A stretch of DNA of 64,000 nucleotides from a virus. Taxonomy: Duplodnaviria > Caudoviricetes. Positions 1 through 64,000 of the stretch are shown here, one piece after another. The position numbers were made by a program, and so were the translations under genes. The notes below the pieces were generated by a model. It was not told where the DNA came from and made no database searches. It saw nothing but the letters and a program-made list of their open reading frames with translations. The stretch is taken from positions 32,001-96,000 of the IMG/VR virus record IMGVR_UViG_3300013121_000037. One strand, 5' to 3'. The stretch's first letter is position 1. Every line of letters begins with the position of its first letter.

Positions 1-21
1 AGGCATATCCCCATTTACCTA

Positions 22-579
22 TCACCCATCACGCTTCTGCACAATGGCCTCGGCCAGTTCCTGGTCCGTGGTGATGCCGTCCAGACTCACCCCGTAGTAC
101 CGTGCTGTGTACTCCTGCCCGTGCGAGAGAATATCCCGCAGTAACTGCGCCTCATCTGGTCCCTTATCCCTGTCCTCGTCTTCCTCTTCTTCCTCTGCCG
201 GTGCTTCCCAGGTGTCGGGATCAGGGAAACCACCCGCGGGCAGCGGAATGTCCTTGACCTGAAAATTGTCCAGGCCCAGAGCCATCGTATCCCACTCGGC
301 GTCAATCTCGGCGTCCGTCAAGCGCTGCCCCGTCGTGGGATTGAGTTCATATCCCTGTTCGTCGTACCACTCCGCAATGCCCTGCCAGTTACCCGGCAGG
401 ACGCGATTGGCCCAGCGCTTCGCGTTTGCGGCCAGTTGCCGCAAATTCGGTGGCAACCGCCGAAAGGCCCGGCACTTTTGCAGTACCTGGCCAGTCGGGT
501 ATCCTGGCGGCAGATGCGACTCGAAATACGGCGTGGCGTGATAACTGTTCAGCGACCAGATGCTGTAATGTGCGCTCAT
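22..579 (-). CDS. Hypothetical acidic protein, possible immunity partner of the upstream polyvalent protein
   Basis: 185-aa ORF whose start overlaps the stop of the 2295-aa ORF (ATGA). Confidence 0.6.
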   Translation of the reverse strand: MSAHYSIWSLNSYHATPYFESHLPPGYPTGQVLQKCRAFRRLPPNLRQLAANAKRWANRVLPGNWQGIAEWYDEQGYELNPTTGQRLTDAEIDAEWDTMALGLDNFQVKDIPLPAGGFPDPDTWEAPAEEEEEDEDRDKGPDEAQLLRDILSHGQEYTARYYGVSLDGITTDQELAEAIVQKRDG

Positions 580-3500
580 TGGATGTTGTGTCCCGTCGCG
601 TCCTCTTCCTGCACCACCAGGATGCTGCGGTTGGGGACCACATAGTAACCCTTGCCGTAACTGTAATGCCGCGATGACTTGCCATCTACCTCAATGGCGT
701 CATAACCAGCCAGCGCTGCCTGAATCCCCAACCATTCATCCTCATCATTGTGACCGTCGCTGTTTCTGGTGGCGTGGTTACCGTTCTTGTTAAAAGTCTT
801 CGGGCATTTGGGAACCAGTTTCTCCAGTTCCGATTGCTTGATAACCTTAGCAGTCCTGGGCAACGCCGCCCGCACAATCTCGCCAGCACCATAACCAGCG
901 TATTTGCTGGCCGAATTGCCACTACCTTTGGTGCTGTCAAAGTAGGTGCCATCACCAAAACAACCATACCCGGGGAAATGCTCGCCTCGCTTGAACTGCT
1001 CCACCAGTTGCGCCGCGGTCCGTTTGCCGCTCCCGTAACCCGTATCCTTCAAGCCACGCAGCATCTCGATATGCTGACCAGTTTGCACCAGTTTATCAAA
1101 ATCTGCCTTCTTCACCACCTGCGGCAGACCATTGAAACCCCGCATCTCCTGCACCACATGCAGCGTGGCACTTCCAGGCGCATCCCCGGACTGCTTCTTG
1201 CGTTCCGTGTACTGCTGCACTGCCGGTACAATTGCTTCGATGAACTTCTTCAGGGGTTCCGACCCCTTGCCCCGGGTGGTCTGCTTGACCGAAATCGGTT
1301 GCACAGTCATCAGTTGCGCCAGATCATCCGTGCGGTGCAGCATCTGCGCCGCCTTCGCTGGCGTGGTCAGAGTCACCACCTCGCTTTCTGCCGCTGGTTT
1401 GCCCGTCTTCTGGCTGATGATGTGCGGTTCGATCTTCCCTGCCCACGGCGACCCACCCACTCGCTTGCCAACATATAAACGACCGAAGCGGGCTGTGTTG
1501 CTATCCTCGAAATCCCCCAGATGGCCGGTGATCTCCACCTGCAACCCCGTCTCCTCCCAGACCTCCTTGAGAGCGTTCTGCTGCATGCTCAAGCCCGGTT
1601 CGATTGTACCACCCGGCATGGTGTACTTGCGATCTCCGTAGGCGTTGGTCGGTTGCACGATCCAGATTCGCCCATCGGGTTCCTGTATCATCACGCTCAC
1701 CCGCTCGATCTTCTTGACCGGTGCCGGTTCCCCCACATTCTTATCCGGGGTCTTCTCCCAGAATTTTGGCGCTGCCGTTGTGAACGCCACACCATTGAGA
1801 ATTCCTGGTTTCGCCTTGCCCATCTCCCAGTTGACCTCATCCTTATCCAATCCTGGTGAGGTTGCGCCAGTGGTAGACGCTTTCCCGGGTGCTGCCGCTG
1901 GCTTGGTAGGCAAACTTTTGCTGTTGGCCTGGTTGGTGTCGCGCAGAAACTTCTTCAGGTCACGAGCGGCAAACGACTTGAACCAGTAACCTGATATATT
2001 GGGACCACCCACCCACCACGATAGTTCCGCCAGTTCCTGGCCATCGAGCAACGTATCAATCACGACATCAATATCGTCCAGATCAGTGCTAGATACCACC
2101 TGACCAGACACCAGATTGCGCAGGACATCAGCATGATTCTTGCGTACATTCCAGGTGCCAATTGGTCTTGGCAATGGTTGTCCCTGTGCCGCCGGACTGC
2201 CATTACCCGTTGACGCTGGTGTCTGTGGCGATACTGCTGGTGCTGGTGCCACGCGAGGAGGTGTGACTGGTGCCGGTGTTGAAGGTGGTGGCGTTGGTGC
2301 CTGTGGTGCTGGAACCGGCGCAGGTGGTGGCGTTGGTGGCGTAACTGGTGTTGGCGTCGGTACTGCCGGTGCTGGTTGCGGTGGCGCCGCTGGTGGCTTC
2401 TGGGCGTGATGCAGTTCCAGCACATGATTCAGTTGCGACAGACGCAGACCCAGTGCCGCCTTCTTGGCCCCGGTGGCGTTGTGGTGCTCCAGGGCAATCT
2501 GGTCAAATAGATCACCCAGACGCTTTTCCACATTGGCGCCGTGATACCGCTTGAGGGCACCGTGCGAGCGCCGCGCCGTCTTCTTGTGGTCTGCCGTCAG
2601 TGGATACTGCTTGCCAAAATCCGCCAGTTTATCCTTGAGAGACCTGTTGCTTGGCGGCAACGGTTGCTTTTTCGGCTTCGGCGCTGGTTTGGGCTGCGGT
2701 GCCGCCGTTGGCTTGGGTGTGGGTGTTGCCGGTTTCGGCGTGGCACTCTTGCCAAGCCCTGGATTGGTCTTCTTGTAGACCTTTCTGCCGGTGTGGATAT
2801 TTTCCCACACTGACCCGCCGCGTGACCCCGCCCCACTTTTGCCTTTGGGCAACTTGCGCCAGTCACTGGCCGCATAGCACACCGGCAACCGGTCCTGCTG
2901 ATACGAGGACTTCACCTCATCGACCTGCCAACCATTCTCCTCATCCCAGAACAGTTCCTGCCCAGAACCATCCAACTCTTCCAAAGCCGACTCCAGCAGG
3001 TCATCTGGCACAGTCTCCCCCAGGTCGTTGAACAGTCCCGCATACCATTCGGCCAGGGCGTGGGCGTCCACCGTGGCTTCCGGTGTGGCCGGTTCCAGCC
3101 AGTCCAGCATGTGGTCGATGCTGGACAACTTGCGGCCTATCTCTACTTGCCTGGTGCCGGTCGCCTTCCGGTGCTGCCTGTCCAGTTCATCGTGCAGCAC
3201 CGCCAACCGGTGCCGGATGTCGTCGCCATGCCGCCAGCGAAACTGACCCAGCGCCCGACGGGCCGAGTTGATTTCCCGCCCATTGAGAGGATGCTGCTGC
3301 CGATGCGGTTGCAGTTTCTGGCGCAGCAACTTCGGTGATGTGAGCGTGACAGGACTGGTCCTGCTCTGCTGGTATGTGGTTGGTTTGTCCTCGGCAGCAT
3401 CACCAACCACCCACTGCTCCCCATCCCAGCGGAAGGACACCCCTGGCAGATCGGCTGCCAACTGGTTCCAGATTTCATCGGGCACGTCCTCGCCAAAAGC

Positions 3501-6500
3501 ATCCAGCAAGGTGGCATACCACTGGGCCAGGTGCGCAAAATGCGACTGTTTACTTTTGCCCACCTCGGAGGAGGTTACCTCGGGGTCAATGAGACGCAGA
3601 CCGGTGATGTCATCCAGCACAAACTTGTTGCCAGGACGATCCTTGCCATAAGTCACGGGACGATTGCCGCCTTTGGCTGAACCTGGTACGCGCATCTGCT
3701 GTTCTCCCGCCCCCGGAATGTGCTTGAGTTTCACCAGCGTGAAATGGGTCAGCGCCCCCGGACTGAACTCAAACGGTACATTCTCCTCAACCCCCAGCAC
3801 TTCATAGGCCGAATCATGATCCTGTACCAGTTCGTACTCACCGCTGTTGGTGGACAGCGACTCCACATATATACCGCGGCGCGTCTCGATCTCAAAGGCA
3901 ATACCGCGGCCACCACCAAACGACTGTATCTTTTGCGGATCGAACGAGGTGGACACAAAACCCGGCGTTTGCAAAAACATCCCTTTTCGCTGGGCCTCTT
4001 TGGCCAGGTCAAGGAAGTTTGTTAAATCCTGGCCATGCAACTCAATACCACGCCAGACCAGCACCGGTTCCGGTAACACGGGCGCCCGCCGAATCACCTC
4101 GCGCAACCGCCCAAAGTTGCGCTCCTGCTTGTCATCCAGGTCAAACCCGCGCCGCAATGACCTGTTCAGGTCCTTGAAATTGTCATCCGTGTACCACTTC
4201 ACCGCATACTGGCCCGCCTCGGGTACCTCCGCCAGATACTCCCGCATCAGGTCCGCAATTTCTTCTGGCGCATCATCCTGATGGGTGACTGCAAACGACT
4301 TCCGCAACTGCTCCCGCTGCTCCGGAGTAAAATCCGATTCCCCCATCGGCACCGGTGACGGTTCCTCCGGCAGGTCCAGTCCGGAGAAATCATCGTCCAG
4401 GTATTCGTCCTCGTCGTCCCGGTCATTGTTCTCGGCGTAAGTTTCGCCATCGGACTTGGCTTCGTGGTAATCCTGGGTCCATTCCCCATGATCATCGTAG
4501 TCGTATTCCCCCATCGACTCCCAGCGGTACAGGTCCACCGGTTCACTGTCGGGATGATCGGGATAGGGGTTGTAGGTGGCGTGTACCACAGTGACACTGT
4601 GTTCCTCACCGCCATCTTTCCAGGTGGCCACCAGGTCATCACTGCCGGTCGGTTCCACCCGATCCGGTTCAATGGTGCCATCCCAGTCCGGAGCCTGATG
4701 CTGCTCCTCGGCATACTTCACCCCCGCGTCCACCGCCTCCTCTTCCGAGGTGGTCCACTCACTCAGCGCCTCGCCATCATCATCTTCACAGCGGAACACC
4801 GGTACCGGTTCACTGTCCTCGTCGGGTTGGTACGTCCCCTTGACCAGTATCACGTCATGCTTCGTTGACTCACTGCTGCCATCTACCTCGTACCAGGACT
4901 TGATCTCCTCCGTATCGCCAATCTCCACCTCGTCCGGGTCAATGGAGCCATCCCATGCCGGTTTCGTGGCAGGCGGTGGCGCTACCGTCCTGTCTGCTGG
5001 TTGCTCTGGACTGGCAGTCCTGCCTGCCCGCGGCGACTTTGGCTGCGCTACCCGCTCCGGTCGCGCTGACCGGTCACCAGTGGGTTTCCTGGTCAACCGG
5101 GATTTCTCGGCAGGCGTGGCAGTGGCCAGCACATCGTCAGGGATGAACCACCCACCTGGAAAATGCTGGCCCCCAATATCAATGCCGCCCTTCGGCGCAT
5201 GCCGCACCTCATAATGCCGCGACTGGTCAAAATGCGACTGTCTAGTTTTGCCCACCTCCTGCCCATCCTGGGGGAAATCATCCGCCACTGGCGTGATGAC
5301 GTAGAAGTGGTCCCAGTCGTTATCCACGAAGCGGTTATAGTCCGGGTCCTCTGGTTTTTCCGGGTCAGCGTCATCCTGTTCTGGATTGGTGGCAGGACTG
5401 TCCTGGTAAAACAGGGGCAGAGCGTCCTGCTGGTAGTTGGCTCCCGTCACCCAGTTGGACAACCGCCTGAGCAGTGTACGCGGTGGCAACTGTGGAGCAG
5501 CTTCACCAGGTTGTGGAGGCACTTGCTCCATCTCAATCGTGGTGTGCCCCGTGTGGTCCGTGCTGACCTTGTGTACCTTGAACTGCGAGGTGTGATTGAG
5601 TAACAGTTCCTTTTCTGCCTCCTGGAAATGACCATGCGGCGTCACATCCAGACCATGCTTCGCCACAATCCGCAGTGTGACCAATCCCCGAAATGACACT
5701 GGAACTTCCTTTGCTGTCGAGGTGGACACATATCCTCCCATCAGCGTCGTGCCTTTGGCATGTGCCACCCCTGTCATTCCTTCAACAAATGCAGCAGCAT
5801 CTCGCTTTACCTTCTCCACTTGCTCCGGAGTCATGTTCGGTTTGATCTGGAACATGCCACGCACCACGTTGACCGGTTCACGGAACACATTCGCCTTACG
5901 AAAGGCATTCTGCAGGTGCTCGTGCGTGGCGGCGACCCGGTTGGGAATTTTTTTGCCCCGCCGCAAGGCCCGGTTCAAGGGTTGATCACCCTTGTAGGTA
6001 TAGTGCAGTACCGCTGCCGCCTCGTCCTGAGTCAGGTCGGGACGCGCCCCGTCTTCCAGTTTGGCATTGGGCGCAGCCCGCTCCAGAGGTGCCCGCATCC
6101 AGGCCCGCTGCACATGCTCCTTCATGTGCGGTTCAGCCCGCTCCCATTGCTCCTTCGAGATTACCGAACCTCCCGGGTGCTTGATACCAGCAATCTCGAT
6201 CTTGCCCTTCGGGGCATGCTGCCCTGTCTGCAATTGTGCCCGTTCCTGAGGTGTGGCTCTGGCTACCACCTCGGAAGGAACATATTCCCCACCCTTGAAA
6301 AACGTCCCCTGGATGGTGGCCCCGCCCTTCGGCGCATGTACCACCTCATAATCCAACCGCTCATACTCTCTCGGTGGCGTTAGCAAATGCTGGGCCCGCG
6401 GCACCACAGCATCCGCCAGCGTCAACGCCCGCGCCAGCGACCTCGTCTCATCCAGACTGGCCAGCACCGCCGCCTGGTACAGGTCGCTATTCCCAGCTGC

Positions 6501-7463
6501 ATTCATCCTCTGCAGTAGCGTAGCCACCAGCGAGGCCGGAACCCGGCCATACTGCAGCGGTTGCCCTGACCGCTGATACGGTGCGTGCAGGTCACGCTCC
6601 TGTAGCGACTCTTCCATGTCCTTCTGCTGCACAAAGCGGGTCGTTTCCCGGACCGCCGTCCGCACTGCCCGCAAGGTCGCCATGGGGTTGGTGACCGTGC
6701 TGTAAGCCAGATAGGCCAGACTGCCCCACGGAATCAGGTTGATCGGTAACGCCAGATTCGACAGTTTCAGGGCAGTCAGCGTCTCATCCAGGTATTCCTG
6801 CCGCTTCTCGCTGGCTACCGGTAGCAATACCGCGGCCGGGTCCTCCACAAAGGCATCGGCAGCATCCATGGCGGTGTCCAGGAACTCATCCGCCACCGCC
6901 ACAATGGCCGCGGTCTTCGCCACACTCTCCGGGCTGCCACCCTGCTCCCGGGCTACCTCCTTCACCAGTTCCAGCGCCGACTTTCTGGGTAACTCCAACA
7001 ACTCCTGCACTGCCGCCACCTGCTCTTTGAGATGATCCGGCACCTTCTGGAGTTGCTTCAGCAGGAAAAGTCCCGCCTCGGTTTCCGTCTGGCCAATCTT
7101 CTCCAGCACTTTTTGGCCCACCTGTGCCAGCGGTGCATGCCACCCTGGTTTCGCTGGTGCTGGTCGTGGTTGCGGTTTCTGCTGGATATGCTGTGCCCGC
7201 CGCTGGCCCAGTTTCCGCACCTTCGGTTGCGGCACGCCCGGTCTGGCACGACCAGTTGGTTTGACTGGTGCTGGAGTGGCTTTGGGAGTGGGTGCTGCCG
7301 TACTGCCGCCGCTGCCCTTCTTCGCGAATTGTCCCTTGTTCTTCGGCTGACCCCGCGGGTGCTGCTGGGCATCGAAGTCGTAGTGCAGAGCTTGCAGCGT
7401 GGCCAGTTCGTCCAGGGCACGTTGATAGGCCACCACATAGCGATCCGCAGGCATATCGGTCAT
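576..7463 (-). CDS. Phage polyvalent protein: two VIP2-like ADP-ribosyltransferase domains, Nudix hydrolase, C-terminal ART-like domain
   Basis: ART1 VVRG..YVSTS..EKELLL (~5520-6040); ART2 VWRG..FVSTS..EYELV (~3720-4210); Nudix box PGGTIEPGLSMQQNALKEVWEETG (~1545-1620); C-terminal LRG..FGDGTYF..GYDAI; HPRGQPKNKGQF and HAPKGG motifs. Confidence 0.85.
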   Translation of the reverse strand: MTDMPADRYVVAYQRALDELATLQALHYDFDAQQHPRGQPKNKGQFAKKGSGGSTAAPTPKATPAPVKPTGRARPGVPQPKVRKLGQRRAQHIQQKPQPRPAPAKPGWHAPLAQVGQKVLEKIGQTETEAGLFLLKQLQKVPDHLKEQVAAVQELLELPRKSALELVKEVAREQGGSPESVAKTAAIVAVADEFLDTAMDAADAFVEDPAAVLLPVASEKRQEYLDETLTALKLSNLALPINLIPWGSLAYLAYSTVTNPMATLRAVRTAVRETTRFVQQKDMEESLQERDLHAPYQRSGQPLQYGRVPASLVATLLQRMNAAGNSDLYQAAVLASLDETRSLARALTLADAVVPRAQHLLTPPREYERLDYEVVHAPKGGATIQGTFFKGGEYVPSEVVARATPQERAQLQTGQHAPKGKIEIAGIKHPGGSVISKEQWERAEPHMKEHVQRAWMRAPLERAAPNAKLEDGARPDLTQDEAAAVLHYTYKGDQPLNRALRRGKKIPNRVAATHEHLQNAFRKANVFREPVNVVRGMFQIKPNMTPEQVEKVKRDAAAFVEGMTGVAHAKGTTLMGGYVSTSTAKEVPVSFRGLVTLRIVAKHGLDVTPHGHFQEAEKELLLNHTSQFKVHKVSTDHTGHTTIEMEQVPPQPGEAAPQLPPRTLLRRLSNWVTGANYQQDALPLFYQDSPATNPEQDDADPEKPEDPDYNRFVDNDWDHFYVITPVADDFPQDGQEVGKTRQSHFDQSRHYEVRHAPKGGIDIGGQHFPGGWFIPDDVLATATPAEKSRLTRKPTGDRSARPERVAQPKSPRAGRTASPEQPADRTVAPPPATKPAWDGSIDPDEVEIGDTEEIKSWYEVDGSSESTKHDVILVKGTYQPDEDSEPVPVFRCEDDDGEALSEWTTSEEEAVDAGVKYAEEQHQAPDWDGTIEPDRVEPTGSDDLVATWKDGGEEHSVTVVHATYNPYPDHPDSEPVDLYRWESMGEYDYDDHGEWTQDYHEAKSDGETYAENNDRDDEDEYLDDDFSGLDLPEEPSPVPMGESDFTPEQREQLRKSFAVTHQDDAPEEIADLMREYLAEVPEAGQYAVKWYTDDNFKDLNRSLRRGFDLDDKQERNFGRLREVIRRAPVLPEPVLVWRGIELHGQDLTNFLDLAKEAQRKGMFLQTPGFVSTSFDPQKIQSFGGGRGIAFEIETRRGIYVESLSTNSGEYELVQDHDSAYEVLGVEENVPFEFSPGALTHFTLVKLKHIPGAGEQQMRVPGSAKGGNRPVTYGKDRPGNKFVLDDITGLRLIDPEVTSSEVGKSKQSHFAHLAQWYATLLDAFGEDVPDEIWNQLAADLPGVSFRWDGEQWVVGDAAEDKPTTYQQSRTSPVTLTSPKLLRQKLQPHRQQHPLNGREINSARRALGQFRWRHGDDIRHRLAVLHDELDRQHRKATGTRQVEIGRKLSSIDHMLDWLEPATPEATVDAHALAEWYAGLFNDLGETVPDDLLESALEELDGSGQELFWDEENGWQVDEVKSSYQQDRLPVCYAASDWRKLPKGKSGAGSRGGSVWENIHTGRKVYKKTNPGLGKSATPKPATPTPKPTAAPQPKPAPKPKKQPLPPSNRSLKDKLADFGKQYPLTADHKKTARRSHGALKRYHGANVEKRLGDLFDQIALEHHNATGAKKAALGLRLSQLNHVLELHHAQKPPAAPPQPAPAVPTPTPVTPPTPPPAPVPAPQAPTPPPSTPAPVTPPRVAPAPAVSPQTPASTGNGSPAAQGQPLPRPIGTWNVRKNHADVLRNLVSGQVVSSTDLDDIDVVIDTLLDGQELAELSWWVGGPNISGYWFKSFAARDLKKFLRDTNQANSKSLPTKPAAAPGKASTTGATSPGLDKDEVNWEMGKAKPGILNGVAFTTAAPKFWEKTPDKNVGEPAPVKKIERVSVMIQEPDGRIWIVQPTNAYGDRKYTMPGGTIEPGLSMQQNALKEVWEETGLQVEITGHLGDFEDSNTARFGRLYVGKRVGGSPWAGKIEPHIISQKTGKPAAESEVVTLTTPAKAAQMLHRTDDLAQLMTVQPISVKQTTRGKGSEPLKKFIEAIVPAVQQYTERKKQSGDAPGSATLHVVQEMRGFNGLPQVVKKADFDKLVQTGQHIEMLRGLKDTGYGSGKRTAAQLVEQFKRGEHFPGYGCFGDGTYFDSTKGSGNSASKYAGYGAGEIVRAALPRTAKVIKQSELEKLVPKCPKTFNKNGNHATRNSDGHNDEDEWLGIQAALAGYDAIEVDGKSSRHYSYGKGYYVVPNRSILVVQEEDATGHNIQ

Positions 7464-7589
7464 CGTCTCGTCTCCTCTGACAGATGCCTGCCAGAGTAGA
7501 CGAAAACGGAATCCAGTGAGAAATGCGGTCCGAGATGAGCACTGCGCAAAATGTAACTGTCTACTTTTGCGCAGTGCCAGTGGAATGGG

Positions 7590-7787
7590 TCAATCCAGAT
7601 TGGTCTGGTCAGCCTGTTCAGCCAGGATGTCGCTGGCGCGGTCGGCGACCTGCTGCGGGTCCAGACCCTGCTGCTGGGCTTTCTGAACCAGTGCCTTGTG
7701 CGCCCGGCGTTCTTTGGCCACCTCGGCAGAACTCTCCTCGGCGTCCAACCATTCTTCAGTGCTCAACTGCAATTCGTCCGGCATCAC
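7590..7787 (-). CDS. Small protein, possible antitoxin of the upstream GNAT domain
   Basis: 65-aa ORF overlapping the stop of the GNAT protein and ending just before palindrome 7541. Confidence 0.5.
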   Translation of the reverse strand: MMPDELQLSTEEWLDAEESSAEVAKERRAHKALVQKAQQQGLDPQQVADRASDILAEQADQTNLD

Positions 7788-9727
7788 GCACCACCTTTCC
7801 GCTTCTGGAGATACTTCGCCAGTTTGTACTGCGCCCAGGAATTCTCCCGCAGGTCAAACCGCGCCTCATTCAGACTCTGCCCATGCACCAACCACCAATC
7901 CGCACCGGTGATCTTCTCCCGCTTCCGCTCCGGTCGCCCCCGCTTTTTGTCAAACTCGGACAACTTCGTCCTTATATTATTCGCTTCCTCGGGTGGAAGA
8001 TTTACTTCAGGTGCGTCAAAGATGTCCTGCACCGTTTCGGCATCCGGGAACAGTGCGGCCACCTTCTGGCCCAGACTGCCCTGATAGACTTTGAGCGTGG
8101 CAATGGTCTGGTCGTAGCCAAAGAGCGGCCAGGTGTAGTAACCATTCATGCCGCCGCCAAACCCGCCTGCCGCCCAGGTGGCAATGTAGTCAAATCCATG
8201 CGCCGTAGCGTTGTCTACCTGTCGGGTGAAGAGTTCCAGACCAACGCCTTTGGGGGCACTGTCGGCAGTTTCCAGCAACAGGTTGTGGATATAACGCCGC
8301 CCCTGACTGTCCACGCCAATAAAGCGCTCGGCAGAATCCAGATGGGTATGGAAACCATCCACCCGGAGTCCCCAGGAACCCGGCACGTCGTCATCCTCCC
8401 CCACCCGCAGCACCGTCACACGGCCATCATCTGGCATGCCCGCCAGTGACGCCAGCGCCTGGTAGGCAGCCTTCTCCTGCTCTGCGGACGTACCAGTATG
8501 GAATGCCTGTGGGAACAGTTTTCGTAACTGGTCCAGCACCTCCTGTCTGGATACACCACGCTCCAGAGACACCGAAGCCTGACTGACCGGCAACCGCTCC
8601 CGCTCATAAGGTGGCGCCTGCGCCGGTACAATCGCCTGCAGGTTGTCCAGTTCATCCTCAACCGGTTCCGCTTCCTCTTCTTCCTCCTCCGGAAGCGGCA
8701 TATCCTGTTCATCAGCCCGCTCGTTAACTTCGGCAACCACCTGGTCACGGTCTGTGGACCAGTCCCCTACCGCAGTTTCACTGTTGCTGCTGTCCCGTTC
8801 CTCCCAGCGCCACACATCCTGTGCTTCACTGTCAAGATCATCCGGGTAGGGGTCATAGGTACCCGGAACCACATAGATGTTCTGCTCCCAGACATTGTTA
8901 TCATCATCCACATGGTTCCAGGATCGCGTCAGTTCCCGGTCCCGCCAGTCCCGGTCCACAGCGTCATCGTCAATCGTGCCATCCCAATCAGGCAAATCCT
9001 CATTATTATCGCTGGCATAAGAATTGCCGTCCTCAATGGCTTGCTGGCGGTCAGCAGTCCACTCACCCACCTCCAGTTCGTTGCCAGCGTCATCCCTGGC
9101 CTCCCAGCGCCACACATCCCGAATTGGACTACCACTTACATCTGGGAAGGGATCATACTCCCCGTGTACCAGAACCACCTGATTTTGTTCTGGCACACCA
9201 TGCCGATTCACGGTGCGAAAACGCTGCAATCTCTCTGCTACCCGCTCATCAGGGGCAACCGTGTCAATGTTCTCATCCACCGTGCCATCCCACTGCGGTA
9301 GCGGTTTCGGTTTGCTGGATGGTTTATCCTGCGCTGGCTTGCTGGCAGGTTTCCCACCCGCTGGCTTTTCCGGACGCTCAGGCGGCGTCTGCCGGGGTTT
9401 CTGCCCACCACCCGGTTTCCCGGTCAACCGTGCCTTCTCCGCTGGCGTAGCCTGGGCCACCACCTCTGCCGGGATGAACTGGCCCCCCTTGAACTTCTGG
9501 CCCCCAATCGAGATGCCGCCCTTCGGCGCATGGCGTGCCTCGTAATGGGCCGACTGCGTAAAAGTAGACTGTTTTGTGGAAAAACTTTTGCCCACATCGT
9601 GATCGTCCACCACGGGCAAGTCAGCGATACCCCAATCAGCAGGGACTGGTTCAGCGGCAGACACCAGTGTGATATGACTGGTGTCATCATCCAGAAACCT
9701 TGACCGTTGCGCAGTTGCTATCATCAT
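7784..9727 (-). CDS. Polyvalent protein with HAPKGG tag, two acidic WDGT repeats and C-terminal GNAT-like acetyltransferase
   Basis: KGVGLELFTRQV..ATWAA..NGYYTWPLFGY GNAT-like motifs; start MMIAT overlaps the portal stop. Confidence 0.7.
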   Translation of the reverse strand: MMIATAQRSRFLDDDTSHITLVSAAEPVPADWGIADLPVVDDHDVGKSFSTKQSTFTQSAHYEARHAPKGGISIGGQKFKGGQFIPAEVVAQATPAEKARLTGKPGGGQKPRQTPPERPEKPAGGKPASKPAQDKPSSKPKPLPQWDGTVDENIDTVAPDERVAERLQRFRTVNRHGVPEQNQVVLVHGEYDPFPDVSGSPIRDVWRWEARDDAGNELEVGEWTADRQQAIEDGNSYASDNNEDLPDWDGTIDDDAVDRDWRDRELTRSWNHVDDDNNVWEQNIYVVPGTYDPYPDDLDSEAQDVWRWEERDSSNSETAVGDWSTDRDQVVAEVNERADEQDMPLPEEEEEEAEPVEDELDNLQAIVPAQAPPYERERLPVSQASVSLERGVSRQEVLDQLRKLFPQAFHTGTSAEQEKAAYQALASLAGMPDDGRVTVLRVGEDDDVPGSWGLRVDGFHTHLDSAERFIGVDSQGRRYIHNLLLETADSAPKGVGLELFTRQVDNATAHGFDYIATWAAGGFGGGMNGYYTWPLFGYDQTIATLKVYQGSLGQKVAALFPDAETVQDIFDAPEVNLPPEEANNIRTKLSEFDKKRGRPERKREKITGADWWLVHGQSLNEARFDLRENSWAQYKLAKYLQKRKGGA

Positions 9728-12513
9728 ACCACCTGATCCAGATACAGGACATGCACGGTTTTCTGGCCCACTTTTTTTTGTTCCATCCTGGTGCAAGCAA
9801 AGCGACTGTTATGCGGTAGCATCATTTCATCCTCTTTAGGAACCATGCTATAGGGCATGCCATCCAATCCCAGTCGTGCTCGAATCACCAGCACCACATC
9901 TCCTTCTTTTACAAACTGATGCTGGTCACTGGTACTGGTAGAAACAATGCCAGCAAATTGCAGCAGTTTGCCTTTTTTGGCCTGCAGTGACTCCTGCGCA
10001 TCGGCCACCAATTTCTTGACAAAGTCATTGCCAGCATGACCGCTTACCCCGCGATAAACAGTCACCGGTTGCGCAAACGGTTGCGCCTTGGCAAACGCTG
10101 TCTCCAGGTGCTGTAACAGTTGAATGTCAGTTTTCGTGGCCTTGCCTTGCTGACGCAAGACCACATTTAACTGTTCGTGATAACCAGAACCAGCATAAGC
10201 ACCGATGGAATTCTTTTCGGCATTGGTCAAACTGGGACGGGTCGCATCGGGTAGCAACCTGTTGGGACGATTACCAGCATGGGGCAGAAAATCCTGATCG
10301 AAATCAAGTTGCTGGGGCATGCTTTTCAGTGCGGTCTGCAAATATTCCTTGGTAACCGTTGGCTCATACAATTTCGCCAACTTCAGCAGGCGGTCCCAGT
10401 CGGCATCTTTGGCCAAATCTGCCGTGCCTTCCTGAAACATCAAGCGCTTGAGTACACGCTGCGTGCGGGCCGCTTTGCCCTGCACCAGTTGCCCCACATG
10501 CTCGGCAACCACCTTGCCCACATCACCTACCACATGATGCCGAATGCCTGCTTCACGCGCCACCTCCTGCTGGTAGCCAAACGGCAGCGCGTTAACCAGG
10601 TCGGCCAGATGCTCAACATCACCTGGGGACAATTCGTCGGCACTCAGCATGGCCTGCACGTGAGCATGCACCTGCTCCTTTGTTTGGGGCTTGATGTCGG
10701 GATGGTGTTCATCCACCGCTTTCTTGCCCAGCAATTTGCCCAGCCACCCCGGCGAATTGGCCTGTGCCTTCAGAGCAGCCACCTTGCGCGGTTCACTCTT
10801 CTCCGCCGCCTGCAGTGCCGTATCCGGGATGAACCGTCCCCCCGGATAGAACGTCCCGTTGACGGTTACCCCACCCCTGGGCGCATGCACCTGCGCGTAA
10901 TGCGCCGACTGCGCAAAACTCGACTGTCTACTTTTGCCCACCCGCTGCATTTGTGCCGCAGGTTCCTGGTCGGCACCACCGTCCAGCCACTCATCTCCCT
11001 CCCGCTCCGGTACAGGTGTCTGCCCCAGCAAACTGTCGTCCTCTTGCTGCTGGTCAGCGTCCGGTGGTTGCTGCTGATCCATCCCGGGTTGTCCAGGCAT
11101 GCCACCGGGTTGCTGCTGCTGGCCCCCAATGACCTCATCACCCTCCTGCGGTGCGGAGGCACCTGTCAGGGCGCGTACCTCGTCCATGATGAACGTGACC
11201 CCCAGACTGGCCGCCGTCTGGATGGCCTGCAGTCGCTTCTGCGGGTCCGGTTCGTCGATGTCAAAGACCCAGCGCGGATAGATCCGGTCATAGGTGTCCG
11301 GCAAGGTCCAGCGCTGAATTACCCGCACAAAATCCCAGGTCAGCGTTTCCGCCAAATTGTTGGCATCAAAAGCAATGATCTTGCTCTTGGTGGCTGCGTG
11401 CATGGCCGCCACCCCCGTACCACCCAACCCCGAACCCTCCGTGTCCGAGGATAACGTCTGCCCTATGATAAACCGCTCCTGGAACTCGTCAATGTAGGTG
11501 ATGAGCTTGAACAGCAGTTCCGGTCCCGCCGTGGCCACATCCACATATTCCACCGGGGCCTTTTGCTGTGAATCCGGATTGCGCGGCACCAGGATATTGA
11601 CCCTTCGGGCATTGTCCTCCGCCGCCTCCTGCACCTCGCGCCGACTGCGGTCATTGCCGCTCTCGTAATACCAGAGCCGTACCCCCAACCCCGCCCGTTC
11701 GGCCCAGTCCGAGATGTTGGAAATCCACTCCATTTTGAGCCAGTTCCACCAGTACAGCACATGCCGCAAACCAATGCCGTGAATGGCCTCCGCCATCTCC
11801 GCATTCAGAAAGTCCTCATCGGAGACAATGTGCCGGTGAATGATGAACCGCTCACGCCAGTCCTGCCTTCTGAGCACCACCGCCCGCCCCCCCATCGTGC
11901 TGGAGGTGTACTCGATGCTGGCATTCGGGATGTCATCCTCCCCCGAGGCTGCATAGACGTGGATCCATGGGATATGGTCGTAGGTGTGGCCAATCTTGTC
12001 GCCATTGACCGGCAGATGCCGCTCGGCCACCAGCGAGCGAATCCCGCCAATGGCGCGGAATTGCCAGTCCAGTTGCACACCGTAACGACCATACCAGACC
12101 GCATCCAGCAGATTGCGAATCAGGTGGAACAGATAGGGAGTGCGGCGAATCACACTGGTCAGGTGCTTCTTGACAAACGTGTGCTCCTCATCGCGGTCGT
12201 CATCGGTGTCCAGATGCCATTTGAGCGAGACGGTCCCCAGATAGCGTTCCTGCAACTTGCCCATCAGGTTGACATCCACCCGCATGGCCAGAGCATCTTC
12301 CCGCGAGTGTCGCATCGCCTCATCAAAGCGCCCGTGAAAATACTTGCGCCAGGCCAGACCCAGGAAGGAGTTGAAGGTCAGGACATGCGGGATGGCAAAA
12401 CCATCGGACATTTCGCTATAGCGCACCGGAGTGCCATCCGGATACACCAACCCGCCTTGTGGCTGAGATGGCGAAAAAAAACCGTTGTGTCGCTGGCCAT
12501 TGACCGGAAACAT
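9724..12513 (-). CDS. Phage portal protein (DUF935/Mu gp29-like) fused to a C-terminal ADP-ribosyltransferase
   Basis: LDAVWYG, GIGLRHVLYWWNW, IIGQTLSS..G portal motifs; C-terminal VYRG..IVSTS..EDEMML; likely start MFPVNG at 12513, since the ORF extension upstream runs into IS sequence. Confidence 0.8.
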   Translation of the reverse strand: MFPVNGQRHNGFFSPSQPQGGLVYPDGTPVRYSEMSDGFAIPHVLTFNSFLGLAWRKYFHGRFDEAMRHSREDALAMRVDVNLMGKLQERYLGTVSLKWHLDTDDDRDEEHTFVKKHLTSVIRRTPYLFHLIRNLLDAVWYGRYGVQLDWQFRAIGGIRSLVAERHLPVNGDKIGHTYDHIPWIHVYAASGEDDIPNASIEYTSSTMGGRAVVLRRQDWRERFIIHRHIVSDEDFLNAEMAEAIHGIGLRHVLYWWNWLKMEWISNISDWAERAGLGVRLWYYESGNDRSRREVQEAAEDNARRVNILVPRNPDSQQKAPVEYVDVATAGPELLFKLITYIDEFQERFIIGQTLSSDTEGSGLGGTGVAAMHAATKSKIIAFDANNLAETLTWDFVRVIQRWTLPDTYDRIYPRWVFDIDEPDPQKRLQAIQTAASLGVTFIMDEVRALTGASAPQEGDEVIGGQQQQPGGMPGQPGMDQQQPPDADQQQEDDSLLGQTPVPEREGDEWLDGGADQEPAAQMQRVGKSRQSSFAQSAHYAQVHAPRGGVTVNGTFYPGGRFIPDTALQAAEKSEPRKVAALKAQANSPGWLGKLLGKKAVDEHHPDIKPQTKEQVHAHVQAMLSADELSPGDVEHLADLVNALPFGYQQEVAREAGIRHHVVGDVGKVVAEHVGQLVQGKAARTQRVLKRLMFQEGTADLAKDADWDRLLKLAKLYEPTVTKEYLQTALKSMPQQLDFDQDFLPHAGNRPNRLLPDATRPSLTNAEKNSIGAYAGSGYHEQLNVVLRQQGKATKTDIQLLQHLETAFAKAQPFAQPVTVYRGVSGHAGNDFVKKLVADAQESLQAKKGKLLQFAGIVSTSTSDQHQFVKEGDVVLVIRARLGLDGMPYSMVPKEDEMMLPHNSRFACTRMEQKKVGQKTVHVLYLDQVV

Positions 12514-12586
12514 AACCCTGTCCCCCACTGGTTTACGGTGCCAGTGTAGACAGAACTGGTATCCTGTAGCGATTGGCCGCTCTAAC

Positions 12587-13811
12587 GTAAACTTCCCCCC
12601 GCCTTCAGGCGTGGGGCTTTCCGGCTGAGCATTAGCCCGCCAGTTCTGGGGCAGCGTTACGAGACTGCCCAAGCCATGAAAGATTCACGGCGGCGTTGTA
12701 ATCGGCGTTCGTGGAGTATTCGCAGTGCAGACAACGAAACTCACTCTGACTCTTGCGGTTGCCCTTCTCGCAATGTCCACACTGCGAGCAAGTCCGGCTG
12801 GTGTTGCGTGGATCAACAAGGATCACTGGGACACCGGCAAGTCGAGATTTGTACTCCACGAACGAACGCAACTGAAAGAAGGACCAACCTGCATGACGTG
12901 CTCGTTGCCGCTTGCGAAGCCGTTGTTCCGTACGCTGGCGAATGCCCGTGAGTTCTTCCAGGGCAATGCCGCGTCCGGTGCCTTTAGCCGTGGCAACAAG
13001 CTGCTTGCTGATCCGATGGTTTTCGTGTCGCCGAAAGCGTGCTTCACGCCCGGCCAGATTCTTCAATCGCTTCTTCGCTCCTCTGGTTCCTTTCTTCTGC
13101 AACCGGCAACGGTTGCGCTGATGTTTCTGGCGAACATTTTCAACTTGCTCACCGGTGTGAGTGTTGCCATCCGAATCGGTGGCGATATTGACGATGCCCA
13201 GATCGACACCAATGAAGTCCGTGGCTGGGACAGGCGAACCGTCAGGAACATCTACAGTGACGAGCAAAAACCACTTGCCGTCCTTGCGCAGCACGAGATC
13301 GGCTTGCCCCTTACGCAGCGTGAACCGTTCACGCTGGTAAGCCCCAAGTACAAAGGCGACCACGATACGACCCGTCAATGTCCACAGACTTACACGGTCG
13401 ATACCCTGAAAGCCCATGACACGCTGGTCGTACGTTATAGCGGCGTGCTTGCGGAACCTGGGACGTTTACTCCTGTCCCGCTTGTACGCTTCGACAACGC
13501 GATGGATGCACAGAATAGCCGTCTGCGCTGACAACTCAAAACGCTCCCGGACCTCACGATAGAGGAGTTTTTGGGCGGTGATCTTGTTGGCGAGTTGGCG
13601 TGAGAACAACTCGCCGGCAATCCAGTCGGCGGCAGCGTTAAATCGCTCCATCGTCTGGCGGAGAGTTTCCTTTTGTTCGGCGTCAGGTAGCAATTGGAGT
13701 TGCACGGTAAGTTTCATGCTTTTATCTTAGGAATGATTCACTCAAAGGTCAATTAGTTGCAACGCGATTCCTCCCCATGCCTTTAGGCAAGGGATTCCTC
13801 GCTAGGTTCAG
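12587..13811 (-). mobile_element. IS200/IS605-family tnpB-only element
   Basis: Subterminal hairpins at ~12595-12616 and ~13771-13794; TCAA just outside the left end; right end finishes TTAC. Confidence 0.85.
12632..13717 (-). CDS. tnpB: RNA-guided endonuclease TnpB
   Basis: RuvC motifs GVDLG, ALEEL, NADYNAA; Zn finger CSQC..CLHC. Confidence 0.93.
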   Translation of the reverse strand: MKLTVQLQLLPDAEQKETLRQTMERFNAAADWIAGELFSRQLANKITAQKLLYREVRERFELSAQTAILCIHRVVEAYKRDRSKRPRFRKHAAITYDQRVMGFQGIDRVSLWTLTGRIVVAFVLGAYQRERFTLRKGQADLVLRKDGKWFLLVTVDVPDGSPVPATDFIGVDLGIVNIATDSDGNTHTGEQVENVRQKHQRNRCRLQKKGTRGAKKRLKNLAGREARFRRHENHRISKQLVATAKGTGRGIALEELTGIRQRTEQRLRKRQRARHAGWSFFQLRSFVEYKSRLAGVPVILVDPRNTSRTCSQCGHCEKGNRKSQSEFRCLHCEYSTNADYNAAVNLSWLGQSRNAAPELAG

Positions 13812-13957
13812 TTGACGGCAGACCGGGAATGTACCAGAATGGACGGCGAACAAGGGGGAAATGAGCGAGCCAGAGGTGCCACCCGCCTCTGGCTCGCTGG
13901 CGTTTTATTCACAATTCCTGGTTGCAACTGGCAGGTCACTGCGCAAAATGCTACTGT

Positions 13958-14650
13958 CTACTTTTGCCCAGCACTGTCTTTGGCCCACTGGAGACAGGCC
14001 GCGGACATGATTTCTATGGCCGCAACCCTGGAATGGTATTCTCTGGGAAGTTGCTTACGCAACCGGATCAGATACTGTTGTAATGGTTCCGGGATAAAGA
14101 ACTGCTGCCCCCACCGTGCGGAGAAAAGCCAATAATACATATCCAATTCAGGGTTATTACTTTCTGGACCAGTGAACGGTTCCTGGCTGCCACTTAGGCG
14201 GTGCCGCTCTGCTGCCCCCAGTTGCCCCATCTGAAACGGTTCCTTGTCACTCAGCGTGACTTCCTGCACCGGTTGCTGCCGCACGATGGCCGGACCATGC
14301 TGGAGCCAGTCAGAGCAGGTACAGGTGACAGAGCAAACGAACCCACGAGAATATGTTGACGTGAATCCTGGTAGACGCACACCCCAGCGACAAAAGTCTT
14401 TCCCTAACAACTGTTGTTCACGCATCCGCAGGCATTTTTCCTCGCGGTCAGCATCCTGGTTACCCGTCGCCACAGGTTGCCCATCTGGCGGCACCCCGAA
14501 CCGCGCCGCCAGTTCGCACTGCACCCGGATAAACTCCGCCCGCTCCGAATCACCATGTTCATCCAGCCAGTCCGCATAGATGAGACGTGGAGCATCCTCG
14601 GATGGTTCCTCCAGGATGGCTGCCAGCAATGCCTGCTGCTGTTCGCTCAT
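13958..14650 (-). CDS. TIGR02996 domain protein (planctomycete repeat-companion domain)
   Basis: LLAAILEEPSEDAPRLIYADWLDEHGDSERAEFIRVQC; stop codon lies inside palindrome 13938. Confidence 0.85.
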   Translation of the reverse strand: MSEQQQALLAAILEEPSEDAPRLIYADWLDEHGDSERAEFIRVQCELAARFGVPPDGQPVATGNQDADREEKCLRMREQQLLGKDFCRWGVRLPGFTSTYSRGFVCSVTCTCSDWLQHGPAIVRQQPVQEVTLSDKEPFQMGQLGAAERHRLSGSQEPFTGPESNNPELDMYYWLFSARWGQQFFIPEPLQQYLIRLRKQLPREYHSRVAAIEIMSAACLQWAKDSAGQK

Positions 14651-14656
14651 GACTAC

Positions 14657-15121
14657 TTACCGAGATGGCAGGATGAAGGCGGGCAGGGTGGTATCATCCA
14701 CCCGCCGCAGTTCCACCAGGTCACAGGGTTGGGTCGTTTCTTGCAGGAACGGGATCAACGCACCATCAGGAACGATGTCAAAGGACGAGTGCCAGAGCCG
14801 GAGCACGAATTGCTTGCGATACCAGTCCTCGTACACTGCCTCAATCACCACATCGTCTGGAATGCCGCGGATGACTGGCAGTTGCAAGCAGTGCCGCTCG
14901 CCATTCCAGGCCCGCAGCACATCCAGCACCCAATTGTGATTGACTGCCACCAGTTTGTATCGCCTCTCCCGCTGAATCACCTTGTTCACAGGTTGTTCCC
15001 CCGTTGGCGCCGCCAGGCAGTTGGCCTGAGGCAAGAACTGCGCACACCTGTCATACAGATCAGCGGCGCCGTCTGCTTCATCCCACACCACTAGCAAACG
15101 CCGCACACCCTCTTTGCTCAT
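14657..15121 (-). CDS. Hypothetical protein
   Basis: 154-aa ORF fitting the minus-strand operon. Confidence 0.55.
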   Translation of the reverse strand: MSKEGVRRLLVVWDEADGAADLYDRCAQFLPQANCLAAPTGEQPVNKVIQRERRYKLVAVNHNWVLDVLRAWNGERHCLQLPVIRGIPDDVVIEAVYEDWYRKQFVLRLWHSSFDIVPDGALIPFLQETTQPCDLVELRRVDDTTLPAFILPSR

Positions 15122-15145
15122 AATCTCATCGCTAGTCCCGTCAAC

Positions 15146-15448
15146 TCAATCCAACCCCGGAATATCCCAACGGTTCAATGCCGCTTCCAGTTCCTGTATC
15201 CGGGCCTGCAAGCGGGCATTCTCGTCCCTCTCTGCTGCCAGCAGGCGAATGTACGCAGGCAACGCCATGCGTGCGAGTGCCATGAAAACGCCATCCTCAT
15301 GACGATGCACACTGGGAGGTGTGGTACGCAGCATCCCTGACTGGTCAGGATTGGTGCGATGCAGTGGACCTGGTCCATACAGGTACACGTTGGCCGTGAC
15401 GTTAGACCACGCTACCTGCCACGGTCCCGGTATCGCCATTACCTGCAC
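15146..15448 (-). CDS. Hypothetical protein
   Basis: ORF starting just downstream of palindrome 15457; C-terminal coiled coil. Confidence 0.5.
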   Translation of the reverse strand: MQVMAIPGPWQVAWSNVTANVYLYGPGPLHRTNPDQSGMLRTTPPSVHRHEDGVFMALARMALPAYIRLLAAERDENARLQARIQELEAALNRWDIPGLD

Positions 15449-15648
15449 TCCCTGTCACTGCGCAAAACTCGACTGTCTACTTTTGCCCACCTGCTATGAC
15501 CATCGCACCCGTCTGTACCTGCGCCGCAGTCGCTTACCCTGCACTGGCAGGACGCGGGCAGGTTTGTCCCACTGGCGACAGCGGCGAATCTCTGCCACTC
15601 GCCGCCGCGTTTCTGCCAGTTTGTACCCGCCACGGGAGCGTGTACCCA

Positions 15649-16440
15649 TCAGTTGACTCCAAACTGGCAACCACAATTCGGGCAGTGCTCGCCATACTCA
15701 GGGTCACCCTCATCCGCGACCATTGGCGCATGGGTGCTGCAATACACCCCTACCTGCGGATGTCCCCGCCCATCACCACAATCACGACCCTGCGCCAGAC
15801 AGGTTGCCGGTTGTTCGCAACCAGCGTACTGGCACTGCTGCCCCGGTTGCACCGCCAGCACCGCCTTGCTTAATTGCTCACGCAACCGCTGATTCTCTTG
15901 CCGGAGCAAACCTGACTCGTTCCACGGTGAGTAGTACCACGTCCAGAACCGGCCACCACCGCTGCTGCTTTTGCTGCTCAGGCATAACCGCGTGTCTTGC
16001 GCGAAATCGTGGATGTGCATTAGTAGCAACCGTTCCTGCTCCTCCTCTACATGCAGTGGCTTTTCATCCTGGTCCGTTGGCACGTCGATGGCCACCACCT
16101 TTTTCTCCTGGTTCTCCCAGCGCGGCGTGGGCAGGAATTTTCGTACCGCCCTGTAGGCAGCAGCATCTGCCAGGTTGCGGTGGGCCTGCACGGCATACTC
16201 CAGATGCTGCACCGCCCGCTTCAGTCCGGGCAGATGCTGCAAGATGCTGCTTATCACTGCTTCCTCACTGGCATCTCCTGCTTCCACGCTGGACACCTGC
16301 CAGGCCATCTCCGCCAGCGGCACCAGCACTTCACCAATGACCTTTGTGTACGGCGACTTACCGCCTTCAGCATCCTCAACAGCGTACCGTAACTTGTCGT
16401 GAAAGAACCCACCCACCGCTTCACCGAATTCGCGTGACAT
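15649..16440 (-). CDS. Hypothetical protein with C-terminal Cys cluster
   Basis: Start MSREF overlaps the previous stop (TGATG); ends CPNCGC. Confidence 0.55.
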   Translation of the reverse strand: MSREFGEAVGGFFHDKLRYAVEDAEGGKSPYTKVIGEVLVPLAEMAWQVSSVEAGDASEEAVISSILQHLPGLKRAVQHLEYAVQAHRNLADAAAYRAVRKFLPTPRWENQEKKVVAIDVPTDQDEKPLHVEEEQERLLLMHIHDFAQDTRLCLSSKSSSGGGRFWTWYYSPWNESGLLRQENQRLREQLSKAVLAVQPGQQCQYAGCEQPATCLAQGRDCGDGRGHPQVGVYCSTHAPMVADEGDPEYGEHCPNCGCQFGVN

Positions 16441-16751
16441 CACTTTTCCTCTTTTCGCGCACGCAGTTCTGCCAGACTCAACACCGTGACAATCACCGCA
16501 GTTGCCGTCCTGACAAACTTCACCACAAACACCACACCATCTGCCTGATTGACATGAAAAGTACCACCCAACGCCATCCGCTTTTTCGCGGTGAGTTTTT
16601 GATACTCCCACAGCAGTCGTTTCGTCTTCTTTCCCACGGGACGACTGCCCCGCAAGGACCGGAGAATGTCGTTGGCATCCGTACAACGAATCCGTTGCCG
16701 CCAGCGCGTCAGAGCATGATTGGAGATTAGAACAGTAGTTGAGTCTAGCAT
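16440..16751 (-). CDS. Hypothetical protein
   Basis: 103-aa ORF with ISNHALTRW motif; translationally coupled. Confidence 0.5.
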   Translation of the reverse strand: MLDSTTVLISNHALTRWRQRIRCTDANDILRSLRGSRPVGKKTKRLLWEYQKLTAKKRMALGGTFHVNQADGVVFVVKFVRTATAVIVTVLSLAELRARKEEK

Positions 16752-17110
16752 GGTTCCAGCACATCATCTTCCAGAAAAGTCCACGGGGGCGCCGCCCGGT
16801 ATGGTGCCGGGGCCGCCTGAAACCACGCCGCATCAATGAGACTGGTCGGTGTCCCGGCCTCCACCTGACAGCAGGGACACGGTTCGCCCGCATCGGCAGA
16901 TGCCAGCCAACCACTGGCACATTTCTGGTGCCGCTGTACCCAGGTAATCCTGCGCACCACCCAGCGATGCGCCCGGTAAAACTCCGTGGTCACCCGGTCA
17001 CCCACCTGGAACGGCGCTTTTTCCACAACTCCCACAACTCCCACAGTTCCCACAGTTCCCGAAGGCACTGCTGGTTCTGGTGGTTGTCGCTGTGGCTGGC
17101 GTCTGGCCAT
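16745..17110 (-). CDS. Hypothetical protein
   Basis: RBS gagga; FQVGDRV motif. Confidence 0.5.
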   Translation of the reverse strand: MARRQPQRQPPEPAVPSGTVGTVGVVGVVEKAPFQVGDRVTTEFYRAHRWVVRRITWVQRHQKCASGWLASADAGEPCPCCQVEAGTPTSLIDAAWFQAAPAPYRAAPPWTFLEDDVLEPC

Positions 17111-17122
17111 TATCGTTTGTCC

Positions 17123-17518
17123 TCAACGAAAAAGTCGCCGTGTCCCTACCGCTTGCCGCAAACCGGATTGCCGGGCGTGCTGGAGTTGTGACTGGATCCG
17201 CCAGTAGCGTTCCACCTCACCAGCCAGTTGTGGATTCTGCCGACACTGCTGCTCATATAGTTGCCGGTTGCGCTCCGTTGGGTAGAAGTCCAGCACCATC
17301 GCCCACTGAATCGCCTTCAATCCGCCCAACCGACTTAACGGTACATCGGCGTGGCCGCCAGAAAGCAACGGCACCCGCACCGTTTCCTCTGCAGGCGACT
17401 GCACCGCCACTTTCTCTGCTGGTGGCCGCACCGGTGGGCGCACCAGTGCCAGTGGCGGCAGGGAACAACCAGTCACCAGCAGGAACGACAGGCATAGCAT
17501 AAGATGGTTGGTTCGCAT
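17123..17518 (-). CDS. Putative lipoprotein
   Basis: Signal peptide ending LVTGC. Confidence 0.5.
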   Translation of the reverse strand: MRTNHLMLCLSFLLVTGCSLPPLALVRPPVRPPAEKVAVQSPAEETVRVPLLSGGHADVPLSRLGGLKAIQWAMVLDFYPTERNRQLYEQQCRQNPQLAGEVERYWRIQSQLQHARQSGLRQAVGTRRLFR

Positions 17519-18227
17519 GGTTCACCTTCCAGGTAGACGAATACCTAACAGCGTTAGCACCAGCACCACCGGGGCCAGCAAGGACAGCGACAACCAGAAC
17601 AGCAGCACGGCGTACCAGGGGGCCAGACCACCACCCAGCACCTTGCCCATGTCCGTGCGAATCTGCTCGAAATGGCGGGCCAGCAGGGTTGCCAGCATCA
17701 GCACCAGGCCACAGTACACCCCGCCAAGAAACCACCACCACTCAGGTACCACCACCACCTCCGTTTGTTCTGTCCGCCAGCACGCTGGCACCGCGTAACC
17801 GCTGTACTTCCTCATGCAAAACATGCAACTCAGCACGAGCAATAATAACAGCATCCTGCAACCGCTCCCGATCGGCGTTAGCCAGTGACTCCCGTTCCTT
17901 GTGCAGGTTGACCTGCGCACGCAGCGTTTGCACCTCTGCCTGGAGTTCATGGCACTGCCGGACCACGGCATTCTTCGCCTCGGTCACTGCGGCCAGTTGC
18001 TGCGAAGTTTCAGAGTGACAGGCAAAGCAGATGCACTCTCCCTGCGTCCCCTGCAAGCGAAGCCCCGAGCAAAGTAAACAGCGTCTGTGCATGTTTCACT
18101 CCTCCACTGATCAAAATGCGACAGTCTAGTTTTGCGCAGTTGACTGTATCAGGGTGTTTCCATTAGGGGTCAAATCGCACCTGAAACAGGTCCGCTGCGC
18201 AAAACTAGACTGTTGCATTTTGACCAG

Positions 18228-19106
18228 TTACACCTTGACCCGCAGCAAATCCACCGCCCAGCAACCTCTGACGTGCGGACCGGCATCACCACCACAACGC
18301 GGGCAACCACCGATCACTTCCACGCTTCCGGTATACTCATCCATGCCAACCCCAGTGTTGCCACAAGTCTCGCAATTTGCTCGACGGCGTAGGTGCCGCA
18401 GTATCCTGTCCTCGCCGCACCCCGCTTCTTCCAGGGCGTCGGCAATGATGGCCAGTCGTGCCGGATCCAGTTCGCCCGTCTCCAGAGTGCCGGTGCCGTG
18501 GCAGTGCGGGCACGAATCTGCCCCCAACCCGGAAGCACAATTGCAACCGGTTTTATGCGACAGTCCCTTGCACCTATGTGGATAGGTGCATCTTCGCTGG
18601 TATGCCTCCTCGGCCAGGCGTGGGATGGTACCGTCGTTCCAGGTGAGCCAGACGTGGTTGACGGTGAGCGGGCGGAAAGGATTGCCGATGATGTCCCGGA
18701 GGAGGTTGGCTTGCGTGGCAGGTAAAACGGTTGGTCCAAACACAGTGGAAAAGACGTTGTTATGATAAATCGTCTGTCGCAATGCAACAGCAATGTCTGG
18801 GCAGGTTGCACACCACACCCAACCGTCTTCCGCTCTGGCTTGCCTTCTGGCTGTTAGCAGGCCACTGTGTGATAAATACTGGTCCGCATCCGCAAATTGT
18901 TCCGCAATTTCCACTGCCTTCTGACTGTGCTCGTTAGCCAGCAGGTTCCAGACCTGGCGACAGACGGTACAGGCGAACAGACGCAATTTCCTGTTGTCAC
19001 ACCGCCACAAAGTGCGTTCCATATCCAGCGTGCAATCAGTCTGATGCAGCAGCGTTTGCAGCATTTCCTGCGGGTCCGTGCTGGTTAACCACTCGGTTTC
19101 GGTCAT
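18228..19106 (-). CDS. Planctomycete-type MTETEWL...GPHVRGCW family protein, copy 1
   Basis: RKLRLFAC, LLRDIIGNPF, LAIIADALEEAGC, GPHVRGCWAVDLL; bracketed by palindromes 18194 and 19120. Confidence 0.8.
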   Translation of the reverse strand: MTETEWLTSTDPQEMLQTLLHQTDCTLDMERTLWRCDNRKLRLFACTVCRQVWNLLANEHSQKAVEIAEQFADADQYLSHSGLLTARRQARAEDGWVWCATCPDIAVALRQTIYHNNVFSTVFGPTVLPATQANLLRDIIGNPFRPLTVNHVWLTWNDGTIPRLAEEAYQRRCTYPHRCKGLSHKTGCNCASGLGADSCPHCHGTGTLETGELDPARLAIIADALEEAGCGEDRILRHLRRRANCETCGNTGVGMDEYTGSVEVIGGCPRCGGDAGPHVRGCWAVDLLRVKV

Positions 19107-19164
19107 CGCTGACTTCTCCACTGCGCAAACGTAGACTGTCGAGTTTTGCACACCTCTCACCAAT

Positions 19165-20868
19165 CTAGCGACGATGCAAGCCCCAACTGCGCCGGTCCTG
19201 TTGCAGTGGCCGATAGGAGGATTGCTCGCTGCTCCGCTGCGGTGGTTTATCCTCGGCATGGGGTGTCATGTTCCGCCGCGGCGTATCCACCCCTGAAGGC
19301 ACTCCCATGCTAAATCCTTCCGCGTAGGCCAAGTTCAGCGCGTCCATATCATCGGGACTGCGGCCAATCTTGTCCTTGGTGTCCCGCTTGGGTTCCACCA
19401 CCCGTCGCCCCTGACTGTCCAGCCAGTATTCCGGAGCCAGTGCCTGCTGCTTCAGTTTCTGCCGCAGCAATGGGTCCAGACGTACCAGCGACAATTCACC
19501 CCGCTTCGCTCTTTCAGCAACCGTAAACCATAATTCATCGCGTCGCCGTGGATAATCACTCGGTTTGTGCGGACTGGAGCCAGCATTGATCGGGATAACC
19601 CGGTAACCGGCCTCACGCAGGCCATCCACCACGCCACCGCCAACACCATCATCATCCACCTTGATCGGCACCTGTTTGGAAATTACCGTTTTCTGACACC
19701 ACTGCTGACTGGCCTTTTCTGCCCATTCCGTGGCCAGTTGTTTTAACCGGCCAATCGTGTGACTGGTATCCCGCTTGTTGAAGGACTCGTGTAGCAAACT
19801 GGTGCCACCCACCCGAACATGGATCGCCGTCCAGTCATCACCGAACCGGGCCACATCACAACCAATCTCGGGAACAGCATCCGCTGGCATGGGTAACACG
19901 TTCAATTCCACCGCCCCCCAGAGATTATCAGACCAGATTCCATAGGTTCCCGCAGAGGGCCAGCGCCCCAGACCGCGGGCCTCAAAGATCGGTCCGGGTC
20001 TGTACCAGCGCCCGGGCTTGCCAGTGATTGCGCTGGGTGGCCACTCAAAATCCGTGGCGGTGACTTGCTCAGGCGAGAGCGGTTCGCACCAGTCGGCTAT
20101 CCAGACCTCCACCTGATCTAGCGTCACCGCCGCCGGAATCGGTGGCTCGCGGCCCTGCACCTGAGCAATGATGTTGGGATGCTCGAGCGCCGACACCTCA
20201 AACCGGTGCCAGGCCGCTGTGCTGCTGGTGTCCTCCAGATACGCCCGACTGGTCGTATCGGTGGGATTGCAAATAGCGAGCCAGAACATGAAGGGCCGCG
20301 GTTTCCACATGGTAGCCGTGGTCGTCCAGTAGGTCGCATCCACACCGCACGCCTCATCGAATACCACCAGCATGCGCTCCGGATGCCGCCCCTGAAAACT
20401 CTCCCCTTTGGCTGCCGTGTACCCCTTGGCATAATGCTCCTGTGAGGAGGACATTTCCGGCGCCTTGGGCAGCAGGCCACCAAGTCCCACCCGCTCCCGC
20501 TGACTGCGCACCTGTGCCCAGAGCAGATCCACCACATCACGCTTGATCGGTGCCGTGGTGATGGCCAACCCCGGATCGAAGGAGTCGTAAAACCAGTTGA
20601 CCAGCACAGCGGCGAGATGGGTTTTGCCTACCGAGTGGGCCGATTTCACCAGCGTGCGATAGGGCGGGCGCAGCAGCGAACCCGCTATTTCCCGCTGCCG
20701 CTCCCACAGGTCGATTTCCAGGATGTTTCTGGCATAGGCAACCGGGTCAGTCGGGTAGGCATTGACCGGCAGACCCCGGTAATTGGTCACCTGGGGTTGG
20801 CCTCGGTTCTCCCGCAGGAGCAGTAGTTTGTCCACCTCCTGCATCTTGCGCTGCAATATGTCTGCCAT
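19165..20868 (-). CDS. terL: Terminase large subunit
   Basis: Walker A SAHSVGKT; Walker B VVFDEA; coupling motif ICNP; nuclease motifs GCDVARFGDD and RSPDDMDAL. Confidence 0.92.
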   Translation of the reverse strand: MADILQRKMQEVDKLLLLRENRGQPQVTNYRGLPVNAYPTDPVAYARNILEIDLWERQREIAGSLLRPPYRTLVKSAHSVGKTHLAAVLVNWFYDSFDPGLAITTAPIKRDVVDLLWAQVRSQRERVGLGGLLPKAPEMSSSQEHYAKGYTAAKGESFQGRHPERMLVVFDEACGVDATYWTTTATMWKPRPFMFWLAICNPTDTTSRAYLEDTSSTAAWHRFEVSALEHPNIIAQVQGREPPIPAAVTLDQVEVWIADWCEPLSPEQVTATDFEWPPSAITGKPGRWYRPGPIFEARGLGRWPSAGTYGIWSDNLWGAVELNVLPMPADAVPEIGCDVARFGDDWTAIHVRVGGTSLLHESFNKRDTSHTIGRLKQLATEWAEKASQQWCQKTVISKQVPIKVDDDGVGGGVVDGLREAGYRVIPINAGSSPHKPSDYPRRRDELWFTVAERAKRGELSLVRLDPLLRQKLKQQALAPEYWLDSQGRRVVEPKRDTKDKIGRSPDDMDALNLAYAEGFSMGVPSGVDTPRRNMTPHAEDKPPQRSSEQSSYRPLQQDRRSWGLHRR

Positions 20869-21259
20869 GTTCCGGTGTCTTCTCGCTCGCCTTCAGGCGG
20901 CGCTCCAGTTCATCCACCCGTGCCATCAGATGCAGAACTTCCGTGGTCTTGATCCCCTGGTCCAGGATGGCCTTTGCTGCCACATTGGCCACACTGGGAA
21001 ACTCGGAATCCAGGTTGTTATCCAGGGTCCGCACCGCCTTGCTCATCCGCGCCGCCAGTTGTCCGGCGGCCCGGTTGACCAAGTTATCCCGCTGCCGCAC
21101 CACCTCCTTGCGAAAGTCTTCTTCCAGCAGGCGCTTGTGTACAGTGCGCGCTGATACCCCCACCTTCTCGGCTGCCTTCTTGACGGTCAACCCCGAGGCC
21201 AGCAACAAGGCCAACTGCTGGTTTACCTGTCGGCGTGGTTTAGCCATAATGCGCAGCAA
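20747..21259 (-). CDS. Probable terminase small subunit (HTH)
   Basis: HTH GLTVKKAAEKVGVSARTV directly upstream of terL. Confidence 0.7.
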   Translation of the reverse strand: MLRIMAKPRRQVNQQLALLLASGLTVKKAAEKVGVSARTVHKRLLEEDFRKEVVRQRDNLVNRAAGQLAARMSKAVRTLDNNLDSEFPSVANVAAKAILDQGIKTTEVLHLMARVDELERRLKASEKTPEHGRHIAAQDAGGGQTTAPAGEPRPTPGDQLPGSAGQCLPD

Positions 21260-21381
21260 AGAGAAACGGCGTGAATTTGTGGTTATTCATCACCCGCCTG
21301 TCCCATGATGAATACTGGCCATTTTACCAACTGGTGCTTGCCATGTCACACCGCACAAACTGCTGCGCAAAATGCTACTGT

Positions 21382-22119
21382 CTACTTTTGCGCAGTGGTT
21401 GGTTTATCCTGTCGGCACTGCGCACAGCAGACGTGGTCACCGAATACCAGATCGGCGCGGGGATAGTCCGCCCCACAATAACAGCAGTGTTCAATCTGCC
21501 CGTCCAGTCGCCAGAGTGCTGCCGCCACCCATTCCGGTGTGCGTCGGGAGCGGGACTCTGGCGAGAAACCGTACCACGTTTCCAGGTACATTTCGCACTG
21601 CCGCCGCAACTGACCGATTTCGTCCAGGGTCAGTTGATGCAGATTCACTGTTGCTGGAGAACACGCTGGAGTGGGTTGCTGGCGACCGCGGTCTTCAGGT
21701 GGGCGTTTGCTACCCGGTGGGTTGCGCCGGCCAAAGTCACCTTCGCTGCCATCGGTCTGCCAGGACTCGTGGTAGTAGGGTAAATCCGGGTCTGGCATCA
21801 TCAGGAGTCGCACAGGTGGCGTCCCCAGGATGGCCAGGTAACCAGCATGGTCATCAATCAGGATGTCGATATGGTGCTCCTGGCAGACCACCGCCTTGCA
21901 GCGTTCGCCATGAGTTTCGTAGTCGGCACAGATGACTTGCTGGGGCGGAACAGCAAACCCGTTATCGTGGCAGAAAGTGGTGGCTTTCTGGTGTGGCTTC
22001 ATGTCGCTGATAACGAACACCTCGAGCTCAGAGGAAAGCAGCAGGACTTGCACCAGCGGTCGGAAGATGTCCGGGTATTTGGACAGGCACCCGCCAATGT
22101 CGAAAGCAATCCGGGTCAT
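21382..22119 (-). CDS. HAD-superfamily-like protein
   Basis: RIAFDIGG and DILIDD motifs; bracketed by palindromes, with the stop inside palindrome 21362. Confidence 0.6.
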   Translation of the reverse strand: MTRIAFDIGGCLSKYPDIFRPLVQVLLLSSELEVFVISDMKPHQKATTFCHDNGFAVPPQQVICADYETHGERCKAVVCQEHHIDILIDDHAGYLAILGTPPVRLLMMPDPDLPYYHESWQTDGSEGDFGRRNPPGSKRPPEDRGRQQPTPACSPATVNLHQLTLDEIGQLRRQCEMYLETWYGFSPESRSRRTPEWVAAALWRLDGQIEHCCYCGADYPRADLVFGDHVCCAQCRQDKPTTAQK

Positions 22120-22187
22120 CTGGTTTTCCTCTTCCTGCGTGCTGCGCAAAAGTAGACTGTTGAGTTTTGACCAGTGGGTGGTATCAC

Positions 22188-22586
22188 TTAGGACCGCACC
22201 ACATACGCTTCCAGACGAATCAGGTCCGGGCGCTGCTCGGACAGATACATGCGCAGCGGTGACACCTGCTCACCTGCCTGGAGTTGTCCCACCTTCTCCC
22301 GTAACTGGAGCGTGGCCTGCCGGAATGCGGGCAGCGTGTCGTCGGCGTTGGGCGGGTCACGGAACTCCACCACCACGCAGCGCACCACCTGACCACTTAG
22401 AATGGCTCTCTGCACCGTGGTTTCTTTGGCCAGCGGTTGTGGCCAGAGAAGATCCCAGATGACATCCAGTTCACCGAACACCGGCACCCCGGACCAGACC
22501 ACCCGCTCCGTGCTGCTGCTGACAGTAGGTAATACCAGAGCGGTTGCTGCCGCGGCGGTCAAGGTGCAAAACTCACGACGATTCAT
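22188..22586 (-). CDS. Hypothetical protein with Tat-like signal peptide
   Basis: MNRREFCTLTAAAA. Confidence 0.55.
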   Translation of the reverse strand: MNRREFCTLTAAAATALVLPTVSSSTERVVWSGVPVFGELDVIWDLLWPQPLAKETTVQRAILSGQVVRCVVVEFRDPPNADDTLPAFRQATLQLREKVGQLQAGEQVSPLRMYLSEQRPDLIRLEAYVVRS

Positions 22587-23242
22587 GTTAGGCTCCTGTC
22601 GATGGGGTTGGCGGAGTTGGTGGAAAGTGCTGCAGCCAGTTGGGGTGCGTACGCGGCGGCCAGGGTGGCAATGGTGTTGACGTTGATGGCAAAGGCGATG
22701 TTCTCGGCACTGTCGCGGACTGCCACGTTCAGGCCAATCAGTTGCCCCTCGCTGTTGAGCAACGGACCACCCGAATTGCCCGGATTGATGCTGGCGTCGT
22801 GCTGAATCAGATCGTCCAGTACCGACCCCGTTGGCATGGTGATACGCCGCCCCAGTGCCGAGATGATGCCAGCGGTGACCGTGTTGGCATACCCCAGCGG
22901 CGACCCAATGGCCACCACGGTTTCCCCCACCAGCAGATCCGGAACCGGATGGATTTCCAGACAGGGCAGTGGTGTGGCATGATTGACCCGCACCACCGCC
23001 AGGTCATGCTCCTCACTGCGGTTCAGCACCAGGCCGGGCAAGCGCTCCCCCGTGGCCAGCACCACCTCCACATCGTCAAAAGTACCAACCACATGACGAT
23101 TGGTCAGGATGATGCCGCTTGGCGAGACAATGGCACCCGAACCAATGGAGGGACGCGAATCCGCCCGCGTGTACACGTTGATCGTCACCACAGCCGGTAA
23201 CACTTTTTCCACCACCTCGACAATGACACTGCGCCGACTCAT
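22583..23242 (-). CDS. Trypsin-like (HtrA/DegP-type) serine protease lacking PDZ domain and signal peptide
   Basis: LTNRHVV, DLAVV, INPGNSGGPL catalytic triad motifs. Confidence 0.9.
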   Translation of the reverse strand: MSRRSVIVEVVEKVLPAVVTINVYTRADSRPSIGSGAIVSPSGIILTNRHVVGTFDDVEVVLATGERLPGLVLNRSEEHDLAVVRVNHATPLPCLEIHPVPDLLVGETVVAIGSPLGYANTVTAGIISALGRRITMPTGSVLDDLIQHDASINPGNSGGPLLNSEGQLIGLNVAVRDSAENIAFAINVNTIATLAAAYAPQLAAALSTNSANPIDRSLT

Positions 23243-23925
23243 GACGAAATTCCTCTCTGGATAGTCAGGATAAATCGCGCCGGGCATCCTGGGGATGGTG
23301 CAGTTCCTGGCACTGCGCCGCCCGCTGCTGCAAAACCTGCCAGTATTCCGTGGTCCCGGGCAAATGTTGGGTCGGTTCCGGTTTGCTGGCCACGACATTG
23401 TCAAGCCCTGCCCCTCGCATGTTGCTCCGGCAAACCAGATGGCCAAACCGTGTCAGTACCGCAGGATCGTGATAACAGGTCCAGCACAATTGCCGGGGCC
23501 GATTGGCCACCTTCTGCTGACAGTTCCGGCACTGCGGTTTCACTGCGGACAACTCCATTTTGAAAAACGTCGGCACCAGGCACCCAGTACAACTATTTAT
23601 GGCGGATTTCCTGCAAAATTCGGTTGGCAATCCATCCCAAAGATTTGAACAGTTTGCTCCGGTCGCCGTACAGGTCTGGATAAAGCACCGTATGAGCGAG
23701 GTAGGTGCTGGCACATACCTCGCAAAACCAGAAATCATCATGGTTTCCTTCTGCCCAGCGCTCCGTCCCCTCACCGCGATAGTTTTTCAGCGGGATGCCG
23801 CGAAAACCACAGCACTCACATTCTCCTGGTGACTCTGTAGTTTGTTCCTGCTCACCCATGACAAAAACTCCTCTCCACCATTCACTGCGCAAAAGTAGAC
23901 AGTTGCATTTTGCGCAGTGAGCAGG

Positions 23926-25056
23926 CTACACCGGGGTTTCCTTGACCACGATTGGCACCAGCACATAGCGATAATGGTCCGCCGTGGTCAGCAAGGATGG
24001 CGAGGTTGCATCCTGCAAGTGCCAGGTCACCTCCTCGTCAGTCGGCAGCACCTTGAGAAAGTCCAGCACCGCCTGCGGCGCCAGGTAAATGGTGAGGGCC
24101 GGTCCCGTGAACGCGATGGGAATGGCCACCTTGGCCCGCCCCGTTTGCGGTCCCTGTGCCGACAGGGTCAACCTCCCATCCGTGAAGGCAAACTGCACCC
24201 GCCGCGTTTGCTCATCCGTCATCGTCGCCGCCTGCCGTACCGCCGTCAACAATACCCCAACCCGTACTTTGGCCGTGGCCACACAATCCTTGCTGGCTGG
24301 AATCACCGCCTGCCAGTTTGGAAAACGTCCCTCCACCAGCCGGCTATACAATAATCCCCGCTCACTCTGCACCAGTATCTCATTGGCGCGCAGCGTTACC
24401 ATGATCCGCTCGTCCGGGTCGGTCAGCAGCCGTGCCAGCAGCACCAGTGCCTTTTCTGGCACCACCGGTTGCCCCTGCGGTGGCGCAGTGCCATTGGTTT
24501 CTACCTCCTGCTCCGTCACCGCCAACCGCCGTCCATCCGTGGCCACCAGATGCAGCGCCGTCCCCCGCACATCCCAGAGAATGCCCCGGGTTGCCGTGTA
24601 ACGGGCATTCTCCTCTGCCACCGCGAACAGTGTCCTGGTAATGAATTTCTGCACGTCACTGGCCAGCAAAGAATACCCAACCAGGCCACTGACCACCGGC
24701 ATATCTGGGAAAATGCTGGGGTCTTCCCCCGGCAATTCAAACTCCGTGCTGTCAGTAACAATGGTCGTCGTGGTGTTGTCCGAGGTGATGGTCAAACTAT
24801 CGTCGGGCAACTCCCCCAAAATCGCAGTCAGTTTGGCCGCAGGCCACAGCGCCGCTCCCGCCTCCAGCACCGCCACCGAACGCAGGTCCAACCGTAGACC
24901 AATCTCGGTATCCGTGCCCTGCACCGTGATACCGTTGTCCGTGGTGGACACCTGGAAATTCGCCAGCACCGGCATGACCTGCTTGCCCGTGGGAATTACT
25001 CCCAGTATGGTCTTGCACAGTGCCAGTAGTCCCTGCCGATGTACCGTGATCTTCAT
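23926..25056 (-). CDS. dnaN: DNA polymerase III beta sliding clamp
   Basis: 376 aa; VATDGRRLA, SRLVEGRFPNW, YVLVPI. Confidence 0.92.
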   Translation of the reverse strand: MKITVHRQGLLALCKTILGVIPTGKQVMPVLANFQVSTTDNGITVQGTDTEIGLRLDLRSVAVLEAGAALWPAAKLTAILGELPDDSLTITSDNTTTTIVTDSTEFELPGEDPSIFPDMPVVSGLVGYSLLASDVQKFITRTLFAVAEENARYTATRGILWDVRGTALHLVATDGRRLAVTEQEVETNGTAPPQGQPVVPEKALVLLARLLTDPDERIMVTLRANEILVQSERGLLYSRLVEGRFPNWQAVIPASKDCVATAKVRVGVLLTAVRQAATMTDEQTRRVQFAFTDGRLTLSAQGPQTGRAKVAIPIAFTGPALTIYLAPQAVLDFLKVLPTDEEVTWHLQDATSPSLLTTADHYRYVLVPIVVKETPV

Positions 25057-25737
25057 GATAATTCCTTGCCGGTTTTGAGTCGTTCCAGGTCGCGTTCCGC
25101 CCGCAAGAGTGTGTCCACCCAGGGTTCGCCTGGCTGCTGCTCGGCCAGGTCGTGGTGCCAGACCGAACCACCATAGCCGTAGTCGAGTACAAAACTCCAG
25201 CGCAGAGTATGACTGGACAGGTGCAACCGCACCGCCACGATTTGCCGCGCCCGCCGGTGAGATTGGTTGAGTTGCACCGCCAGTTTTCCCTGCGCTTTCA
25301 GGAGGGATGTCAGTCGCTGTTCAATGACAGCCTGACTCCAGGGAGCATCCTGGTAACCGTAATGCGGAAACCAGATACGCTGCTGGCCACCCACCCGGAT
25401 GTCGAACGCCTCCCGCCAGGCGTCCACCGAGTCGTTGCCAATGTCCAAAAGGGCGTAGTGAAAACGCCGCTTCAGGTCGCCCAGACTGACCACGGGCCGA
25501 ATGCTGGTCATGCCAGTGCAGGTGGGTTGGCACGATAACAGCGCCTTGACAGCGTGGGCCACCCAGGGTTGCCGCTGGCGCTCGGGCGTGTCCAGTTCCT
25601 GGGCCGAGCGCACCATCCAGGCCAGCACCCCAAGTGCCTGCTCAACGCTGTAGGGATAGGGCCAGTAGCAACCAGGGCGCACCAGTTCCACGAAGTGACA
25701 GGTAACACAGCGTTTGAGTTTGCTGAGCGCTGGCATC
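25053..25737 (-). CDS. Hypothetical protein
   Basis: ORF coupled to the dnaN start. Confidence 0.5.
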
Positions 25738-25922
25738 ACTCCATCCTCTCTGCCAACCGGGTACACTCGGGTTGCGACCAGGCCACCCGCCAACCAAATA
25801 GAGACTTTGCATGCTGCCTTCCTGATAGCACATGCCATACCACCACCACAGCATTTCCCAGAGGAGAGTGCTAAATCCAGAAGTGCTCACTGCGCAAAAT
25901 GCAACTGTCTACTTTTGCCCAC

Positions 25923-26324
25923 TCACTCAGCACCCTGCAACTCCAGCAGGCGCAGCACTCCCGCCGAATCCAGGTGCTGTTCCAGCAGGAAAATCACCTC
26001 TGGCAATTCCTGCTGCGGCACCAGTCGCAACACCTGCGCCGCCACTTCTGCCGGACTGCCCACCAGCACACCAGTTGCCTCTCTGCCGCCGAGCAGCGGC
26101 GCAGGTGACTTCTGGACCACTGCTACCTCTTTCGCTGGCAGATGGGCATCCCGCAGCGCCAGGAACTCTGCAATTGCCTCTGCACTGACTACCTTGCCCA
26201 GCAAACACCGCCGCCATCCCGACTGCAATGGCCAGGACACCCCAAGCACTTCCAGCTGCTGCCGGTTCCAACCACCATTCCGACTCATCCCCTCTTCCAG
26301 CAACTCCCGCGTTACCACTGGCAT
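25923..26324 (-). CDS. Hypothetical protein
   Basis: 133-aa ORF filling the interval between palindromes 25889 and 26336. Confidence 0.6.
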   Translation of the reverse strand: MPVVTRELLEEGMSRNGGWNRQQLEVLGVSWPLQSGWRRCLLGKVVSAEAIAEFLALRDAHLPAKEVAVVQKSPAPLLGGREATGVLVGSPAEVAAQVLRLVPQQELPEVIFLLEQHLDSAGVLRLLELQGAE

Positions 26325-26970
26325 ACCAGCACCTCACTGGGCAAAAGTAGACAGTTGCATTTTGCGCGATTTGTGGAAATTTTCGATGAAATTTGTGCGG
26401 ATTTCCGTGCGCACTTCTAGCGCTAGCTATTTCTTTGTCTTCTGGTCTGAGAAGACCTGTCGTGTTATCTAGCACATCATGTACCACTGAGAAGAGTAGT
26501 GGTCTGCTCCCAAAATCCTTCGGGTTCGCAGGCGGGCGCACCGACCCCGTGCGGAGTCGGTGCAAGTGGTCAAAATCCCCCTGGGACGGCAGTTCGGTTC
26601 GACCTTCCGGGGACCGGTTGGGGTTGCCAACCATGTGCCAGGACAGTGCTGCCTGGCGTGGTTTTTTAACGCTGTTCACCCGGAATTCGCACCCGTCACA
26701 GCGTCCATCGTGAGCGTTTGTCAGACCGTTTCGGCAGGCACATCTGACCGATGGAATACGAACAACCTTGACCCTTGGCGCTGTACTTGTTTGGACTTCA
26801 CCAGTCCCTTTGCCTCGGCTGTCGGTGGGTCAGATACCGTTTCCCAAATGGTGGGTGTCGTTTTGACTTCAGCAGTATCCCGCACCCGGCAACAGGCTTT
26901 TGGGATGTGCTGGTGGTCAAAATGCGACTGTCGCATTTTGACCACTGGTTAGTCGTGGCCAGAAACAAAA

Positions 26971-27052
26971 TCAGCCATTGTTTCCAGCAGTGTGACCTGC
27001 GAGTCCACCCTCACGACAGAGGTGATTCGCAACTGCTGGAAACAATGGCTGA
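26971..27052. repeat. Long hairpin: perfect 21-bp inverted repeat with an internally paired loop
   Basis: tcagccattgtttccagcagt (26971-26991) pairs with actgctggaaacaatggctga (27032-27052). Confidence 0.9.
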
Positions 27053-27108
27053 GAGTGTATTCTCAGTGTCGTGATGCTGCTTTTCAAGTGCCGGTCAATA
27101 GCACAGAA

Positions 27109-27855
27109 TCAGAATTTACCCGAAGCGTCATCCCCGTGCAACCGACGCTGCTCTACAAAATCGATAATTTCTTTGGGCACGAACATGCCGGGCATGTAGT
27201 TGGTGCCCTGGTAACGAAACGGCAGCAGGACGCGGGTAACACCGTTCTCGGTGCGCAGGCAGCGTGCGGTTGGTTCGCGGCGCTCCAGTTCTGCCAGCAC
27301 TGCCGCTGCCTGCCGGTGACTGTACCCGGTCGCAATGGCCTCGGAGATACCATACTGCAACAGGCGTTTCAGTTGCATATCGCTGACACGCTCCCGCGGC
27401 GAAAAGGTAAACGGTTCATCCGCCTTCAGTTCTACAGGATTTCCGGATAACTCAGCAACGAGTTCCGCCAGGTTGCTGTTCTTTTCCTGTCGGACAGTGT
27501 TGAGCAACTCTTCCGTCAACTCATACGCCCGCTTCTCTGTCAGGTTGGTGGCAGTAACCCCCAATTGTTTCAGCAACTCCATCTGCCACTTCAGTGCTGG
27601 TCGCTGGTCGCTCAGGCCGACTGCAACCGGTTCCGGTTTCTTACCGAAACTGACCACATGCGGCACTGCCACGGTTTTCTCGGGTGCTGGTTTCAGCCAG
27701 GTCGTTGCCAGTACACTGTCCAGCAGTTCGCCGTTGCGGCCATGCCAGAGACAGCGGCAGGTTGGTCCGTCCCGGTGAACTTCGGCCACCGTCATCCGGG
27801 GACCGCCGGACTTCAGTTGTACCACGTCACCCACCGCGAATTTCACTTCAGCCAT
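27109..27855 (-). CDS. DUF2158/YodC-like domain protein
   Basis: FAVGDVVQLKSGGPRMTV. Confidence 0.7.
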   Translation of the reverse strand: MAEVKFAVGDVVQLKSGGPRMTVAEVHRDGPTCRCLWHGRNGELLDSVLATTWLKPAPEKTVAVPHVVSFGKKPEPVAVGLSDQRPALKWQMELLKQLGVTATNLTEKRAYELTEELLNTVRQEKNSNLAELVAELSGNPVELKADEPFTFSPRERVSDMQLKRLLQYGISEAIATGYSHRQAAAVLAELERREPTARCLRTENGVTRVLLPFRYQGTNYMPGMFVPKEIIDFVEQRRLHGDDASGKF

Positions 27856-27963
27856 CGACTCACCTCGCTTCTGCTGCGCAAAACTCGACTGTCTACTTTT
27901 GCCCACCTTGATCAGGAATGCGATTCACTGCTGCGCAAAATGCAACTGTCTACTTTTGCGCAG

Positions 27964-28227
27964 TTACTCCAGTTCCCAGCCAGCGGCAACCAGTTCGTCA
28001 TGGGTGATGACTGCCACTTTCAGCAACTGGCAGGTGCAGACAAAGAAACCGCTGGACACAACATAGGTCACCGCCTCGATCCGAAACACCCGGCCAACCC
28101 CTGGAAATGGCACATTATCGAGTTGGCAGGCCAGTCCTGGGAAGGGCGGGAACGGCAAACGGATACGCTGTTCGTAGACGTGTCCCGTGGGCGCCACAAT
28201 TTTGCAGTGAACAGGGAAGCCGCTCAT
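27964..28227 (-). CDS. Hypothetical protein
   Basis: Coupled ORF whose stop abuts palindrome 27930. Confidence 0.5.
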   Translation of the reverse strand: MSGFPVHCKIVAPTGHVYEQRIRLPFPPFPGLACQLDNVPFPGVGRVFRIEAVTYVVSSGFFVCTCQLLKVAVITHDELVAAGWELE

Positions 28228-28709
28228 GCCGTCACCTTCAGCAACAACCGCGCCAGGCAGACAGCGTGGGGTGCCGTCTTTGCTTCGACAAATTCCACTT
28301 GATTGCTACTGGCGTAATCCCAGATCGTGACAACGTAGTCACCACGTTGGCGCCGCGTCAAAATCACACCGCAATCAGTGCCAAACGACTCCAGCACCTC
28401 TTCCAGGTCGCGGAATTCGGTGCTGTAGTTCGGTAGGTCGCGGATCACTTCGCCTTGCGCGTCACGCTGCCGCGAACCGCAACGCCACCAATCTGCGTAG
28501 CGATTGTCTGGGAACTCGTCGGGCAATTCCGTGAACACCAATGGGTTGAAATTCCAGCGCACGAAATCCGGTGTGTCGGGCGGAAATAACCCAGCCAAAT
28601 TATGATTATTGTTGCGCCACCAGCGCCAGCCAAAGACGTGATAGGCTATCAGGCCGTCGAGTTGCCGTCCGGGTGGCAGAGCGAGAATTTCAGCACGGGT
28701 CATGGTCAC
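28224..28709 (-). CDS. Phage ABA-sandwich-like domain protein
   Basis: GRQLDGLIA..FGW, PNYST, APHAVCLARL pattern. Confidence 0.6.
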   Translation of the reverse strand: MTMTRAEILALPPGRQLDGLIAYHVFGWRWWRNNNHNLAGLFPPDTPDFVRWNFNPLVFTELPDEFPDNRYADWWRCGSRQRDAQGEVIRDLPNYSTEFRDLEEVLESFGTDCGVILTRRQRGDYVVTIWDYASSNQVEFVEAKTAPHAVCLARLLLKVTA

Positions 28710-28947
28710 TCCTCCTGGCCGCTCAGGGTACGCTGCACCAGATCCAGACGGCGCTGCAAGATAGCCTTGTCACGCTCCAATCTGCCAATGGTATCCAGGT
28801 GCCGGTCGGCACAATGCGACCACGTTCGGGCGTTGTCCAGGTTGCTGTTAGCCGCATGGAGTTCCTTGCGACACAGCACAAAAAACACCAGCGCCAGGCC
28901 AAAGGTGACCAACAGCAACACTTCACAGTATTCCGGAGTCAAAAACA

Positions 28948-29415
28948 TCAGCAGTCCTCCTCGAATGGTCCGTACACCTCGACCATCAGCGCCGCAGCCT
29001 CGTGCAGTCCCAGTTTTTTGGCTTCAGAGACGTAGTGGGGCCAACCATTGCCGTTGCTCACCTCCTCGCTCAATCCGCATAGACTGGGCCGCGACTCCCA
29101 CCCCTTGCACCCTTCTGCTTTCTCGATTCTCTCGATGGCGTCCAGGATGGCCTCGCATTTCATACATCGGACGTAGTCAAATGTCTCACCGAAATCGTGC
29201 TGATCGTTGGGACAGGTGACACCCGTGGTGCCGTCCTCGCTGTTGGCATCCTCGCAGAAGCGGCACAACTCATACTGCTGCTGATGGATGGTGCGCCGCT
29301 GTTCGCTGGCAGCGATGAGACGGTGGCACTCGTTGCAGGTGGTAGCCGTGGCTGATGCCACGATGTTGCTATCGACTACCTCCGCGTACCAGTCATAGTC
29401 GATGTCAAAGCACAT
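28948..29415 (-). CDS. Cys-rich hypothetical protein
   Basis: Several CxxC pairs; RBS ggagg. Confidence 0.6.
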   Translation of the reverse strand: MCFDIDYDWYAEVVDSNIVASATATTCNECHRLIAASEQRRTIHQQQYELCRFCEDANSEDGTTGVTCPNDQHDFGETFDYVRCMKCEAILDAIERIEKAEGCKGWESRPSLCGLSEEVSNGNGWPHYVSEAKKLGLHEAAALMVEVYGPFEEDC

Positions 29416-29511
29416 AGGTTGCCTCCATTAGCACAAGTGGTCTTCCAACCGCGACACATCACGCTGCAAGGCTGCGCATTGTCGCTCCAGTTCCTGCACC
29501 CGCTGTTGGCT

Positions 29512-30495
29512 TCAGTGACGTAGTGGATACCTGCCCTGATACCAGAACTCTTCGGGTTTCACCCGTCCCCACAATCCCCGAATGCTGTAGAACCGCTGCC
29601 AGGCGATCAGCGTTGGTTCATCCCAGTCGTACAGGGTTGGCAATGGCCCACCCAGCCAGTCCAATGGACGCAGGCGTTGCGGCCAGGGGTGGGCACCGTT
29701 GGCGATAATCTCCCGCAAGCGCTGGGCGCAAGACTCTTTCGGCTCATTGCCGATCAGGCAGTACACCCGGACCTTTTCCCCGGTATAGCCATGCTCACGC
29801 AACAAGCGTAGCATGGTCAGCGCTTCGTCGCGTTCGCTCAAATCGTCGTAGCCAAAGCGCCAGTAGCGCAGGGGGAATTGCCGCCAGCGCTCCAGGGTTG
29901 CGCCGTCAAACGTATGCGGTTCAAAACCACTGTTGCAGTCTACCAGTCCACCGCCCCAACTCTCCTGATAGCGGCGAATGATGTGCAGTTGATATTCCGC
30001 TGGTAATGCGGACAGGTTGTTGTCCAGCAACAGCGGCGATGGTTGGGCATCGGGATAGTACCGAAACGCTGTCCACTCCAAACGCGGTACAGGGCAATTG
30101 CCGCAGGCTTTGGTGTACGCTGGACAGCCGCGACTGAAGTAGACCATCGGATATTGACCGGGTTCGCGTTCAAAGCGGTCGTCGATGCCGACAAATGGCT
30201 CTATGCCCGTCTCCCGCCGTACATAATCGGTGTTGGCTGGATGGAACGATACCGCTGGTCCGCCAATCCACACCTCTCCGCTGTAACGGTGCTTGGCGAG
30301 GCGGGCCATCTCCACCAGTGTCGGCAGACGCCAGGAGAACACTGCCGAGAAACAGTAGAGGTCCGCTTGATCAAAGAGCGGATCCAGAGTTGTCTGCTCG
30401 CTCACCTCCCAGCCCTGACGACGTAGCCACCGGGCCAGTTTGAGTGCGCCCAGAGATTCTAGACGACAACCTACTGTGACCACAATGGCTTTCAT
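29512..30495 (-). CDS. B12-binding/radical-SAM-like protein
   Basis: IGGPAVS, SRGCPAYTKACGNC, LLDNN, YCLIG. Confidence 0.7.
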   Translation of the reverse strand: MKAIVVTVGCRLESLGALKLARWLRRQGWEVSEQTTLDPLFDQADLYCFSAVFSWRLPTLVEMARLAKHRYSGEVWIGGPAVSFHPANTDYVRRETGIEPFVGIDDRFEREPGQYPMVYFSRGCPAYTKACGNCPVPRLEWTAFRYYPDAQPSPLLLDNNLSALPAEYQLHIIRRYQESWGGGLVDCNSGFEPHTFDGATLERWRQFPLRYWRFGYDDLSERDEALTMLRLLREHGYTGEKVRVYCLIGNEPKESCAQRLREIIANGAHPWPQRLRPLDWLGGPLPTLYDWDEPTLIAWQRFYSIRGLWGRVKPEEFWYQGRYPLRH

Positions 30496-30547
30496 GTCAC
30501 CTCCGCGTACCAGTCGTAGTCAGCCGTGAAGCACATGGTTACTCTCC

Positions 30548-31048
30548 CTATGTCGCCTGCCGTAGACGGTGGAACCCGGCGATGCCTTCCTGTTGCGCAG
30601 CCACCTGCCGCTCCAACTCCAGCACCCGTGCCTGGAGTTGGTCCAGCATTTTCTGCTCGCCATCGGAGAGCGTGCGCCAACGCGCCGCCTCGGCGCGGGC
30701 AGCAGCACATTCACGCTCGGCGGCGTGGCAGCGGCGGATGATGGCTGGTGTGGCGGTACGAGCGAGAGCGAGGAACTCACGATCTGCACTCGGCGCAGAG
30801 CATCCGCAGTCATTACAGCCAACGATGGCTAAGGGGCGAAACTCGCCGAATAATCTCTGCTCGAAGTCGTCTTTGACAGGGCGGTGCGTGGTCAAGGTGT
30901 TTCGATTCGAGCCGCCATCTCTGGTCCAATCTTCCCATGTCCACGGCCCAGGCGTGGCAGCCTCACACACGGCCAGGTCTGCCGCCAGGTCGCGGGCCAG
31001 GTCGTCAGGCGTGGGTGGGGGGATGGTGGATGGTGGATGGTCGCTCAT
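30548..31048 (-). CDS. Phage Ead/Ea22-like protein
   Basis: AATPGPW...ADREFLALAR plus coiled coil. Confidence 0.55.
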   Translation of the reverse strand: MSDHPPSTIPPPTPDDLARDLAADLAVCEAATPGPWTWEDWTRDGGSNRNTLTTHRPVKDDFEQRLFGEFRPLAIVGCNDCGCSAPSADREFLALARTATPAIIRRCHAAERECAAARAEAARWRTLSDGEQKMLDQLQARVLELERQVAAQQEGIAGFHRLRQAT

Positions 31049-31354
31049 GGTTCATCTCCGTGCGCAATGCGGGTCTGCCTGTGCTCCTCGCGACAGTCAG
31101 GACAGTAATTGCCGTCCGCTACACCGTGCTCACAGATACCCGCCTCACTGAGCCAATCCCGATAGGCATTGTGAACCGCCACGGCGCAGACGTGGCAGAG
31201 GACAAATGACGCCACGGTGCCGTTGTGCTGCGGCACCTCGACAACAAGACAATCGCTGTCGCCCAGCACCAGGAGGCAGTCACAGCACTGGCAGCGTGTG
31301 GTGTCCTCGATAATGGCATCTTCCAGAGCGGTAAGTTCAACGAAGTCACTCACT

Positions 31355-31792
31355 TCATTTGTCCTCCACGGTGCCATCTAGCCAGATCACCTTGACCGGC
31401 TTGCCTCGCTTGATGGCATAGTCCATCGTGTAAAACGTGCCGCCATGATTTTGCCAGGTTGCCACGCCCGAACAGCCAATCAGCAACTCAGTGGCGTCCA
31501 CGATGTCGCGATTGCGGGCGAGGTATGGCTTCGCGGGCAACGTCTGGTCAGCGTGTTTGTTGAAGGCGCGGTGGGTTTCATCCACGGGCGGATGGCAGAT
31601 GATGTCCCAGGTGTCGCCATCCTCAGCGTCCTGTCTCAGTTCATGCACCATGTCGGCGGCATCGTCGTCAGCACCAATGCAGTCGCCGTGGTGGAACTCG
31701 GTGAACGTCGGCAGTTCACTGATGATAGCCGTGAAAGCCTGACATTGCTCCGGGGTCATCCCGTTGCGTGTGCCAGTGAAGCCGATTTTCAT
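31355..31792 (-). CDS. SLOG/DprA-like Rossmann-fold protein
   Basis: KIGFTGTR, HGDCIGAD, ARNRDIV, GGTFYT. Confidence 0.7.
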   Translation of the reverse strand: MKIGFTGTRNGMTPEQCQAFTAIISELPTFTEFHHGDCIGADDDAADMVHELRQDAEDGDTWDIICHPPVDETHRAFNKHADQTLPAKPYLARNRDIVDATELLIGCSGVATWQNHGGTFYTMDYAIKRGKPVKVIWLDGTVEDK

Positions 31793-32141
31793 TTCGCACC
31801 TCCACGATCATAGTTAAGTAGCCTTATAGTATCCACAATCATCGCATTTCTGATGAAAGTCGGAACCGCATTTGTAATCAGAGGAAGTCCATTTTCTTAG
31901 GTTAGGATGAGTGCAAACAGTCTGCAAAGCAGTTATTTGCGCTTTCACCTCAGTAACCTTTCCTTCTAAAACCACCAATTTTGCTATCAATTTTGCATGT
32001 TTCTCTTGAATCTGCTCTTGGGTCATTTCACACCTCAATTTAGACAAATGCAAACCCAGTAAGGCCAACTACCTCGCCGCATGTGCCACCCGTGGTGATA
32101 GAGCACCACAACCGTGCCGCTGACTCCAATCCAATTGGATG

Positions 32142-33125
32142 TTAGCATTTCACACCTCGCAACAGGTCGATTGCCCAGCAGCCGCGCACATGCGGCCCGC
32201 GCAGGGGAACCCAGGTAGTTTCACGTTTCCAGCCGCGCCCAACACAATGACGACAGTTCGGCGGGATCATGTATTTCACATGCGGTCGATTCAACTTGTC
32301 CAGGTCTCTACCAGAACCTTTACAACGCCAGCACTTCTCCGGCACCTGTTCCTGTCCCCGCAGGTGACGCAACAACACCTCCTCGCAGCACCCCGCTTCC
32401 TCCAGGGCATCGGCGATAATGGCCAACCGTCCCGGGTCCAGTTCGCCCATCTCCAGTGTGCCGGTGCCGTGGCAGTCGGGACACGGATCACTACCCAAAC
32501 GATACATACCAGAGTACGCCGGTACTCTTCCCTCACCCTTGCACTTCTCACACAACCTGTTCACCCGCTCCTGATACGCCTCCTCGGCCAGACGCAGGAT
32601 GGTGCCGTCCCGCCAGGTGAGCCAATGGCGGGGGACACGAAAATGCTTGCGCCCATAACCAATTTCGTCCACGGGTTCCACCAGATGCATCGGGCGGAAG
32701 GGGTTGCCGATGATGTCGCGGAGCAGATTGGCCTGGACAGCAGGCGGAACACACTCGTCGCGGTCATACTGGCTGAGATTGCAGACCAGATCAGGACCGA
32801 TATCAATGAGGCAATCTCGATCCCACAACTCTGCGTAGCGTGACGGCGACCCTGGTGGATCGTTGAACAATTCATCAGGATAGGCTTTTTCCCGCTCATC
32901 CTCCGTCGCCAGTCCATCCGCATAGCGCTCTGCCACCTCTACCGCTTTCCGACTGCGGGAATCGGTGAGGAGTGGCCAGACCTGGCGGCAGCAGGCACAG
33001 GCAAACAGTCTGAGCTTCCGGTCGGTAATTACCGGGTGAACTGACGGACGGTAATCACGCTCGTCGTTACACCACTCCAGCATCCGCTGCGGGTTCGTGC
33101 AGGTCAGCCACTCGGTTTCGGTCAT
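32142..33125 (-). CDS. Planctomycete-type MTETEWL...GPHVRGCW family protein, copy 2
   Basis: Paralog of 18228..19106 with CxxCxGxG motifs. Confidence 0.8.
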   Translation of the reverse strand: MTETEWLTCTNPQRMLEWCNDERDYRPSVHPVITDRKLRLFACACCRQVWPLLTDSRSRKAVEVAERYADGLATEDEREKAYPDELFNDPPGSPSRYAELWDRDCLIDIGPDLVCNLSQYDRDECVPPAVQANLLRDIIGNPFRPMHLVEPVDEIGYGRKHFRVPRHWLTWRDGTILRLAEEAYQERVNRLCEKCKGEGRVPAYSGMYRLGSDPCPDCHGTGTLEMGELDPGRLAIIADALEEAGCCEEVLLRHLRGQEQVPEKCWRCKGSGRDLDKLNRPHVKYMIPPNCRHCVGRGWKRETTWVPLRGPHVRGCWAIDLLRGVKC

Positions 33126-33342
33126 GGCACTTTCTCCAGTGTCACGGGTGGAGTGTCCAAAACCCGGCGTAAACTGGCCAGCGGAAACCAGTCCCGTTCC
33201 ACCTGGTCGTCCTTCGTGTGCCAGATACACTCCACCTGCCGCAGATTATCGTTCACCTTGGCCACGCTCATCCGCGGTCCCCCAGCAGTCAGGGTCACCA
33301 CATCGCCCACCTGCAACTCCTGCCCGCTGCCCGCACTGACCA
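33122..33342 (-). CDS. DUF2158/YodC-like small protein
   Basis: LQVGDVVTLTAGGPRMSV..CIW; start uncertain. Confidence 0.6.
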
Positions 33343-33402
33343 CAGCACACCTCTCTCTATTGCTGCGCAAAAGTAAACAGTCGCATTTTGCGCAGTGGCT
33401 TC

Positions 33403-34137
33403 TCAGGGTGCTACACACCCGCATTCCAGCCAGGCCCGGTGAACCAACGGCCAACCTGTTTTCAGCATGGTTTCACAGGCACGCGCCGCTTCCTCGATCT
33501 CCGCTTGCGGTTGACTTACCACGGCAGCATCTTCGTTGTGGATACGCAAGGACAGGAAGTGCAAAAGTGACCGTGGATTGCACTGGGCAAAGCAGGTGGT
33601 GTAGGTCGCCAGCGGCAGTACGACCCGGGCCACTTCGGCGGCAATACCTGCCGTTGTCACCAGATTCTTGTAGGCAGACCAACCGGTTGCGTAAGAGAAA
33701 CGCAACATTTCCAGCAAAACGGTGTAGTCTTGCTTGGAAATGGCCACCAGTTGCGGTACGGTCGGTTTGTGTTCCGGACCTGTGGTGAGTGGTCGGTTGG
33801 CACGCGGAACCCAGAACACTGGTTGTAGTGGTGGCGGATTACCAACACGATGCCAGCGCCCGCTTAACTCAGCATAACTCCAACCCACCCGATGCCGCTG
33901 CCATTGTCTGATGACAAACAGCGGCACATGCAAACGAAAATCCAGACAGCCAAACTCAAACACACTGCCGTGTCGCTTTTTCATCAGCATGCGGATGAGA
34001 CGATAAACCTCCTCATCACTGGCAGTATCGGCGTTCTTGCCTGCTGTGCCCCAGGCACGGGCGGCAATCAAACGGTCGCCACCGTAAGTACCTTCCAGAG
34101 TGCAACTTATTTCACTGGTAAGTGTGATGTCGCTCAT
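33403..34137 (-). CDS. thyX: FAD-dependent thymidylate synthase
   Basis: HGSVFEF, RQWQRHR..SYAELSGR, LLHFLSLR. Confidence 0.9.
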   Translation of the reverse strand: MSDITLTSEISCTLEGTYGGDRLIAARAWGTAGKNADTASDEEVYRLIRMLMKKRHGSVFEFGCLDFRLHVPLFVIRQWQRHRVGWSYAELSGRWHRVGNPPPLQPVFWVPRANRPLTTGPEHKPTVPQLVAISKQDYTVLLEMLRFSYATGWSAYKNLVTTAGIAAEVARVVLPLATYTTCFAQCNPRSLLHFLSLRIHNEDAAVVSQPQAEIEEAARACETMLKTGWPLVHRAWLECGCVAP

Positions 34138-34387
34138 GCTGGCTTCTAACCAGTTCCTTCCTTTTGCCGTTTTTTCTGCCACCGTTCCTGCGCCGCTGCG
34201 TTCCACTGCCGAATCATCTCCAGGTCCGCATCCATCCGGGCCGCATCCACCAGCACCACCTCTCCCGTAAACGACCAGATGGCATAGCAGACCTGCCCAC
34301 AACGCGGCAACCGCTCCACCGGTTTGGCTTCTGGCACCTCTTCCAGCAGTTCCTGTTCCTCTTCTTCGCTCACCTGCTGTTCGCCTC

Positions 34388-34714
34388 TCACTTCCTCTGC
34401 AACTTCTGCCGCAGTTCTGCACACTGGTGTTGCTTCTTCTCCCAGGTTGCCTCGCACATCTGTAGCAACGTGGCGATGTCGGCAGGTGGATTGTGGACAT
34501 ACTCGGCTGGATTTTCCTGGCGCAGTTCCTCCACCGCCAGCGTTTCCAGATCGAAGTCTTCTTCCCAGGAAGCGAGGTCCAGATCCTGCACGATTTGCCG
34601 GAACACCTCCCGGTAGAGGTGTGCCCGCAGGTTACGCAGCGCCATCCCGTCTGGCACCGTCACCACCACGGTTGCCAGCGACTTCTTGCTCAACGTCACC
34701 GTCACAATCGCCAT
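34388..34714 (-). CDS. Hypothetical protein
   Basis: 108-aa ORF preceded by a tandem repeat containing GAGGA. Confidence 0.55.
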   Translation of the reverse strand: MAIVTVTLSKKSLATVVVTVPDGMALRNLRAHLYREVFRQIVQDLDLASWEEDFDLETLAVEELRQENPAEYVHNPPADIATLLQMCEATWEKKQHQCAELRQKLQRK

Positions 34715-34719
34715 TGCTT

Positions 34720-34776
34720 TTCCTCAATTTCTTCCTCAATTTCTTCCTCAATTTCTTCCTCAATTTCTTCCTCAAT
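34720..34776 (-). repeat. 12-bp tandem repeat (ATTGAGGAAGAA, ~4.75 copies)
   Basis: ttcctcaatttc repeated on the + strand. Confidence 0.95.
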
Positions 34777-34826
34777 ACCAACACCACTGCGCAAAAGTAG
34801 ACAGTTACATTTTGCGCAGCGACCTG

Positions 34827-35189
34827 TCAGCACACTTCTTCCAGTATCAGCACGGTCTTCTTCTCGGCGCTGCGGGTCAGGGTCACCTGCACCAGGCCAT
34901 CGAGCCAGGTTGGCGAGTCATCCACCAGCAGTCCGGCCCGCTTCAGGCTATCGCACAGCAGTTTGCTAAAAGCGTCCAGGTCGGGCATGACACCCCGCCG
35001 CCACCCGTACAGATGCAGCGCCACCCGTCGCTTCCCGGTCGCCTGCGGCACGTTCTGGTTGTGCGCTTCCGCCGCCAGGATGTCTGTCGTGGCCGTCTTC
35101 AACCGGTGCGCCGTCCGCCAGTGCCGCCCAAAGCACTGATTGAGGCGGGGCGGATGCCAGTTGGCAATGGTGAGTGTGTGAGTTGTCAT
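34827..35189 (-). CDS. RusA-like Holliday junction resolvase
   Basis: PPRLN, PDLDAFSKLLCDSL..GLLVDDS. Confidence 0.7.
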   Translation of the reverse strand: MTTHTLTIANWHPPRLNQCFGRHWRTAHRLKTATTDILAAEAHNQNVPQATGKRRVALHLYGWRRGVMPDLDAFSKLLCDSLKRAGLLVDDSPTWLDGLVQVTLTRSAEKKTVLILEEVC

Positions 35190-35195
35190 TGTGTT

Positions 35196-35738
35196 TCACT
35201 TCGCCAAAGTAACCCCGGTCTGGTTCTGGTACTTGCCCTGCTTGTCGGCATAGGTCTTTTCCGGCCTGTCCTCACAGCGGAGAAAGATCATCTGGCAAAT
35301 ACCATGCCACACCCGTAACTTGACCCACGACCCGGTCAGGTTGCTGATCTCAATGGTGAGTTTGCCGCGCCAACCCGGTTCCGCCGGGGTGGTGTTGCAC
35401 AGCACCCCTACCCGCGCATAGGTGCTCTTTCCTAGCGCAATCGCCAGACAGTCGTCTGGCATGGTGATTTCTTCCAGACTTTCCCCCAGCACAAACCCGC
35501 GTGGTTCGAGCATGTAGAACTGGTCCTGCCGGACGTTTTTCCACAGTTCCGGGTCCAGGTTCAGAGGATCGAGAATGTGATGCGGGCCACCCGTGTAACA
35601 GCGAAAATTCGCCCCTAACCGCAGGTCATACCCGGCACTCGACAACCCCGAAGAAATGATGCCCGTCCCATTGACTCCCGCACTGAAGGGAACCAACCCC
35701 ACCACCTGTCGCAGTACATGATCTGGTAACACGCTCAC
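35196..35738 (-). CDS. dcd: dCTP deaminase
   Basis: SSAGYDLRL, GKSTYARVG, TPAEPGWRGKLTIEISN, GKYQNQTGVT. Confidence 0.92.
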   Translation of the reverse strand: MSVLPDHVLRQVVGLVPFSAGVNGTGIISSGLSSAGYDLRLGANFRCYTGGPHHILDPLNLDPELWKNVRQDQFYMLEPRGFVLGESLEEITMPDDCLAIALGKSTYARVGVLCNTTPAEPGWRGKLTIEISNLTGSWVKLRVWHGICQMIFLRCEDRPEKTYADKQGKYQNQTGVTLAK

Positions 35739-36005
35739 AATTACTCCTCCTCTTCCTCACTTGCTGCGCAAAACTCGACACCAGCATTTTGCCCACCCAG
35801 TTCATTGACTGCACACCCCAGCACCGCGGCTATGCGTGCCATCACCTCTTCCTGCACAGCAATCACCCGCTGCCGGTCCCGGTGGTGCAACTGGCCATGA
35901 TCGCGGCACCAGTCCAGGGCGACGAGCAAGGTGGCGCTGGCATCCAGCAGCACCAGGGCCTCGGCATGACGCAGACGCTTGCGCACAGCGGTTTTTGGCA
36001 TGCGG

Positions 36006-36627
36006 TTATTCCTCGGTTTCCTGTTCACTCATCTTCATTGCCATCTGCCACACTGCACCCAGCGGCTCCAGTTGGCGCACCACCTTGTAGATGCCGCACA
36101 ACTTCTCCAGCGCATCCCAGTCAATCCGCCGCACCAGCGTCAGGATACGTTGGGTGGTGTCTGCTGGTGCGACTGCTGGTACTGTCGGGTTGTCCCGGAG
36201 TTGTCCCTGTTGCCGCAAAATCTGTTCGCGTGCCTTGTCGTACAGCAGACCGCAGTTCTGCAAAAACTGCTTCCAGTAATCTTGCCGAAAGAGTGCCAGC
36301 AGAAGGTGTTCGGTGCCAACGTAGTTGTTCTTCAGGCTTTTCGCCTCTTCAATGGCGTGCTGCACCAGTTGCTTGACTGACTCGTTTTGCGGTAAGCGGT
36401 CAACACATGGTTTGGCTGCACGGATTGACACCACATTCGACAGCGTCATTTGCAAGTCACGCAGGTTGCACCCCAGACTGGTCAGCGCGGCAATGGCGTT
36501 GCCACTACCTTCTTCCAGCAGGCCCAGCAACACATCCGCCACGTCCACAAACTCACTGCCGCGCTGCAGGGCCGTGCGGTTGGCCAGATGCATCACCTTG
36601 CGCACGGTCAGTAAAGCGTTCGTACAT
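36006..36627 (-). pseudogene. ClpC N-terminal-domain protein with an apparent 2-bp frameshift near its start
   Basis: MYERFTDRA is in one frame and RKVMHLA..NYVGTEHLLLAL in another. Confidence 0.65.
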
Positions 36628-36636
36628 GGTCCTACC

Positions 36637-37468
36637 TCAGTAGTTGCACCACACGGATTCCGTCATCACTCGCTTGTCCTTGCCACCCGCAGCATGGTTG
36701 GGGATCTCGAAATCATGCCGCGTCCACCCGGAAAGCAGGTCGTCATACAGGTCGTTGCGATACCCCGATAATGCGACCTTGCCCACGCACTGCTTGAGCA
36801 GGTGCAGCAACTCCACATGCTGCGCCACGGTCATCTCATGCCGGTACACCTGCGGTGCCGTGCGGGTCGCTGGCAGATACGGCGGATCGCAGTAAAAGCA
36901 CGTCTGCTTTCCGTCCTGACCACGAATCACCTCGAGCGCGTCCCGGTTGAGAATCAGTACTCTCTTCAGTCGCTCATGTACCGCGGGCAACCACTCAATG
37001 GCAGTCAACCAGGCCGACACCTCGTTATTCATCTGGCGCCGGGTTCTGGTCTTCGTTATCCCCGTAAATGACTTGCACCTCCCGGCCAGCGACTGACGGC
37101 AGAGGATGAAGAATTGCACCGCAGACACAACTGCTTCGCTGCGACTACCTGGCGCAGGAAAGGCTTGTGCCATGTTGTGGAATTCATGTGCCATACGCCA
37201 GTGCTCCTCACTGAATGGCGTGGCCTCGATGATCCTCTGAAACTCGAAAAACCATTCGGGGCGAGATAGCACTCGCCAGAAGTTTACAAGTTCGCCGTTG
37301 ATGTCATTGACCACCTCACTGACACCTTCCGGATCCTTCTGCAACAGCACTGCCAGGCCACCAGCAAACGGTTCAACGTAGTGGATATGGGGCGGCAGCA
37401 GTTCGATAATCCGTTTGGCCAGGTAGTTCTTGCCACCGTGGAAACTTCAGCGGTTGAGAAATGCTCAA
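36637..37468 (-). pseudogene. Dam-like (D12) adenine methyltransferase with an apparent +1 frameshift at ~37442
   Basis: SQPLKF is out of frame with HGGKNYLAKRIIELLPPHIHYVEPFAGG..NDIN..DPPY. Confidence 0.7.
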
Positions 37469-37740
37469 ACCGCACCTCCTTTCTGCAAGAATTGCTGGAG
37501 CAACCGTAGACGCTGCATTCTCCGTTGCCGCCGCAACTGGCCCCGCTGCAGGGCTTCCAGTCCCAGACGCGACCACCATCGCCGCTGCAACTCCTCCTTG
37601 CTCGGCGCTGGGTGTTTCTCCGGTTTGGGTTCTGCCGGTGCCATGGTGCAGACACAGATATCCACAAAACCCCACCACCCGCTCGAAAACCGCTGCGTCA
37701 TAATCACTCCTTTTCCTGTCACTGCGCAAAATGCGACTGT

Positions 37741-38258
37741 TTACTTTTGCGCGGTGGACACCTTATACAGTTTCGGTGCCAGTTTCACCAGCAACCCGCG
37801 TGCCACCAGGCCGCGCTGACCACACAGCGATGGGAAAACCTTGTGGGTGTCTGGATGTTCGGGAAACCCGTCCAGGCCAAACTTTTTCGGATTGCTCTGC
37901 CAGCAGGCCAGCACCAGTTGCGCCATGGTGAATGGTTGCGGCAATACCTTTGCCACCCGGTAGATGTCCCGGGCAATGGTACTGGGGGCCGCAGTCGTTG
38001 CTGGTAGAGGAGTGGGAGTGTTTGTAGGAAAAACTTGCTGGTAGCAGTGCTGAAACTCAAGTTCGCTGCAGGATGCACCATCCTCCTGCAGATGGCGATT
38101 GATCTGGTTGTGGGTGGCACCCTGGCCCAGATGCTCCAGCAGATGACGCACCTGTGCCTGCACATGCTGCCGCCGCTCCACGTCGCTCTGACTGCGCCGG
38201 GCCAACTCCAGCGCCGACTGCCGCACCTTGTTCGCCAAACTATGATCGTGCTGCATGG
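37741..38258 (-). CDS. Hypothetical protein (possible winged HTH)
   Basis: Stop codon inside palindrome 37721 (protein ends STAQK). Confidence 0.55.
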
Positions 38259-39070
38259 CACAATGCCCCCCATTCATCGGTCGAACGAATCATGGCCACA
38301 AAGTCATCGCGGGTTTTTCCGGATTGCAGCCAGTCATCCAGTCCAAAACCATGCGACTCCCGAACAGATATTCCTGGTAAAGGCACCACGCGCGTTCGCC
38401 ATACACCATGCCACTGCAAGCACCCCAGCACCGCCTTGGCGTGGCGAACTCCTGGTTCATCCATGTCCGGTATCACGGTCACTCGTCTACCTAGCAATAA
38501 CTGACTGTGTGCTGGACGCCACCTGCCCGCACCACCGTGATTGCAGGTCGCCACCACGGGTAAGCCAAGTGCCTCCACCATATGCACTTTCTTTTCTCCC
38601 TCCACCACCACCACAGGCCAGTCGGGATGGCGCAGCAAGCGCGGTAGTCGGTAGAGTACCCGGCGCACCTCAGCACCTAAACACCAGGTCCAGTGCTTCT
38701 CGTTATGCCGGTCGGGGTTTTCCACTTTTGGCACCCGTTGCATGAAGGAACCGTTGTCATAACGCAGCACCTCGTAGAGCACTTTTTCGCGTTCATCGGT
38801 GTACTCGTACCAGGCAATCGGTGTTCTGGCCATTTCCTTTTCCCCTTCAAGCAGTGGTCCGCACTGCCAGCGTTTCAAGCCAACCGCTGCCAGAATATCC
38901 CGAGTAGGGCAGCCAGCGAAACAATGGAAATTGACCCAACCATTGGGCGACTTCCAGATACTCAACGATGGGATATGGTCATCATGCGCCGGACAGCGAA
39001 CCATGTGATAAATGCCGCGCGGTTCCAGGCGTCCCTCAAAATACGTCAGGATGGTTTCCAGGTCGGCCAC
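38240..39070 (-). CDS. Primase-like protein (Zn finger plus TOPRIM)
   Basis: CPAHDDHIPSLSI..CFAGC; VVEGEK; IPDMDEPG; start uncertain. Confidence 0.8.
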   Translation of the reverse strand: MADLETILTYFEGRLEPRGIYHMVRCPAHDDHIPSLSIWKSPNGWVNFHCFAGCPTRDILAAVGLKRWQCGPLLEGEKEMARTPIAWYEYTDEREKVLYEVLRYDNGSFMQRVPKVENPDRHNEKHWTWCLGAEVRRVLYRLPRLLRHPDWPVVVVEGEKKVHMVEALGLPVVATCNHGGAGRWRPAHSQLLLGRRVTVIPDMDEPGVRHAKAVLGCLQWHGVWRTRVVPLPGISVRESHGFGLDDWLQSGKTRDDFVAMIRSTDEWGALCHAARS

Positions 39071-39127
39071 CAGCGCACCCTCCACGCAGTGGGCAAAATG
39101 TAACTGTCTACTTTTGCGCAATTGCGG

Positions 39128-40834
39128 TCAGGAAAACTCTTCCCACAAAAACTCTTTGGCGGAGTCGTAATTGAACTTTTTGGGGTCCTGCCCCCGGGCG
39201 AGCAAACGGCGGGCCTGGTCCAGTGTGCAGCGCTCCGACTTGTACTGGTTGAGCACCGCACCGGCCTGGCGTTTGGTATAGTTCATGGCCGTCGCTTCCT
39301 GCACCCCGAATGCCTGCAAAAAGCGTATCTGTTTGGCAGAGGCAGGTGTGCGACCTTTGGGCCGGGGCGGTTGGTAACCGTCATCGAAAGCATAACCACC
39401 GAGAGCATCCTGAAGGTAGGAAGTGACCTCGATTTGCTCCAGCACTGCCCGCCGTTTGCCCAGCAGGATGTCCGTTTGCTGCCGCCATAAATCTTCCCGG
39501 GCATGTTCCAGCACCTCTTCCAGGTCCAGTTCCGGATGCTGGTTCTGCCATTCGCGCGCCAGTGGCAGGATGGGGTCGTCCGGTTCGCGGTCCAGCAAAA
39601 TATCAGTCAGGTCGCAGGTCAGGGTGGTGTCCTGCACCCCGCCAAAATTCAGTACCAGACAATCCGGTTTCGCACTTTGGGCAATCAACCTTTTCCGCTC
39701 CGCCGCCGACTGCGCCGCATGCAGTGCTGGCACCAGAGAACCAAGCGGACGCAGGCCCCGTCCAACCATTTGAATTGCGCGGCCCTTGAACCTGGTTGGG
39801 CGGCAAATGGCGACACAGGCCACGGTGGTTTCGTCAAAGCCTTCAATCAAGAGGTCGCAGGAGCAAAGGAATTGCACGTCGCCCCGGGCAAAGCGCGAAA
39901 ACTCGTACTCAATCTCCAGGTCGCTCAGCGTTTTTCCGGTGGAGTCCTTGCGGTACACCGCCGTGGCACAGCGGGGTTTCAAATCGTGCAACAACTGCAC
40001 CAACCCAGCCTGCCATGTGCCCGTCTGCTCATCCTGATAACCAGTGCAGGAGTTCACCGTGGGCAGAAAGACAATGGTTGGCCTGTTGCCCGCCCGCTCC
40101 ACCAGTCCCTTGGCGATTTCATAAAGAACCTCGTGGCGGTTGTATTCGGCAGCCAGTTGCTCATTGGACCAGTCACCATCGCGATTGACCCGCAACCGGC
40201 TCAAATCGACCTTGCTGCACACCACCCGCTCCTGCACCGGCGGCACCAGCCAGCCATCCGTCAGCGCCGATGGTTCGGTGGCCGACCAGAGCGGATACTG
40301 GTAGGCGATGCTCTGAAAAACGTAGTCGTCGCCAACCAGACCCACTCTGTCTCCGCGGAATGGTGTGGCGGTGAGTCCCAGTATCTTGCAATTGGGATTC
40401 TGGCCAAAGTGTTCAAAGACCCTGTTCCAGGTCTTGTTGCTGCGCACGGCCCGATGACACTCATCCGTGATAATCAGACCAAACTCTTCCGGTTTGAACT
40501 TCCACAATCGCTCTTCATGCAAGGAGTCTTTGGAACAGCAAAATACCTTGCGGCCATACATATCACCCACCGAAGCCCGCAAGGAACCAATCTCGAACAC
40601 GGGCGATTCCCCCGTGACACTGGTCAGTTTTGCACCCGCCTGATCCAGCAATTTCTTGCGGTGAGCAATGAACGCCACCTTGCCATAAGGCCAGTCATGG
40701 GCAATCTCCGACGCGATGACAGTTTTGCCACCTCCGGTGGGCACAATTAGTACGGTGCTGCGCCGGTCCCGCTCGATGAGTTCGCGGAATACGCTGGCAT
40801 AGGAATCACGCTGGTAACCGTCGCGCAGGGCCAT
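39128..40834 (-). CDS. Superfamily 2 DEAD/DEAH-box helicase
   Basis: PTGGGKT, DECH, TAT, QMVGRGLR. Confidence 0.9.
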   Translation of the reverse strand: MALRDGYQRDSYASVFRELIERDRRSTVLIVPTGGGKTVIASEIAHDWPYGKVAFIAHRKKLLDQAGAKLTSVTGESPVFEIGSLRASVGDMYGRKVFCCSKDSLHEERLWKFKPEEFGLIITDECHRAVRSNKTWNRVFEHFGQNPNCKILGLTATPFRGDRVGLVGDDYVFQSIAYQYPLWSATEPSALTDGWLVPPVQERVVCSKVDLSRLRVNRDGDWSNEQLAAEYNRHEVLYEIAKGLVERAGNRPTIVFLPTVNSCTGYQDEQTGTWQAGLVQLLHDLKPRCATAVYRKDSTGKTLSDLEIEYEFSRFARGDVQFLCSCDLLIEGFDETTVACVAICRPTRFKGRAIQMVGRGLRPLGSLVPALHAAQSAAERKRLIAQSAKPDCLVLNFGGVQDTTLTCDLTDILLDREPDDPILPLAREWQNQHPELDLEEVLEHAREDLWRQQTDILLGKRRAVLEQIEVTSYLQDALGGYAFDDGYQPPRPKGRTPASAKQIRFLQAFGVQEATAMNYTKRQAGAVLNQYKSERCTLDQARRLLARGQDPKKFNYDSAKEFLWEEFS

Positions 40835-40904
40835 GTTGCCACCACCATCAAAACCTGGGTTTGCCGAGTTCCACCAGACGATCCAGGTAGAATTTCGCCT
40901 TTTC

Positions 40905-42236
40905 TTGACACTCCACATGCCTAAAGGCAGGGGATTCTCGGTTCGACACCCGTTGCCAGCGCGTACGCTGGTCTGACACAGGCTCCCCGAGCATTTGCTT
41001 TGTCCGCGTGTCCCGCGGCCAACAGACGTAGACCTTCGTCCCGGATATTCCGGGCGGCATTGAGATCGCGGTCATGAACGACGCCACAACAGCATATCCA
41101 TTCCCGATCCGCCAATGTCAGCGCGTCGTTTTTCACGCCGCACACATGGCACAGCCTGGTCGAAGGGAAGAAGCGGTCGATGGTGACGTGATGCTTGCGC
41201 TGCCAGACGGTTTTATAGGCCAGTTGGCGCACAAACTCGCCACACGCCGCGTCCAGAAAACTCTTAGCCAGCTTGGTTCTCGCAAGGCCGCGAAGATTCA
41301 GGGACTCGACACACACGCCATCAAACCGCTTCACGATTGTCGCACTGAGTTTATGAAGAAAATCCTGCCGCTGGTCGGCAGTCTGTTGATGGATACGGGC
41401 CACGCGCTGGCTGGCCTTGCGCTGGCGGTTGCTGCCTTTTTTGCAACGGGAGAAACGACGCTGGGCGCGGGCGAGTTTCCGTTCTTGCTTGCGGAAGAAC
41501 TGCGGGGCAACTTTGCTCTCGCCAGTGGAGAGCATGACGAAGTTGTGCAAACCCAGGTCGATGCCTACGACGCTGGCAGGATCAGGCATGAGCAGAGGTG
41601 TGTCGGGCATCGTGAATACGACAACCAGCGTGACAAACCACTGACCGCTCGCGTTCCGCTTAAATGTCGCGCTCTTGGTTTCGCCTTCGATGAGTTGGGA
41701 CTGACGGATGCGCACCCAGCCAACTTTGGGAACGTAGACCTTGCCATCGGCCACCTTGACCCGTTGGGGAATGCGGAAACGTGGCGAGTCTTTTTTCTTG
41801 GCCTTGAAGCGGGGAAACTTGCCGCGTTTCTCGAAGAAATTGACGAAGGCACGGTCCAGATCCTTGAGGGTTTGCTGCAAGGCTTGCGAATCAGTTTCGC
41901 GCAGCCATTCCATTCCTGGTTTGTGCTTCAGTTCAGTCAACTCGGCGGAAAGCAGCGCAGCAGGCATCGACTTGCCAGTCTCAGCGTAGTATGCCTTGCG
42001 GCGAGCGAGTGCCCAGTTCCAAACGAACCGACGGTCCGAAGCCATTCGCATCAACGCTTGACCTTGCAGGAATGTCGGACGCATTCGGAATCGATAGCTT
42101 CTCTGGAGAACAGTCATGGGTCAAACGCTCTTTTGGTTTTCGATGGCCGATTAGTTCGAGTTTTTGAGCAGTTTCATAAGCGTACGACCCTTCATCCCCA
42201 TGAATAAATTCAGGGACTTTCTGGCCATACTGCACG
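40905..42236 (-). mobile_element. IS200/IS605-family tnpB-only element
   Basis: Inserted 3' of TTAC (42237-42240); right end finishes TCAA; AAAG and GAAT guide tetramers precede the end hairpins. Confidence 0.9.
40921..42117 (-). CDS. tnpB: RNA-guided endonuclease TnpB
   Basis: N-terminal HTH RSYRFRMRPT; GIDLG, CVESL, HDRDLNAA. Confidence 0.93.
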   Translation of the reverse strand: MTVLQRSYRFRMRPTFLQGQALMRMASDRRFVWNWALARRKAYYAETGKSMPAALLSAELTELKHKPGMEWLRETDSQALQQTLKDLDRAFVNFFEKRGKFPRFKAKKKDSPRFRIPQRVKVADGKVYVPKVGWVRIRQSQLIEGETKSATFKRNASGQWFVTLVVVFTMPDTPLLMPDPASVVGIDLGLHNFVMLSTGESKVAPQFFRKQERKLARAQRRFSRCKKGSNRQRKASQRVARIHQQTADQRQDFLHKLSATIVKRFDGVCVESLNLRGLARTKLAKSFLDAACGEFVRQLAYKTVWQRKHHVTIDRFFPSTRLCHVCGVKNDALTLADREWICCCGVVHDRDLNAARNIRDEGLRLLAAGHADKANARGACVRPAYALATGVEPRIPCL

Positions 42237-42409
42237 GTAATCCTGCTGTTCAGAACCCTTGTGCCGTGCCCGCCACAGATACTTCAGCACCTGCCAGCGC
42301 AGGAAGTCTGCGTACCCCACGGGTCCCAGTGCCGCCGCAATGGCGTCAATGCACTCCACACCACCCTGGCAGTAATGCGGTGGATGGTTCACCAGATCCG
42401 GTTGCTGAC

Positions 42410-42976
42410 TCATTGTTTCAGTTCCTCGTACTGACGCAAAAATTCCCGTTTCGCCCGTGCGGCTGGCCACGGTTCCAGTGGTTCCGGCAAGGGGGTGACA
42501 CCGTCGATCCATTTATGCCACTCCTGTTGCAGCGGAGCCAGGAACTGCCGCGCCTCGCTGGCCAGCAGAATGTTGTCCGCCAACTCGATCTGCCGCCACC
42601 CCTCTGCATCAGGACGGGGCACACCCAGAGCGGTGAAGATGACCCGCAACAAACGGTATTCCACCACGCTGAAATGGATGTAGTTGCCCCCCACCTGGAA
42701 ATAGGTGTCGCGTTTGACTGGCCGCGATACATCCCCCAACCCGTACTCGGCGGCATCGTGCAGCAGGGCCGCCAATCGCCAGCGGTCGGGCACCAGTTGC
42801 GCCACCAGCACCGAATGCTGCGCCACCGAGAAACCCACCTGGGCATGCCCGGTGTAGCGGTTGATATGTGCCAGGGCATGGGCAATATCCTCCAGACGAA
42901 TCTCCTCGGGCACCGGGTCCAGCGGATACAACTTGCCCCCGCTCGCGGTTTGAATCCAGTCACCATGCCGTTGCAT
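42410..42976 (-). CDS. HD-domain phosphohydrolase (YfbR-like)
   Basis: DIAHAL..RYTGH, SVAQHS, LLHDAAE. Confidence 0.85.
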   Translation of the reverse strand: MQRHGDWIQTASGGKLYPLDPVPEEIRLEDIAHALAHINRYTGHAQVGFSVAQHSVLVAQLVPDRWRLAALLHDAAEYGLGDVSRPVKRDTYFQVGGNYIHFSVVEYRLLRVIFTALGVPRPDAEGWRQIELADNILLASEARQFLAPLQQEWHKWIDGVTPLPEPLEPWPAARAKREFLRQYEELKQ

Positions 42977-43022
42977 GCTTTCCTCCTCACTGCGCAAAAT
43001 GTAACTGTCTAGTTTTGCCCAC

Positions 43023-43904
43023 CTACTCGGCCATGAAGTCGAGCAGACTGGCTTCGCGGGTGGAGAATTGTTCCTGGGCCTGGGTCAGGTTTTTCCTGGC
43101 CGCGACCACATACTCATCCTTGAGTTCAATGCCCAGAAAGCGCCGACCGCATTCCAGTGCCACCCACCCCTCACTGCCAATGCCCGCGAATGGCGAGAAC
43201 ACCACCTCACCCGGATTCGTGTACAGCAGGACCAGTCGGCGGATAGTTCCGAGTTGAAGCGGGCAGATATGTTTGGTGTCGTTCTCGCCCTTGGTGCCGC
43301 GGACGTTGAGGGTGTCTGTCTCGCGGATGTTGAACCAGGCCCCTTCTGCCCACTCAATCCAGTCGTTGCGCGACACCTCATCCGTGGAGTCCACTGGCAC
43401 CGCATTGTCACCATCCGCCCGGAACTTGATGAGGTAGTCGCAGAGCGTACCCCGCGATTTCGCCCGATCCGCTTCCAGTCCCGCAAATTGCAGTTCCCGA
43501 CTCTTGGTCCGCAGCGCCTGGCTCTGTGGATTGCGGCGCACCAGCCAGTCGTATTCGTAGATAAGTCCTGCCCGTTCTCCCAGGCGGATGTTCAGACCGC
43601 GAAAGTCGTGCAAACCCCGCTCACCACAGCGTTTCATCCGCGGTATTTGCACCACATGCACCATCGCCACTCGCCCCGGTTTCAGCACTCGCGCCAGGGC
43701 GGCATAGAAGTAACTCAGGTGCAAGCGCCCCTCATGCGCCAGGTCTTCACTGTTACCAAGATCCATTTGCGATGAAGAATAGGCGTAAACCGATGGAAAA
43801 GGTGGACTGAAGATGGCGCAATCGAAGCTGGCGGGTGCCAGGTCCGCCATGACTTCAATGCAGTCGCCCTGAATCAGGCGCCACGGCTTACCATTGTCCA
43901 GCAT
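43023..43904 (-). CDS. N4/N6 DNA methyltransferase (beta class)
   Basis: FSPPF catalytic motif; HICP; SPFAGIGS. Confidence 0.88.
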   Translation of the reverse strand: MLDNGKPWRLIQGDCIEVMADLAPASFDCAIFSPPFPSVYAYSSSQMDLGNSEDLAHEGRLHLSYFYAALARVLKPGRVAMVHVVQIPRMKRCGERGLHDFRGLNIRLGERAGLIYEYDWLVRRNPQSQALRTKSRELQFAGLEADRAKSRGTLCDYLIKFRADGDNAVPVDSTDEVSRNDWIEWAEGAWFNIRETDTLNVRGTKGENDTKHICPLQLGTIRRLVLLYTNPGEVVFSPFAGIGSEGWVALECGRRFLGIELKDEYVVAARKNLTQAQEQFSTREASLLDFMAE

Positions 43905-45387
43905 GTTGAAATCCCTTGAATAAGCGTTCCTGTTCCTCGGTGTCCTGCTGCACCCGGTTGGCCTTGCGCAGCACGTTTTCCATCTGCGGTCGTTCCAGTT
44001 CGGTCACTGGCAAATGGACGTTCAGCGGCAGGGTGGAACCAATCCGGTTGCTGCGCTTCACGCACTGGTGAAACTGCTCGTAAGAATCTTCGCAAGAGGA
44101 GAAAACCTGCCGGGTAGCAATCTGCAAGTTCAGTCCAAACCCCAGCACTTTGGGCTTGCTAATCAGCACTTTACGCTGTCCTGACTGAAACTCTGCCAGC
44201 AACTCTTCACGCTGTTCATAGGGTGTGTCCCCGGCAATGCTGGCAGCACCGGGAAACCAGCGTTCCAGTTCATCCTGCTCGGCATTGAACCGGCACCAGA
44301 TGATGGTCGATTCGCTGGGCCAGGAATCCACAAGATCGCGAATGAATTGCGGTTTGTTGGTCGCAATCTTTGTGCCGTTGTGATTGCCCTTCGCTATCTG
44401 GGATAACTTACCTCTGCTGGTGATGCCGCCCAGCGCTCCGACAAACAGTTCACCCGTCTGCTGGTAGGTGGCGGCCTCCTGCGCACTGGTCAGGGGCACG
44501 TCATGTATATGAACATGGATGGGTGGAATGCTGCTGGTGTTATCTTGCCAGCCATAGGTTGCTGGATTGGTCAGGAAGATGCACCAGTGGGACAGGTCGC
44601 GATAGAACGAACCCAGCGCGTGTGGTTTGAGTTCCCAGCGGTTATCGGTCTGGCCCCGGTTGACAAAATACTTCGCCAGGAAGGCGTTCACCGTGGGAAA
44701 GGCGTCTAGAAAGACTGCATGATTGGCGTACTCAATCCGGTCATTGGGTGCCGGTGTGCCCGTGCCAGTCAGTTTCCACTCCAGACCACGCCCCAACCGA
44801 ATCAATTCCGTGCCCCATTTGCCGTAGTGACTCTTGAGATAACTCGACTCATCAAGCACCAGACAACCCAGTAAACCCGGTTCCAGTTCTTCCGTGATGG
44901 CTTCGTAGTTGGTGATGCCGACCACAGCAGGATCACCGTGTTGGCCCAGAAGCCAGTTCCGCAGATTCCTGGCCTTCACCTGCGCGATGGGCAGAGTGTC
45001 ACCATAGAACCGCTGGCACTCCTGTATGGTCTGCCGAACCACCATCAAGGGCGATACTAGCAAAATCCGCTTCTGTGCGGGTAATATCTGCCGAACGTGT
45101 TTGATATATTCGAAGTAGCAAATTGTTTTTCCGTACCCGCACTCCATGAACAGGTCAAACTTCCGCTTGCGAATGGCCAGTGCAGTGATGTCCCGCTGGT
45201 AGTCGAACAGGAACGGCGACGGTTGGTAGGTGACCTGTGCTGGCGTGGGCAGTTGCAGTCCGAGATGGGCAGCGTACTCGTCGGGAAAGATGGCCTCATC
45301 GCCCACGAACTGCACCGCAGGCAACGCCTTGACCTTGAGGAACAACCGATAACTGTCCAGACTGTGACCATCAAACCATACCCGCAT
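43888..45387 (-). CDS. SNF2-like helicase
   Basis: CGYGKT, LDESS, TGTP, GFGLNLQ, QCVKRSNRIG. Confidence 0.85.
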   Translation of the reverse strand: MRVWFDGHSLDSYRLFLKVKALPAVQFVGDEAIFPDEYAAHLGLQLPTPAQVTYQPSPFLFDYQRDITALAIRKRKFDLFMECGYGKTICYFEYIKHVRQILPAQKRILLVSPLMVVRQTIQECQRFYGDTLPIAQVKARNLRNWLLGQHGDPAVVGITNYEAITEELEPGLLGCLVLDESSYLKSHYGKWGTELIRLGRGLEWKLTGTGTPAPNDRIEYANHAVFLDAFPTVNAFLAKYFVNRGQTDNRWELKPHALGSFYRDLSHWCIFLTNPATYGWQDNTSSIPPIHVHIHDVPLTSAQEAATYQQTGELFVGALGGITSRGKLSQIAKGNHNGTKIATNKPQFIRDLVDSWPSESTIIWCRFNAEQDELERWFPGAASIAGDTPYEQREELLAEFQSGQRKVLISKPKVLGFGLNLQIATRQVFSSCEDSYEQFHQCVKRSNRIGSTLPLNVHLPVTELERPQMENVLRKANRVQQDTEEQERLFKGFQHAGQW

Positions 45388-45463
45388 GGACGCACCATCT
45401 CCGCTGCTGCGCAAAATGTAACTGTCTACTTTTGCCCAGTTGGTATCTGCTGAAAAACGCTGG

Positions 45464-46381
45464 TCAGGCAAACAAACTGAGTTCTGGTTGGTTCAGACAG
45501 TGCGGACTGAACCAGATGCGTTCGCGCTTGCTGTTCTCTCTGCCGTCAGTACCGTTGCCCTGCACTCCATAACCGCCTCTGGCCTTCCACGCGACCACCT
45601 CCCAACCGTGATGCTCCAGTTCTTCATGGCATTCCCCCGCATAACCGCACAGGGCAATCCGTAGACGCCTGTCGCTGCCATGTTCCAGGCACCACTGCCG
45701 CACGTCAGCGGCGACGTTAATTTCGACGGCGTACAGGTTGGCGTCACGCTCTGTCTGCGTGTAGGGCGGATCGAGGAACACGCCCGTCAACCCCTGCTTG
45801 ACCGTGGGCGTGGGGCCGCAAACCCTGGACCAATCGCCACAGCAGACCCGCACCTGCCGCAAGCGTTCGGCCAGCAGGCGAAAGTAGCCGTGCAGATCGG
45901 TTTCGCTGCCACGATGCACACCCATGCCCGCGTCCCCCAGATGGGGGAGTTTCTTGCGCTCGGGATGCTTACACCAACCAGAACCAATCCACTGGCCGAT
46001 ACCCCACACCCACCAGCCCGCGATCTTGGCGTCGTACCAGTCGGGGTCTTCACGCAACCGCTCCACCTGCTGGCGTCCGGTATTGGTCAGCCACAGGTGT
46101 CGGGCATGCAGATCGAGTTCCGAAACCGGCCAGTCGGCATGTTGCGCCACCTCGTTCGGGTCAGCATGTAACGCACGCCAGAAATTGCAGACCAGTCCGT
46201 CAGCGTCGTTAATCGTTTCGATGCGCGTTTCTCGAAACGGGTAGTGCGGGCGATTGAGCAGCACCGCACCCGAACCGAAGAACGGTTCAACGTAGTTGGC
46301 GACATCGCCCAACCTCTCCCAGATCAGGTCTGCCACGGTCGCTTTTCCACCAAAATAGGGGTAGGGTGCTCGAAGTTTCAT
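45464..46381 (-). CDS. Dam-like adenine methyltransferase
   Basis: YPYFGGK, YVEPFFGSG, NDAD, LDPPY. Confidence 0.88.
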   Translation of the reverse strand: MKLRAPYPYFGGKATVADLIWERLGDVANYVEPFFGSGAVLLNRPHYPFRETRIETINDADGLVCNFWRALHADPNEVAQHADWPVSELDLHARHLWLTNTGRQQVERLREDPDWYDAKIAGWWVWGIGQWIGSGWCKHPERKKLPHLGDAGMGVHRGSETDLHGYFRLLAERLRQVRVCCGDWSRVCGPTPTVKQGLTGVFLDPPYTQTERDANLYAVEINVAADVRQWCLEHGSDRRLRIALCGYAGECHEELEHHGWEVVAWKARGGYGVQGNGTDGRENSKRERIWFSPHCLNQPELSLFA

Positions 46382-47490
46382 GAGCGATTGGTGGCCTGGT
46401 GGTAGGCTTTTTCGTGGAGCCAACCACGCCCATTGAGGGAACCAACTCCCAGGCGGCAGGTGGTGCAACATTTGTTCCGCACCAGTCCGGTTCCTGTGCA
46501 TTCCGGACAGACCGCGTAGGGCTTGATATGCTTCAAATTCTGGAAGATCCTCTGTGACTCGTGAACCTGTTCCTGCAACTTCGGTTCGTTCAGCACGGTC
46601 AATTCGTTGAAAATGGCCGTCAGTTGCTTCGCCAACTGCGCGGCCTGTTCAATCTTCTCCCGGGTCGCAAAAACCTCATGCAACTCCAGCGGAACCACAA
46701 AATTGAGTTCATCATGCACCACTGGCGCCACGACTGGTTCATCGCCCGTGGGCAGGGCATCGAATTCCTTCTTGACCGTGCGCACCGTGTTGCGTGAACA
46801 GCCGATCTTCTCGGCAATGTGGGTCAGGTTCGGCTCCTCGTCGCCACAGGCCGCCAGTTCCTGCAGGATGGCCTGCCGCTGCACCTCCCGATCCGCTGGC
46901 GAGGTGTGCTTGTCCCCCCGCCGCCGCGTCGGGGTCACGATGATCGGTGTATCCGCCTGCCCATTGCTGCTGGTGGGCGTGGTTTGGTCAGGACGTGGTT
47001 GGAGCAGTGTTTTCTGGACAACCTGGCCAGTCTTGCGCCGCTCGATGGCCTTGTCGGCATAGAAGCGGGTACAACCGGCGCGGGCCATCAGGGCCGCGGA
47101 GTTGAGGTCCGGCCAGCGGGCCAGCACCTTGTCAACCAGGGCATGCCAGTCAGTGGGGGTGTGCTTGCGCCCGTGCTGGTTGTGGGCGTTAATCGCCAGG
47201 CACATCTGCAGCGATTCATCCACCGAACTGGTAAACACCTCCTTGAGGGGCAAATCTTCCGGGTTCAGTTCCAGTTCCTGCCACAGCAGAAGGCGATTGA
47301 TGCCGTCAATCACAATGCCGCGCTGGTCGTGAATGATGGGTTTTTCAAACCCGTCCGCCAGCACGCTTTCACGCATGTCCTCCTTCTCCTCCGACGTCCA
47401 AAGACGAAAGAACCCGGCAAAATCGAGTAACAGATCCCGATCCCCCACCAGAATGCTGGCCGGGGTTGTTGTCACTGCGGCAGTCGTCAT
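46378..47490 (-). CDS. ParB-like N-terminal domain protein with HTH and C-terminal Cys cluster
   Basis: PII..VIDGINRL; HTH IAEKIGCSRNTV. Confidence 0.65.
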   Translation of the reverse strand: MTTAAVTTTPASILVGDRDLLLDFAGFFRLWTSEEKEDMRESVLADGFEKPIIHDQRGIVIDGINRLLLWQELELNPEDLPLKEVFTSSVDESLQMCLAINAHNQHGRKHTPTDWHALVDKVLARWPDLNSAALMARAGCTRFYADKAIERRKTGQVVQKTLLQPRPDQTTPTSSNGQADTPIIVTPTRRRGDKHTSPADREVQRQAILQELAACGDEEPNLTHIAEKIGCSRNTVRTVKKEFDALPTGDEPVVAPVVHDELNFVVPLELHEVFATREKIEQAAQLAKQLTAIFNELTVLNEPKLQEQVHESQRIFQNLKHIKPYAVCPECTGTGLVRNKCCTTCRLGVGSLNGRGWLHEKAYHQATNRS

Positions 47491-47519
47491 GAGTGTCAAT
47501 CCTTGCAACGGGTAATAAA

Positions 47520-48485
47520 TCAGGTGCGGATGGTTCGTGCCGCATCCTCGGTTTTCTTCGCGTTCTCCTCGCTGGCCCAGACAAACTTGCCAATGGTTTC
47601 CAGCGCCAGTTGTACCGTTTTCGTGTCCCAGTCCTTGACTGGACGTTTTTCGTTGCAACGGTCCTGGGCCAGCGTCGTGATAAGGCGAATCAGTTCTCCC
47701 GCCTTGGCCAGCGGCACAGGCCGATTCTTGGTCGGCGTGGCCAGATACTGGTCATACCAGGGCAAGAATTCCGCGAAGGTGGCTCCAGAATGGGGCCGCA
47801 GTGGCGAGCCTTCCTGGGTGATGGCAGTCTCCACCTCTCCATAGCGGTCGGCAGGAATTTCCAGCAACCGCTGCACGCCAAAGACGCGAGTCAGCGCTGC
47901 CATCGTTACCCCGTTGGCCAACATCAGTTTCCACAACTCCATCGCCTGATCCGCATTGATAACTTTGGGCGCTGGCGGTTCTGCTGCTGGACTGGGTTGG
48001 TGATTGCCAGTGTTACCACTCTGAGCGGGCAACGCCCATGCGGGCAGTTTCGGTGTGCTGGTAAACCGCTTCTTCTGCGGGTCATAGTCCACCCACTGGT
48101 GCGGCAAGCGGTACAGGTAGCGTCCCAGACCAAACTTGATGGCAACCCGTTTGAGTGAGTCGGAAAAAGCTGCCTTGAGCCGGTCCCCCTCGTCGGGTTG
48201 TTCGCTGGGGGAACCCACATCCTGCTTGGTGATCCAGACACCGTTAATGCAAATGGACAACCGGCAAACCACACTACCTTCCGGCAATGGTTTGTACCGA
48301 TCACACCACCCCTCCACACCCAGCACATCGTCCAGGCGGTCCTCTATCACGCGGGCGTCCACATACGCGACGGCCAAAGCCCGGTTGCCGTTGGTGGCCT
48401 GCGGTTTCCATTTGATCTCGCTGGGGTCAAATGGTGCCGCCAATGCTTCCTGAATCGCACGCGCCGACAATGGTTGCTCACTCAT
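47520..48485 (-). CDS. Rad52/Rad22-family single-strand annealing protein
   Basis: YVDARVIEDRLDDVLG, AFSDSLKRVAIKFGLGRYLY. Confidence 0.88.
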   Translation of the reverse strand: MSEQPLSARAIQEALAAPFDPSEIKWKPQATNGNRALAVAYVDARVIEDRLDDVLGVEGWCDRYKPLPEGSVVCRLSICINGVWITKQDVGSPSEQPDEGDRLKAAFSDSLKRVAIKFGLGRYLYRLPHQWVDYDPQKKRFTSTPKLPAWALPAQSGNTGNHQPSPAAEPPAPKVINADQAMELWKLMLANGVTMAALTRVFGVQRLLEIPADRYGEVETAITQEGSPLRPHSGATFAEFLPWYDQYLATPTKNRPVPLAKAGELIRLITTLAQDRCNEKRPVKDWDTKTVQLALETIGKFVWASEENAKKTEDAARTIRT

Positions 48486-49105
48486 GTGTACCTCACCCTG
48501 TTTAGCAAACCAGTCACTGCGCAAAAGTAGACTGTCGAGTTTTGCGCACCTGACCCTGTTCCAGTTGCAGACCGTGGAACAAACCGCGTTTGCAACATTC
48601 GTTCCAGACAGCGTCATAATCCGGGCGCACCCGTGGATTACGCTTCACTTCAATTGCCATCTCTTCCAGATGCTCGAATAGTTGCTCGTTATCGAGTATT
48701 TGCAAATCCATCACGAAAGGTCGGGAGGCACATCGCGGTCGTCCCATAATGGTTGTCCTTCCTGCTGTCTGGCAATTAACACTGCCAATCTCTGAATACT
48801 GCCCGGCAAGGCGCTGGTAGGTCCGCTACCTGACTGACCAGAAAGTTCCCAGGCCAGATCAGCACGGAGCAGCGCCGAGTCCGCGGCGCTCTGGCCACTG
48901 GCCCGCAAACGCAACGCAATTAAACACGCCTTGCACTTTTTCTCCCGGGACTGACGCGGCAACTCCGCGCCACAGCGGTCACAGTGCCGCCGTGGTGGTG
49001 GGATGGGTCGGCCATAACGGCAGCGCCGGCAGGTGCCGCCCGTCTTCTCCTGCACCCGCACCTGGCACTGCACACAGCGCGGTTGAGTTACCACGGTCTG
49101 CGTCA

Positions 49106-49459
49106 TCAGCGCTGCTCCAGTTCTGCTGCCACCGCATCCCGTAACTTTGGCACGGCCACCACCCGCTCGGCGTAATCCCAGAAGTCCAGAAAACATCGCA
49201 GGTCCGGGTGCTCATCCAGGTAGGCAGCGAACAACCGTTCGCCCTCGGCCACGGACCCCTCCAGACCACCGTTGAGGCAATAGGCCACCGGGCAGCAATG
49301 CGTGGCCAAGTGGCCCCAGTACGCCTTGAATGGCGGTGGTGATACTGTGGCACCCTGCAAAATGTGTTCGGAGTCGTTGTCCAGTTCACGCAGCAAACTC
49401 TGGAGCACTTGGGTGCTGGTCTGCTGCATCACCTGCTGCCAGGAGTTTTTCCAGGTCAT
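49106..49459 (-). CDS. Hypothetical protein
   Basis: Coupled ORF; ILQGATVSPPP, FLDFWD. Confidence 0.55.
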   Translation of the reverse strand: MTWKNSWQQVMQQTSTQVLQSLLRELDNDSEHILQGATVSPPPFKAYWGHLATHCCPVAYCLNGGLEGSVAEGERLFAAYLDEHPDLRCFLDFWDYAERVVAVPKLRDAVAAELEQR

Positions 49460-49629
49460 TGCTTGTCCCCCAGCAACTCCTGCCGCAGGATCACCACCTC
49501 GGGCGGCGCCGTGACACCCAACCGCACCTTGTCCCGGTAAATGTCCACCACCTTGATTTCCACCAACTTGCCATCGGATAACTGGATGACAATTCCCTCA
49601 CCACCCAGCTTGCGTGAAAGTACCAGCAT
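49456..49629 (-). CDS. csrA: Carbon storage regulator CsrA-family RNA-binding protein (57 aa, below the ORF-track cutoff)
   Basis: MLVLSRKLGEGIVI..IKVVDIYRDKVRLGVTAPPEVVILRQEL; RBS ggagg. Confidence 0.85.
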   Translation of the reverse strand: MLVLSRKLGGEGIVIQLSDGKLVEIKVVDIYRDKVRLGVTAPPEVVILRQELLGDKQ

Positions 49630-50427
49630 GTAAAAACCTCCCTGTATGGGCGACGAATTAACAATTCTGGCTCACCGGGACTTGCACCCAGCGATACACT
49701 GCCTGATCTGGTGAAATGACAAAAAGCCCAGACTGGCAGCACACCAGAGTTTTTTCACAATTCCCACAATTCCCCTGTGTGAAAGATGAGGCGGGAACTG
49801 GCTTCCCATTCAGCACCAACACCACGGCACCACAATGTAGTTCCCGCCTCATGCGCTCGCGTTGACTCAGGTCACCGGCTGCGGATTGGTCCGCAGTTCC
49901 CAGGAGATATTCGCCAGGTGCGTCTTGGTACCCGACAGGCAAATCATGATATTTTCCAACTCACGCCGAATGGTGCTGGCGTACTCGTAGGTAACGCTAT
50001 CCGCAGTCTTCACGCTGGTGATGGAGTGAAACGCCTGCAGGGCGGCACTGTTGATCTTCTCCACCTCGACGCGAATCCCCTCCAGGTCCGCGTGCAACCG
50101 GTCACCTCGTTCGTCCTTGCTCATGGCATGGTTTCCTCGCAGGAGTTTCCCACTCTGCACCATATGCTGGTCCCGCTTCAATCTGCCGACTGCTGCTGAC
50201 ACAGGACTTCGATCTCGGCCAGTGAATCGTCAACCGCCGTCCAGTTACGTTCACAGAGCGCCCAGCGGGCACGCTCCACCAGTTTCCTGATCTGGGTTAG
50301 TACCTCGGGGCGCACTGCGGAACCTGCCGCCAGTGGCGGTTGTTGCTCATTGGTCATGTTGGTTATCTCTTTTTCCCGGTACTGGGCAAAACTCGACTGT
50401 CTACTTTTGCGCAGTGGTAGAAAATAA

Positions 50428-50571
50428 ACCCTGCCCTGCCGTGCCCAGCCGCGCCCAACCCAGCGATGCCGAACCTCGCCCGACCTCGCCTTGCTACGCC
50501 CGCCCAGCTTTGCCGAGCCAGGCCTCACCCTGCCGAGCCAGGCCTCACCTAGCCCAACCCGACCGTGACAC
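50428..50571 (-). ncRNA. NN-GGY pentamer array B (2 units of 14 pentamers), candidate guide RNA
   Basis: Strict 5-nt periodicity (RCCNN on +) with one 4-nt phase break at 50498-50501; begins just after the stop of 50577..51098. Confidence 0.75.
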
Positions 50572-50576
50572 GCTAA

Positions 50577-51098
50577 TTAAGAACTCTTTTCTTCCAACTG
50601 ATCCACGCGACTGGACAGGTTATCCAGAATGCGAGTGATTCCCGCTTGCTGGCGTGACAATCGCCGGGTCACCTCATACAGTTGGTTGTTGATTGTGGTC
50701 TGTGCGACATGGATAACACGCTCCTGTTCTGTCATCTCGTCCAGGCGTGCATTCTCCATCGTTTCCAGCGCCCATTTCATCTGCCGGTTGCCGCGCCGAG
50801 TCCTACTGTCAGCCAGTTCGCTGTGCTCGTTGGCTCTGGCCATCTTGTACCCGACATTGCGGATGTTGCGCAGCACGCGCTTGTGCTCACGTAACAAGCG
50901 GTGATTGGCGAGGGCAACCGATTGCTGCACCTCACGCTTGCTGTAACAGTGGTCGGTATTCTTCGACAACGCCACTGACAACTCATCGTAGGTGAACACC
51001 GTTCCCGGCACCGCTTCCTTCACCAGATCAATCAGCACGGTCGTGTTGCTCTGACCAGTATCGCGACCGATTTTGAATGTTGTTGCCATAATCCACAT
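50577..51098 (-). CDS. Accessory protein between the two GGY arrays (possible winged HTH plus coiled coil)
   Basis: FTYDELS..RNIRNVGYK wHTH-like pattern; RBS aggaaagg. Confidence 0.65.
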   Translation of the reverse strand: MWIMATTFKIGRDTGQSNTTVLIDLVKEAVPGTVFTYDELSVALSKNTDHCYSKREVQQSVALANHRLLREHKRVLRNIRNVGYKMARANEHSELADSRTRRGNRQMKWALETMENARLDEMTEQERVIHVAQTTINNQLYEVTRRLSRQQAGITRILDNLSSRVDQLEEKSS

Positions 51099-51114
51099 CC
51101 TTTCCTGTTGAAAA

Positions 51115-51145
51115 CCAGTGAGTAGAGCGTTGCTCTACTCACTGG
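51115..51145 (-). terminator. Intrinsic terminator or processing hairpin at the 3' end of array A
   Basis: Perfect 14-bp stem ccagtgagtagagc/gctctactcactgg, followed by TTTT on the minus strand. Confidence 0.7.
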
Positions 51146-51160
51146 CGTCTAAACATGCAG

Positions 51161-51465
51161 ACTTTGCCTAGCCTTGCCCCGCCCTGCCTCGCCCGGCCGT
51201 GCAGCGCCGAACTCTGCCGTGCCCGGTCGTGCCTGCCCTGCCAAGTCCCGCCGTGCCCGACCTAGCACTGCCCCGCTTTACCCCGCCGAGCCTGCCTCGC
51301 CCTGCCTCGCCCTGCCGAACCCGGCCTTGCCTGCCCTGCCGCGCCACACCGGGGCTGGCCGGGCCTCGCCCGGCAGCGCCTATCCTGGCCCAGTCGTGCC
51401 TGCCCTGCTGCGCCGCGCCGCGCCTAGCATCGCCAAGCCCTGCCGAACCGGACCTAACTACGCCT
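51161..51465 (-). ncRNA. NN-GGY pentamer array A (5 units of 12, 13, 7, 11 and 14 pentamers, each opened by AGGC), candidate guide RNA
   Basis: 57 phased pentamers; 4-nt gcct phase breaks at 51231, 51290, 51329, 51398, 51462; overlaps the stop of the RAMP-like gene. Confidence 0.8.
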
Positions 51466-52147
51466 GCTGTTCCATTTGCTCAAAAAACTCTCTTACATCC
51501 GCGATGGAATTGCCGATGGTGGCGTCACTGTCTCTGGTCTTTCTGACGTGGCCACGGAAAGCACCGTAACCGTTGACGCGGTTGTCGCCGATCCTCTCGG
51601 TCTGTCCGGCCAATTCGACGATTTTCACCAGTTCATCGAAATCAAGTCCAGCGTCTGGGATGAATACCGCTGGAACCACCAATGCCCACGGAAAGAACTG
51701 CGGTCGAACACGCATCACCCGCTTGCCACGGATGCCAACTGACAGGCGCGAAGCAAATGCTGGATTGGCCATCAACCGCGCGATTTCGTCGTCCAGATTA
51801 TTCACCTTGTCGCTTCCGTCGTAGATGAGAGCAACGTCCTGCTTGGTCATCAACAACGCTCGCTCAACTTGCTTGCCGAGTTTGTTGATTTTGCCAGTGT
51901 TTATCAAGCACTTGCGAACCTTGCTGCACGGTTGGCTAACAACAATGCCATTGCCGTTGACAGATGCCGTGTAAATGCCACCCAACCACTCCAACCGTTC
52001 GATCTGCTTCAGGTCGTCATCGGTCTTCTTTTTCTTCGAGGTGAACAACTTGATCTGCCGATTCACCTCATATTCAGGGTCTACCATTCGCGGGTTGTGG
52101 CAGAGCAACGGTGACTTCCCCAACAAAACAAACTCGATGTTGACCAT
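51458..52147 (-). CDS. Stand-alone Cas7/RAMP-like protein (Vipr-like)
   Basis: N-terminal strand plus LLGKSPLLCHN; RVMRVRPQF..W; C-terminal Gly-rich loop AGQTERIGDNRVNGYGAF; 229 aa; RBS gagga. Confidence 0.7.
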   Translation of the reverse strand: MVNIEFVLLGKSPLLCHNPRMVDPEYEVNRQIKLFTSKKKKTDDDLKQIERLEWLGGIYTASVNGNGIVVSQPCSKVRKCLINTGKINKLGKQVERALLMTKQDVALIYDGSDKVNNLDDEIARLMANPAFASRLSVGIRGKRVMRVRPQFFPWALVVPAVFIPDAGLDFDELVKIVELAGQTERIGDNRVNGYGAFRGHVRKTRDSDATIGNSIADVREFFEQMEQQA

Positions 52148-52492
52148 GCTTAATTCCTCGTATTGTGTTGGTGGTTCACTGGTCAAAACTCGACTGTCTA
52201 CTTTTGCGCAGTGGGTAAAAAAAACGGCAGTGATGGGTGTGCAACAACAAGTCGCACGCTAACAGGTGGTGCAACGAACCTCAGAATCACCACCACTGCC
52301 GTTGTTCTCAACGTGGCCTGCTGTTGTGCCCCACATGCCACTGCTGGCAATGTGGACACTGGTAGCAGTGCATGTGCCGGATACCGTCACTGTTGCGGTT
52401 GATAAGTCCCAGCAAATGTCGCTGGGCGCTCGCCTGATTGGCATGGGCGATCTTGCCGGTGCGGGTACACTTCGGCAGGGTGCGCAGGGTCA

Positions 52493-53140
52493 TCATGACT
52501 TCACCTCGCTCTTGCGGCCCCGCTTGCCACGCCCTTCCTCCAGCAACTGCCGCAGGATGTTGACCAGTTGCTCTGGCAGTGGCGGTTCACTGACCGCCAC
52601 CGCGGGCGGTTCTGGCTGGGGTGGTGTCACCTGCGCCTGGATGAGTGCTTCCATCTTCTGGTGCTTATCGCTGGCATCCGCCAGAGCTTCATCCAGAAAG
52701 TTGGTGTAAAAGCACCCGGGCGAACTGGTACGCCAGATATTGGCATACCAGGGCACTCCAGAGGCGCAAGGCAGCGGTTCCTGCAACTCGGGCACCTGAA
52801 AGCGAGCGTTGACCCGGCCATAGATTTGCAGGGCCTGCCAGGGTTTCGTGTCATCGGCCTGCTGCGCCATGGTGACGTAAATGGGCGCACACTCTGGAAA
52901 TTGCAGGGCAATCTCCGTGCGCTGGGAATACGCTTCAAACGTCTGGCTTCGGGGCAACGACTCCAGAAACTTCTCCAGTGGGCCAAGCAAGGTCTGTAAG
53001 CCCGCCAGCACACGCTCCCAGCGGCGATTGAGCACGCCTTCGCGGCTGGCAATCTCCGCCTGCTTCTTCGCTGCTTCGGCCTTGCGCACCTCGTTGAGTT
53101 TGATTCGTCCCGAGGCAATTGCTTCCTGTAACGCAGTCAT
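52493..53140 (-). CDS. Hypothetical protein
   Basis: Start MTALQE with RBS ggagg. Confidence 0.55.
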   Translation of the reverse strand: MTALQEAIASGRIKLNEVRKAEAAKKQAEIASREGVLNRRWERVLAGLQTLLGPLEKFLESLPRSQTFEAYSQRTEIALQFPECAPIYVTMAQQADDTKPWQALQIYGRVNARFQVPELQEPLPCASGVPWYANIWRTSSPGCFYTNFLDEALADASDKHQKMEALIQAQVTPPQPEPPAVAVSEPPLPEQLVNILRQLLEEGRGKRGRKSEVKS

Positions 53141-53984
53141 GTCTTTTCCTCCGTTCTCCGTTAGTGGTTCAGGTTCCCTGCTCCAGTTGCCGCACCTCAG
53201 CGCTGGGCAGACCGTAGGTGATGCCACGCTTCGCTTCCAGTTCGAGCGCGGCATCCACAATCTTCTGGGCGCGTTCCGCCACCCCTTCCGCGTTGATGGC
53301 GTAGGTGGCCAGTCCACCAAGCACATGGGCCAGCAGCAGCAGTCGCGGTGGCGGATACTCCTGGTGCGGTTCAGACAACCGCTGCACACAACCGTTGTTG
53401 TCCAGGACAGGTTGACTCATGGGTTCCTCCTCGTGTTGCTGGTCACTGCGCAAAAGTAAACAGTCGCATTTTGCGCAGCGACCTACTCCTGAAGCAGCGC
53501 CAGTGCCTGCCGAAACACCGACAGAAACTCACTGCGCTCGCAGAACAGCAGACCGCTGGCCAGAAACTGGCACTGCACCACATCGCCTGCCGGTGACTCC
53601 AGTACCATCCCGGCCAGCACCGGCACGCCATTGCACTCACCATGCAACCAGTTCCAGGTCCACAATTCGCCGCCAATGGACAGCACCCCAGAGCAGTCGT
53701 TGCTGTCCTCTGGCTGTACGAACCAGTGAACCGCCTCAGTGCGCACCGGTAGCGTGGACAGCGACATCGTTGCTCCTTGTGCTGCTGGTAAAGCAGCGAC
53801 TGGTGTTGAACGGTCAAGTTTCCAGGTCGTTCCCGGCAGGCATGGCTTGACTTCAAGTCTCAGGTAACCGAATAATACGGTTACTGGTTACTGGTGTCAA
53901 TACTCAGCAGAGAAAAACTTGCTGATTATCAACCGAATAAGTAGATGAGGAAGTCAATTGACTTTACAACTTTCACCTGTTCTC

Positions 53985-54260
53985 ATGGAATCGGCGGCAA
54001 TGAAATCTGAAGTAAAACCTCCTGTTAGTGCCGATACCACGATGGCCAAGAAAAAAACCAAGCAGGAAGAACAGGACAGCAAGGATGCCAAGAACCTTGC
54101 CATCAAGGTCGAAGCACGCATTGTTCGGCAACTGCGCATCATTTGCGATCATCGCGGCATCGACATCGTTGACTACGCCAGCGATTTGCTACGGGTGCCA
54201 GTGGCCACTGCGTATCGCATCGTGGCCGATGAAATCCGCGACGATGCTAACAAGGACTGA
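53985..54260 (+). CDS. Small divergently oriented regulator (ribbon-helix-helix-like)
   Basis: NLAIKVEARIVRQLRIICDHRGIDI; follows an AT-rich divergent intergenic region; start uncertain. Confidence 0.45.
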   Translation: MESAAMKSEVKPPVSADTTMAKKKTKQEEQDSKDAKNLAIKVEARIVRQLRIICDHRGIDIVDYASDLLRVPVATAYRIVADEIRDDANKD

Positions 54261-55490
54261 CCTACCCTGCACTCAATTGTAAATTCGTGGTGGGAATCTT
54301 ACGCACCGAACCCGGTACACGTCAGTCTGTACCTGTCGGTCTGTTCAGATGTTTTCTGCTGTACTGTCGGGCGTGGCCCCAGTCTGCTGGTTACCAGACC
54401 CACCAGACCACTCGGGTAAACCGTACCCCTGCGGACGGGCATTGGGGTCATTGGTCAGGGTGCCATCGCGCACCATCTCGGCCAGTTTCGCCTTGACCGT
54501 GCTTTCTCCCCATGTCATATATCTTTTGTCAAGAGCATTCAGTATCTGCGATGTGGTCAGACGATGACCTGCAGATCGCAGGACCGAGATAATGTCCTGG
54601 CGGCAGGTACTGGCGTCGTGCCGCACCGGTGGCGGTGCGGCTGGGAGCGTGACCTGAAAGGCACCACCGTGCAACAGGCGCACCTCGATGGTGACCTCAT
54701 CCTCCACGCTGTCCAGAAACGTATGCAGACTGGCCAGCAGAGCTTTTCTGTCAGGTCCAGGTGGCAAAGGCGCACCACAGGCGAGTCAACCAGATGGTTG
54801 ACAGATTCTGGTGAGTAGTCCTGCCCGGTCATGGAGAACCAGGCACCTGAAAATCAGGCAGCGTCCTGATGCACAGAGCGTGCCAGAACTGTGAATTCTC
54901 CAGGTGGAGGCGCTGGCGGAACCGAAGTGCGAAACAGCGGCAAGGTCGCGTTGCCCACCTGCAACCACCCAGCCAGGTGCAGGGACGGGAACTCACGCAG
55001 CAGGTTTTCCGCCAGTGCGGTAGATGACATGGTGTTCATGGGAGTTTTCTCCTCGCTGGGACAGCATACGCTATTTTAGTGTACGTTGGTACATTAGCAA
55101 GAGAAAACCTGTACCAGTCAGCGCAAAGAAAAACCCGCTGCACCAGCAGCGGGTTTTCAGGTTGGTGCTGGTCAAAACTCGACTGTCTACTTTTGACCAG
55201 CAAGCGAAGTTGTCGTTGTGGGGTCAGAAGCGGATGCTGAACTCCCGCGCGAGGGCGGTGGCCTCGGCGCGGGTCAGGTGGCCGCTGCTGGACGAATCGG
55301 GAGTGGCATTCCACCAGCTTCCGCTCGTCCAGCGGGCGAACCAGAACAGTTGCCGCCCACCGCCACCATCGACGGTGATCTGGCCGGGTTCCCGCCGATT
55401 TTCACGGAGCCATTCCCGGGCGCGGTTGACGGCATCCTGGCCGGTCTGCTGCTGCCAAAATTCGTTGGCCGTTTGCGCTGGCATGGTCTA

Positions 55491-55869
55491 TCTCCTCATT
55501 GCCGGCCTGGTGAACCCCGCGCCGCCGGCGCAGCGCGTGGAGTGAAGTAATCAGTACATCCGCTGGCCGTGCAGGCAATGACCATGCTCCGACCAGCCTT
55601 CCTCTTGCTGGCGGTCGCGGGACGACGGCCCGACTCGGAACAGCATGTGCCGTTCACCTGCTACTACAACTTCCGGGGCACTCCCCCGGAGCAAACCGTA
55701 GCAAGTCTCCGTCTCCAGGTCGGCCCCTGCCACCACAAAGGCGGCATACACGGGGTCGCCAGGCTCGCGACGAACAGACACGCACGCCGTCCGTCCGTGC
55801 TCATCAATGTGGATGGTTTCAATCGCCATTTCCATTCTCCTCATTGCCGGCCTGGTGAACCCCGCGCCG
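55491..55869 (-). repeat. 34-bp direct repeat forming the leader/RBS of two small genes
   Basis: tctcctcattgccggcctggtgaaccccgcgccg at 55491 and 55836. Confidence 0.85.
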
Positions 55870-56133
55870 TGCCGGCACAGCGCGGGGGAAGTGGATCGTC
55901 AATCCTCGTCTGGAATTGCGTGCTCTGGACACAGATCGGTAGCACCGTCGCAAGACGGGCCGTGACCAGGGACGATTCGGGTGCGGTTCTCGCACCCGCA
56001 CGCGGCGACAGTGACACGGTAATCACCGTCACGACGCGACACCGCCGCCGCAAACTGCGGGCGACGGTGCAAAATGTGGCACGACTCCAGTACAGTGGTT
56101 CGGAAACCCATTGTCCTTCTCCTCTCATTGCTC

Positions 56134-57915
56134 GCCCACCCCTACCTACGCTCGGCAGGGGTGAGCGATGACACTATTTTCGTTTCTGCGCTGCGACCTG
56201 TGCCCGCTGTTCAGCGAGCCAGTCGCCGCAGTCAGCGTGGCGACGACGGCCTTTCGGCCAACCGCCGCCGTGTGGGGTGGGGATCACTGGCACTCCCGAC
56301 ACGTCCCTCGTTCTCGCTGGGGTGGCCGCTCCACGGCGTACCGAGCCGCACGGCTGCTCAGGCCGGTGTCGTGCTCGACCTCAAGCCCGTCCGGGCCGAT
56401 GAGAGTAAGATAGGGGTACTGGTCACCGGACCATCCGGGCATCACGGCTACGACGCGAAATCGTCTGCCATACAGTTTGGTCACGATGATGTCGCCCACT
56501 TGTAACTCATGGGCTAACAGATTGATTGCCACAGTCCACCTCACGCGAGCGAAGATCCCCGGCATCAATGCCCTTGAATGTGTACAATTTGTCGCCGCAT
56601 GGACCACCCCACACCGAGATCCAGTAACCACGGCGGTTATGGTGTGTGACGACACAAGGGCCGTCCTGGGGGCCGATATGCCGCCAGCACCAGCGGGCGG
56701 CGTTGTCGATCTCCGGGTAGTAGCCCTCGGTCCAGACCTGGTACGGGAACCGTTTCCTCAGTTCTTCCAGTTCGGCCAGGCGGTAGATTTCGCGGCCCTC
56801 TTCCAGGAAATTTTCAAACGTGGTGATTTTCATTGGACTCCTTTTGCTTGTTTGAGCAGATCGGCATACTCCCGCATCTGCTCCTTTGATTCTTTGATAA
56901 CGTCATCGGCCGACAGAACCTCATACACGCTGTCGTAACAACAACCGCGTGGACACTTCTGCTGGTACGAGAGGAGCAGGTAACGTCCCGGCCCCTCGTA
57001 GGTGCCGATCTGAACTCGGGCGGTCCAGAACTGCTCGTAGGTGAGCCGGCCGCACCGCTTCAGATTCTGGAACTGTTGTTCGTTCGCCACGTCGAACCAC
57101 CGGCCGTCCGTCAGTGCTTGTCTTGGCATGACATAACTCCATGAAAAAAAGGCACGTTCTCAGACCAGCGCTGGCAATCCTTACCCGTGTAGGTATCCAC
57201 CTCCGTCTGGATTGGGTCTACTCCTCCGCTACTACGTGGGGAGGAACCCTGCTTCTGGCCCTGTCGGCGCTTCTGGGCAGCCCTGATAAGCTGCTGCATT
57301 CGCTCACGCTGCTCCGGGTCCGGGCCGACCCAGTAGGAGCAGGCGGGATTGTCGTTGTCACGATTCTCCTGGCGAGCGTGATCCCTGGCTTCCTGCTCGC
57401 TGGCATGAGTGGATACTACGCCCACGGCGGAACCGGTCGAAGCAAACCCCCAGACGACTGCGAACATTGGTTGATCTCCTTCGTTGTTGTTACCCACCCC
57501 TACTACGCTCGGCAGGGATGGGCGATGACTCTGGATTAAGTGGAGGTTTCATGGGGGAACCATGAAATTGTCTCTGTGCCAACTCGAATCTTGATCTTGC
57601 TTTCGTCGAAATTTTTCAGGCGACAGGAGAAGCTGGCCATCTGGAGGCGCCCTCGTGGCGATCCGGCCAGCACCTGAATCCTGCCGTTTTCACTGGGGTG
57701 GGAACCGCCTACCACTCCACCAGCAACCCATGTGACTAACGCTGGCGTACCATCATTCAGGACGCAATTTGGAGTGTTCGCCTCCCAGAACCGGGAGGCA
57801 GGGATACCGTCAGTGCGATTAAAATACAGCATGTCCTTTTCCTCAGTTGTGCCCACCCCTACCTACGCTCGGCAGGGGTGAGCGATGACACTATTTTCGT
57901 TTCTGCGCTGCGACC
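56134..57915 (-). repeat. 65-bp exact direct repeat (56134-56198, 57851-57915) with a partial third copy at ~57493-57530
   Basis: gcccacccctacctacgctcggcaggggtgagcgatgacactattttcgtttctgcgctgcgacc. Confidence 0.9.
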
Positions 57916-58178
57916 AGGTCTCGCTGCTCCCGCAGCCATGCCCGCAGCAGATCCTGGTGTTCCGGTGACGGGCGACGTTCACCCGTGAGCCAGCGGTGAA
58001 CGGTGCGGCGCTCAGGCACGCCCAGAGCGTCGGCAATCGCCTGGAGCGAGCGCACGCCCCGCAGGGGGTGGTGCTCCAGCAGCGACCGCAGACCGAGGCG
58101 AACGGCCTGCCAGTCGCCGGTGTCAGCGTGGCGACGGCGACCCTTCGGCCAACCGCCGCCGTGTGGGTTGGTGGTCAT
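57891..58178 (-). CDS. XRE-like HTH protein
   Basis: LQAIADALGVPERRTVHRWLTGERRP. Confidence 0.7.
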   Translation of the reverse strand: MTTNPHGGGWPKGRRRHADTGDWQAVRLGLRSLLEHHPLRGVRSLQAIADALGVPERRTVHRWLTGERRPSPEHQDLLRAWLREQRDLVAAQKRK

Positions 58179-59087
58179 GACTGCCGTTCCCAGTGGCCGT
58201 TTTTGACGGAGAAATCGTTCTCCCGGCAAAGGGAGTAGACCTCCCCCTCCACGCAGGGAACGATTCTCCCGTTGCTGAAGTGTGCTGCCCCACCAGTCCA
58301 CTCCAGTAAGGCACAGTCGTCTCCAGACACACTGAGATCGGCGGGAGCTTGGGCTACTACCGAGTAACCGTACAGGCCCCCATCACGCGATGCCAACCCG
58401 CCCATCTCGTATCCCATGAATTCTGCCATCTCTCATCCCTCCCTTGTGCCCCTCTCGGGGCGATTGCGGCCACGGGCGAGGTGGCCGGTGGTGGTGTGGT
58501 GTTACAAACCCGCTGAATTTTTGGTGGCCAACGACTCCAAATCGAAGCACAGTTGGGCGTAGCGTTTTCCGGTGTAGTTGTCCCGATCCTGCCGCCCGAC
58601 AAAATCGAGTGGATTGAATTCGTCAATCTCCAGTTCCGGTTTCAGGAACGGATCTCCTGGAATGCGTGCCTTCTGCATGCTCGGCCTTGCATTCAGTCGA
58701 GCCAATGCGGCTTCCGCCTCCTGGCGGGTCGCGGCCAGGGCGTACAACCGGCGACAACTGCGAGTGATGCCATCACCCGGAGCAGACGTGCGACCAATCG
58801 CATCAACCAGTGTCGAAGCGTACACGCAAAATTTAGCCTTCATCTTCGTCATCTCCTGATTGCGGCCACAATTAGTGGCCTGTTGTGTGGTGTCCGTCGC
58901 ACTCATCACACCATATTATTCGTGCTTCAGAAATGGGTATTTCACAGAATTATTTATAAACTTCTGTACACTTCTGCGCAAAATGCTACTGTCTACTTTT
59001 GACCAGTAGTGAACGTCATGGCAGTGTGGCACCTGAATTGCTGTTGCCTCCAGCACCACGGTAATACGGGTCTGGGAGGTATCTGCA

Positions 59088-59366
59088 ATGCAACTTTTCA
59101 CGGTGGCTGAGGTGGCGGCACAACTGCGACTGTCTCGAGCCATGATCTATCAACTATGCCAGCGTGGCGACCTGCGGCACGAACGCCACGGTCTGCGCCG
59201 CGGCAAGATCCTCATTCCCGCCGACGCCATAGCGGACTACAGACAGTCCAGGACGCACCAGGCACAGTGCGACCACCAGGAACCTGTTGAGGAACCCTAT
59301 CATTTTGAGTTTATCCGCCCGCGACCTTCCCCAAAGCAGCCAGCAAGTAACTGTGATCGTGGTTGA
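59088..59366 (+). CDS. xis: Excisionase (HTH_17 type)
   Basis: LFTVAEVAAQLRLSRAMIYQL; convergent with the integrase. Confidence 0.8.
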   Translation: MQLFTVAEVAAQLRLSRAMIYQLCQRGDLRHERHGLRRGKILIPADAIADYRQSRTHQAQCDHQEPVEEPYHFEFIRPRPSPKQPASNCDRG

Positions 59367-60375
59367 TATGCGCGTAGACGCGGGCCAGCATGGACGTATC
59401 GCTGTGACCCAGCAGAATCGAGACGGTCAGCGCATCCACCCCAGCGGCCAGCAACCGGGTTGCCAGGGAGTGCCGGTAATCGGTCAAACAGAACTTCTTG
59501 CCCAGTTTCCGGGCCAGATAGCGAAACCGGCAATTGGTGGCGTCAGGCGTCCAGGGCAAATCGTCGGTGTTCCGAAAGAGCGGTCCCGCCGGCCAGCGGG
59601 CCGCCAACCGTGCCACAATCGCCTCTGCCTCCGCATTCAAGTAGATCAGTCGCACGGGCGTGCCTGGCTTCTCCTCCCCCAGCGCAAAGCGGATACGGTG
59701 ATTGGCCAGGTCGAGGTGGCGTGCCTCCAGCGCGATGGTTTCCTGACAGCGTGCCCCCGTGTGCCAGGAAAAGTTGCACAAATCGCGAAACTGCTCATCC
59801 CGCGACAGTGCCAGGATCTGCTGATGTTCCTCCGGAGCAATCACGTTGTCCCGGCGCCCACCCGGCGGCTTTTTCAGATGGGCAATGGGGTTCTTCTCAA
59901 TCAACCCCTGCTCCACGCACCAGGACAGGCACCGCTTCACGGCTCGCACATAGTTGCGCTTCGTGCCACTGGTCACATTCCTCATCCCATCCAGCCACTG
60001 CTGGACATGGAATGGTTTTAACTCAGTGACCAGCAAGTCAACGGGAATGTTCTCTGAAAAAACCTGCAACCGATCGGCGTACCATCTATGGGTGTCGTCA
60101 GCACGGTTGGCCTTTACCCATTTCAGGAACCTGTCCAGCAAAACTACCACGGCTAACCGGTGGTGCCTCTGCACGGGTTGCTTGCCAGGCTTTGGTTGTG
60201 CCAGCAGACGCTGAAAGGCGTCAAGAATTGGTGACGGCGGGTTCCACCCCAGTTTGCCTTTTCTGGGGCGCGGCAGGTCGGCAGGATGCTCCCCCAGCAG
60301 ATACTGATGCCCCGCCAGGGTCACCCACCAGGAATTCCGACTGGGCCTGTACCAGGGTTTCGCCGGTCGGGACAT
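59311..60375 (-). CDS. int: Tyrosine integrase
   Basis: TGARCQE, YRHSLAT, LLGHSDTSMLARVY. Confidence 0.93.
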   Translation of the reverse strand: MSRPAKPWYRPSRNSWWVTLAGHQYLLGEHPADLPRPRKGKLGWNPPSPILDAFQRLLAQPKPGKQPVQRHHRLAVVVLLDRFLKWVKANRADDTHRWYADRLQVFSENIPVDLLVTELKPFHVQQWLDGMRNVTSGTKRNYVRAVKRCLSWCVEQGLIEKNPIAHLKKPPGGRRDNVIAPEEHQQILALSRDEQFRDLCNFSWHTGARCQETIALEARHLDLANHRIRFALGEEKPGTPVRLIYLNAEAEAIVARLAARWPAGPLFRNTDDLPWTPDATNCRFRYLARKLGKKFCLTDYRHSLATRLLAAGVDALTVSILLGHSDTSMLARVYAHINHDHSYLLAALGKVAGG

Positions 60376-60390
60376 GGTTCGTGGTGACCA

Positions 60391-60612
60391 GATACCGTGA
60401 CAAATTACCGTGACAGTCAGAGGTGTTTTTCCCTAAGTCAGTATCCCCGACAGGATTCGAACCTGTAACCTTCGGCTCCGGAGGCCGACGCCACCACAGC
60501 GCAAACTCACTGTCAAATAACAACTTGTGGCAAAAACACCACTGCACACCTACCATCGTTTTATAGCGGTTTTCGCCAGTTGGCAAGCGATACCGTGACA
60601 GATACCGTGACA
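60391..60612. other. attP: tRNA-derived core flanked by paired TACCGTGACA arm-type repeats
   Basis: TACCGTGACA at 60393, 60406, 60591 and 60603. Confidence 0.8.
60441..60490 (-). tRNA. 3' fragment of tRNA-Arg(CCG) forming the att core; not a complete tRNA
   Basis: Anticodon arm tcggc-ctCCGga-gccga; T-arm acagg-ttcgaat-cctgt; no D-arm or 5' acceptor strand. Confidence 0.85.
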
Positions 60613-60883
60613 GGGAACTGCGCAAAAGTAGACTGTCTAGTTTTGCGCAGTCAGGTGGGTAGCCAGGTAATGCCCGGTTCGCTGCCACCGTGCCAGGACA
60701 GGTGCAGCACGCGCAGGGAGCGGAAGCCAGGACCGTCGAACAGACACCAGAAACGTGCGCCTTCGCGGTCAGCGTGCAGGATGGCCGCAGTCAGGCGGTC
60801 GCGGTAAGCGGTCGGGATGCCAGGGCGACGGCGCAGGCACCGTATCAGGTCCTGCGCCGTCTCTGCCGTGGTCTGAAAGTGGG

Positions 60884-61216
60884 TCATGGGCGAATCTGCT
60901 CGCTGGCTTGCCACACATCCACGCTGCCGCGCATCGCAGGCAGTTGCCGCGCACGCGGACGAATGTCATCGCCATCACCGATCCACTCCACCGGCACCTT
61001 GCGGCCACGTCCAGCAACCACGAAGACAACATGGGTTTCCCCGCGCGACTGAAGCCAGTCGCGTGCATCTTCCGCCTGCGCAAAACCAATGAAACCTTTC
61101 GGTGTACCCAGTACCACCGCCACGTTGCCGCTGCTGGTCGGTTCGCCATCTGGAGTCCGAATGTCCTTGCCAGCGGGCAGGTCGAAATCAACAGAGTTGT
61201 TGAACAAACGAATCAT
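60884..61216 (-). CDS. Hypothetical protein
   Basis: 110-aa ORF with a purine-rich leader. Confidence 0.5.
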   Translation of the reverse strand: MIRLFNNSVDFDLPAGKDIRTPDGEPTSSGNVAVVLGTPKGFIGFAQAEDARDWLQSRGETHVVFVVAGRGRKVPVEWIGDGDDIRPRARQLPAMRGSVDVWQASEQIRP

Positions 61217-61346
61217 CGTTCCACCCCTTTGCTATCACCGGGCGACTGCTACACAATCTTATTCGTCGCTCACGATGATATATTTTAAGAAAATTCAGGT
61301 GGACTGTCAAGGCACTGCGCAAAATGTAACTGTCGAGTTTGCGCAG

Positions 61347-61865
61347 TCAGGAGCGTGCCGTCAGTTGCTCCAGCATGGCGGTGGCCCGCTGGTGCAGGTT
61401 TTTGGCCGCTTCCAGGTTGCCCCTGCGGTTCTTGATGGCCCGCCTCAGCAGGACGGCGGCTTCCTCCAGTTGCTCCAGCAGTCGCAGGGAGCGGACCGCC
61501 TGCGCCGTCTTCTCCTCCTCGTTCTGCACGCGCTCGAGGATGTCGGTGGGCACCAGAGGCATCAGGGCAATGCCGTCATGGGTGGGCACGCCGTTGCGAC
61601 CACGGTGAACCCGGAAGGCCAGTTTGGGTGCGATTTTCTCCAGGTTCTCGTAGCGCCACAAATCCTGCGGATGCTCCAGCGGTTCCTTGAGGGCCTGGCG
61701 CAGGTCCATCTCGTTGAGGACTGCATCCTGGGAGAGAATGAAGGCCGGTTTGCCGCGCTGGGGTTTCTTTTTCGCCTGGTGGGCTGGACTGCCGGTAGGG
61801 CAATCAGTCCAGTCGGGGAACAGCCAGGGATTGATGATTGAAATGCGGATGCGAAGTGGGTACAT
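61347..61865 (-). CDS. Hypothetical protein
   Basis: Stop abuts palindrome 61314; start uncertain. Confidence 0.5.
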   Translation of the reverse strand: MYPLRIRISIINPWLFPDWTDCPTGSPAHQAKKKPQRGKPAFILSQDAVLNEMDLRQALKEPLEHPQDLWRYENLEKIAPKLAFRVHRGRNGVPTHDGIALMPLVPTDILERVQNEEEKTAQAVRSLRLLEQLEEAAVLLRRAIKNRRGNLEAAKNLHQRATAMLEQLTARS

Positions 61866-62012
61866 TGAGGACGCACCGCTGGTCCGGGTGTGGCTGCACC
61901 CCGACCAGGGGGCCGCGGGACCTGCCGACCGCTACTCGGCGAGGTCCTCTTTTCTTTGAGAGTCTACTGACCCTTGTACTCACTTCGTCATCCTGACGCA
62001 ACGGCGGGAAAA

Positions 62013-62405
62013 TTACTCCGGACGTGGCAGACCGTGGTGGTTGGTCCGCACCCAACCAACATGGCGAAAGATGGCGGTTTTCTTCACGCTGCCATCGGGT
62101 TGAGTTTCCTCCACCGTTTCCCTCTTCGTAAAGGAGTGCAGGGGGATGATACCCACCCGAAATAACTCTGTCTCCAGTTCCGGGATGAGATAGCCAGCGC
62201 CGCCGATCATCGCATGCGTGGCATTGTGCATCAGAGCAATGTTCGCCAGTTGCCTGGCCCGCTGACTGATAACACGGTCATTTGGCAGGTCGTTGAAGGT
62301 CAGGGCGTCCTGCACCACCTTCTTCGGCGGGCTGGTTGGTTCGAAAACTCCAGCGGCAATCTGCTCGGGCGTGGCGACGTGCTGAGTGAGATTCAGAATC
62401 TTCAT
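62013..62405 (-). CDS. Phage hypothetical protein (ILNLTQH family)
   Basis: MKILNLTQHVATPEQIAAGV..AMIGGA..FRHVGWV. Confidence 0.65.
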   Translation of the reverse strand: MKILNLTQHVATPEQIAAGVFEPTSPPKKVVQDALTFNDLPNDRVISQRARQLANIALMHNATHAMIGGAGYLIPELETELFRVGIIPLHSFTKRETVEETQPDGSVKKTAIFRHVGWVRTNHHGLPRPE

Positions 62406-63533
62406 GGCCAATACTCCCAGGTCATCAGAAATAATGTGTACAAAACAATTACGCATGGGCGAAGCAACTGCTTACAGTTCCGGGCGGCAATCCGGCAGGT
62501 ACTCGTTGGTATCCAACCAGTACCGCTTGCCACTGGTCGGGTAAACCAGGATGTCCACCACCCGACAGGTTTCTGCCAGGGCCACCACACTATCGCGGTC
62601 AGTCCAGTGACAATGCGGGTGGTCTGTATGCGACTGTAATTCAAAGCAGTCTGTTTCGACCACCAGCACCACATGGCCGAACCAGCGAGCGCAGTGCAGG
62701 TGTGGTGATAACCCAACCCCTCGCTGCGTTCTGGTCTGCTGCGAGTCATGCAGTTGCATGTCCTCGCGAGCAGTCCCGTGGTAAAAACGCATCGTTCATT
62801 TCCTCTTGCGGACTGGGAACCGCTCCCCACAGTGGGGAGTGCATTACAGGGTGGGCGTCCCTGTCCTCTGCATTACTCGCCACGCGCCAGGGCGGCCAGC
62901 ACCGCCCGCCGCAACTGGCGGTCGCCAATCCGACTCACCGCCACCTCCAACCGGTGCCCATGTGCAACCGCACCATGCACCTGCCGTACCAGCATCCGAA
63001 CAACAGTTTTCATCGCATCACCTCTTGTGTTGGCGTCCGTCTCGCCTGACACAAGTAATTCGCTGCTCACTGGCAGATATTTAACAGCAATCCGAGATTC
63101 TTTGTACAGATATGGATATGTGTACAGTAGTGAGCAAAACTAGACTGTCTAGTTTTGCTCAGCGCGGATTGCGTGAAATATTCAACCTTGACTTGCGAAT
63201 AATTTAACAGTAGGACAGATGGCAGTCGCCCACAACCGCCAGAGCAACCACCCATGCTTGACCCAACGAAACCCGTTGACATGCCATCCATTGGCAGTCG
63301 CCCCGCTGGACAGATCGCCTACTATGGTTGTACAAGGTGCCAGTGTCAGCATTTTGAAGGCACCAGACTGTTCCAGGAACACCTGCACTGGCAGTCGAGG
63401 CACGGCATCCAGGAAATGTGCCGCGCCGCCTACCTGCGGCAACTGGCGCAAACCAACTAAACTGTCTAGTTTTGCGCGGCGCGGATTGCGTGAAATATCT
63501 ATCCTTGAACTGACAGTCGCCCAATAGCGAGGA

Positions 63534-63806
63534 GTGAAGACGATGATTCTTAGCATCCGACAGGTTGAGATTGAGAATGAGGACACTGGCGAAACCACCG
63601 TTGGCTATCGCCTGTGCAATGCAGACGGACAAGGTTACGGCGACGTGAGTCGTGCTGTTGATATCAATGGATACCACCGTATGCCACGCTCGCGGCCTCA
63701 CCCAGCGCTGGGCGTGTTCGCCACCCGCGAAGAGGCTGTGGACATGCTGGAGCAACTTGGTGCGGAACTGGCCGAGAAATGCTGTGGTGCCTTTGAGGTG
63801 GCGTGA
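63534..63806 (+). CDS. Hypothetical protein
   Basis: GTG start after gaggag; coupled to the next gene. Confidence 0.5.
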   Translation: MKTMILSIRQVEIENEDTGETTVGYRLCNADGQGYGDVSRAVDINGYHRMPRSRPHPALGVFATREEAVDMLEQLGAELAEKCCGAFEVA

Positions 63807-64000
63807 TGTCCAAGAAGCAAAAGTCGTTACTGACTGAACTCACCAGAGAGCAATGTGCCTGGCTCGCTGGTGTCATCGACTCCAGTGGCTACTTTGCCGC
63901 CCGCCGCGATGAGGATACCGGTTATCTGCGTTGCCGCTTTGCACTGACCGGTCGCCGGGACTTGCTGGAAATCGCCCACAACCTGTTCGCGGGCGGCAAG
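63806..64000 (+). CDS. LAGLIDADG-like endonuclease, truncated by the window edge
   Basis: AWLAGVIDSSGYF motif. Confidence 0.55.
   Translation, partial: MSKKQKSLLTELTREQCAWLAGVIDSSGYFAARRDEDTGYLRCRFALTGRRDLLEIAHNLFAGGK

Follow-up and report, generated by a model that had tools for sequence, protein, structure and literature searches.

What reads a 35-bp palindrome that recurs at gene boundaries throughout the genome of an uncultured, temperate tailed phage? The window, the whole stretch of 64,000 nucleotides analysed here, is part of a longer viral record (IMGVR_UViG_3300013121_000037; 112,344 bp, 79% complete). A reading of the window from its sequence alone had offered two explanations, crossover sites for cassette-like gene exchange or a genome-wide binding array, and had proposed the integrase, a ParB-like protein and small HTH proteins as binders. 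The array exists, is restricted to this record and is evenly spaced, and its conservation pattern points to a word that is read at the level of double-stranded DNA.

Results

Extent of the array and its absence elsewhere

The window holds 30 exact matches to the core CAAAA-N5-CWG-N5-TTTTG where shuffled sequences give 0.01, plus one copy with a single mismatch and four variants with more mismatches or an indel (Table 1); the sequence-only estimate of about 35 copies is thus borne out, and its list of CAG-centred copies is reproduced exactly. The array continues beyond the window: the record contains 51 exact matches to CAAAA-N4-ACWGT-N4-TTTTG (0.01 expected by chance, 0 in a backwards control), 54 copies when up to one mismatch is allowed, and about 55 counted overall. 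The full consensus, R-S-T-G-S-K-CAAAA-N3-R-ACWGT-Y-N3-TTTTG-M-S-C-A-S-Y, is longer than had been given before; the site measures 35 bp, often 39 bp with the flanking CA/TG, and carries about 50 bits of information.

No species genome among 185,579, and no metagenome or viral contig scanned, holds the word in multiple copies. The species genomes yield 15 single matches and the metagenome contigs 17, all of which lack the phage's inner tetranucleotides and arm words; in viral contigs the strict pattern has 0 matches and a looser one 3, each single. These results rule out a host REP or MITE, the abundant family that had been named beforehand as the finding that would count against a phage-specific array. 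A blastn search of 50,697 phage records returned short gene-level matches only. Portal homologues are at most 60% identical, and the contigs that carry them differ in GC content and contain no such repeats; no exact match to either of two window proteins is on record, and some 20 small genes, located by the integrase or in the inverted blocks, gave almost no Pfam or PHROG matches.

Position, spacing and orientation

Outside called genes lie 45 of the 54 copies. At 33 clean same-strand junctions the distance from stop codon to site is -1 to 29 bp in 22 cases and that from site to start codon 11-36 bp in 18, which supports the earlier placement of most copies after one gene's stop codon and ahead of the following RBS; stops that abut a site or fall inside it also agree with those listed then. 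Five copies are embedded in-frame in long ORFs, and in three cases a HAPKGG tag follows closely downstream; only ORFs of 646-2295 aa contain such copies, and every one uses the single polar reading frame. Homologues in other phages carry the HAPKGG tag with no peptide of the palindrome ahead of it, which makes the palindrome here an insertion.

The array spans the whole genome at about one site per 2 kb, with intervals of at most 5.4 kb. Spacing has a coefficient of variation of 0.58, against about 1.0 in null models (p < 1e-4), and the largest gap is 5432 bp, against 9-11 kb in the nulls (p 0.006 for a uniform null, < 1e-4 for a junction null); the units between sites hold 0-11 genes. Both orientations are found within one direction of transcription (ACAGT 26, ACTGT 12, at 38 same-strand junctions), and site polarity flips near record position 32 kb while the gene strand is unchanged (Fisher p = 0.011). 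A role as sigma-70 promoters was considered and rejected: the downstream gap is too short, and promoter scans around three sites gave nothing convincing.

Table 1. Copies of the palindrome in the window (window coordinates) and the gene of the candidate binder (record coordinates).
Feature	Position	Strand	Remarks
Site	3530..3564		in-frame within 2295-aa ORF; TGCG/CTG/GTAA
Site	5222..5256		in-frame within 2295-aa ORF; HAPKGG tag just downstream
Site	7541..7575		gene junction
Variant site	9553..9595		internal insertion of about 8 bp (43 bp vs usual 35); in-frame, 646-aa ORF
Site	10908..10942		in-frame in 907-aa ORF, between portal and ART domains
Site	13938..13972		provides stop of gene ending 13958
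Site	15457..15491		gene junction
Site, CAG centre	18106..18140		first of doublet, 88 bp apart
Site	18194..18228		abuts stop at 18228
Site, one core mismatch	19120..19154		between TerL and downstream gene
Site	21362..21396		provides stop of gene ending 21382
Site	22141..22175		gene junction
Site, CAG centre	23884..23918		downstream of stop (23926) of dnaN-like gene
Site	25889..25923		abuts stop at 25923
Site, CAG centre	26336..26370		edge of 780-bp stretch without called gene
Site, fully symmetric (TGCG/TGCG)	26912..26946		
Site	27873..27907		first of doublet, 57 bp apart
Site	27930..27964		abuts stop at 27964
Site, CAG centre	33362..33396		gene junction
Site, CAG centre	34786..34820		adjoins 12-bp x 4.8 tandem repeat
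Degenerate copy, centre altered	35763..35797		
Site	37721..37755		provides stop of gene ending 37741
Site	39088..39122		between primase-like and helicase genes
Site	42989..43023		abuts stop at 43023
Site	45406..45440		gene junction
Site	48516..48550		upstream of Rad52-like gene
Site	50381..50415		one base different from 52178 copy; pair flanks 1.8-kb module
Site	52178..52212		partner of 50381
Site, CAG centre	53445..53479		gene junction
Site	55167..55201		gene junction; separate terminator-like hairpin follows
Site	58973..59007		low-coordinate side of integrase block
Site	60617..60651		directly beside attP arm repeats; abuts stop at 60651
Variant copy, 1-nt deletion in T-run	61314..61347		abuts stop at 61347
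Site	63129..63163		in 530-bp divergent intergenic region
Degenerate copy	63446..63480		right half and 35-bp flank duplicated from 63129
Candidate binder, 185 aa, two XRE-type HTH domains	record 7930-8487	+	24 kb before window

A strict core with independently varying arms

Over the 18 dyad-symmetric core positions, 47, 7, 1 and 0 copies carry 0, 1, 2 and 3 mismatches, respectively, and the background starts only at 4. No 35-mer occurs more than twice among the 54 copies, and the longest exact run common to a pair of sites has a median of 13 bp; a core this strict in copies that are nearly all distinct at the variable positions indicates selection on every copy rather than recent copying. Three classes account for the inner tetranucleotides (TGxx 40, GTxx 41, CTxx 27), in agreement with the small allele set described from the window, and their first two positions are never TT or GG. 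Half-sites come in two or three flavours that are tied to the central base and occur in many pairings, and linkage between outer and inner alleles of one half-site is hardly stronger than that between alleles of opposite halves. Outer-arm identity is 24 against 18.3 expected, identical inner tetranucleotides are present in 4 sites against 8 expected, and roughly half of the sites or more have a mismatch at positions -2, -6 and 6-9; similarity between neighbours barely exceeds that between randomly paired sites (p 0.04-0.09). Taken with placement and spacing, an invariant dyad with arms that do not co-vary fits recognition of double-stranded DNA by a symmetric protein, whereas an RNA hairpin, a recently spreading selfish element or integrase crossover sites fit less well.

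A candidate binder

Our leading explanation, which we hold tentatively, is that the sites form an operator-like array on double-stranded DNA that is read by a symmetric phage-encoded protein, with a tandem-HTH protein as the best candidate and stoperator-like silencing or insulation as the outcome; that a protein binds, which protein it is and what binding does are points that we infer. The candidate (Table 1) is the only solid HTH_3 protein in the record and had no detectable homologues in our search. Its gene faces a gene on the - strand for an 80-aa LexA_DNA_bind-like protein, at record 7429-7671, and the intergenic region holds a site at record 7821-7859 that lies upstream of, and not over, the by-eye promoter of the HTH gene; a promoter scan of this control region found nothing. 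The site is abutted by the only CTGT-N8-ACAG box (LexA box) of the record, and a composite of site and 16-bp box is seen again at record 19126 with the same 31-bp offset. Autoregulation of the tandem-HTH gene and a tie to SOS induction are probable.

A model of the tandem-HTH homodimer scores 0.66, against 0.43 for the best of 3 controls, and passes a mark that 21 of 30 proteins solved as one-chain pairs reach and none of 23 with single-chain structures does, a pass that may reflect likeness to known structures since XRE dimers have already been solved; at least 78% of contacts are common to the runs, and partner pLDDT is at least 74. The solved sequence closest to the candidate, over its first HTH domain, is the controller protein C.AhdI (1y7y, E 2.5e-5), whose relative C.Esp1396I places four HTH subunits on a 35-bp operator with its dyad on a central T:A pair (PMC2504287). 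A homodimer of the tandem-HTH chain would bring four HTH units, the count that fills the 35-bp operator in the C.Esp1396I tetramer-DNA complex. Bound copies at junctions and in-frame in the longest ORFs would then act as stoperator-like roadblocks or insulators, and the occupied array would silence the prophage or compartmentalise its transcription. Against such an operator role stand the place of the control-region site outside the by-eye promoter, an information content far above a repressor's need, flavours tied to the central base, which a simple homodimer does not explain, and the polarity flip, which the model does not predict.

As for the binders proposed from the sequence, small HTH proteins stand as the best guess, the best of them lying outside the window. 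The ParB-like protein at 46378-47490, encoded on the - strand, is a weak match (PHROG 'ParB-like', E 1.2e-4), and Pfam ParB_N gave no match at E <=1. The integrase is an unlikely binder and was set aside, since its attP has a core and arm repeats of its own.

Discussion

Competing explanations

Between the two explanations offered from the sequence, our tests favour the binding array, and nothing tested supports cassette crossover. Put broadly, recombination would make the sites joints for the swap, inversion or insertion of modules, worked by a putative site-specific recombinase at the ACWGT centre or by a Rad52-like annealase via short homology, and the in-frame copies would permit exchange of effector domains; we consider this fairly unlikely. 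It accords with sites at gene and domain borders, in-frame and tag-proximal copies included, with several inverted gene blocks that sites flank (e.g. the HNH block, record 95543-96147), with copies one base apart around the 1.8-kb module, with the many pairings of half-site flavours and with a Rad52/22 annealase encoded at 47520-48485; arms of 13-15 bp about an asymmetric centre presumably also resemble simple tyrosine-recombinase sites (loxP, FRT). Yet the record has one tyrosine recombinase and neither a serine recombinase nor a Y1 transposase, and that lambda-type integrase is served by its tRNA-type attP with separate arm repeats; the site arm seems to resemble the XerC arm of dif, but the 13-bp spacing between arms is unfit for a Xer site. 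A fixed central crossover would not yield outer and inner alleles that are unlinked within a half-site, a median identity of 13 bp is poor for homologous exchange, neither GC nor GC3 jumps across site-bearing junctions (there is no signal of mosaic composition), and even spacing is not predicted. A more specific proposal, in which heterospecific 35-bp sites act as cassette-exchange joints, inner tetranucleotides set compatibility as related phages swap genes, and the 13-codon form swaps portal-fused injected effector domains, strikes us as quite improbable. Some other genome-wide role on DNA (ParB/KorB-like clamp loading, strong gyrase sites, T5-like nicks or lagging-strand priming) might by analogy account for the even coverage at about 2 kb, and an asymmetry of replication or packaging would suit a polarity flip that is blind to gene strand; a primase and a clamp are encoded, and the weak ParB-like match would find a place. 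We nonetheless think it very unlikely: ParB_N is not matched, parS and OB sites are 13-16 bp and not 35-39 bp, and nicking, gyrase and priming are suggested by analogy, with no test pointing to any of them.

Two further explanations take the palindrome as a mobile unit or as RNA. A selfish miniature element of the REP/REPIN or MITE kind, spread within the phage and surviving in harmless spots such as intergenic gaps and protein linkers, would explain why the unit is discrete, with no conserved flanks beyond it, why a few variant copies are present and why the HAPKGG homologues of other phages lack the palindrome peptide; its 39 bp make 13 codons, so that in-frame insertion is possible, and two TnpB (IS605-type) elements, relatives of single-stranded-DNA transposons, reside in the genome, both free of sites as had been observed before. 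What makes this a long shot is that there is no master sequence (identical copies number 2 at most among the 54), almost no decay series, no target-site duplication (flanking 2-5-mers are identical at chance level for element lengths of 35-45 bp), no Y1/RAYT transposase (PF01797 without a match at E <=1 in the 79%-complete record) and no copy family in the genomes and contigs scanned, and that spacing is over-even, neither random nor clustered. To the proposal of RNA hairpins in long minus-strand transcripts, serving as processing sites, as 3'-end stabilisers or as pause or termination signals overridden by Q-like proteins, we give little credence. T7 RNase III processing sites and the REP hairpins that stabilise 3' ends are its models; intercistronic RNA elements classically sit between stop codon and RBS, the folds of fully symmetric copies are good (down to -25 kcal/mol), U-runs follow a few copies (record 1416, 6517), and two paralogous genes weakly match Q-like antiterminators. 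Fold energies, however, range from -25 to -9.9 kcal/mol and z from -7.8 to -0.2, some copies (z -0.17) being no more stable than shuffled sequence; compensatory changes between the arms are absent, G.U pairs have no sense-strand bias (37 vs 42), and it is sequence and not pairing that is invariant. Both orientations occur in one transcription direction, copies within ORFs would cut or terminate their own mRNAs, and no Rfam family matches the sites, the only Rfam match being a tRNA fragment at attP.

Relation to known systems

Among genome-wide palindrome arrays of phages, cluster O repeats and stoperators, a role is to our knowledge known for stoperators only. Ours is most likely an array of docking sites for a phage regulator, and represents a kind already seen in other phages in an unusually long and composite version; it is an extreme case in its roughly 50 bits per site, composite half-sites, strict conservation, even spacing and in-frame copies in giant effector ORFs. 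With a specific protein to suspect as binder and one site adjoining a LexA box, its function can be put to the test using a single protein and a single oligonucleotide.

Several systems outside phages share part of this description. Bacterial REP/REPIN sequences, imperfect palindromes too, measure 35-40 bp and occupy extragenic gaps inside operons, but the present word forms a family in no host-type genome scanned and comes without a RAYT gene, a master sequence or a decay cloud. Integron attC arrays (e.g. the Vibrio cholerae repeats) also consist of homogeneous imperfect palindromes right after stop codons that delimit small gene units; here, by contrast, an integron integrase and attI are lacking, the consensus has no RYYYAAC/GTTRRRY core, and the sites take both orientations, enter ORFs and enclose 0-11 genes per unit. 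KorB-OB of the IncP plasmid RK2, with other dispersed ParB sites, offers a palindromic word placed over a mobile genome at operon boundaries and serving global control there, but OB is 13 bp long in 12 copies, and our record has no convincing ParB-family protein. C-protein operators (C.Esp1396I/C.AhdI; PMC2504287) share with our sites the 35-bp length and the central T:A dyad, and their proteins an XRE-type HTH kinship with our candidate; they differ in that the C-box GACT-N3-AGTC (in four boxes, GACT-N3-AGTC-N4-GACT-N3-AGTC) is absent here, that a C operator occurs once per system and not about 55 times, and that the candidate is a tandem two-HTH chain and not an 80-aa monomer.

The phage systems come closer. 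The repeat of cluster O mycobacteriophages (Corndog) is a 17-bp dyad, TGTTCGG-N3-CCGAACA, built as 7+3+7 bp (PMC4351075). Like it, our palindrome has more than 30 genome-wide copies, an invariant inverted repeat, a variable centre and an orientation not tied to transcription, and many copies are intergenic and some within ORFs, at about one per 2 kb and with short gaps (PMC4351075); unlike it, the array uses another sequence (the cluster O word is not the array's word) in another host group and joins two 17-bp composite half-sites, and a temperate lifestyle is not obvious in cluster O phages. Stoperators span 13-14 bp, lack symmetry and follow the direction of transcription (PMC4351075), whereas the site here spans 35-39 bp with dyad symmetry, occurs in either orientation and lies in part within ORFs, and its binder is a candidate only. 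The array nevertheless resembles cluster A mycobacteriophage stoperators (L5 gp71 type) in that a temperate phage carries dozens of copies in short intergenic gaps, roughly one every 2 kb (PMC4351075); the present record, with its integrase and attP, has 54 dispersed copies, well above 20. As with stoperators, one copy lies in the control region of the candidate regulator, and the action proposed by analogy would be genome-wide silencing. If the array does silence or insulate a prophage of the 140-kb class, the stoperator principle would extend beyond actinobacteriophages, to a four-HTH, 35-bp site architecture.

Copy number and conservation of the palindrome

The window spans bases 32001-96000 of a linear, 112,344-bp IMG/VR virus record whose completeness is estimated at 79%. 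Within the window, the core of the dyad-symmetric palindrome, CAAAA-N5-CWG-N5-TTTTG, has 30 exact matches where 0.01 would be expected; the whole record has 51 and, as a control, none of the reversed pattern. Allowing one mismatch, CAAAA-N4-ACWGT-N4-TTTTG gives 54 copies across the record; a few variants carry indels or extra mismatches (window 9553, 35763, 61314 and 63446; record 5574). The aligned unit is 35 bp, RSTGSK-CAAAA-N3-R-ACWGT-Y-N3-TTTTG-MSCASY, and frequently reaches 39 bp; the flanks outside these 35-39 bp show no conservation. The sequence-only reading is confirmed in its coordinates, its list of alleles, the copies it gave as CAG-centred and the contacts with stop codons.

Across the 18 positions with dyad symmetry, 47 copies match throughout, seven have one mismatch, one has two and none has three; the random background begins at four, and a decay series of copies is almost absent. 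The copies are not recent duplicates: any given 35-mer occurs at most twice among them, the uninterrupted identity between two sites has a median of 13 bp, and neighbouring sites are scarcely more similar than random pairs. A strict core, few decayed copies and no recent duplication together indicate that purifying selection acts on every copy.

Half-sites vary only at about six positions each, and the number of alleles is small. The inner tetranucleotide opens with TG in 40 halves, GT in 41 and CT in 27, never with TT or GG, and the half-sites pair as GT+TG (27), CT+GT (12), CT+TG (7), CT+CT (4), TG+TG (3) and GT+GT (1). The central base tracks half-site flavour, being A in 35 of 41 GT halves and T in 34 of 40 TG halves; this coupling is a real asymmetry that our model leaves unexplained.

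Placement and spacing

The genome is 87% coding, with 143 of 164 genes on the minus strand by our own codon-usage calls, and 45 of the 54 copies fall outside called genes. At same-strand junctions the site is wedged into the short gap from one gene's stop to the start of the next: the stop-to-site distance is -1 to 29 bp at 22 of 33 junctions, the stop coincides exactly with 5'-arm positions -8 to -6 in 7 of 38, and the next start follows after 11-36 bp at 18 of 33, a distance just sufficient for an RBS. A site is present at 24% of minus-minus junctions and at 8 of the 18 strand switches.

Five copies fall within ORFs of 646-2295 aa, all in one frame, where the encoded peptide is polar, has 13 residues and follows the pattern xGK(S/T)xxSxFxQS; three of the five are directly upstream of a HAPKGG...GGQFIP tag. 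Homologues in other phages keep the tag and have no palindrome-encoded peptide before it; relative to these tag-bearing homologues, the palindrome is an insertion. The same tag starts the effector modules of window 576-12447 and is also found on portal fusion proteins of other phages (P0103-P0105).

Sites are on average 2062 bp apart (CV 0.58), and the widest gap is 5432 bp, compared with a CV of 0.97 and a gap of about 9 kb under uniform random placement, and 1.03 and about 10.9 kb under random choice among gene junctions (p 5e-5 or less for the CV against these nulls; for the gap, p 0.006 under the uniform null and below 1e-4 under the junction null). The in-ORF copies are located precisely where very long ORFs would otherwise give 7-kb gaps, and the array looks built for genome coverage. 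Site polarity, defined as TG half versus GT half with the linked central base, flips near record 32 kb (window 1), with 7 reverse and 1 forward TG+GT sites before this point and 16 forward and 7 reverse after it (Fisher p = 0.011); genes are on the minus strand on either side.

Features of the virus record, in window or record coordinates
Feature	Position	Details
Terminase large subunit gene		annotated
Mu-type portal fused to ADP-ribosyltransferase (ART)	within window 576-12447	
2295-aa ORF	within window 576-12447	ART and NUDIX domains
646-aa ORF	within window 576-12447	part of portal-linked effector region
Two TnpB genes (OrfB_IS605 plus Cas12f-like TNB)	window 12632-13651 and 40921-42045	neither with a TnpA gene; no palindrome copy in either element; first element delimited by site at 13938
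Sliding clamp, primase and helicases		annotated
Several DNA methyltransferases		annotated
Rad52-like annealase		annotated
Tyrosine integrase (one)		annotated
attP	window 60390-60613	classical; 53-nt tRNA 3' fragment (30.8 bits to Rfam tRNA), with TGTCACGGTATC-like direct-repeat arm sites on either side (12-bp word unrelated to the palindrome), adjoining the integrase gene
Divergent pair	record 7429-8487	80-aa LexA_DNA_bind-like gene (- strand) and tandem-HTH gene
Tandem-HTH gene	record 7930-8487, + strand	outside the window
LexA-type box	record 7859-7874	CTGTACACCAATACAG
16-bp palindromic box	record 19156-19171	GTGTACGCCAATACAC
Extended sites	window 9553-9595; record 5550-5590	like internal insertion, ~8-11 bp, ending CACAAA immediately before the ACAGT centre; suggest a small sub-family
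Duplicated right half-site plus 35 bp of flank (GCGGATTGCGTGAAATAT...)	window 63129-63191 and 63446-63508	317 bp apart within one 530-bp gap between divergent genes, upstream of a small + strand block ending with an HNH endonuclease gene
Tandem repeat, perfect, 12 bp x 4.8 (TTCCTCAATTTC)	window 34720-34776	adjoins site at 34786; could be iteron-like or code for an acidic repeat
Paralogous genes	window 18228-19106 and 32142-33125	81-84% identical across several DNA blocks; second gene has a weak C-terminal match to Q-like antiterminators (PHROG E 4.6e-9)
Second, unrelated repeat family	window 56129-58177	three copies of a 47-88-nt unit with a CACCCCT...AGGGGTG hairpin, 68-90% alike, where big palindromes are sparse
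Two-ORF module	window 50428-52147	no Pfam matches

A probable DNA-level element and a candidate binder

The arms are without co-variation: outer arms match in 24 sites versus 18.3 expected (p = 0.02), inner tetranucleotides are complementary in 4 versus 8 expected, i.e. more rarely than by chance, and about half or more of the sites are mispaired at positions -6, -2 and 6-9. The sense strand has no excess of G.U pairs (37 sense, 42 antisense), both site orientations are present within one transcription direction (26 versus 12), and no Rfam family matches the palindrome. The hairpins predicted for RNA vary in stability from -25 kcal/mol (z -6 to -8) to -9.9 kcal/mol, the weakest being no better than shuffles. 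What is conserved is sequence, symmetrically, rather than pairing, and roles as terminators, processing hairpins or stabilisers are therefore disfavoured; for such roles the copies inside ORFs would, moreover, be harmful. Symmetric conservation of this kind is the hallmark of duplex DNA recognition by a symmetric protein.

The sole solid XRE-type HTH protein of the record has two HTH domains in 185 aa, and the divergent pair to which its gene belongs is likely a genetic switch. The 258-bp intergenic region of this pair holds a site at record 7821-7859, which is touched by the record's only CTGT-N8-ACAG LexA-type box. A second composite consists of the site at record 19126 and a near-identical 16-bp box; both boxes start 31 bp after the big-palindrome core, and each lies between divergent genes. 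These composites suggest SOS-linked control and a proteobacterial host. The tandem-HTH gene has, by eye, a weak promoter (TTGTGC-17-TAGAAT), where the promoter scan called none.

Complex modelling supports a homodimer of the tandem-HTH protein, with a score of 0.66 (best of 3 controls, 0.43), a mark attained by 21 of 30 proteins solved as two copies of one chain and by none of the 23 whose solved form is a single chain. At least 78% of contacts are shared between model runs, partner pLDDT is at least 74, and the modelled interface lies in the first HTH domain. Since solved structures include many XRE dimers, this pass may be likeness rather than independent evidence. The solved protein closest to it by sequence is the controller protein C.AhdI (E 2.5e-5), a relative of C.Esp1396I, for which four HTH subunits fill a 35-bp operator with its dyad on a central T:A pair (PMC2504287). 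By analogy, a dimer of the two-HTH chain would place four reading heads on a 35-bp dyad centred on W. The ParB-like protein, previously named among the candidate binders, is a weak alternative, with a PHROG E-value of 1.2e-4 in its favour and no match to ParB_N.

We tentatively propose, at not quite even weight, that the copies are operator-like sites for a phage DNA-binding protein, a silencing role included; protein binding of duplex DNA in any role, clamp- or gyrase-type functions included, is slightly favoured. By analogy with stoperators, bound sites would block or insulate prophage transcription every 2 kb or so, and the master copy beside the LexA box would tie release to SOS induction. 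The operator model leaves unexplained both the excess information in the site and the polarity flip near record 32 kb.

Mobile-element and recombination readings

Were the sites an active REP- or MITE-like selfish element, the copies would be harder to account for: target-site duplications were not found, a master sequence is absent, the record has no mobilising enzyme, and the spacing is over-even. An ancient mobile origin of the palindrome remains likely, because a ~50-bit word cannot arise 55 times independently. An abundant host REP or MITE, the explanation that the sequence-only reading had set against its own, proved negative within the collections scanned, as the palindrome is multi-copy nowhere else in them. 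No other viral contig matches the strict pattern, and the looser pattern gives three single hits; one genome per species (185,579 species) gives 15 single hits and metagenome contigs 17, nowhere multi-copy. The single hits outside the phage all lack both the inner tetranucleotides of the phage copies and a matching second arm, consistent with chance. Comparison by blastn with 50,697 phage records returned gene-level fragments only and no near relative; portal homologues reach 60% identity at best, and their contigs (39-69% GC) have no comparable repeat.

The sites could instead be recombination joints, as also proposed earlier in the form of crossover sites: domain borders carry sites, some inverted blocks, e.g. 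the HNH block, have them on their flanks, and the copies at 50381 and 52178, which differ at a single base, bracket a 1.8-kb module (window 50428-52147). However, a spare recombinase is absent (a search of the record for Y1 transposase and serine recombinase found neither), the integrase has its own attP sites, linkage between alleles is almost as low inside one half-site as across halves, identity shared between sites is short, and there is no composition jump across sites.

Comparison with known systems

Among the nearest described systems are the stoperators of cluster A mycobacteriophages, KorB-OB arrays and the unexplained 17-bp dyad repeats of cluster O phages (PMC4351075), the site here being twice as long as the latter; for site geometry, the nearest are C-protein operators. 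Distinctive here are the long site, with composite half-sites and a limited allele vocabulary, the copies translated in-frame as linkers of injected-effector polyproteins, and a plausible four-HTH candidate binder.

Follow-up and report, generated by a model that had tools for sequence, protein, structure and literature searches.

How phages keep toxin domains such as ADP-ribosyltransferases (ARTs) silent in the producer cell when these are packaged in the virion, and how such domains become active after injection, is poorly understood. A head-gene region of a Caudoviricetes genome raises this question in a specific form. Within the window analyzed here (64,000 nucleotides, positions 32,001 to 96,000 of IMG/VR record IMGVR_UViG_3300013121_000037), three ARTs are encoded in the neighborhood of a portal gene, and the initial annotation proposed that a short conserved peptide following each ART is a cognate antitoxin, supplied in cis for two of them and in trans for the portal-fused third.

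All genes in the region are read on the minus strand; plus-strand translations make no sense. P0003 is a portal protein (Portal_Mu, Pfam E 1e-38) that ends in an ART, the gene right after it encodes the 647-aa P0002, and the second gene after the portal gene encodes the 2295-aa P0001, which combines two ARTs with a Nudix domain and other modules. With many effector domains in one polypeptide beside portal and head genes, P0001 classes, by its domain content, as a polyvalent protein, and its effector array is presumably packaged and injected. Neither a Pfam nor a PHROG family was found for P0002, and searches of the head module with Pfam and PHROGs gave no protease. The ART features are as follows.
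9742..10236, minus strand: ART3, C-terminal domain of the Mu-type portal P0003, aa 813-977 (Pfam PF03496, E 9e-15); catalytic residues R874, S911-T912-S913, and E947-x-E949 of P0003 (motif alignment and residue map)
9724..9727, minus strand: ATGA overlap of the portal-ART stop with the P0002 start, ATG 9727-9725 (sequence and translations)
5526..6062, minus strand: ART1, P0001 aa 468-646 (Pfam PF03496, E 1e-27)
3714..4232, minus strand: ART2, P0001 aa about 1078-1250 (second PF03496 stretch, BLASTP to ART3, and R/STS/ExE)

All three domains belong to the C3/VIP2/ExoS-like R-S-E ADP-ribosyltransferases (PF03496): the family model scores 97.1 bits on P0001 (two stretches) and 54.9 on P0003 against a curated cut-off of 23.4, and the catalytic R, S-T-S, and E-x-E are kept in each domain (R96, S141-T142-S143, E178, and E180 in the three-domain alignment). 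The AlphaFold2 (AF2) model of ART1 has the ART fold, with a pLDDT of about 90 across the domain, and superimposes on ExoS (Z 16.2, rmsd 6.3, 160 aligned; and Z 16.1, rmsd 2.9, 166 aligned), C3 (Z 15.3, rmsd 3.3, 169 aligned), and Tre1 (Z 14.2, rmsd 2.9, 155 aligned). A sequence-profile search with the phage ARTs retrieved the Tre1 chain 6dre_B at E 1.5e-8, and the closest solved relatives, both by sequence profile (E 6e-14) and by fold, are ExoS and ExoT.

The peptides lie at the following positions, which for pep1-3 are those of the initial annotation; minus-strand translation gives exactly the sequences that it quoted.
5295..5336, minus strand: pep1, NRFVDNDWDHFYVI, P0001 aa 710-723 (translation; AF2 four-residue strand at aa 720-723)
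3588..3629, minus strand: pep2, NKFVLDDITGLRLI, P0001 aa 1279-1292 (translation and profile scan)
9662..9703, minus strand: pep3, SRFLDDDTSHITLV, P0002 aa 9-22 (translation; interface of the predicted ART3 complex)
4368..4409, minus strand: pep4, a fourth, weaker peptide-like motif, DEYLDDDFSGLDLP, P0001 aa 1019-1032 (profile scan)

Its description of their setting also holds. Each of pep1-3 follows an ART with R, STS, and ExE intact and precedes, by 8-24 residues, an in-frame copy of a 31-bp palindrome that occurs genome-wide and is read here as VGKSxQSxF; pep3 is at the N-terminus of the gene product coupled to the portal-ART stop through the ATGA overlap. The fused peptides lie 63 residues past the end of ART1 (pep1) and 28 past that of ART2 (pep2). 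The consensus of the three is acidic and 14 residues long, [NS]-[RK]-F-[VL]-x-[DN]-D-x-x-x-hydrophobic-x-hydrophobic-hydrophobic; pep1 and pep3, identical at 7 of 14 residues and encoded with different synonymous codons, are more alike than either is with pep2. The peptide is a conserved island amid linkers that have no mutual likeness, are unequal in length, and are disordered (AF2 pLDDT 25-40). When BLOSUM profiles built with one peptide omitted at a time were scanned over the six reading frames of the whole 112-kb genome, the omitted peptide ranked first to third among about 224,000 nontraining positions. Over 161,146 positions drawn from unrelated HAPKGG-family proteins, the three-peptide profile scored at most 19.7; the peptides themselves score 37-46 when included in the profile and 21-29 when each is left out, so the mutual likeness of pep1, pep2, and pep3 exceeds chance. 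The weaker pep4 lies upstream of ART2 and contains LDL; it lacks a following palindrome, and its counterpart at the corresponding position of P0002 comes before a non-ART domain. Internal translation starts were considered and rejected: the GTG codons in pep1 and pep2 are too distant, at 18-19 nt, from the closest Shine-Dalgarno-like words, and inspection of pep3 found no such codon. One activated-sludge sequencing run contained identical short contigs at low depth with zero variants, and no RNA run was listed among the sequencing runs that contain this sequence.

The surroundings of the peptides are themselves repeated.
5223..5253, minus strand: palindrome after pep1, in frame, read VGKTRQSHFDQ (sequence)
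3531..3561, minus strand: palindrome after pep2, in frame, read VGKSKQSHF (sequence)
9554..9595, minus strand: palindrome after pep3, in frame, degenerate and carrying a 9-nt insertion (sequence)
5079..5210, minus strand: HAPKGG module following pep1 and its palindrome, P0001 aa 752-795 (sequence comparison)
9482-9532 and 10873-10887, minus strand: equivalent HAPKGG modules after pep3 and after the portal palindrome, respectively (sequence comparison)

The portal C-terminus and the N-terminus of the next protein (P0003 590-982 plus P0002 1-446) are collinear with P0001 372-1095, which indicates that ART, peptide, palindrome, and HAPKGG were duplicated as a block. Within it, BLASTP aligns P0001 710-1095 with P0002 9-446 at E 8e-58, the homology beginning exactly at the peptide. 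The three ART-peptide pairs are thus paralogous copies of one arrangement rather than independent cases, and their occurrence in three of three ARTs counts as one event. A fourth in-frame palindrome follows the portal domain, not an ART, and is preceded by only a decayed trace of the peptide.

Binding in trans was modeled with ESMFold2. ART3 (P0003 770-982) together with P0002 residues 1-60 gave an ipSAE of 0.86 against 0.00 for the best of three controls, and 0.00 was obtained when the P0002 partner was kept and ART3 was swapped for an unrelated 202-residue protein. In calibration, the mark was attained for 51 of the 78 solved complexes and for 2 of the 108 mismatched pairs, and the ART3-P0002 score exceeds all of the calibration false positives (0.34-0.59). 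At least 81% of contacts agree between runs, and the partner has a pLDDT of 63 or more. The predicted interface sets P0002 residues 9-24 against Y873-R874-G875, K900-G908, S911-S913, E947, E949, and V838-K847, with low-error pairs (ART3:P0002) 902:22, 903:21, 904:20, 905:19, and on to 907:17 that indicate antiparallel strand pairing. The model, a single in silico complex, supports binding of the P0002 N-terminus to ART3, across the strand that precedes STS and over the catalytic Arg, STS, and ExE. Resemblance to the solved ART-immunity complexes 6DRE and 8ZA7 may account for part of the high score; the peptide itself had zero matches among PDB sequences even at E 10. The antitoxin proposal is partly supported, in trans by the predicted complex and in cis by a weak signal: in the AF2 model of ART1 with linker and pep1, only aa 718-724 of the 95-residue tail are ordered, and pep1 (pLDDT about 50) contributes a weakly docked four-residue strand, FYVI, from the peptide half that also forms the strand pairing in the complex predicted for ART3.

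Relatives of the arrangement were sought widely. A tblastn search with P0002 against 50,697 phage records returned zero matches; a word-index protein search with P0002 yielded just P0005 and P0006, both distant relatives, and with the ART1 segment only P0006 among longer proteins and none of similar length. An HMMER profile of peptide, palindrome, and HAPKGG run against 1.8 billion representatives gave 509 hits, all through HAPKGG; the sole match to its peptide columns, P0007, was discarded as an unrelated acidic repeat protein. Scans with the ART alignment found nothing in IMG/VR or in species genomes and one locus in metagenomes (L011), queries of IMG/VR with P0026, P0087, and the ART of L011 brought up zero ART-carrying loci, and locus L002 has neither ART nor peptide. 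The ART of P0006 is followed by other sequence, those of P0035 and P0032 directly by HAPKGG, and related ARTs mostly form the C-terminal end of their protein. Two further resemblances were rejected: a motif in P0024, P0032, and P0006 in a 14-row MAFFT alignment consists of scattered residues from far-apart parts of long proteins, and a likeness of the Xp12-type 90-aa ORF to the region after pep2 (WY..L...G..P) is unsupported by BLASTP or HMMER. Judged from these searches, no relative, close or distant, seems to carry the motif convincingly, and the peptide appears confined to this genome. The initial annotation named a lack of motif enrichment behind phage ARTs as refuting its proposal, and such enrichment is not seen in the small sample available; the one suggestive case is the coupled 61-aa ORF of L011. 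Its profile score of 13.0 lies near the 99.99th background percentile, and in comparison with composition-preserving shuffles the resemblance falls short of significance (p 0.09-0.37, summed p 0.06). The layout of an ART followed by a coupled short partner does recur in other phages: six Xp12/PaMx28-like phages, Enterococcus phage AE4_2, Streptococcus phage Javan308, and L011 have small coupled ORFs behind head proteins that end in an ART.

The reading that we tentatively prefer, at somewhat less than even confidence, is that the peptide occludes the ART active site in cis and in trans, as the N-terminal extension of Tri1 does, and keeps the packaged ARTs silent. The ART-binding segment would be the peptide consensus plus about 20 flanking residues. 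Its hydrophobic second half would be added as an antiparallel β-strand to the strand leading into STS, and its basic-aromatic-acidic first half would lie over the NAD cleft, where it would cover the helix with the LN..LR motif together with the catalytic Arg, STS, and ExE. Occlusion would silence the packaged ARTs during synthesis and storage, with cis supply for ART1 and ART2 within P0001 and trans supply for the portal-fused ART3 from the translationally coupled P0002; release may come through cutting of the disordered linkers on either side during head maturation or through unfolding at ejection. The ATGA coupling is consistent with this, placing P0002 in the usual gene position of immunity genes. 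Counting against occlusion, a lytic producer cell may need no protection from its own ART, pep4 precedes ART2 instead of following an ART, and close as well as distant relatives lack the motif.

It could also be that the peptide has no ART-directed role and is the retained N-terminus of a once-separate cargo gene (a peptide-palindrome-HAPKGG-WDG block) that was copied and fused, its conservation due to a prohead-protease site, to a capsid-targeting propeptide like those of T4 (internal proteins, Alt), or to slow decay of a linker. The P0001/P0002 homology starts precisely at the peptide, pep3 lies 8 residues from the P0002 N-terminus, all copies sit at a module boundary beside an in-frame palindrome, pep4 and its P0002 equivalent occupy linkers unrelated to an ART C-terminus, and relatives lack the motif. 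We nonetheless consider this account rather unlikely: the complex model scores far above its controls and every calibration false positive, the flanking linkers have decayed while the peptide was kept, and the mere decayed trace before the portal-domain palindrome implies that the peptide associates with the ART, not with the palindrome or HAPKGG.

Binding to the ART could also serve assembly, inhibition being a by-product. The twelve portal-fused ART3 domains would then be procapsid hooks onto which P0002 and P0001 are loaded by the peptide, as SPP1 gp7 is via the portal. The predicted ART3-P0002 interface fits this equally, P0002 has the post-portal gene position typical of MuF/gp7-type portal-bound head proteins (PMC5576092, PMC5512222), and the closer likeness of pep1 to pep3 is as expected for one receptor. 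A tether, however, needs no contacts with catalytic residues, pep1 and pep2 each lie directly downstream of their own ART, and the widespread HAPKGG module and the HPRG..G.F N-terminal motif are better packaging-tag candidates than a genome-confined peptide, so such docking strikes us as improbable; were it true, it would reveal how cargo is loaded onto the portal. Least plausible to us is a role as chaperone or cofactor motif comparable to the ExoS/ExoT LDLA box, an amphipathic acidic segment that would activate rather than inhibit, shielding an aggregation-prone sheet or recruiting a host factor and aiding refolding past the tail. ExoS and ExoT, the closest solved relatives, do have a chaperoning motif, acidic and amphipathic, immediately behind the ART (PMC6141617), the AF2 model aligns as far as ExoS residue 429 in that box in one structural alignment (rmsd 6.3), and pep4 contains LDL. 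Yet pep1-3 lack the LDLA consensus and are predicted to form a strand, not a helix, the predicted contacts are on the NAD face and not on the 14-3-3 face (strands β4, β7, and β8; PMC6141617), and 14-3-3 proteins are eukaryotic.

If occlusion is right, a minimal transferable peptide would be a simple answer to the silencing of packaged ARTs, would explain many tiny ORFs after MuF/ART genes, and would offer a short scaffold for inhibiting C3/ExoS-type ARTs; it would also mean that immunity functions can be built between the modules of polyvalent proteins. In a broader form that we hold more hesitantly still, the peptide may be a portable safety catch of ~14 to 40 residues for virion-packaged ARTs, a cis and trans plug of the NAD cleft that comes off at maturation or ejection, representing a fused minimal form of small immunity ORFs and in trans possibly tethering cargo to the twelve portal-borne ARTs.

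Known systems share parts of this arrangement. In polyvalent proteins, portal/MuF-fused effectors (Iyer et al. 2017, PMC5512222), and T4 Alt, a multidomain effector array likewise belongs to the head module; the passages of that study available to us describe processing peptidases and no ART-silencing intermodule peptide. The position of a T4-type capsid-targeting propeptide, the extreme N-terminus, fits pep3 (aa 9-22); pep1 and pep2 lie inside P0001, unless that protein is processed. In ExoS/ExoT, the LDLA box (PMC6141617) is similarly a short acidic amphipathic motif directly after an ART, but it forms a helix, which binds eukaryotic 14-3-3 and stimulates activity, whereas the phage peptides are predicted to form a strand on the ART itself, and pep1-3 do not show the LDLA consensus in an amphipathic helix. 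MuF toxins with a small immunity ORF (Jamet et al. 2017, PMC5576092) resemble the portal ART in having a toxin at the C-terminus of a head protein near the portal gene and a coupled downstream frame; here, the carrier is the portal itself, and the partner is either the initial ~40 residues of the 647-aa cargo protein P0002 or a segment within a polyprotein. As in polymorphic toxin systems, the partner is encoded immediately downstream of the toxin domain, although it is not a separate small protein (under about 150 aa) and has no homology to a known immunity protein (PDB at E up to 10, Pfam, and PHROG). The nearest mechanistic parallels are the Tre1-Tri1 pair of Serratia (6DRE/6DRH), in which an R-S-E ART of the same superfamily has its active site occluded by the N-terminal extension of Tri1 (PMC8120803), the product of the next gene, as is predicted here, and the ART-ARH pair of Listeria (8ZA7), a second solved ART-immunity comparison. 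The phage peptide differs from both in having no ADP-ribosylhydrolase domain and no sequence likeness to any PDB chain, and from Tre1-Tri1 also in being fused in cis after two ARTs and in belonging to a phage head, not to type VI secretion. The cholera toxin A1 proenzyme likewise has an R-S-E ART site occluded by its own chain until proteolytic nicking (PMC8120803); its occluding element is a loop within the domain, whereas the phage element would be a detachable peptide after it.

The ADP-ribosyltransferase (ART) and peptide arrangement lies in the head module of one 112,344-bp contig (the window covers its bases 32001-96000), where all genes are on the minus strand; the quoted peptides were read from the minus-strand translation only.

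Window 9724-12672, minus strand: P0003, a Mu-type portal (PF06074, E 1e-38) running into a C-terminal ART (PF03496, E 9e-15), here ART3
Window 7784-9727, minus strand: P0002, no family match, its ATG overlapping the portal stop as ATGA
Window 576-7463, minus strand: P0001, a polyvalent protein of 2295 aa with two ARTs and a Nudix domain
P0001 aa 710-723, minus strand: pep1, from translation
P0001 aa 1279-1292, minus strand: pep2, from translation
P0002 aa 9-22, minus strand: pep3, from translation
Window 5079-5210, 6204-6338, 9482-9532 and 10873-10887, minus strand: HAPKGG modules
Window 4400-4900 and 8700-9250: WDG tandem repeats, no family known
Window 15458-15488, 27874-27904 and 27931-27961: example copies of the palindrome

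The ART stretches of P0001 are aa 468-646 (ART1, the best) and about 1078-1250 (ART2). The catalytic Arg, S-T-S and E-x-E are intact in the alignment of all three ARTs, unremarkable representatives of the C3/VIP2/ExoS group; the three proteins fit the known class of phage polyvalent proteins (PMC5512222). Translation and alignment bear out the initial annotation that a peptide follows each of three R-S-E ARTs and lies between the ART and a palindrome, since an in-frame VGKSxQSxF, the translated palindrome, comes after every one of the three peptides. The 31-bp palindrome GCGCAAAAGTAGACAGTCGCATTTTGCGC and its variants are found about 60 times across the 112-kb genome, mostly between genes and 10-30 nt ahead of a ribosome-binding site and ATG. 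The portal, P0002 and P0001 ORFs contain four in-frame copies, the one downstream of pep3 carrying a 9-nt insertion. The peptide stands ahead of three of these four; the remaining one sits after the non-ART portal domain and has at most a decayed peptide trace, so that the peptide is associated with the ART and not with the palindrome or HAPKGG.

Several further modules occur in the same proteins. HAPKGG, (R)Y.A.HAPKGG..I.G..F.GG.FIP, spans about 45 residues and has five copies across P0001, P0002 and P0003; it belongs to no Pfam family, and a literature search did not find the string. P0001, P0002 and P0005, a distant relative of P0002, have in common a tandem pair of repeats, each about 90 residues long, which start WDG(T/S)(I/V)D and include G.Y(D/N)P(F/Y)PD..DSEP. 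The motif HPRG.P.N.G.F is found close to the N-terminus of P0001 (aa 32-48, window 7320-7370) and of its relatives P0005 and P0006, and twice in a protein of the metagenome locus L011. Directly after pep2 and its palindrome is a small repeat, WYA.L...G..VPD...L....L...G....W.....W.V (P0001 aa 1313-1360, window 3320-3530), with a second copy 180 residues on (aa 1490-1540, window about 2840-3000); P0107 also carries it, immediately upstream of a HAPKGG module. The P0002 C-terminal domain (aa about 404-647, window 7784-8515), present in two copies in P0005 and also in two IMG/VR loci (L002, L003), has no Pfam or PHROG family and by eye looks acetyltransferase-like from its G.G... motif and GMNGYYTWP. 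The P0001 C-terminal domain (aa about 2050-2295, window 576-1300; GYDAIEV...YYVV.N) is similar to the P0006 C-terminus and to domains of P0011 and P0012 that end F.P.Q(I/V)KS..N.GTF. Identical short contigs (173-377 bases, 0 differences) matching window 3400-9800 turn up at low depth in a single activated-sludge metagenome run, possibly the source sample.

That the peptides form one conserved motif was upheld by a leave-one-out scan, in which a profile from two peptides was run over the genome in all six frames (about 224,000 positions): the left-out peptide came out between rank 1 and rank 3 of the positions outside the training set, a mutual likeness beyond chance. The three-peptide profile scored the peptides at 37-46 self-included and 21-29 when left out, with a maximum of 19.7 over 161,146 positions of unrelated proteins from the same module family. 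Between pep1 and pep3, 7 of 14 residues are identical, with R, F and H encoded by different synonymous codons, whereas the flanking linkers, disordered in AF2, are unlike on both sides and of unequal lengths. Such conservation between linkers that have decayed speaks for selection acting on the peptide as such.

The three ART-peptide cases are not independent. By BLASTP, P0001 710-1095 matches P0002 9-446 (33% identity, E 8e-58), the homology beginning exactly at the peptide, and P0001 372-645 matches P0003 592-975, so that the portal C-terminus and the next gene's N-terminus are collinear with P0001 372-1095. Judged from these sequences, HAPKGG-ART-peptide-palindrome-HAPKGG-WDG repeats were duplicated as one block, with a gene boundary separating ART and peptide in one copy and a 63-residue linker in the other; a third copy, shorter than these, consists of ART2-pep2-palindrome. 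Upstream of ART2 lies one more peptide-like motif, a fourth and weaker one, DEYLDDDFSGLDLP (P0001 aa 1019-1032), whose positional equivalent in P0002 stands before a non-ART domain.

The initial annotation had proposed the peptide as a candidate inhibitor acting in cis on two ARTs and in trans on the portal ART. For the trans pair, complex prediction of ART3 (P0003 770-982) with P0002 residues 1-60 gave a score of 0.86, against 0.00 for the best of three controls; of 78 solved complexes 51 passed the mark used, as did 2 of 108 mismatched pairs. Runs agreed in at least 81% of contacts, with a partner pLDDT of at least 63, and a score of 0.00 resulted when the P0002 peptide chain was paired with an unrelated 202-residue protein. 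Binding of the P0002 N-terminus to ART3 is supported, but not shown, by the model. Solved structures exist for ART-immunity complexes (6DRE, 8ZA7), and Tre1 is recognisable as a relative of these ARTs, so the score may in part reflect resemblance to known structures; the peptide itself had no match among PDB sequences at E up to 10. On the P0002 side the modelled interface comprises peptide residues 9-24, continuing to 41, and on the ART3 side Y873-R874-G875, K900-G908, S911-S913, E947, E949, the V838-K847 helix and the post-STS loop, which corresponds to the NAD/substrate face. According to the pairs of lowest error (902:22, 903:21, 904:20 ... 907:17), the modelled peptide joins the strand entering STS as an additional antiparallel strand, and from the contact list we infer that the acidic run of the peptide would lie opposite the catalytic Arg and its Phe near the nicotinamide pocket. 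The cis arrangement of ART1 and pep1 gave a weak signal: AF2 with a 9-row alignment modelled ART1 at a pLDDT of about 90 (ExoS matches at Z 16.2, rmsd 6.3, 160 aligned, and Z 16.1, rmsd 2.9, 166 aligned), but its tail was disordered save aa 718-724 (pLDDT at least 50), where a 4-residue strand, FYVI, falls in the half of the peptide for which the ART3 model also shows strand pairing.

The lineage of this phage is barely sampled. A profile search of 1.8 billion representatives returned 509 proteins at E below 1e-3, the majority long polyvalent ones that carry one to five copies of HAPKGG; every match ran through HAPKGG, and none of the 509 matched the peptide part. Ten of them carry a related ART, eleven domains in all. 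Six of these domains are at the very C-terminus; the ART of P0035 and of P0032 passes directly into HAPKGG, and in P0006, the closest P0001 relative, it is followed by other sequence. The peptide profile stayed at background in all post-ART regions of these relatives, and the proposed enrichment of the motif downstream of phage ARTs was not seen in this small sample.

Small ORFs do follow ART-ending proteins elsewhere. In six Xp12/PaMx28-like phages of Xanthomonas, Stenotrophomonas, Pseudomonas and Variovorax (L004-L009), a single base separates the gene of an ART-ending morphogenesis protein (about 1100-1200 aa) from a conserved downstream ORF of some 90 aa, annotated hypothetical and with the C-terminal end GWYDALG.Y.G.ELPGSL; overlapping ORFs stand behind the ART in Enterococcus phage AE4_2 (67 aa) and Streptococcus phage Javan308 (110 aa). 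These layouts agree with the small ORF reported after 89% of MuF-toxin genes (Jamet et al., PMC5576092). In L011, an ART-ending ORF is coupled via TAATG to a 61-aa ORF whose residues 9-22 are SRFVCSDPAEFVFE, as far from the start as pep3 is in P0002. Its profile score of 13.0 is at about the 99.99th percentile, with p 0.09-0.37 in composition-preserving shuffles (summed 0.06), and kinship with pep3 is only suggestive. The L011 and Xp12-type layouts point to, but do not prove, a partner peptide encoded as a tiny separate gene after ARTs in other phages.

We tentatively favor a peptide that occludes the active site: pep1 and pep2 would cover ART1 and ART2 in cis, the P0002 N-terminus would cover ART3 in trans, and release would come from cleavage within the flanking linkers or from unfolding at ejection. 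The modelled contact with the NAD/substrate face speaks for this, the weak cis signal and the background scores behind related ARTs against it. The peptide could instead have no ART-directed role and be a leftover N-terminus from a cargo gene that became fused, possibly serving as a protease site or targeting propeptide; we consider this somewhat less likely, the start of the P0001-P0002 homology exactly at the peptide standing on one side and the ART3 model on the other. The same model would also accommodate a docking tag through which cargo is loaded onto the twelve ART3 domains of the portal, which seems improbable, and a chaperone or cofactor motif like the LDLA of ExoS (PMC6141617) is more doubtful still.

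Among known systems, the proposed occluding peptide may be likened in its mode of action to the N-terminal extension of Tri1 (PMC8120803), with which it has no homology. It likewise resembles a minimal fused form of the immunity ORFs of MuF toxins. Because it is not homologous to these and is not a separate small protein, the phage peptide is not a member of either the Tri1 or the MuF-immunity family.

What the first reader, a model, noticed from the sequence alone, without database searches (positions are those of the whole stretch)
50428..52147. Phage Cas7/RAMP-like gene with phased NN-GGY arrays: candidate non-CRISPR RNA-guided system (VIPR-like)
Seen (minus strand): a 229-aa gene (52147-51458) runs directly into array A, 57 pentamers with constant GGY and a variable dinucleotide. 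Array A is split into 5 units by a 4-nt AGGC phase break and closed by a 14-bp hairpin. A ~170-aa gene and array B (2 x 14 pentamers) follow. No cas1, cas3, cas6 or classical repeat-spacer array is in the window. Knowledge: an N-terminal strand with SPLL and a C-terminal GxG loop is typical of RAMP/Cas7 proteins, which polymerise along RNA with fixed periodicity. From memory, the layout matches recently reported VIPR systems (Vipr plus GGY/NN RNA); verify this. Inference: each subunit grips one GGY and displays NN, so each unit is a guide spelling a gapped DNA target, probably for interference with or repression of competing phages.
Basis: partly seen in the sequence, partly recalled or inferred. 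Interest (0 to 1): 0.96.

Follow-up and report, generated by a model that had tools for sequence, protein, structure and literature searches.

The report
Phage VIPR system with staggered guides
This 1.8-kb phage cassette is a genuine example of the VIPR system described in 2026 preprints: a small Cas7-like protein, a DNA-binding helper and seven guide RNAs written in five-base repeats. It is a good new member of a known kind, and the targets of its guides are still unknown.

Summary

- **Protein:** on the minus strand, a 229-aa gene (52147-51458) encodes a homologue of the solved SUSP1 Vipr protein (PDB 36pp, E 2.8e-13). Its model is confident (pLDDT 94.7) and matches Cas7/Csm3 folds.
- **Arrays:** the gene runs into a 301-nt array of NNGGY pentamers split into 5 units by one-base register slips. 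A conserved 14-bp terminator hairpin follows, then a 170-aa Vap1-family winged-helix gene and a second array of 2 units.
- **Relatives:** every one of 17 distinct related loci examined carries the same "staggered" arrays on the vipr strand. In the closest relative (Vipr 81% identical) the GGY scaffold is kept and the NN letters have turned over.
- **Other checks:** no cas1, no Pfam RAMP match and no CRISPR array occur in the 112-kb virus record.
- **Literature:** VIPR and its staggered arrays are already described (bioRxiv 10.64898/2026.04.26.720920, fig. S18 legend).
- **Within this scan:** the kind has been noted before on other DNA (117 notes in at least 76 genomes).
- **Novelty:** a new member of a known kind.
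- **Targets:** none was found for the seven guides. Expression could not be tested.

The parts
52189..52211 (-). Core of a 35-bp palindromic site about 40 nt upstream of the vipr start. It is a candidate promoter or operator and marks the upstream boundary of the cassette.
   Evidence: One of 17 matches to the 23-nt core in the window, against 0 expected. This copy and the one at 50392-50414 are the only two perfect copies. An 8-T run lies just upstream.
51458..52147 (-). vipr: a 229-aa stand-alone RAMP (Cas7-like) protein.
   Evidence: PDB 36pp_D 'SUSP1 Vipr protein', E 2.8e-13 over residues 6-198. phrog_4652, E 4.6e-30, the same PHROG as the Felixounavirus HY02 and LESphi2 vipr genes. Model pLDDT 94.7, with Foldseek hits to Csm3/Cas7. 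H17, K33, R148, D188 and R190 align with SUSP1 H17, K33, R138, D177 and R179 and are invariant or nearly so in 37 relatives.
51166..51466 (-). vrRNA array A: 5 staggered guide units. A1 51466-51402, A2 51402-51333, A3 51333-51294, A4 51294-51235, A5 51235-51166. The first two pentamers overlap the vipr stop codon.
   Evidence: Register analysis and simulations. The same architecture occurs in relatives.
51111..51146 (-). Intrinsic-terminator-like hairpin plus U tract that closes the vipr-array A transcription unit.
   Evidence: Free energy -30.5 kcal/mol, z -4.8. It is conserved, with changes on both arms of the stem, in relative L021.
50577..51089 (-). vap: a 170-aa Vap1-family accessory protein with an N-terminal winged helix and a long C-terminal coiled coil.
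   Evidence: phrog_5926, E 2.2e-11, the PHROG of the gene after vipr in HY02 (7e-76) and LESphi2 (4e-31). BLASTP to those two genes gives E 9e-6 and 8e-7. Model pLDDT 86.5, with OmpR/PhoB/ToxR-type DNA-binding domains as top fold hits (TM 0.5-0.56 on the target, E 0.015).
50428..50566 (-). vrRNA array B: 2 staggered guide units. B1 50566-50502, B2 50502-50428. It ends in the clade's usual terminal AGGGT followed by a T-rich stretch.
   Evidence: B1 holds a perfect 20-nt internal duplication at 50511-50549.
50392..50414 (-). Second perfect copy of the palindromic site core. It marks the downstream boundary of the cassette and lies upstream of the next gene (ATG at 50357).

Best explanation
This is a VIPR (Viral Interference Programmable Repeat) system of the staggered-array kind, carried in the early/recombination region of a roughly 112-kb phage.

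Shown here:
- the gene content (vipr, a Vap1-family gene and two arrays);
- the homology of both proteins to the type II VIPR proteins;
- the RAMP fold of Vipr;
- the array grammar;
- co-occurrence of gene and arrays in relatives;
- turnover of the NN letters between close relatives.

Inferred from the published SUSP1 work:
- vipr and array A are transcribed as one RNA that ends at the hairpin terminator.
- vap and array B follow, by read-through or from a promoter of their own.
- One Vipr protomer binds each pentamer, holding GGY through H17, the thumb arginine R148 and the G-loop D188/R190, and displays the NN pair.
- The one-base slip at each CAGGC junction ends one filament and starts the next. 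This yields seven guides of 8-15 repeats, about 40-75 nt each.
- Each guide pairs with double-stranded DNA that reads NN-x-NN-x (one base skipped) and blocks transcription there. The winged-helix Vap1 homologue assists.
- The likely targets are rival phages, satellites or prophages of the same host. The host is possibly of the Planctomycetota; the closest genome-borne relative sits in a Gemmataceae MAG.
For: - Sequence homology to the solved SUSP1 Vipr, and shared PHROGs for both genes with the HY02 (Felixounavirus, the genus in which one search finds most phage Vipr homologues) and LESphi2 loci.
- Cas7/Csm3 fold from a high-confidence model.
- Residues the cryo-EM paper shows contacting GGY or the target backbone are conserved.
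- The arrays lie far beyond chance and are unique in the genome.
- All 17 distinct related loci have arrays on the vipr strand. 59 of 83 units start CAGGC and 42 junctions show a one-base overlap.
- Against the closest relative, GGY positions are 78% identical and NN positions 33%. Vipr is 81% and Vap 83% identical.
- No self-target rises above a shuffled-guide null, as the papers report for natural systems.
- No cas1, Pfam RAMP match or CRISPR array.
- The published description covers the two-gene locus, GGY/NN vrRNAs, staggered arrays with a 1-nt overlap and WH-like Vap proteins.
Against: - No RNA data: no sequencing run was listed, so transcription, processing and the ends of the guides are unverified.
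- No target was found for any guide, although only exact core matches could be scanned at database scale.
- 16 of the 89 pentamers have a mutated GGY (82% conformity, against about 98-100% in L002 and L012-L014). Some units may bind Vipr poorly.
- SUSP1 W178, which stacks on the second G, is N189 here and throughout this clade, so GGY recognition may differ in detail.
- The 1-nt skip rule was established experimentally only for type II systems with tailed vrRNAs.
Confidence: 0.9

Rival explanations
1. A decaying or inactive VIPR remnant. The genes are intact, but the arrays are eroding and no longer guide anything useful.
For: Only 82% of the pentamers keep GGY, the low end among the relatives examined. 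No target was found for any guide. Guide B1 contains an internal 20-nt duplication.
Against: - Both ORFs are full length with all clade-invariant residues.
- Each mutated pentamer differs from GGY at one letter, and the register is kept throughout.
- The source paper notes frequent internal degeneracy in working vrRNAs.
- The closest relative keeps the same layout, including the terminator.
- The failed target searches were exact-match only and so had low power.
Confidence: 0.07
2. The G-rich pentamer tracts are not guides. They would instead be low-complexity coding sequence or structural DNA (for example G-quadruplex-forming repeats) that merely neighbours a RAMP-like gene.
For: ORFs of 59-131 aa can be drawn across array A on both strands. 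The minus strand of the arrays is about 50% G.
Against: - A 5-nt period with -1 slips cannot preserve a reading frame.
- The NN letters are unconserved (33%) next to proteins that are 81-83% identical.
- The arrays always lie on the vipr strand, in 17 of 17 distinct loci.
- In the homologous SUSP1 system such tracts are shown to be Vipr-bound RNAs.
Confidence: 0.02
3. A fragment of a conventional CRISPR-Cas system, i.e. a Cas7 of a minimal type III or type IV locus whose other parts lie outside the record.
For: The nearest solved folds, apart from Vipr itself, are Csm3, type VII Cas7 and Csf2. The record is only about 79% complete.
Against: - No Cas1 and no match to the Pfam RAMP family in the record.
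- No repeat-spacer array.
- The sequence homology is to Vipr, not to any Cas family.
- The adjacent repeats are pentamers, not 25-40-nt CRISPR repeats.
Confidence: 0.01

Closest known systems
VIPR systems with staggered vrRNA arrays (bioRxiv 10.64898/2026.04.26.720920, main text and fig. S18 legend)
   Same: Stand-alone Vipr RAMP, an accessory vap gene and GGY/NN pentamer arrays whose successive units overlap by one nucleotide, in a viral genome with no cas genes.
   Different: - The paper's representative loci and its type table were not readable here, so identity with a listed locus or type could not be checked.
- Here one array sits between vipr and vap and is closed by a terminator. Most relatives examined have the order array-vipr-vap-array.
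Type II VIPR of Escherichia phage SUSP1 and of the Pseudomonas fulva prophage (the same preprint, plus 10.64898/2026.04.26.720927 and 10.64898/2026.10.15.759431)
   Same: - Vipr is homologous: about 30% identity to the Felixounavirus Viprs, E 2.8e-13 to PDB 36pp.
- The accessory gene is in the same family (phrog_5926).
- The key RNA- and DNA-contact residues H17, K33, thumb Arg and G-loop Asp/Arg are conserved.
- The guides have about 8-15 repeats.
   Different: - Type II vrRNAs are separate units of about 12 repeats, each followed by a structured tail of about 60 nt (a pseudoknot in SUSP1); this is seen in HY02 and LESphi2. Here there is no tail between units, only a one-base slip.
- The G-loop Trp is replaced by Asn.
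- The protein has about 27 extra C-terminal residues.
Cas7 backbone of class 1 CRISPR effectors (Csm3 of type III-A, Cas7 of type VII, Csf2 of type IV)
   Same: RRM core, thumb hairpin and glycine-rich loop, as seen in the fold match. One protomer per fixed RNA step with periodic base flipping is established knowledge, restated.
   Different: No detectable sequence similarity, no other cas genes, a 5-nt rather than 6-nt step, and guides built from pentamer repeats instead of spacer plus repeat handle.

Membership tests
VIPR | Vipr protein: a minimal RAMP (RRM core, thumb, G-loop) homologous to the Vipr family | tested here: met
   PDB 36pp_D SUSP1 Vipr, E 2.8e-13. phrog_4652 is shared with the HY02 and LESphi2 vipr genes. 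Foldseek matches Csm3/Cas7 at probability 1.0 with a model of pLDDT 94.7.
VIPR | Tandem YNNGG / GGYNN repeats (at least 4 units) beside vipr on the same strand | tested here: met
   Seven units of 8-15 pentamers. 0 of 2000 simulations reach the observed phasing.
VIPR | GGY conserved and NN hypervariable among related loci | tested here: met
   Against L021 (Vipr 81% identical), GGY positions are 78% identical and NN positions 33%. Guides differ in all 17 distinct related loci examined.
VIPR | Minimal locus with a vipr-accessory (vap) gene and no cas genes or CRISPR array | tested here: met
   Vap1-family gene. Cas1 and the Pfam RAMP family are absent and there is no CRISPR-like array. The record is only 79% complete.
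VIPR | Residues shown to bind GGY or the target backbone in SUSP1 Vipr (H17, K33, R138, D177, W178, R179) | tested here: inconclusive
   Five of six are conserved, as H17, K33, R148, D188 and R190. W178 corresponds to N189, which is invariant in this clade.
VIPR | Arrays are transcribed, and the vrRNAs co-purify with Vipr | not testable with these tools
   No sequencing run was listed for the locus.
VIPR | Guides recognise DNA by the 1-nt skip rule, with natural targets in competing mobile elements | tested here: inconclusive
   No self-target, as expected for natural systems. No external target was found, but only exact core matches could be scanned, plus one guide with up to 3 mismatches in 252 Gemmataceae genomes.
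VIPR, staggered-array architecture | Successive vrRNA units derive from positions that overlap by 1 nt, with no tail or ribozyme between them | tested here: met
   Slips of -1 at 51402, 51333, 51294, 51235 and 50502. 42 such junctions occur across relatives. No Rfam family, hammerhead included, matches the locus.
VIPR type II (SUSP1 / P. fulva) | Each vrRNA ends in a conserved structured 3' tail | tested here: not met
   HY02 and LESphi2 show 12 repeats plus a tail of about 60 nt. Here the units abut directly. The Vap1 homology still argues for a close relationship. Placement on the authors' tree was not possible.
CRISPR-Cas (class 1) | Repeat-spacer array plus an adaptation or effector cas gene set | tested here: not met

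The most novel reading that the evidence does not exclude
In this staggered, tail-less architecture the guides may not need a dedicated nuclease.

- The vipr mRNA would carry array A as its 3' UTR; the first repeat overlaps the stop codon.
- Vipr filaments would nucleate on this RNA, and each 4-nt junction would simply break the filament register.
- The result would be either one RNA bearing five filaments that act multivalently, or filament-protected pieces released by host RNase trimming.
- Vipr binding next to its own stop codon could also feed back on its own synthesis.

Relatives that place a tRNA-like minihelix right after an array suggest that RNase P/Z-type host processing is used at array ends.
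Probability: 0.15. Interest if true: 0.55.

Novelty: new member of a known kind. Interest (0 to 1): 0.3.

Why it matters
- It adds a well-delimited, compact (1.8 kb) staggered-array VIPR cassette from a large environmental phage. The phage is probably planctomycete-infecting.
- It shows that the staggered clade shares both Vipr and Vap1 families with the experimentally studied type II systems.
- It gives a close pair (this locus and L021) in which the guide letters have turned over completely around a conserved scaffold and terminator.
- This is useful for comparative work on guide biogenesis without tails, but it does not change what is known about the system.

Tried and rejected
- **Close relatives in viral contigs.** A scan with the single protein found none. 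Relatives came from the protein database and the GTDB genomes instead.
- **Targets within the data held.**
  - The seven guides against the phage's own 112 kb gave nothing above a shuffled-guide null.
  - Guides of four relatives (L002, L004, L005, L006) against this genome gave nothing.
  - 78 guides against all fetched loci gave only chance-level hits of short guides.
- **Targets at database scale.**
  - Guide B1 with up to 3 mismatches in 252 Gemmataceae genomes gave 0.
  - Exact gapped cores of 20-22 specified bases of six guides in viral contigs gave 0.
  - Two guides in metagenome contigs gave 0, and two in genome contigs gave 0.
  - These were exact-match scans, so targets at 80-95% NN match would be missed.
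- **Guides read as codons.** Reading each guide as codons gave degenerate peptides, but none could be searched usefully.
- **RNA evidence.** No RNA holder was listed.
- **Known RNA families.** Rfam and ARAGORN on the locus and four relatives gave no family and no tRNA.
- **Protein families.** Pfam gave nothing for either protein.
- **Type assignment.** The paper's supplements are not held, so no assignment to types I-VII was possible.

Full report
**Observation**

Reading the minus strand shows the following order.
- A 229-aa ORF at 52147-51458, with a GAGGA ribosome-binding site.
- A G-rich tract at 51466-51166.
- A strong hairpin.
- A 170-aa ORF at 51089-50577. An alternative ATG at 51098 gives 173 aa, but relatives start at the position of 51089.
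- A second G-rich tract at 50566-50428.

A position table of every GGY triplet shows that all 48 in tract A and all 25 in tract B sit on a 5-nt lattice. The lattice shifts by exactly -1 at 51402, 51333, 51294, 51235 and 50502.

Parsed as NNGGY, array A has 5 units of 13, 14, 8, 12 and 14 pentamers. Array B has 2 units of 13 and 15. Each later unit of A begins CAGGC, and its C is also the Y of the previous unit.

Its "2 x 14" for array B is slightly off.

First-order Markov simulations with the arrays' own composition never approach the observed phasing (maximum 8 against 47 and 24; 0 of 2000). The detector finds no other run in the window or in the whole 112,344-bp record.

The hairpin at 51146-51114 plus UUUU folds at -30.5 kcal/mol with z -4.8.

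**The proteins**

Pfam is silent for both proteins.

The 229-aa protein:
- It matches phrog_4652 (E 4.6e-30).
- In the PDB sequence search it matches chain 36pp_D, named "SUSP1 Vipr protein" (E 2.8e-13, residues 6-198 against 6-186).
- An AlphaFold2 model built on 37 relatives is confident (pLDDT 94.7, pTM 0.89).
- Foldseek returns Csm3 of type III-A, Cas7 of type VII and Csf2 of type IV at probability 1.0 and TM 0.4-0.5.

The cryo-EM preprint names the SUSP1 residues that hold GGY and the target backbone: H17, K33, R138, D177, W178 and R179. In the HMMER alignment these fall on H17, K33, R148, D188, N189 and R190. All are invariant or nearly invariant in the clade alignment. Five of six are therefore kept, and the stacking Trp is an Asn throughout this clade.

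The 170-aa protein:
- It matches phrog_5926 (E 2.2e-11).
- The genes that follow vipr in Felixounavirus HY02 and Pseudomonas phage LESphi2 are members of the same PHROG (7e-76 and 4e-31).
- They align with it by BLASTP (E 9e-6 and 8e-7).
- Its model (pLDDT 86.5) has an N-terminal winged helix. This resembles OmpR/PhoB/ToxR DNA-binding domains (rmsd about 3 Å over about 75 residues; weak E of 0.015).
- Two long helices follow. This agrees with the preprint's description of WH-like Vap proteins.

**Relatives**

The Vipr has 619 homologues at E <= 0.001 in the large protein collection.

I examined 17 distinct loci (near-duplicate contigs not counted):
- four metagenome loci (L002, L004, L005, L006), plus L007, which shares part of L006;
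- eleven loci from GTDB genomes, of which L011 is the same contig as L005; the closest is a Gemmataceae MAG at 61% identity;
- the closest relative of all, L021/L022 (Vipr 81% and Vap 83% identical).

Every locus has NNGGY arrays on the vipr strand. Across them, 59 of 83 units start CAGGC and 42 junctions are one-base overlaps. Unit length runs from 5 to 15 pentamers with a mode of 10. Arrays commonly end in AGGGT followed by a T-rich stretch or a terminator.

The usual gene order is array-vipr-vap-array. This window, L002 and L021 instead have an array between vipr and vap.

Aligning this locus with L021 shows three things.
- The layout is the same.
- The terminator hairpin is conserved, with changes on both arms of the stem.
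- GGY positions are 78% identical and NN positions 33%.

The scaffold is therefore conserved while the guide letters have turned over completely. This is the signature expected of guides.

By contrast, the type II reference loci (HY02, LESphi2) carry single units of about 12 repeats, each followed by a tail of about 60 nt.

**What is known**

The recalled literature exists.
- bioRxiv 10.64898/2026.04.26.720920 defines VIPR as a Vipr RAMP plus vap plus vrRNAs of alternating GGY/NN. It demonstrates vrRNA expression, RNP formation, the 1-nt skip rule, transcriptional repression and inter-phage targets for type II systems. [quoted passage not shown]
- 10.64898/2026.04.26.720927 gives the structural mechanism.
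- 10.64898/2026.10.15.759431 shows the biology in SUSP1.

This locus meets every sequence-level criterion. It is a member of that family with the staggered architecture.

It is not type II by array architecture, although both of its proteins share PHROG families with type II. The authors' type table was not available.

**Context**

The record is an IMG/VR virus contig of 112,344 bp, about 79% complete. The cassette lies among early or recombination genes on the minus strand, including a Rad52-family recombinase at 47520-48617 and a CsrA homologue at 49456-49629.

It is bracketed by the only two perfect copies of a palindromic site that recurs through the genome. No Cas1, no Pfam RAMP match and no CRISPR-like array is present.

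**Mechanism**

By homology with SUSP1, the most likely mechanism is as follows.
- The vipr-array A transcript ends at the hairpin.
- Vipr protomers coat each pentamer.
- The one-base slips delimit seven guides.
- Each guide silences DNA that reads NN-x-NN.
- Vap1 assists.

All steps after the sequence-level facts are inferred.

**Targets and expression**

- None of the seven guides matches the phage's own genome above a shuffled-guide null. This is what the papers report for natural systems.
- Guides of four relatives do not hit this genome.
- Exact gapped-core scans of viral, metagenome and genome collections found nothing. A scan of 252 Gemmataceae genomes with up to 3 mismatches also found nothing.
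- No sequencing run could be listed.

Targets and expression remain open. The arrays are at the degenerate end of the clade (82% GGY), so partial decay cannot be excluded.

**Verdict**

Notes of this scan show the same kind in many other genomes. It is a new member of a known kind and of modest interest.

Noticed in passing
window 52189-52211 and 50392-50414, plus 15 further sites (e.g. 10919, 15468, 27884, 48517, 55178): A palindromic site of about 35 bp recurs 17 times in the window on both strands, against 0 expected. Each copy lies some 40 nt upstream of a gene start, often after a T run. The only two perfect copies of the 23-nt core bracket the VIPR cassette, so the cassette looks like one module bounded by these sites. 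The sites may be promoters or operators of a phage regulator.
   Followed up: partly
L002:4034-4076 and L010:54-97: In two relatives, the array upstream of vipr is followed at once by a tRNA-like minihelix: an acceptor-like stem plus a T-arm with the GGTTCGA-type loop. ARAGORN calls no tRNA and Rfam gives no hit. L010 folds as expected (z -1.8); the L002 fold is not better than shuffles. It may be an RNase P/Z processing handle for the last guide. It is absent from this window.
   Followed up: partly
window 50511-50549: Guide B1 contains a perfect 20-nt tandem duplication (four pentamers), so its NN code repeats with a 12-bp target period. This may be a recent duplication or a guide aimed at a repeated target.
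   Followed up: no
window 51458-52147, residue 189: The G-loop reads GDNR in all 37 clade members, where SUSP1 Vipr has GDWR. The Trp that stacks on the second G of GGY is replaced by Asn. About 27 extra C-terminal residues form a helix in the longer subclade.
   Followed up: partly
window 49456-49629: The phage encodes a CsrA-family RNA-binding regulator (Pfam E 1.9e-15) about 0.8 kb downstream of the cassette. The relative L004 also has CsrA, just upstream of its vipr, together with a DUF1580 gene.
   Followed up: no
L018:1147-1426 and L019:1408-1612: Two more distant relatives (42-50% identity) have very long in-phase runs of 56 and 41 pentamers without register slips. Their unit boundaries must therefore be set differently, or their arrays are not staggered.
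   Followed up: no

What the first reader, a model, noticed from the sequence alone, without database searches (positions are those of the whole stretch)
51161..51465. Decoded variable dinucleotides of array A give five distinct candidate guides
NN read 5'->3' on the minus strand. U1 (51461-51402): GT TA CC TC AG TT GA TA GC GC GC AG. U2 (51397-51333): AC TG CA TA GC CG GA CC CA CC GT GC AG. U3 (51328-51294): AA CG TC AG GA AG GA. U4 (51289-51235): TC GG AA GG AG TA CG AC GG TT AG. U5 (51230-51161): AC CG AC AG TC GC AC CG GA AG GG AA TA AA. The dinucleotides are diverse while the frame is rigid, unlike a slippage microsatellite. U1, U2 and U4 end in AG-GGC, and U2 and U5 begin AC-GAC, so terminal pentamers may be structural. 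Inference: a target read as NN-x-NN-x would skip every third base and could ignore codon wobble escape.
Basis: partly seen in the sequence, partly recalled or inferred. Interest (0 to 1): 0.85.

Follow-up and report, generated by a model that had tools for sequence, protein, structure and literature searches.

The report
Phage VIPR guide-RNA array, staggered type
The five-base rhythm after this phage gene is a real array of guide-RNA genes of the VIPR system, a CRISPR-like RNA-guided DNA silencer described in 2026; the letters were decoded correctly, but no target was found for any of the guides.

Summary
Observation confirmed. On the minus strand, 51161-51465 holds 57 phased pentamers (NN + GGC/GGT; 43 of 57 triplets are exact GGY). 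They form five blocks of 12, 13, 7, 11 and 14, separated by four 4-nt AGGC register slips.

It is not a new kind of system. The gene that ends where the array starts matches the solved SUSP1 Vipr protein (PDB 36pp, E 2.4e-13). It keeps the GGY-contacting residues and folds like Csm3/Cas7. A vap1-like gene and a second array follow. The -1 slip matches the 'staggered vrRNA arrays' with 1-nt overlap in the VIPR preprint (fig. S18 legend).

In the closest relative (Vipr 81% identical) the GGC frame, the AGGC slips and the end hairpin are kept, while the dinucleotides all differ.

No target was found. I searched the phage itself, relatives' loci, IMG/VR (exact 10-dinucleotide windows), one metagenome scan (chance-level hits only) and 251 to 401 planctomycete genomes.

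U3 is shorter than the published 9-16 repeats. The 'AC-GAC' start is not conserved in relatives.

This scan has already noted VIPR-like arrays 182 times, in at least 152 genomes. Verdict: new member of a known kind, modest interest.

The parts
52194..52210 (-). Copy of the phage's repeated intergenic motif (TGCGCAAAAGTAGACAG, part of a ~35-nt conserved block), about 45 nt upstream of the vipr start. Likely the promoter or operator site that opens the module.
   Evidence: 41 copies in the window against 0.13 expected. The sequence context is shared with the copy after array B.
51458..52147 (-). vipr gene (229 aa from ATG 52147; the mechanical ORF of 242 aa starts at TTG 52186).
   Evidence: phmmer hit to PDB 36pp_D 'SUSP1 Vipr protein', E 2.4e-13, residues 16-211 against 5-186. 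phrog_4652, E 3e-30. 604 homologues. AF2 model pLDDT 91.9. All top Foldseek hits are Csm3/Cas7.
51402..51466 (-). Array A unit U1: 12 listed pentamers plus CA-GGC, which overlaps the last vipr codons.
51333..51401 (-). AGGC slip (51398-51401) plus unit U2, 13 pentamers.
51294..51332 (-). AGGC slip (51329-51332) plus unit U3, 7 pentamers, all exact GGY. Shorter than published vrRNAs.
51235..51293 (-). AGGC slip (51290-51293) plus unit U4, 11 pentamers.
51161..51234 (-). AGGC slip (51231-51234) plus unit U5, 14 pentamers. The last one (AA-agt) is degenerate.
51110..51146 (-). 15-bp hairpin followed by UUUU. Reads as an intrinsic-terminator-like cap of array A.
   Evidence: MFE -29.9 kcal/mol, z -5.8. 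A hairpin at the same place in relative L019 has a different stem interior but keeps the pairing.
50577..51089 (-). vap-like accessory gene (170 aa from ATG 51089).
   Evidence: phrog_5926, E 2e-11. 39% identical to the gene after vipr in L003. Profile against the gene after vipr in Felixounavirus wV8: hhalign probability 80.8%, E 1.3e-5, 120 columns.
50428..50564 (-). Array B: two units (13 and 14 pentamers) separated by a GGGC slip. The first unit holds a 20-nt internal duplication.
50397..50413 (-). Second exact copy of the intergenic motif, closing the module.

Best explanation
Array A is a 'staggered' array of vrRNA (VIPR guide RNA) genes in an uncultivated phage.

Inferred by homology to the SUSP1 and P. 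fulva systems:
1. The module vipr - array A - hairpin - vap - array B is transcribed on the minus strand.
2. Vipr protomers bind the RNA one per pentamer. They hold each GGY and present the two following bases.
3. Each filament then pairs its NN letters with double-stranded DNA, skipping one target base per dinucleotide, and silences transcription of a competing mobile element.

Inferred, and not shown anywhere: the 4-nt GGC-A-GGC slip, where the last G of one unit is the first G of the next GGC, breaks the 5-nt register and so sets the borders of the five guides.

Shown here: the sequence anatomy, the family membership of the protein, conservation of frame and slips, and turnover of NN among relatives.

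Not shown: expression, processing, or any target.
For: - Protein family: Vipr homology to the solved SUSP1 Vipr, E 2.4e-13.
- Contact residues: read from that alignment, the residues named as contacts in 10.64898/2026.04.26.720927 are kept. H17, K33, K82, G87-K88, R138, D177 and R179 are identical, and R39 is K. Most are invariant or nearly invariant in 20 clade members.
- Fold: confident model with Csm3/Cas7 as top structural matches.
- Accessory gene: vap1-like.
- Array: periodicity far above chance, and only two arrays in the 112-kb record, both beside vipr and vap and on their strand.
- Relatives: 13 related loci carry the same NN-GGC arrays. AGGC is the slip in 85 of 97 cases, and unit lengths peak at 9-11.
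- Closest relative: frame, slips and hairpin kept, NN different.
- Literature: the slip matches the published description of staggered arrays with 1-nt overlap.
- Context: phage (terminase, clamp, helicases, Erf) with no Cas1.
Against: - No target was found for any guide in any search.
- 25% of triplets deviate from GGY, and U3 is short.
- SUSP1 W178, which stacks on G2, is N in this whole clade, and the Y-pocket residues E71/M72 are S/K. RNA reading may therefore differ in detail.
- There is no 3' tail or pseudoknot after each unit, unlike the tested type II systems.
- According to the preprint's text, staggered arrays were the one architecture not confirmed by small-RNA sequencing.
- NN turnover among relatives is also what neutral spacers would show.
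Confidence: 0.85

Rival explanations
1. The array is a Vipr-binding RNA whose NN letters carry no information. It would act as a scaffold, sponge or autoregulatory 3'UTR, like the GAG/UAG triplets with 2-3 nt spacers bound by the TRAP ring. This was my own first reading.
For: - No target was found.
- NN divergence among relatives is equally expected for unconstrained spacers.
- Array A sits between vipr and vap in front of a terminator hairpin, a place where an attenuator could act.
- NN composition fits no codon frame better than a uniform model.
Against: - In the homologous SUSP1 and P. fulva systems, NN changes reprogram targeting in vivo and in vitro.
- The contact residues that hold GGY and present NN are conserved here.
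- Punctuation into units of 9-13 matches vrRNA lengths, which a plain sponge would not need.
Confidence: 0.07
2. The array is a decaying remnant of a VIPR array that no longer makes working guides.
For: 14 of 57 triplets are not GGY. U3 is short. No targets were found.
Against: - vipr and vap are intact, and their functional residues are conserved.
- The preprint reports frequent internal degeneracy in working vrRNAs.
- The register is kept across 300 nt, and indels would quickly destroy it without selection.
Confidence: 0.06
3. The array is a slippage microsatellite or a Gly/Arg-rich coding stretch (the 59-aa ORF 51168-51347).
For: Open frames exist on both strands in this G+C-rich tract.
Against: A 5-nt period is incompatible with a reading frame. 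All 16 dinucleotides occur at NN, unlike slippage repeats. TRF finds only short local repeats.
Confidence: 0.01

Closest known systems
Type II VIPR of Escherichia phage SUSP1 (Vipr + vap1 + vrRNAs; bioRxiv 10.64898/2026.04.26.720920, .720927, 2026.10.15.759431; PDB 36pp)
   Same: - Homologous Vipr protein with conserved GGY-contact residues.
- A vap1-like neighbouring gene.
- A phage-borne two-gene module.
- GGY/NN pentamer repeats of about 9-16 per unit, on the gene strand.
   Different: - About 29% identity only.
- W178 is N.
- There is no pseudoknot tail after each guide.
- Guides abut one another with a -1 register slip.
- One array lies between vipr and vap.
- The host is probably a planctomycete, not an enterobacterium.
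'Staggered vrRNA arrays' of VIPR systems (same preprint, fig. S18 legend)
   Same: Individual vrRNAs start at positions that overlap by 1 nt, so the end of one marks the start of the next. This is exactly the GGC-AG|GC slip seen four times in array A.
   Different: Only the legend could be read. The figure, the type assignment and the locus list were not available, so whether this clade is among the 667 catalogued systems is unknown.
Class 1 CRISPR Cas7 (Csm3/Cmr4) filaments on crRNA
   Same: RAMP fold with G-loop and thumb. One protomer sits on each fixed RNA step, with periodic interruption of the guide-target duplex.
   Different: - No CRISPR repeats and no Cas1.
- 5-nt step with 3 bases withheld, instead of a 6-nt step with 1 base flipped.
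- The guide is made of repeats rather than a contiguous spacer.
TRAP-RNA recognition in Bacillus (from established knowledge)
   Same: A protein oligomer reads about 11 conserved triplets separated by 2-3 free nucleotides.
   Different: The protein fold is unrelated. In TRAP the spacers carry no information, whereas in VIPR they are the code.

Membership tests
VIPR system | Vipr protein: a minimal RAMP (RRM core, G-loop, thumb) homologous to known Viprs | tested here: met
   PDB 36pp_D SUSP1 Vipr, E 2.4e-13, near full length. AF2 pLDDT 91.9. Top 40+ Foldseek hits are Csm3/Cas7 chains, E down to 2.8e-5.
VIPR system | Residues that hold GGY and the DNA strands (SUSP1 H17, K33, R39, K82, K88, R138, D177, W178, R179) | tested here: met
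   Read from the alignment against the residues named. H, K, K(for R39), K, K, R, D and R are kept, and only W178 is N. G-loop IGDNRVNGYG and R148-P149 are invariant in 20 clade members.
VIPR system | Adjacent array of YNNGG/GGYNN tandem repeats (at least 4 units; vrRNAs of 9-16 repeats) on the vipr strand | tested here: met
   57 phased pentamers in blocks of 12, 13, 7, 11 and 14, starting at the vipr stop codon. U3 alone is below 9.
VIPR system | GGY conserved and NN hypervariable among related loci | tested here: met
   L019 (Vipr 81% identical) keeps the frame, slips and hairpin but has a different NN set. 13 related loci share the frame.
VIPR system | vap accessory gene; viral context; no cas adaptation genes or CRISPR array | tested here: met
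   vap1-like gene. Phage genes present. IMG/VR virus record. No Cas1. No CRISPR-like repeats.
VIPR system | Natural targets that match NN under the 1-nt skip rule | tested here: inconclusive
   No match above shuffles in the phage or in relatives' loci. No exact 10-NN matches in IMG/VR. The metagenome hits extend at chance level. Large collections could only be scanned for exact matches.
VIPR system | vrRNAs expressed, processed and bound by Vipr | not testable with these tools
   No sequencing run holding this DNA was listed.
Type II VIPR (SUSP1 / P. fulva architecture) | Each repeat tract is followed by a conserved structured 3' tail (a pseudoknot in the SUSP1 clade) | tested here: not met
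   Units abut through a 4-nt slip with no spacer sequence. The only structure is a single hairpin after U5. No Rfam match.
Staggered vrRNA array (fig. S18 of the preprint) | Successive vrRNAs derive from positions overlapping by 1 nt within one continuous array | tested here: met
   Four GGC-A-GGC junctions in array A. AGGC accounts for 85 of 97 slips across 14 loci.

The most novel reading that the evidence does not exclude
In this tail-less subtype, guide borders would be set by neither an RNA structure nor a ribozyme. They would be set by the -1 register slip itself: GGC-A-GGC interrupts the 5-nt Vipr filament, so the protein measures out its own guides from one long 3'UTR precursor. Array A, placed between vipr and vap and closed by a terminator hairpin, might also couple guide production to vap expression. 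The preprints describe staggered arrays but, by their text, did not confirm them by small-RNA sequencing.
Probability: 0.35. Interest if true: 0.45.

Novelty: new member of a known kind. Interest (0 to 1): 0.28.

Why it matters
It adds a well-delimited, probably planctomycete-phage example of the least-tested VIPR architecture: staggered, tail-less arrays. The module has clear borders, a conserved boundary signal (GGC-A-GGC after an A-rich dinucleotide) and two layouts within one clade, with or without an array between vipr and vap. That makes it a compact construct (about 1.8 kb) for testing how guide ends are made without a tail or ribozyme. It does not change what is known about the recognition code, and its targets remain unknown.

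Tried and rejected
- **My first reading** was a TRAP-like protein-binding RNA with meaningless spacers. I demoted it after the literature and PDB hits.
- **Self-targeting.** The best gap-1 match in the 112-kb record was U5 at 21/28, against a shuffle maximum of 20. That is below the 80% criterion. All other guides were within the shuffles. Gap 3 only finds the array itself.
- **Our guides against 100 kb of relatives' loci** at gaps 0-2: nothing above shuffles, except B2 at 20/28 against a shuffle maximum of 19 at both gap 0 and gap 1, which is not specific.
- **Relatives' guides against our phage:** nothing.
- **IMG/VR exact 1-nt-skip scans** of 10-dinucleotide windows for U1, U2 (two windows), U4, U5 (two windows) and B2: 0 hits each.
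- **Metagenome scan, U5 window:** 3 contigs, 2 of them independent. Only 1-2 of the 8 flanking NN letters match, which is the chance level. The shared peptide in the wobble frame follows from the pattern itself.
- **Up to 3 mismatches:** U2 in 251 genomes of the Gemmataceae MAG's family, U5 in 401 genomes of its class, and U2 and U5 in five related IMG/VR records: not found in those searched.
- **NN composition against codon-frame dinucleotide models:** no model beats a uniform one, so the test is uninformative.
- **Two further 'arrays'** called by my loose parser elsewhere in the record are GGT-rich coding sequence, not arrays.
- **Rfam:** no family.
- **Sequencing runs:** none was listed, and no RNA holder was listed.
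- **Supplementary tables of the preprint** are not held, so the VIPR type and catalogue membership could not be checked.
- **U3 and B1** were not scanned in the large collections. U3 has only 14 specified bases.

Full report
**What is in the sequence.**
- Read on the minus strand, 51161-51466 is a continuous run of five-base units. Each unit is two variable letters followed by GGC or GGT.
The four gaps between them each read AGGC.
- 43 of 57 triplets are exact GGY. The 14 exceptions are mostly single-letter variants (tgc, agc, gac, gcc, gga) plus three agt.
- The tract holds 47 GGY with 30 pairs at lag 5. In 1000 shuffles the mean was 2.1 and the maximum 7.
- In the whole 112,344-base record, only this tract and a second one at 50428-50564 show such density, on either strand.
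- All 16 dinucleotides occur at the NN positions. It is therefore not a slippage repeat, and a 5-nt period cannot be a reading frame.

**Surroundings.**
- The window is part of an IMG/VR virus record, 79% complete by CheckV. It carries a large terminase subunit, sliding clamp, helicases, an Erf-like protein and a CsrA-like regulator.
- The array begins inside the last codons of a 229-aa gene (52147-51458).
- About 15 nt after U5 comes a 15-bp hairpin followed by UUUU (51110-51146; MFE -29.9 kcal/mol, z -5.8).
- A 170-aa gene (51089-50577) follows, then array B: two units of 13 and 14 pentamers separated by a GGGC slip.
- The module is bracketed by two exact copies of a 17-nt motif (52194-52210 and 50397-50413). 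That motif occurs 41 times in the window against 0.13 expected. The module therefore looks like one self-contained transcription unit.

**What it is.**
- A note from the first stage used the word 'VIPR-like'. A literature search found three 2026 preprints describing Viral Interference Programmable Repeat systems.
- According to them, a small RAMP protein (Vipr) polymerises on vrRNAs made of 9-16 GGY/NN repeats. The NN letters pair with double-stranded DNA while one target base per dinucleotide is skipped. That skipped base is usually the codon wobble position. The complex silences competing phages and satellites.
- The 229-aa protein matches the deposited SUSP1 Vipr chain (PDB 36pp_D) at E 2.4e-13 over nearly its full length.
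- I counted positions along that alignment. Every residue the structural paper names falls on the stated residue type in the SUSP1 row, which validates the count.
- At those positions the window protein keeps H17, K33, K82, G87-K88, R138, D177 and R179. R39 is K. Only W178 is replaced, by N. The Y-pocket pair E71/M72 is S/K.
- These positions are invariant or nearly invariant in 20 clade members.
- An AlphaFold model (pLDDT 91.9) finds only Csm3/Cas7 chains at the top of a PDB fold search.
- The downstream gene is 39% identical to the gene after vipr in relative L003.
- As a profile, that gene aligns with the gene after vipr in Felixounavirus wV8, a relative of SUSP1: hhalign probability 80.8%, E 1.3e-5. 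It is therefore vap1-like.
- No Cas1 is present in the record.

**The phase breaks.**
- The preprint's fig. S18 legend describes 'staggered vrRNA arrays' in which individual vrRNAs derive from positions overlapping by 1 nt, so that the end of one marks the start of the next.
- In GGY-NN framing, each junction here reads ...GGC-AG|GC-NN.... The G of the last dinucleotide is also the first G of the next GGC.
- Across 14 loci of this clade the slip is AGGC in 85 of 97 cases. The dinucleotide before it is A-rich (AA 28, AG 17, AT 13, GA 13). Unit lengths between slips peak at 9-11.
- 'AC-GAC' starts are particular to this phage. The two junctions that carry them share a 21-nt stretch with one mismatch, which suggests a duplication.

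**Relatives.**
- The protein has 604 homologues in the large protein collection.
- Related loci from IMG/VR, from MAGs labelled Gemmataceae, Phycisphaerae, Competibacteraceae and others, and from Logan contigs all carry the same kind of array on the vipr strand.
- The closest relative, L019 (Vipr 81% identical), has the same layout: vipr - array - hairpin - vap - array. It keeps the GGC frame, the AGGC slips and the hairpin, whose stem differs inside but still pairs. Its dinucleotides and unit lengths are different.
- Other relatives (L002, L003, L021) have vipr and vap adjacent and arrays only after vap.
I note that turnover alone does not separate guides from free spacers.

- In the phage's own record no guide matches above shuffled versions at gap 0, 1 or 2. 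The best is U5 at gap 1 with 21/28, against a shuffle maximum of 20, which is below 80%. Gap 3 recovers only the array itself. The absence of self-targets agrees with the preprint's control.
- There are no matches in 100 kb of relatives' loci, and no relatives' guide matches this phage.
- Seven exact 1-nt-skip scans of IMG/VR with 10-dinucleotide windows gave nothing.
- One metagenome scan (U5) gave two independent hits. Their flanking NN letters match at chance level, 1-2 of 8.
- With up to three mismatches, U2 and U5 were not found in 251 and 401 planctomycete genomes, nor in five related virus records.
- The large collections could only be searched for exact matches, so targets with a few mismatches would be missed. 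The outcome is inconclusive, not negative.

**Mechanism and confidence.**
- Shown here: the anatomy, the protein family, conservation of the frame and slips, and NN turnover.
- Inferred by homology: one Vipr per pentamer, GGY sequestered, NN presented, 1-nt-skip pairing with DNA, and transcriptional silencing aided by Vap.
- Inferred without any experiment, here or in the preprints: the register slip delimits the guides.
- I put 0.85 on 'a VIPR staggered vrRNA array that encodes guides'. The remainder goes to an information-free Vipr-binding RNA, a decaying array, or (negligibly) a coding or slippage artefact.

**Novelty.**
- The class, the code, the wobble argument and even the staggered layout are in print.
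- This scan has already recorded 182 VIPR-like findings in at least 152 genomes, some of them with staggered arrays.
- This is a new member of a known kind. Its modest value is as a compact test case for tail-less guide processing.

Noticed in passing
window-wide, e.g. 7557-7573, 21378-21394, 39104-39120, 50397-50413, 52194-52210: A 17-nt motif, TGCGCAAAAGTAGACAG, occurs 41 times with up to 3 mismatches (0.13 expected). It is mostly intergenic and often appears as overlapping plus/minus pairs 14 nt apart, i.e. a ~31-bp palindrome. Likely a phage-specific promoter or operator that delimits gene cassettes.
   Followed up: partly
window 49456-49629 (-); L021 2099-2296: A CsrA-like regulator gene (phrog_9500, E 1e-8) lies about 0.8 kb downstream of the VIPR module. 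In relative L021 a CsrA gene lies just upstream of vipr. Possibly a coincidence of phage early regions.
   Followed up: no
window 50511-50549 (-): The first unit of array B contains a perfect 20-nt tandem duplication, so the dinucleotide run GA CT TC AG/AA appears twice. This points to growth of units by duplication in multiples of the 5-nt period.
   Followed up: no
L010, L011, L012 (three contigs of one Competibacteraceae MAG): One MAG carries three separate vipr-vap loci with identical-scoring Vipr matches. Their long staggered arrays differ, with up to about 19 slip-delimited units, many of only 1-2 pentamers.
   Followed up: no
L022 450-478; L023 1041-1069: The two independent metagenome matches to the U5 core both lie in open frames where the skipped base is codon position 3, and both encode PLSRVA(E/D)LVR. 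The peptide follows from the pattern, and the flanks match at chance level, so I read these as chance hits.
   Followed up: yes
L021 533-778: A DUF1580 (PF07618) gene lies near the VIPR module of a relative. The best genome hit for Vipr is a Gemmataceae MAG (61% identity). Both are weak hints of a planctomycete host.
   Followed up: no
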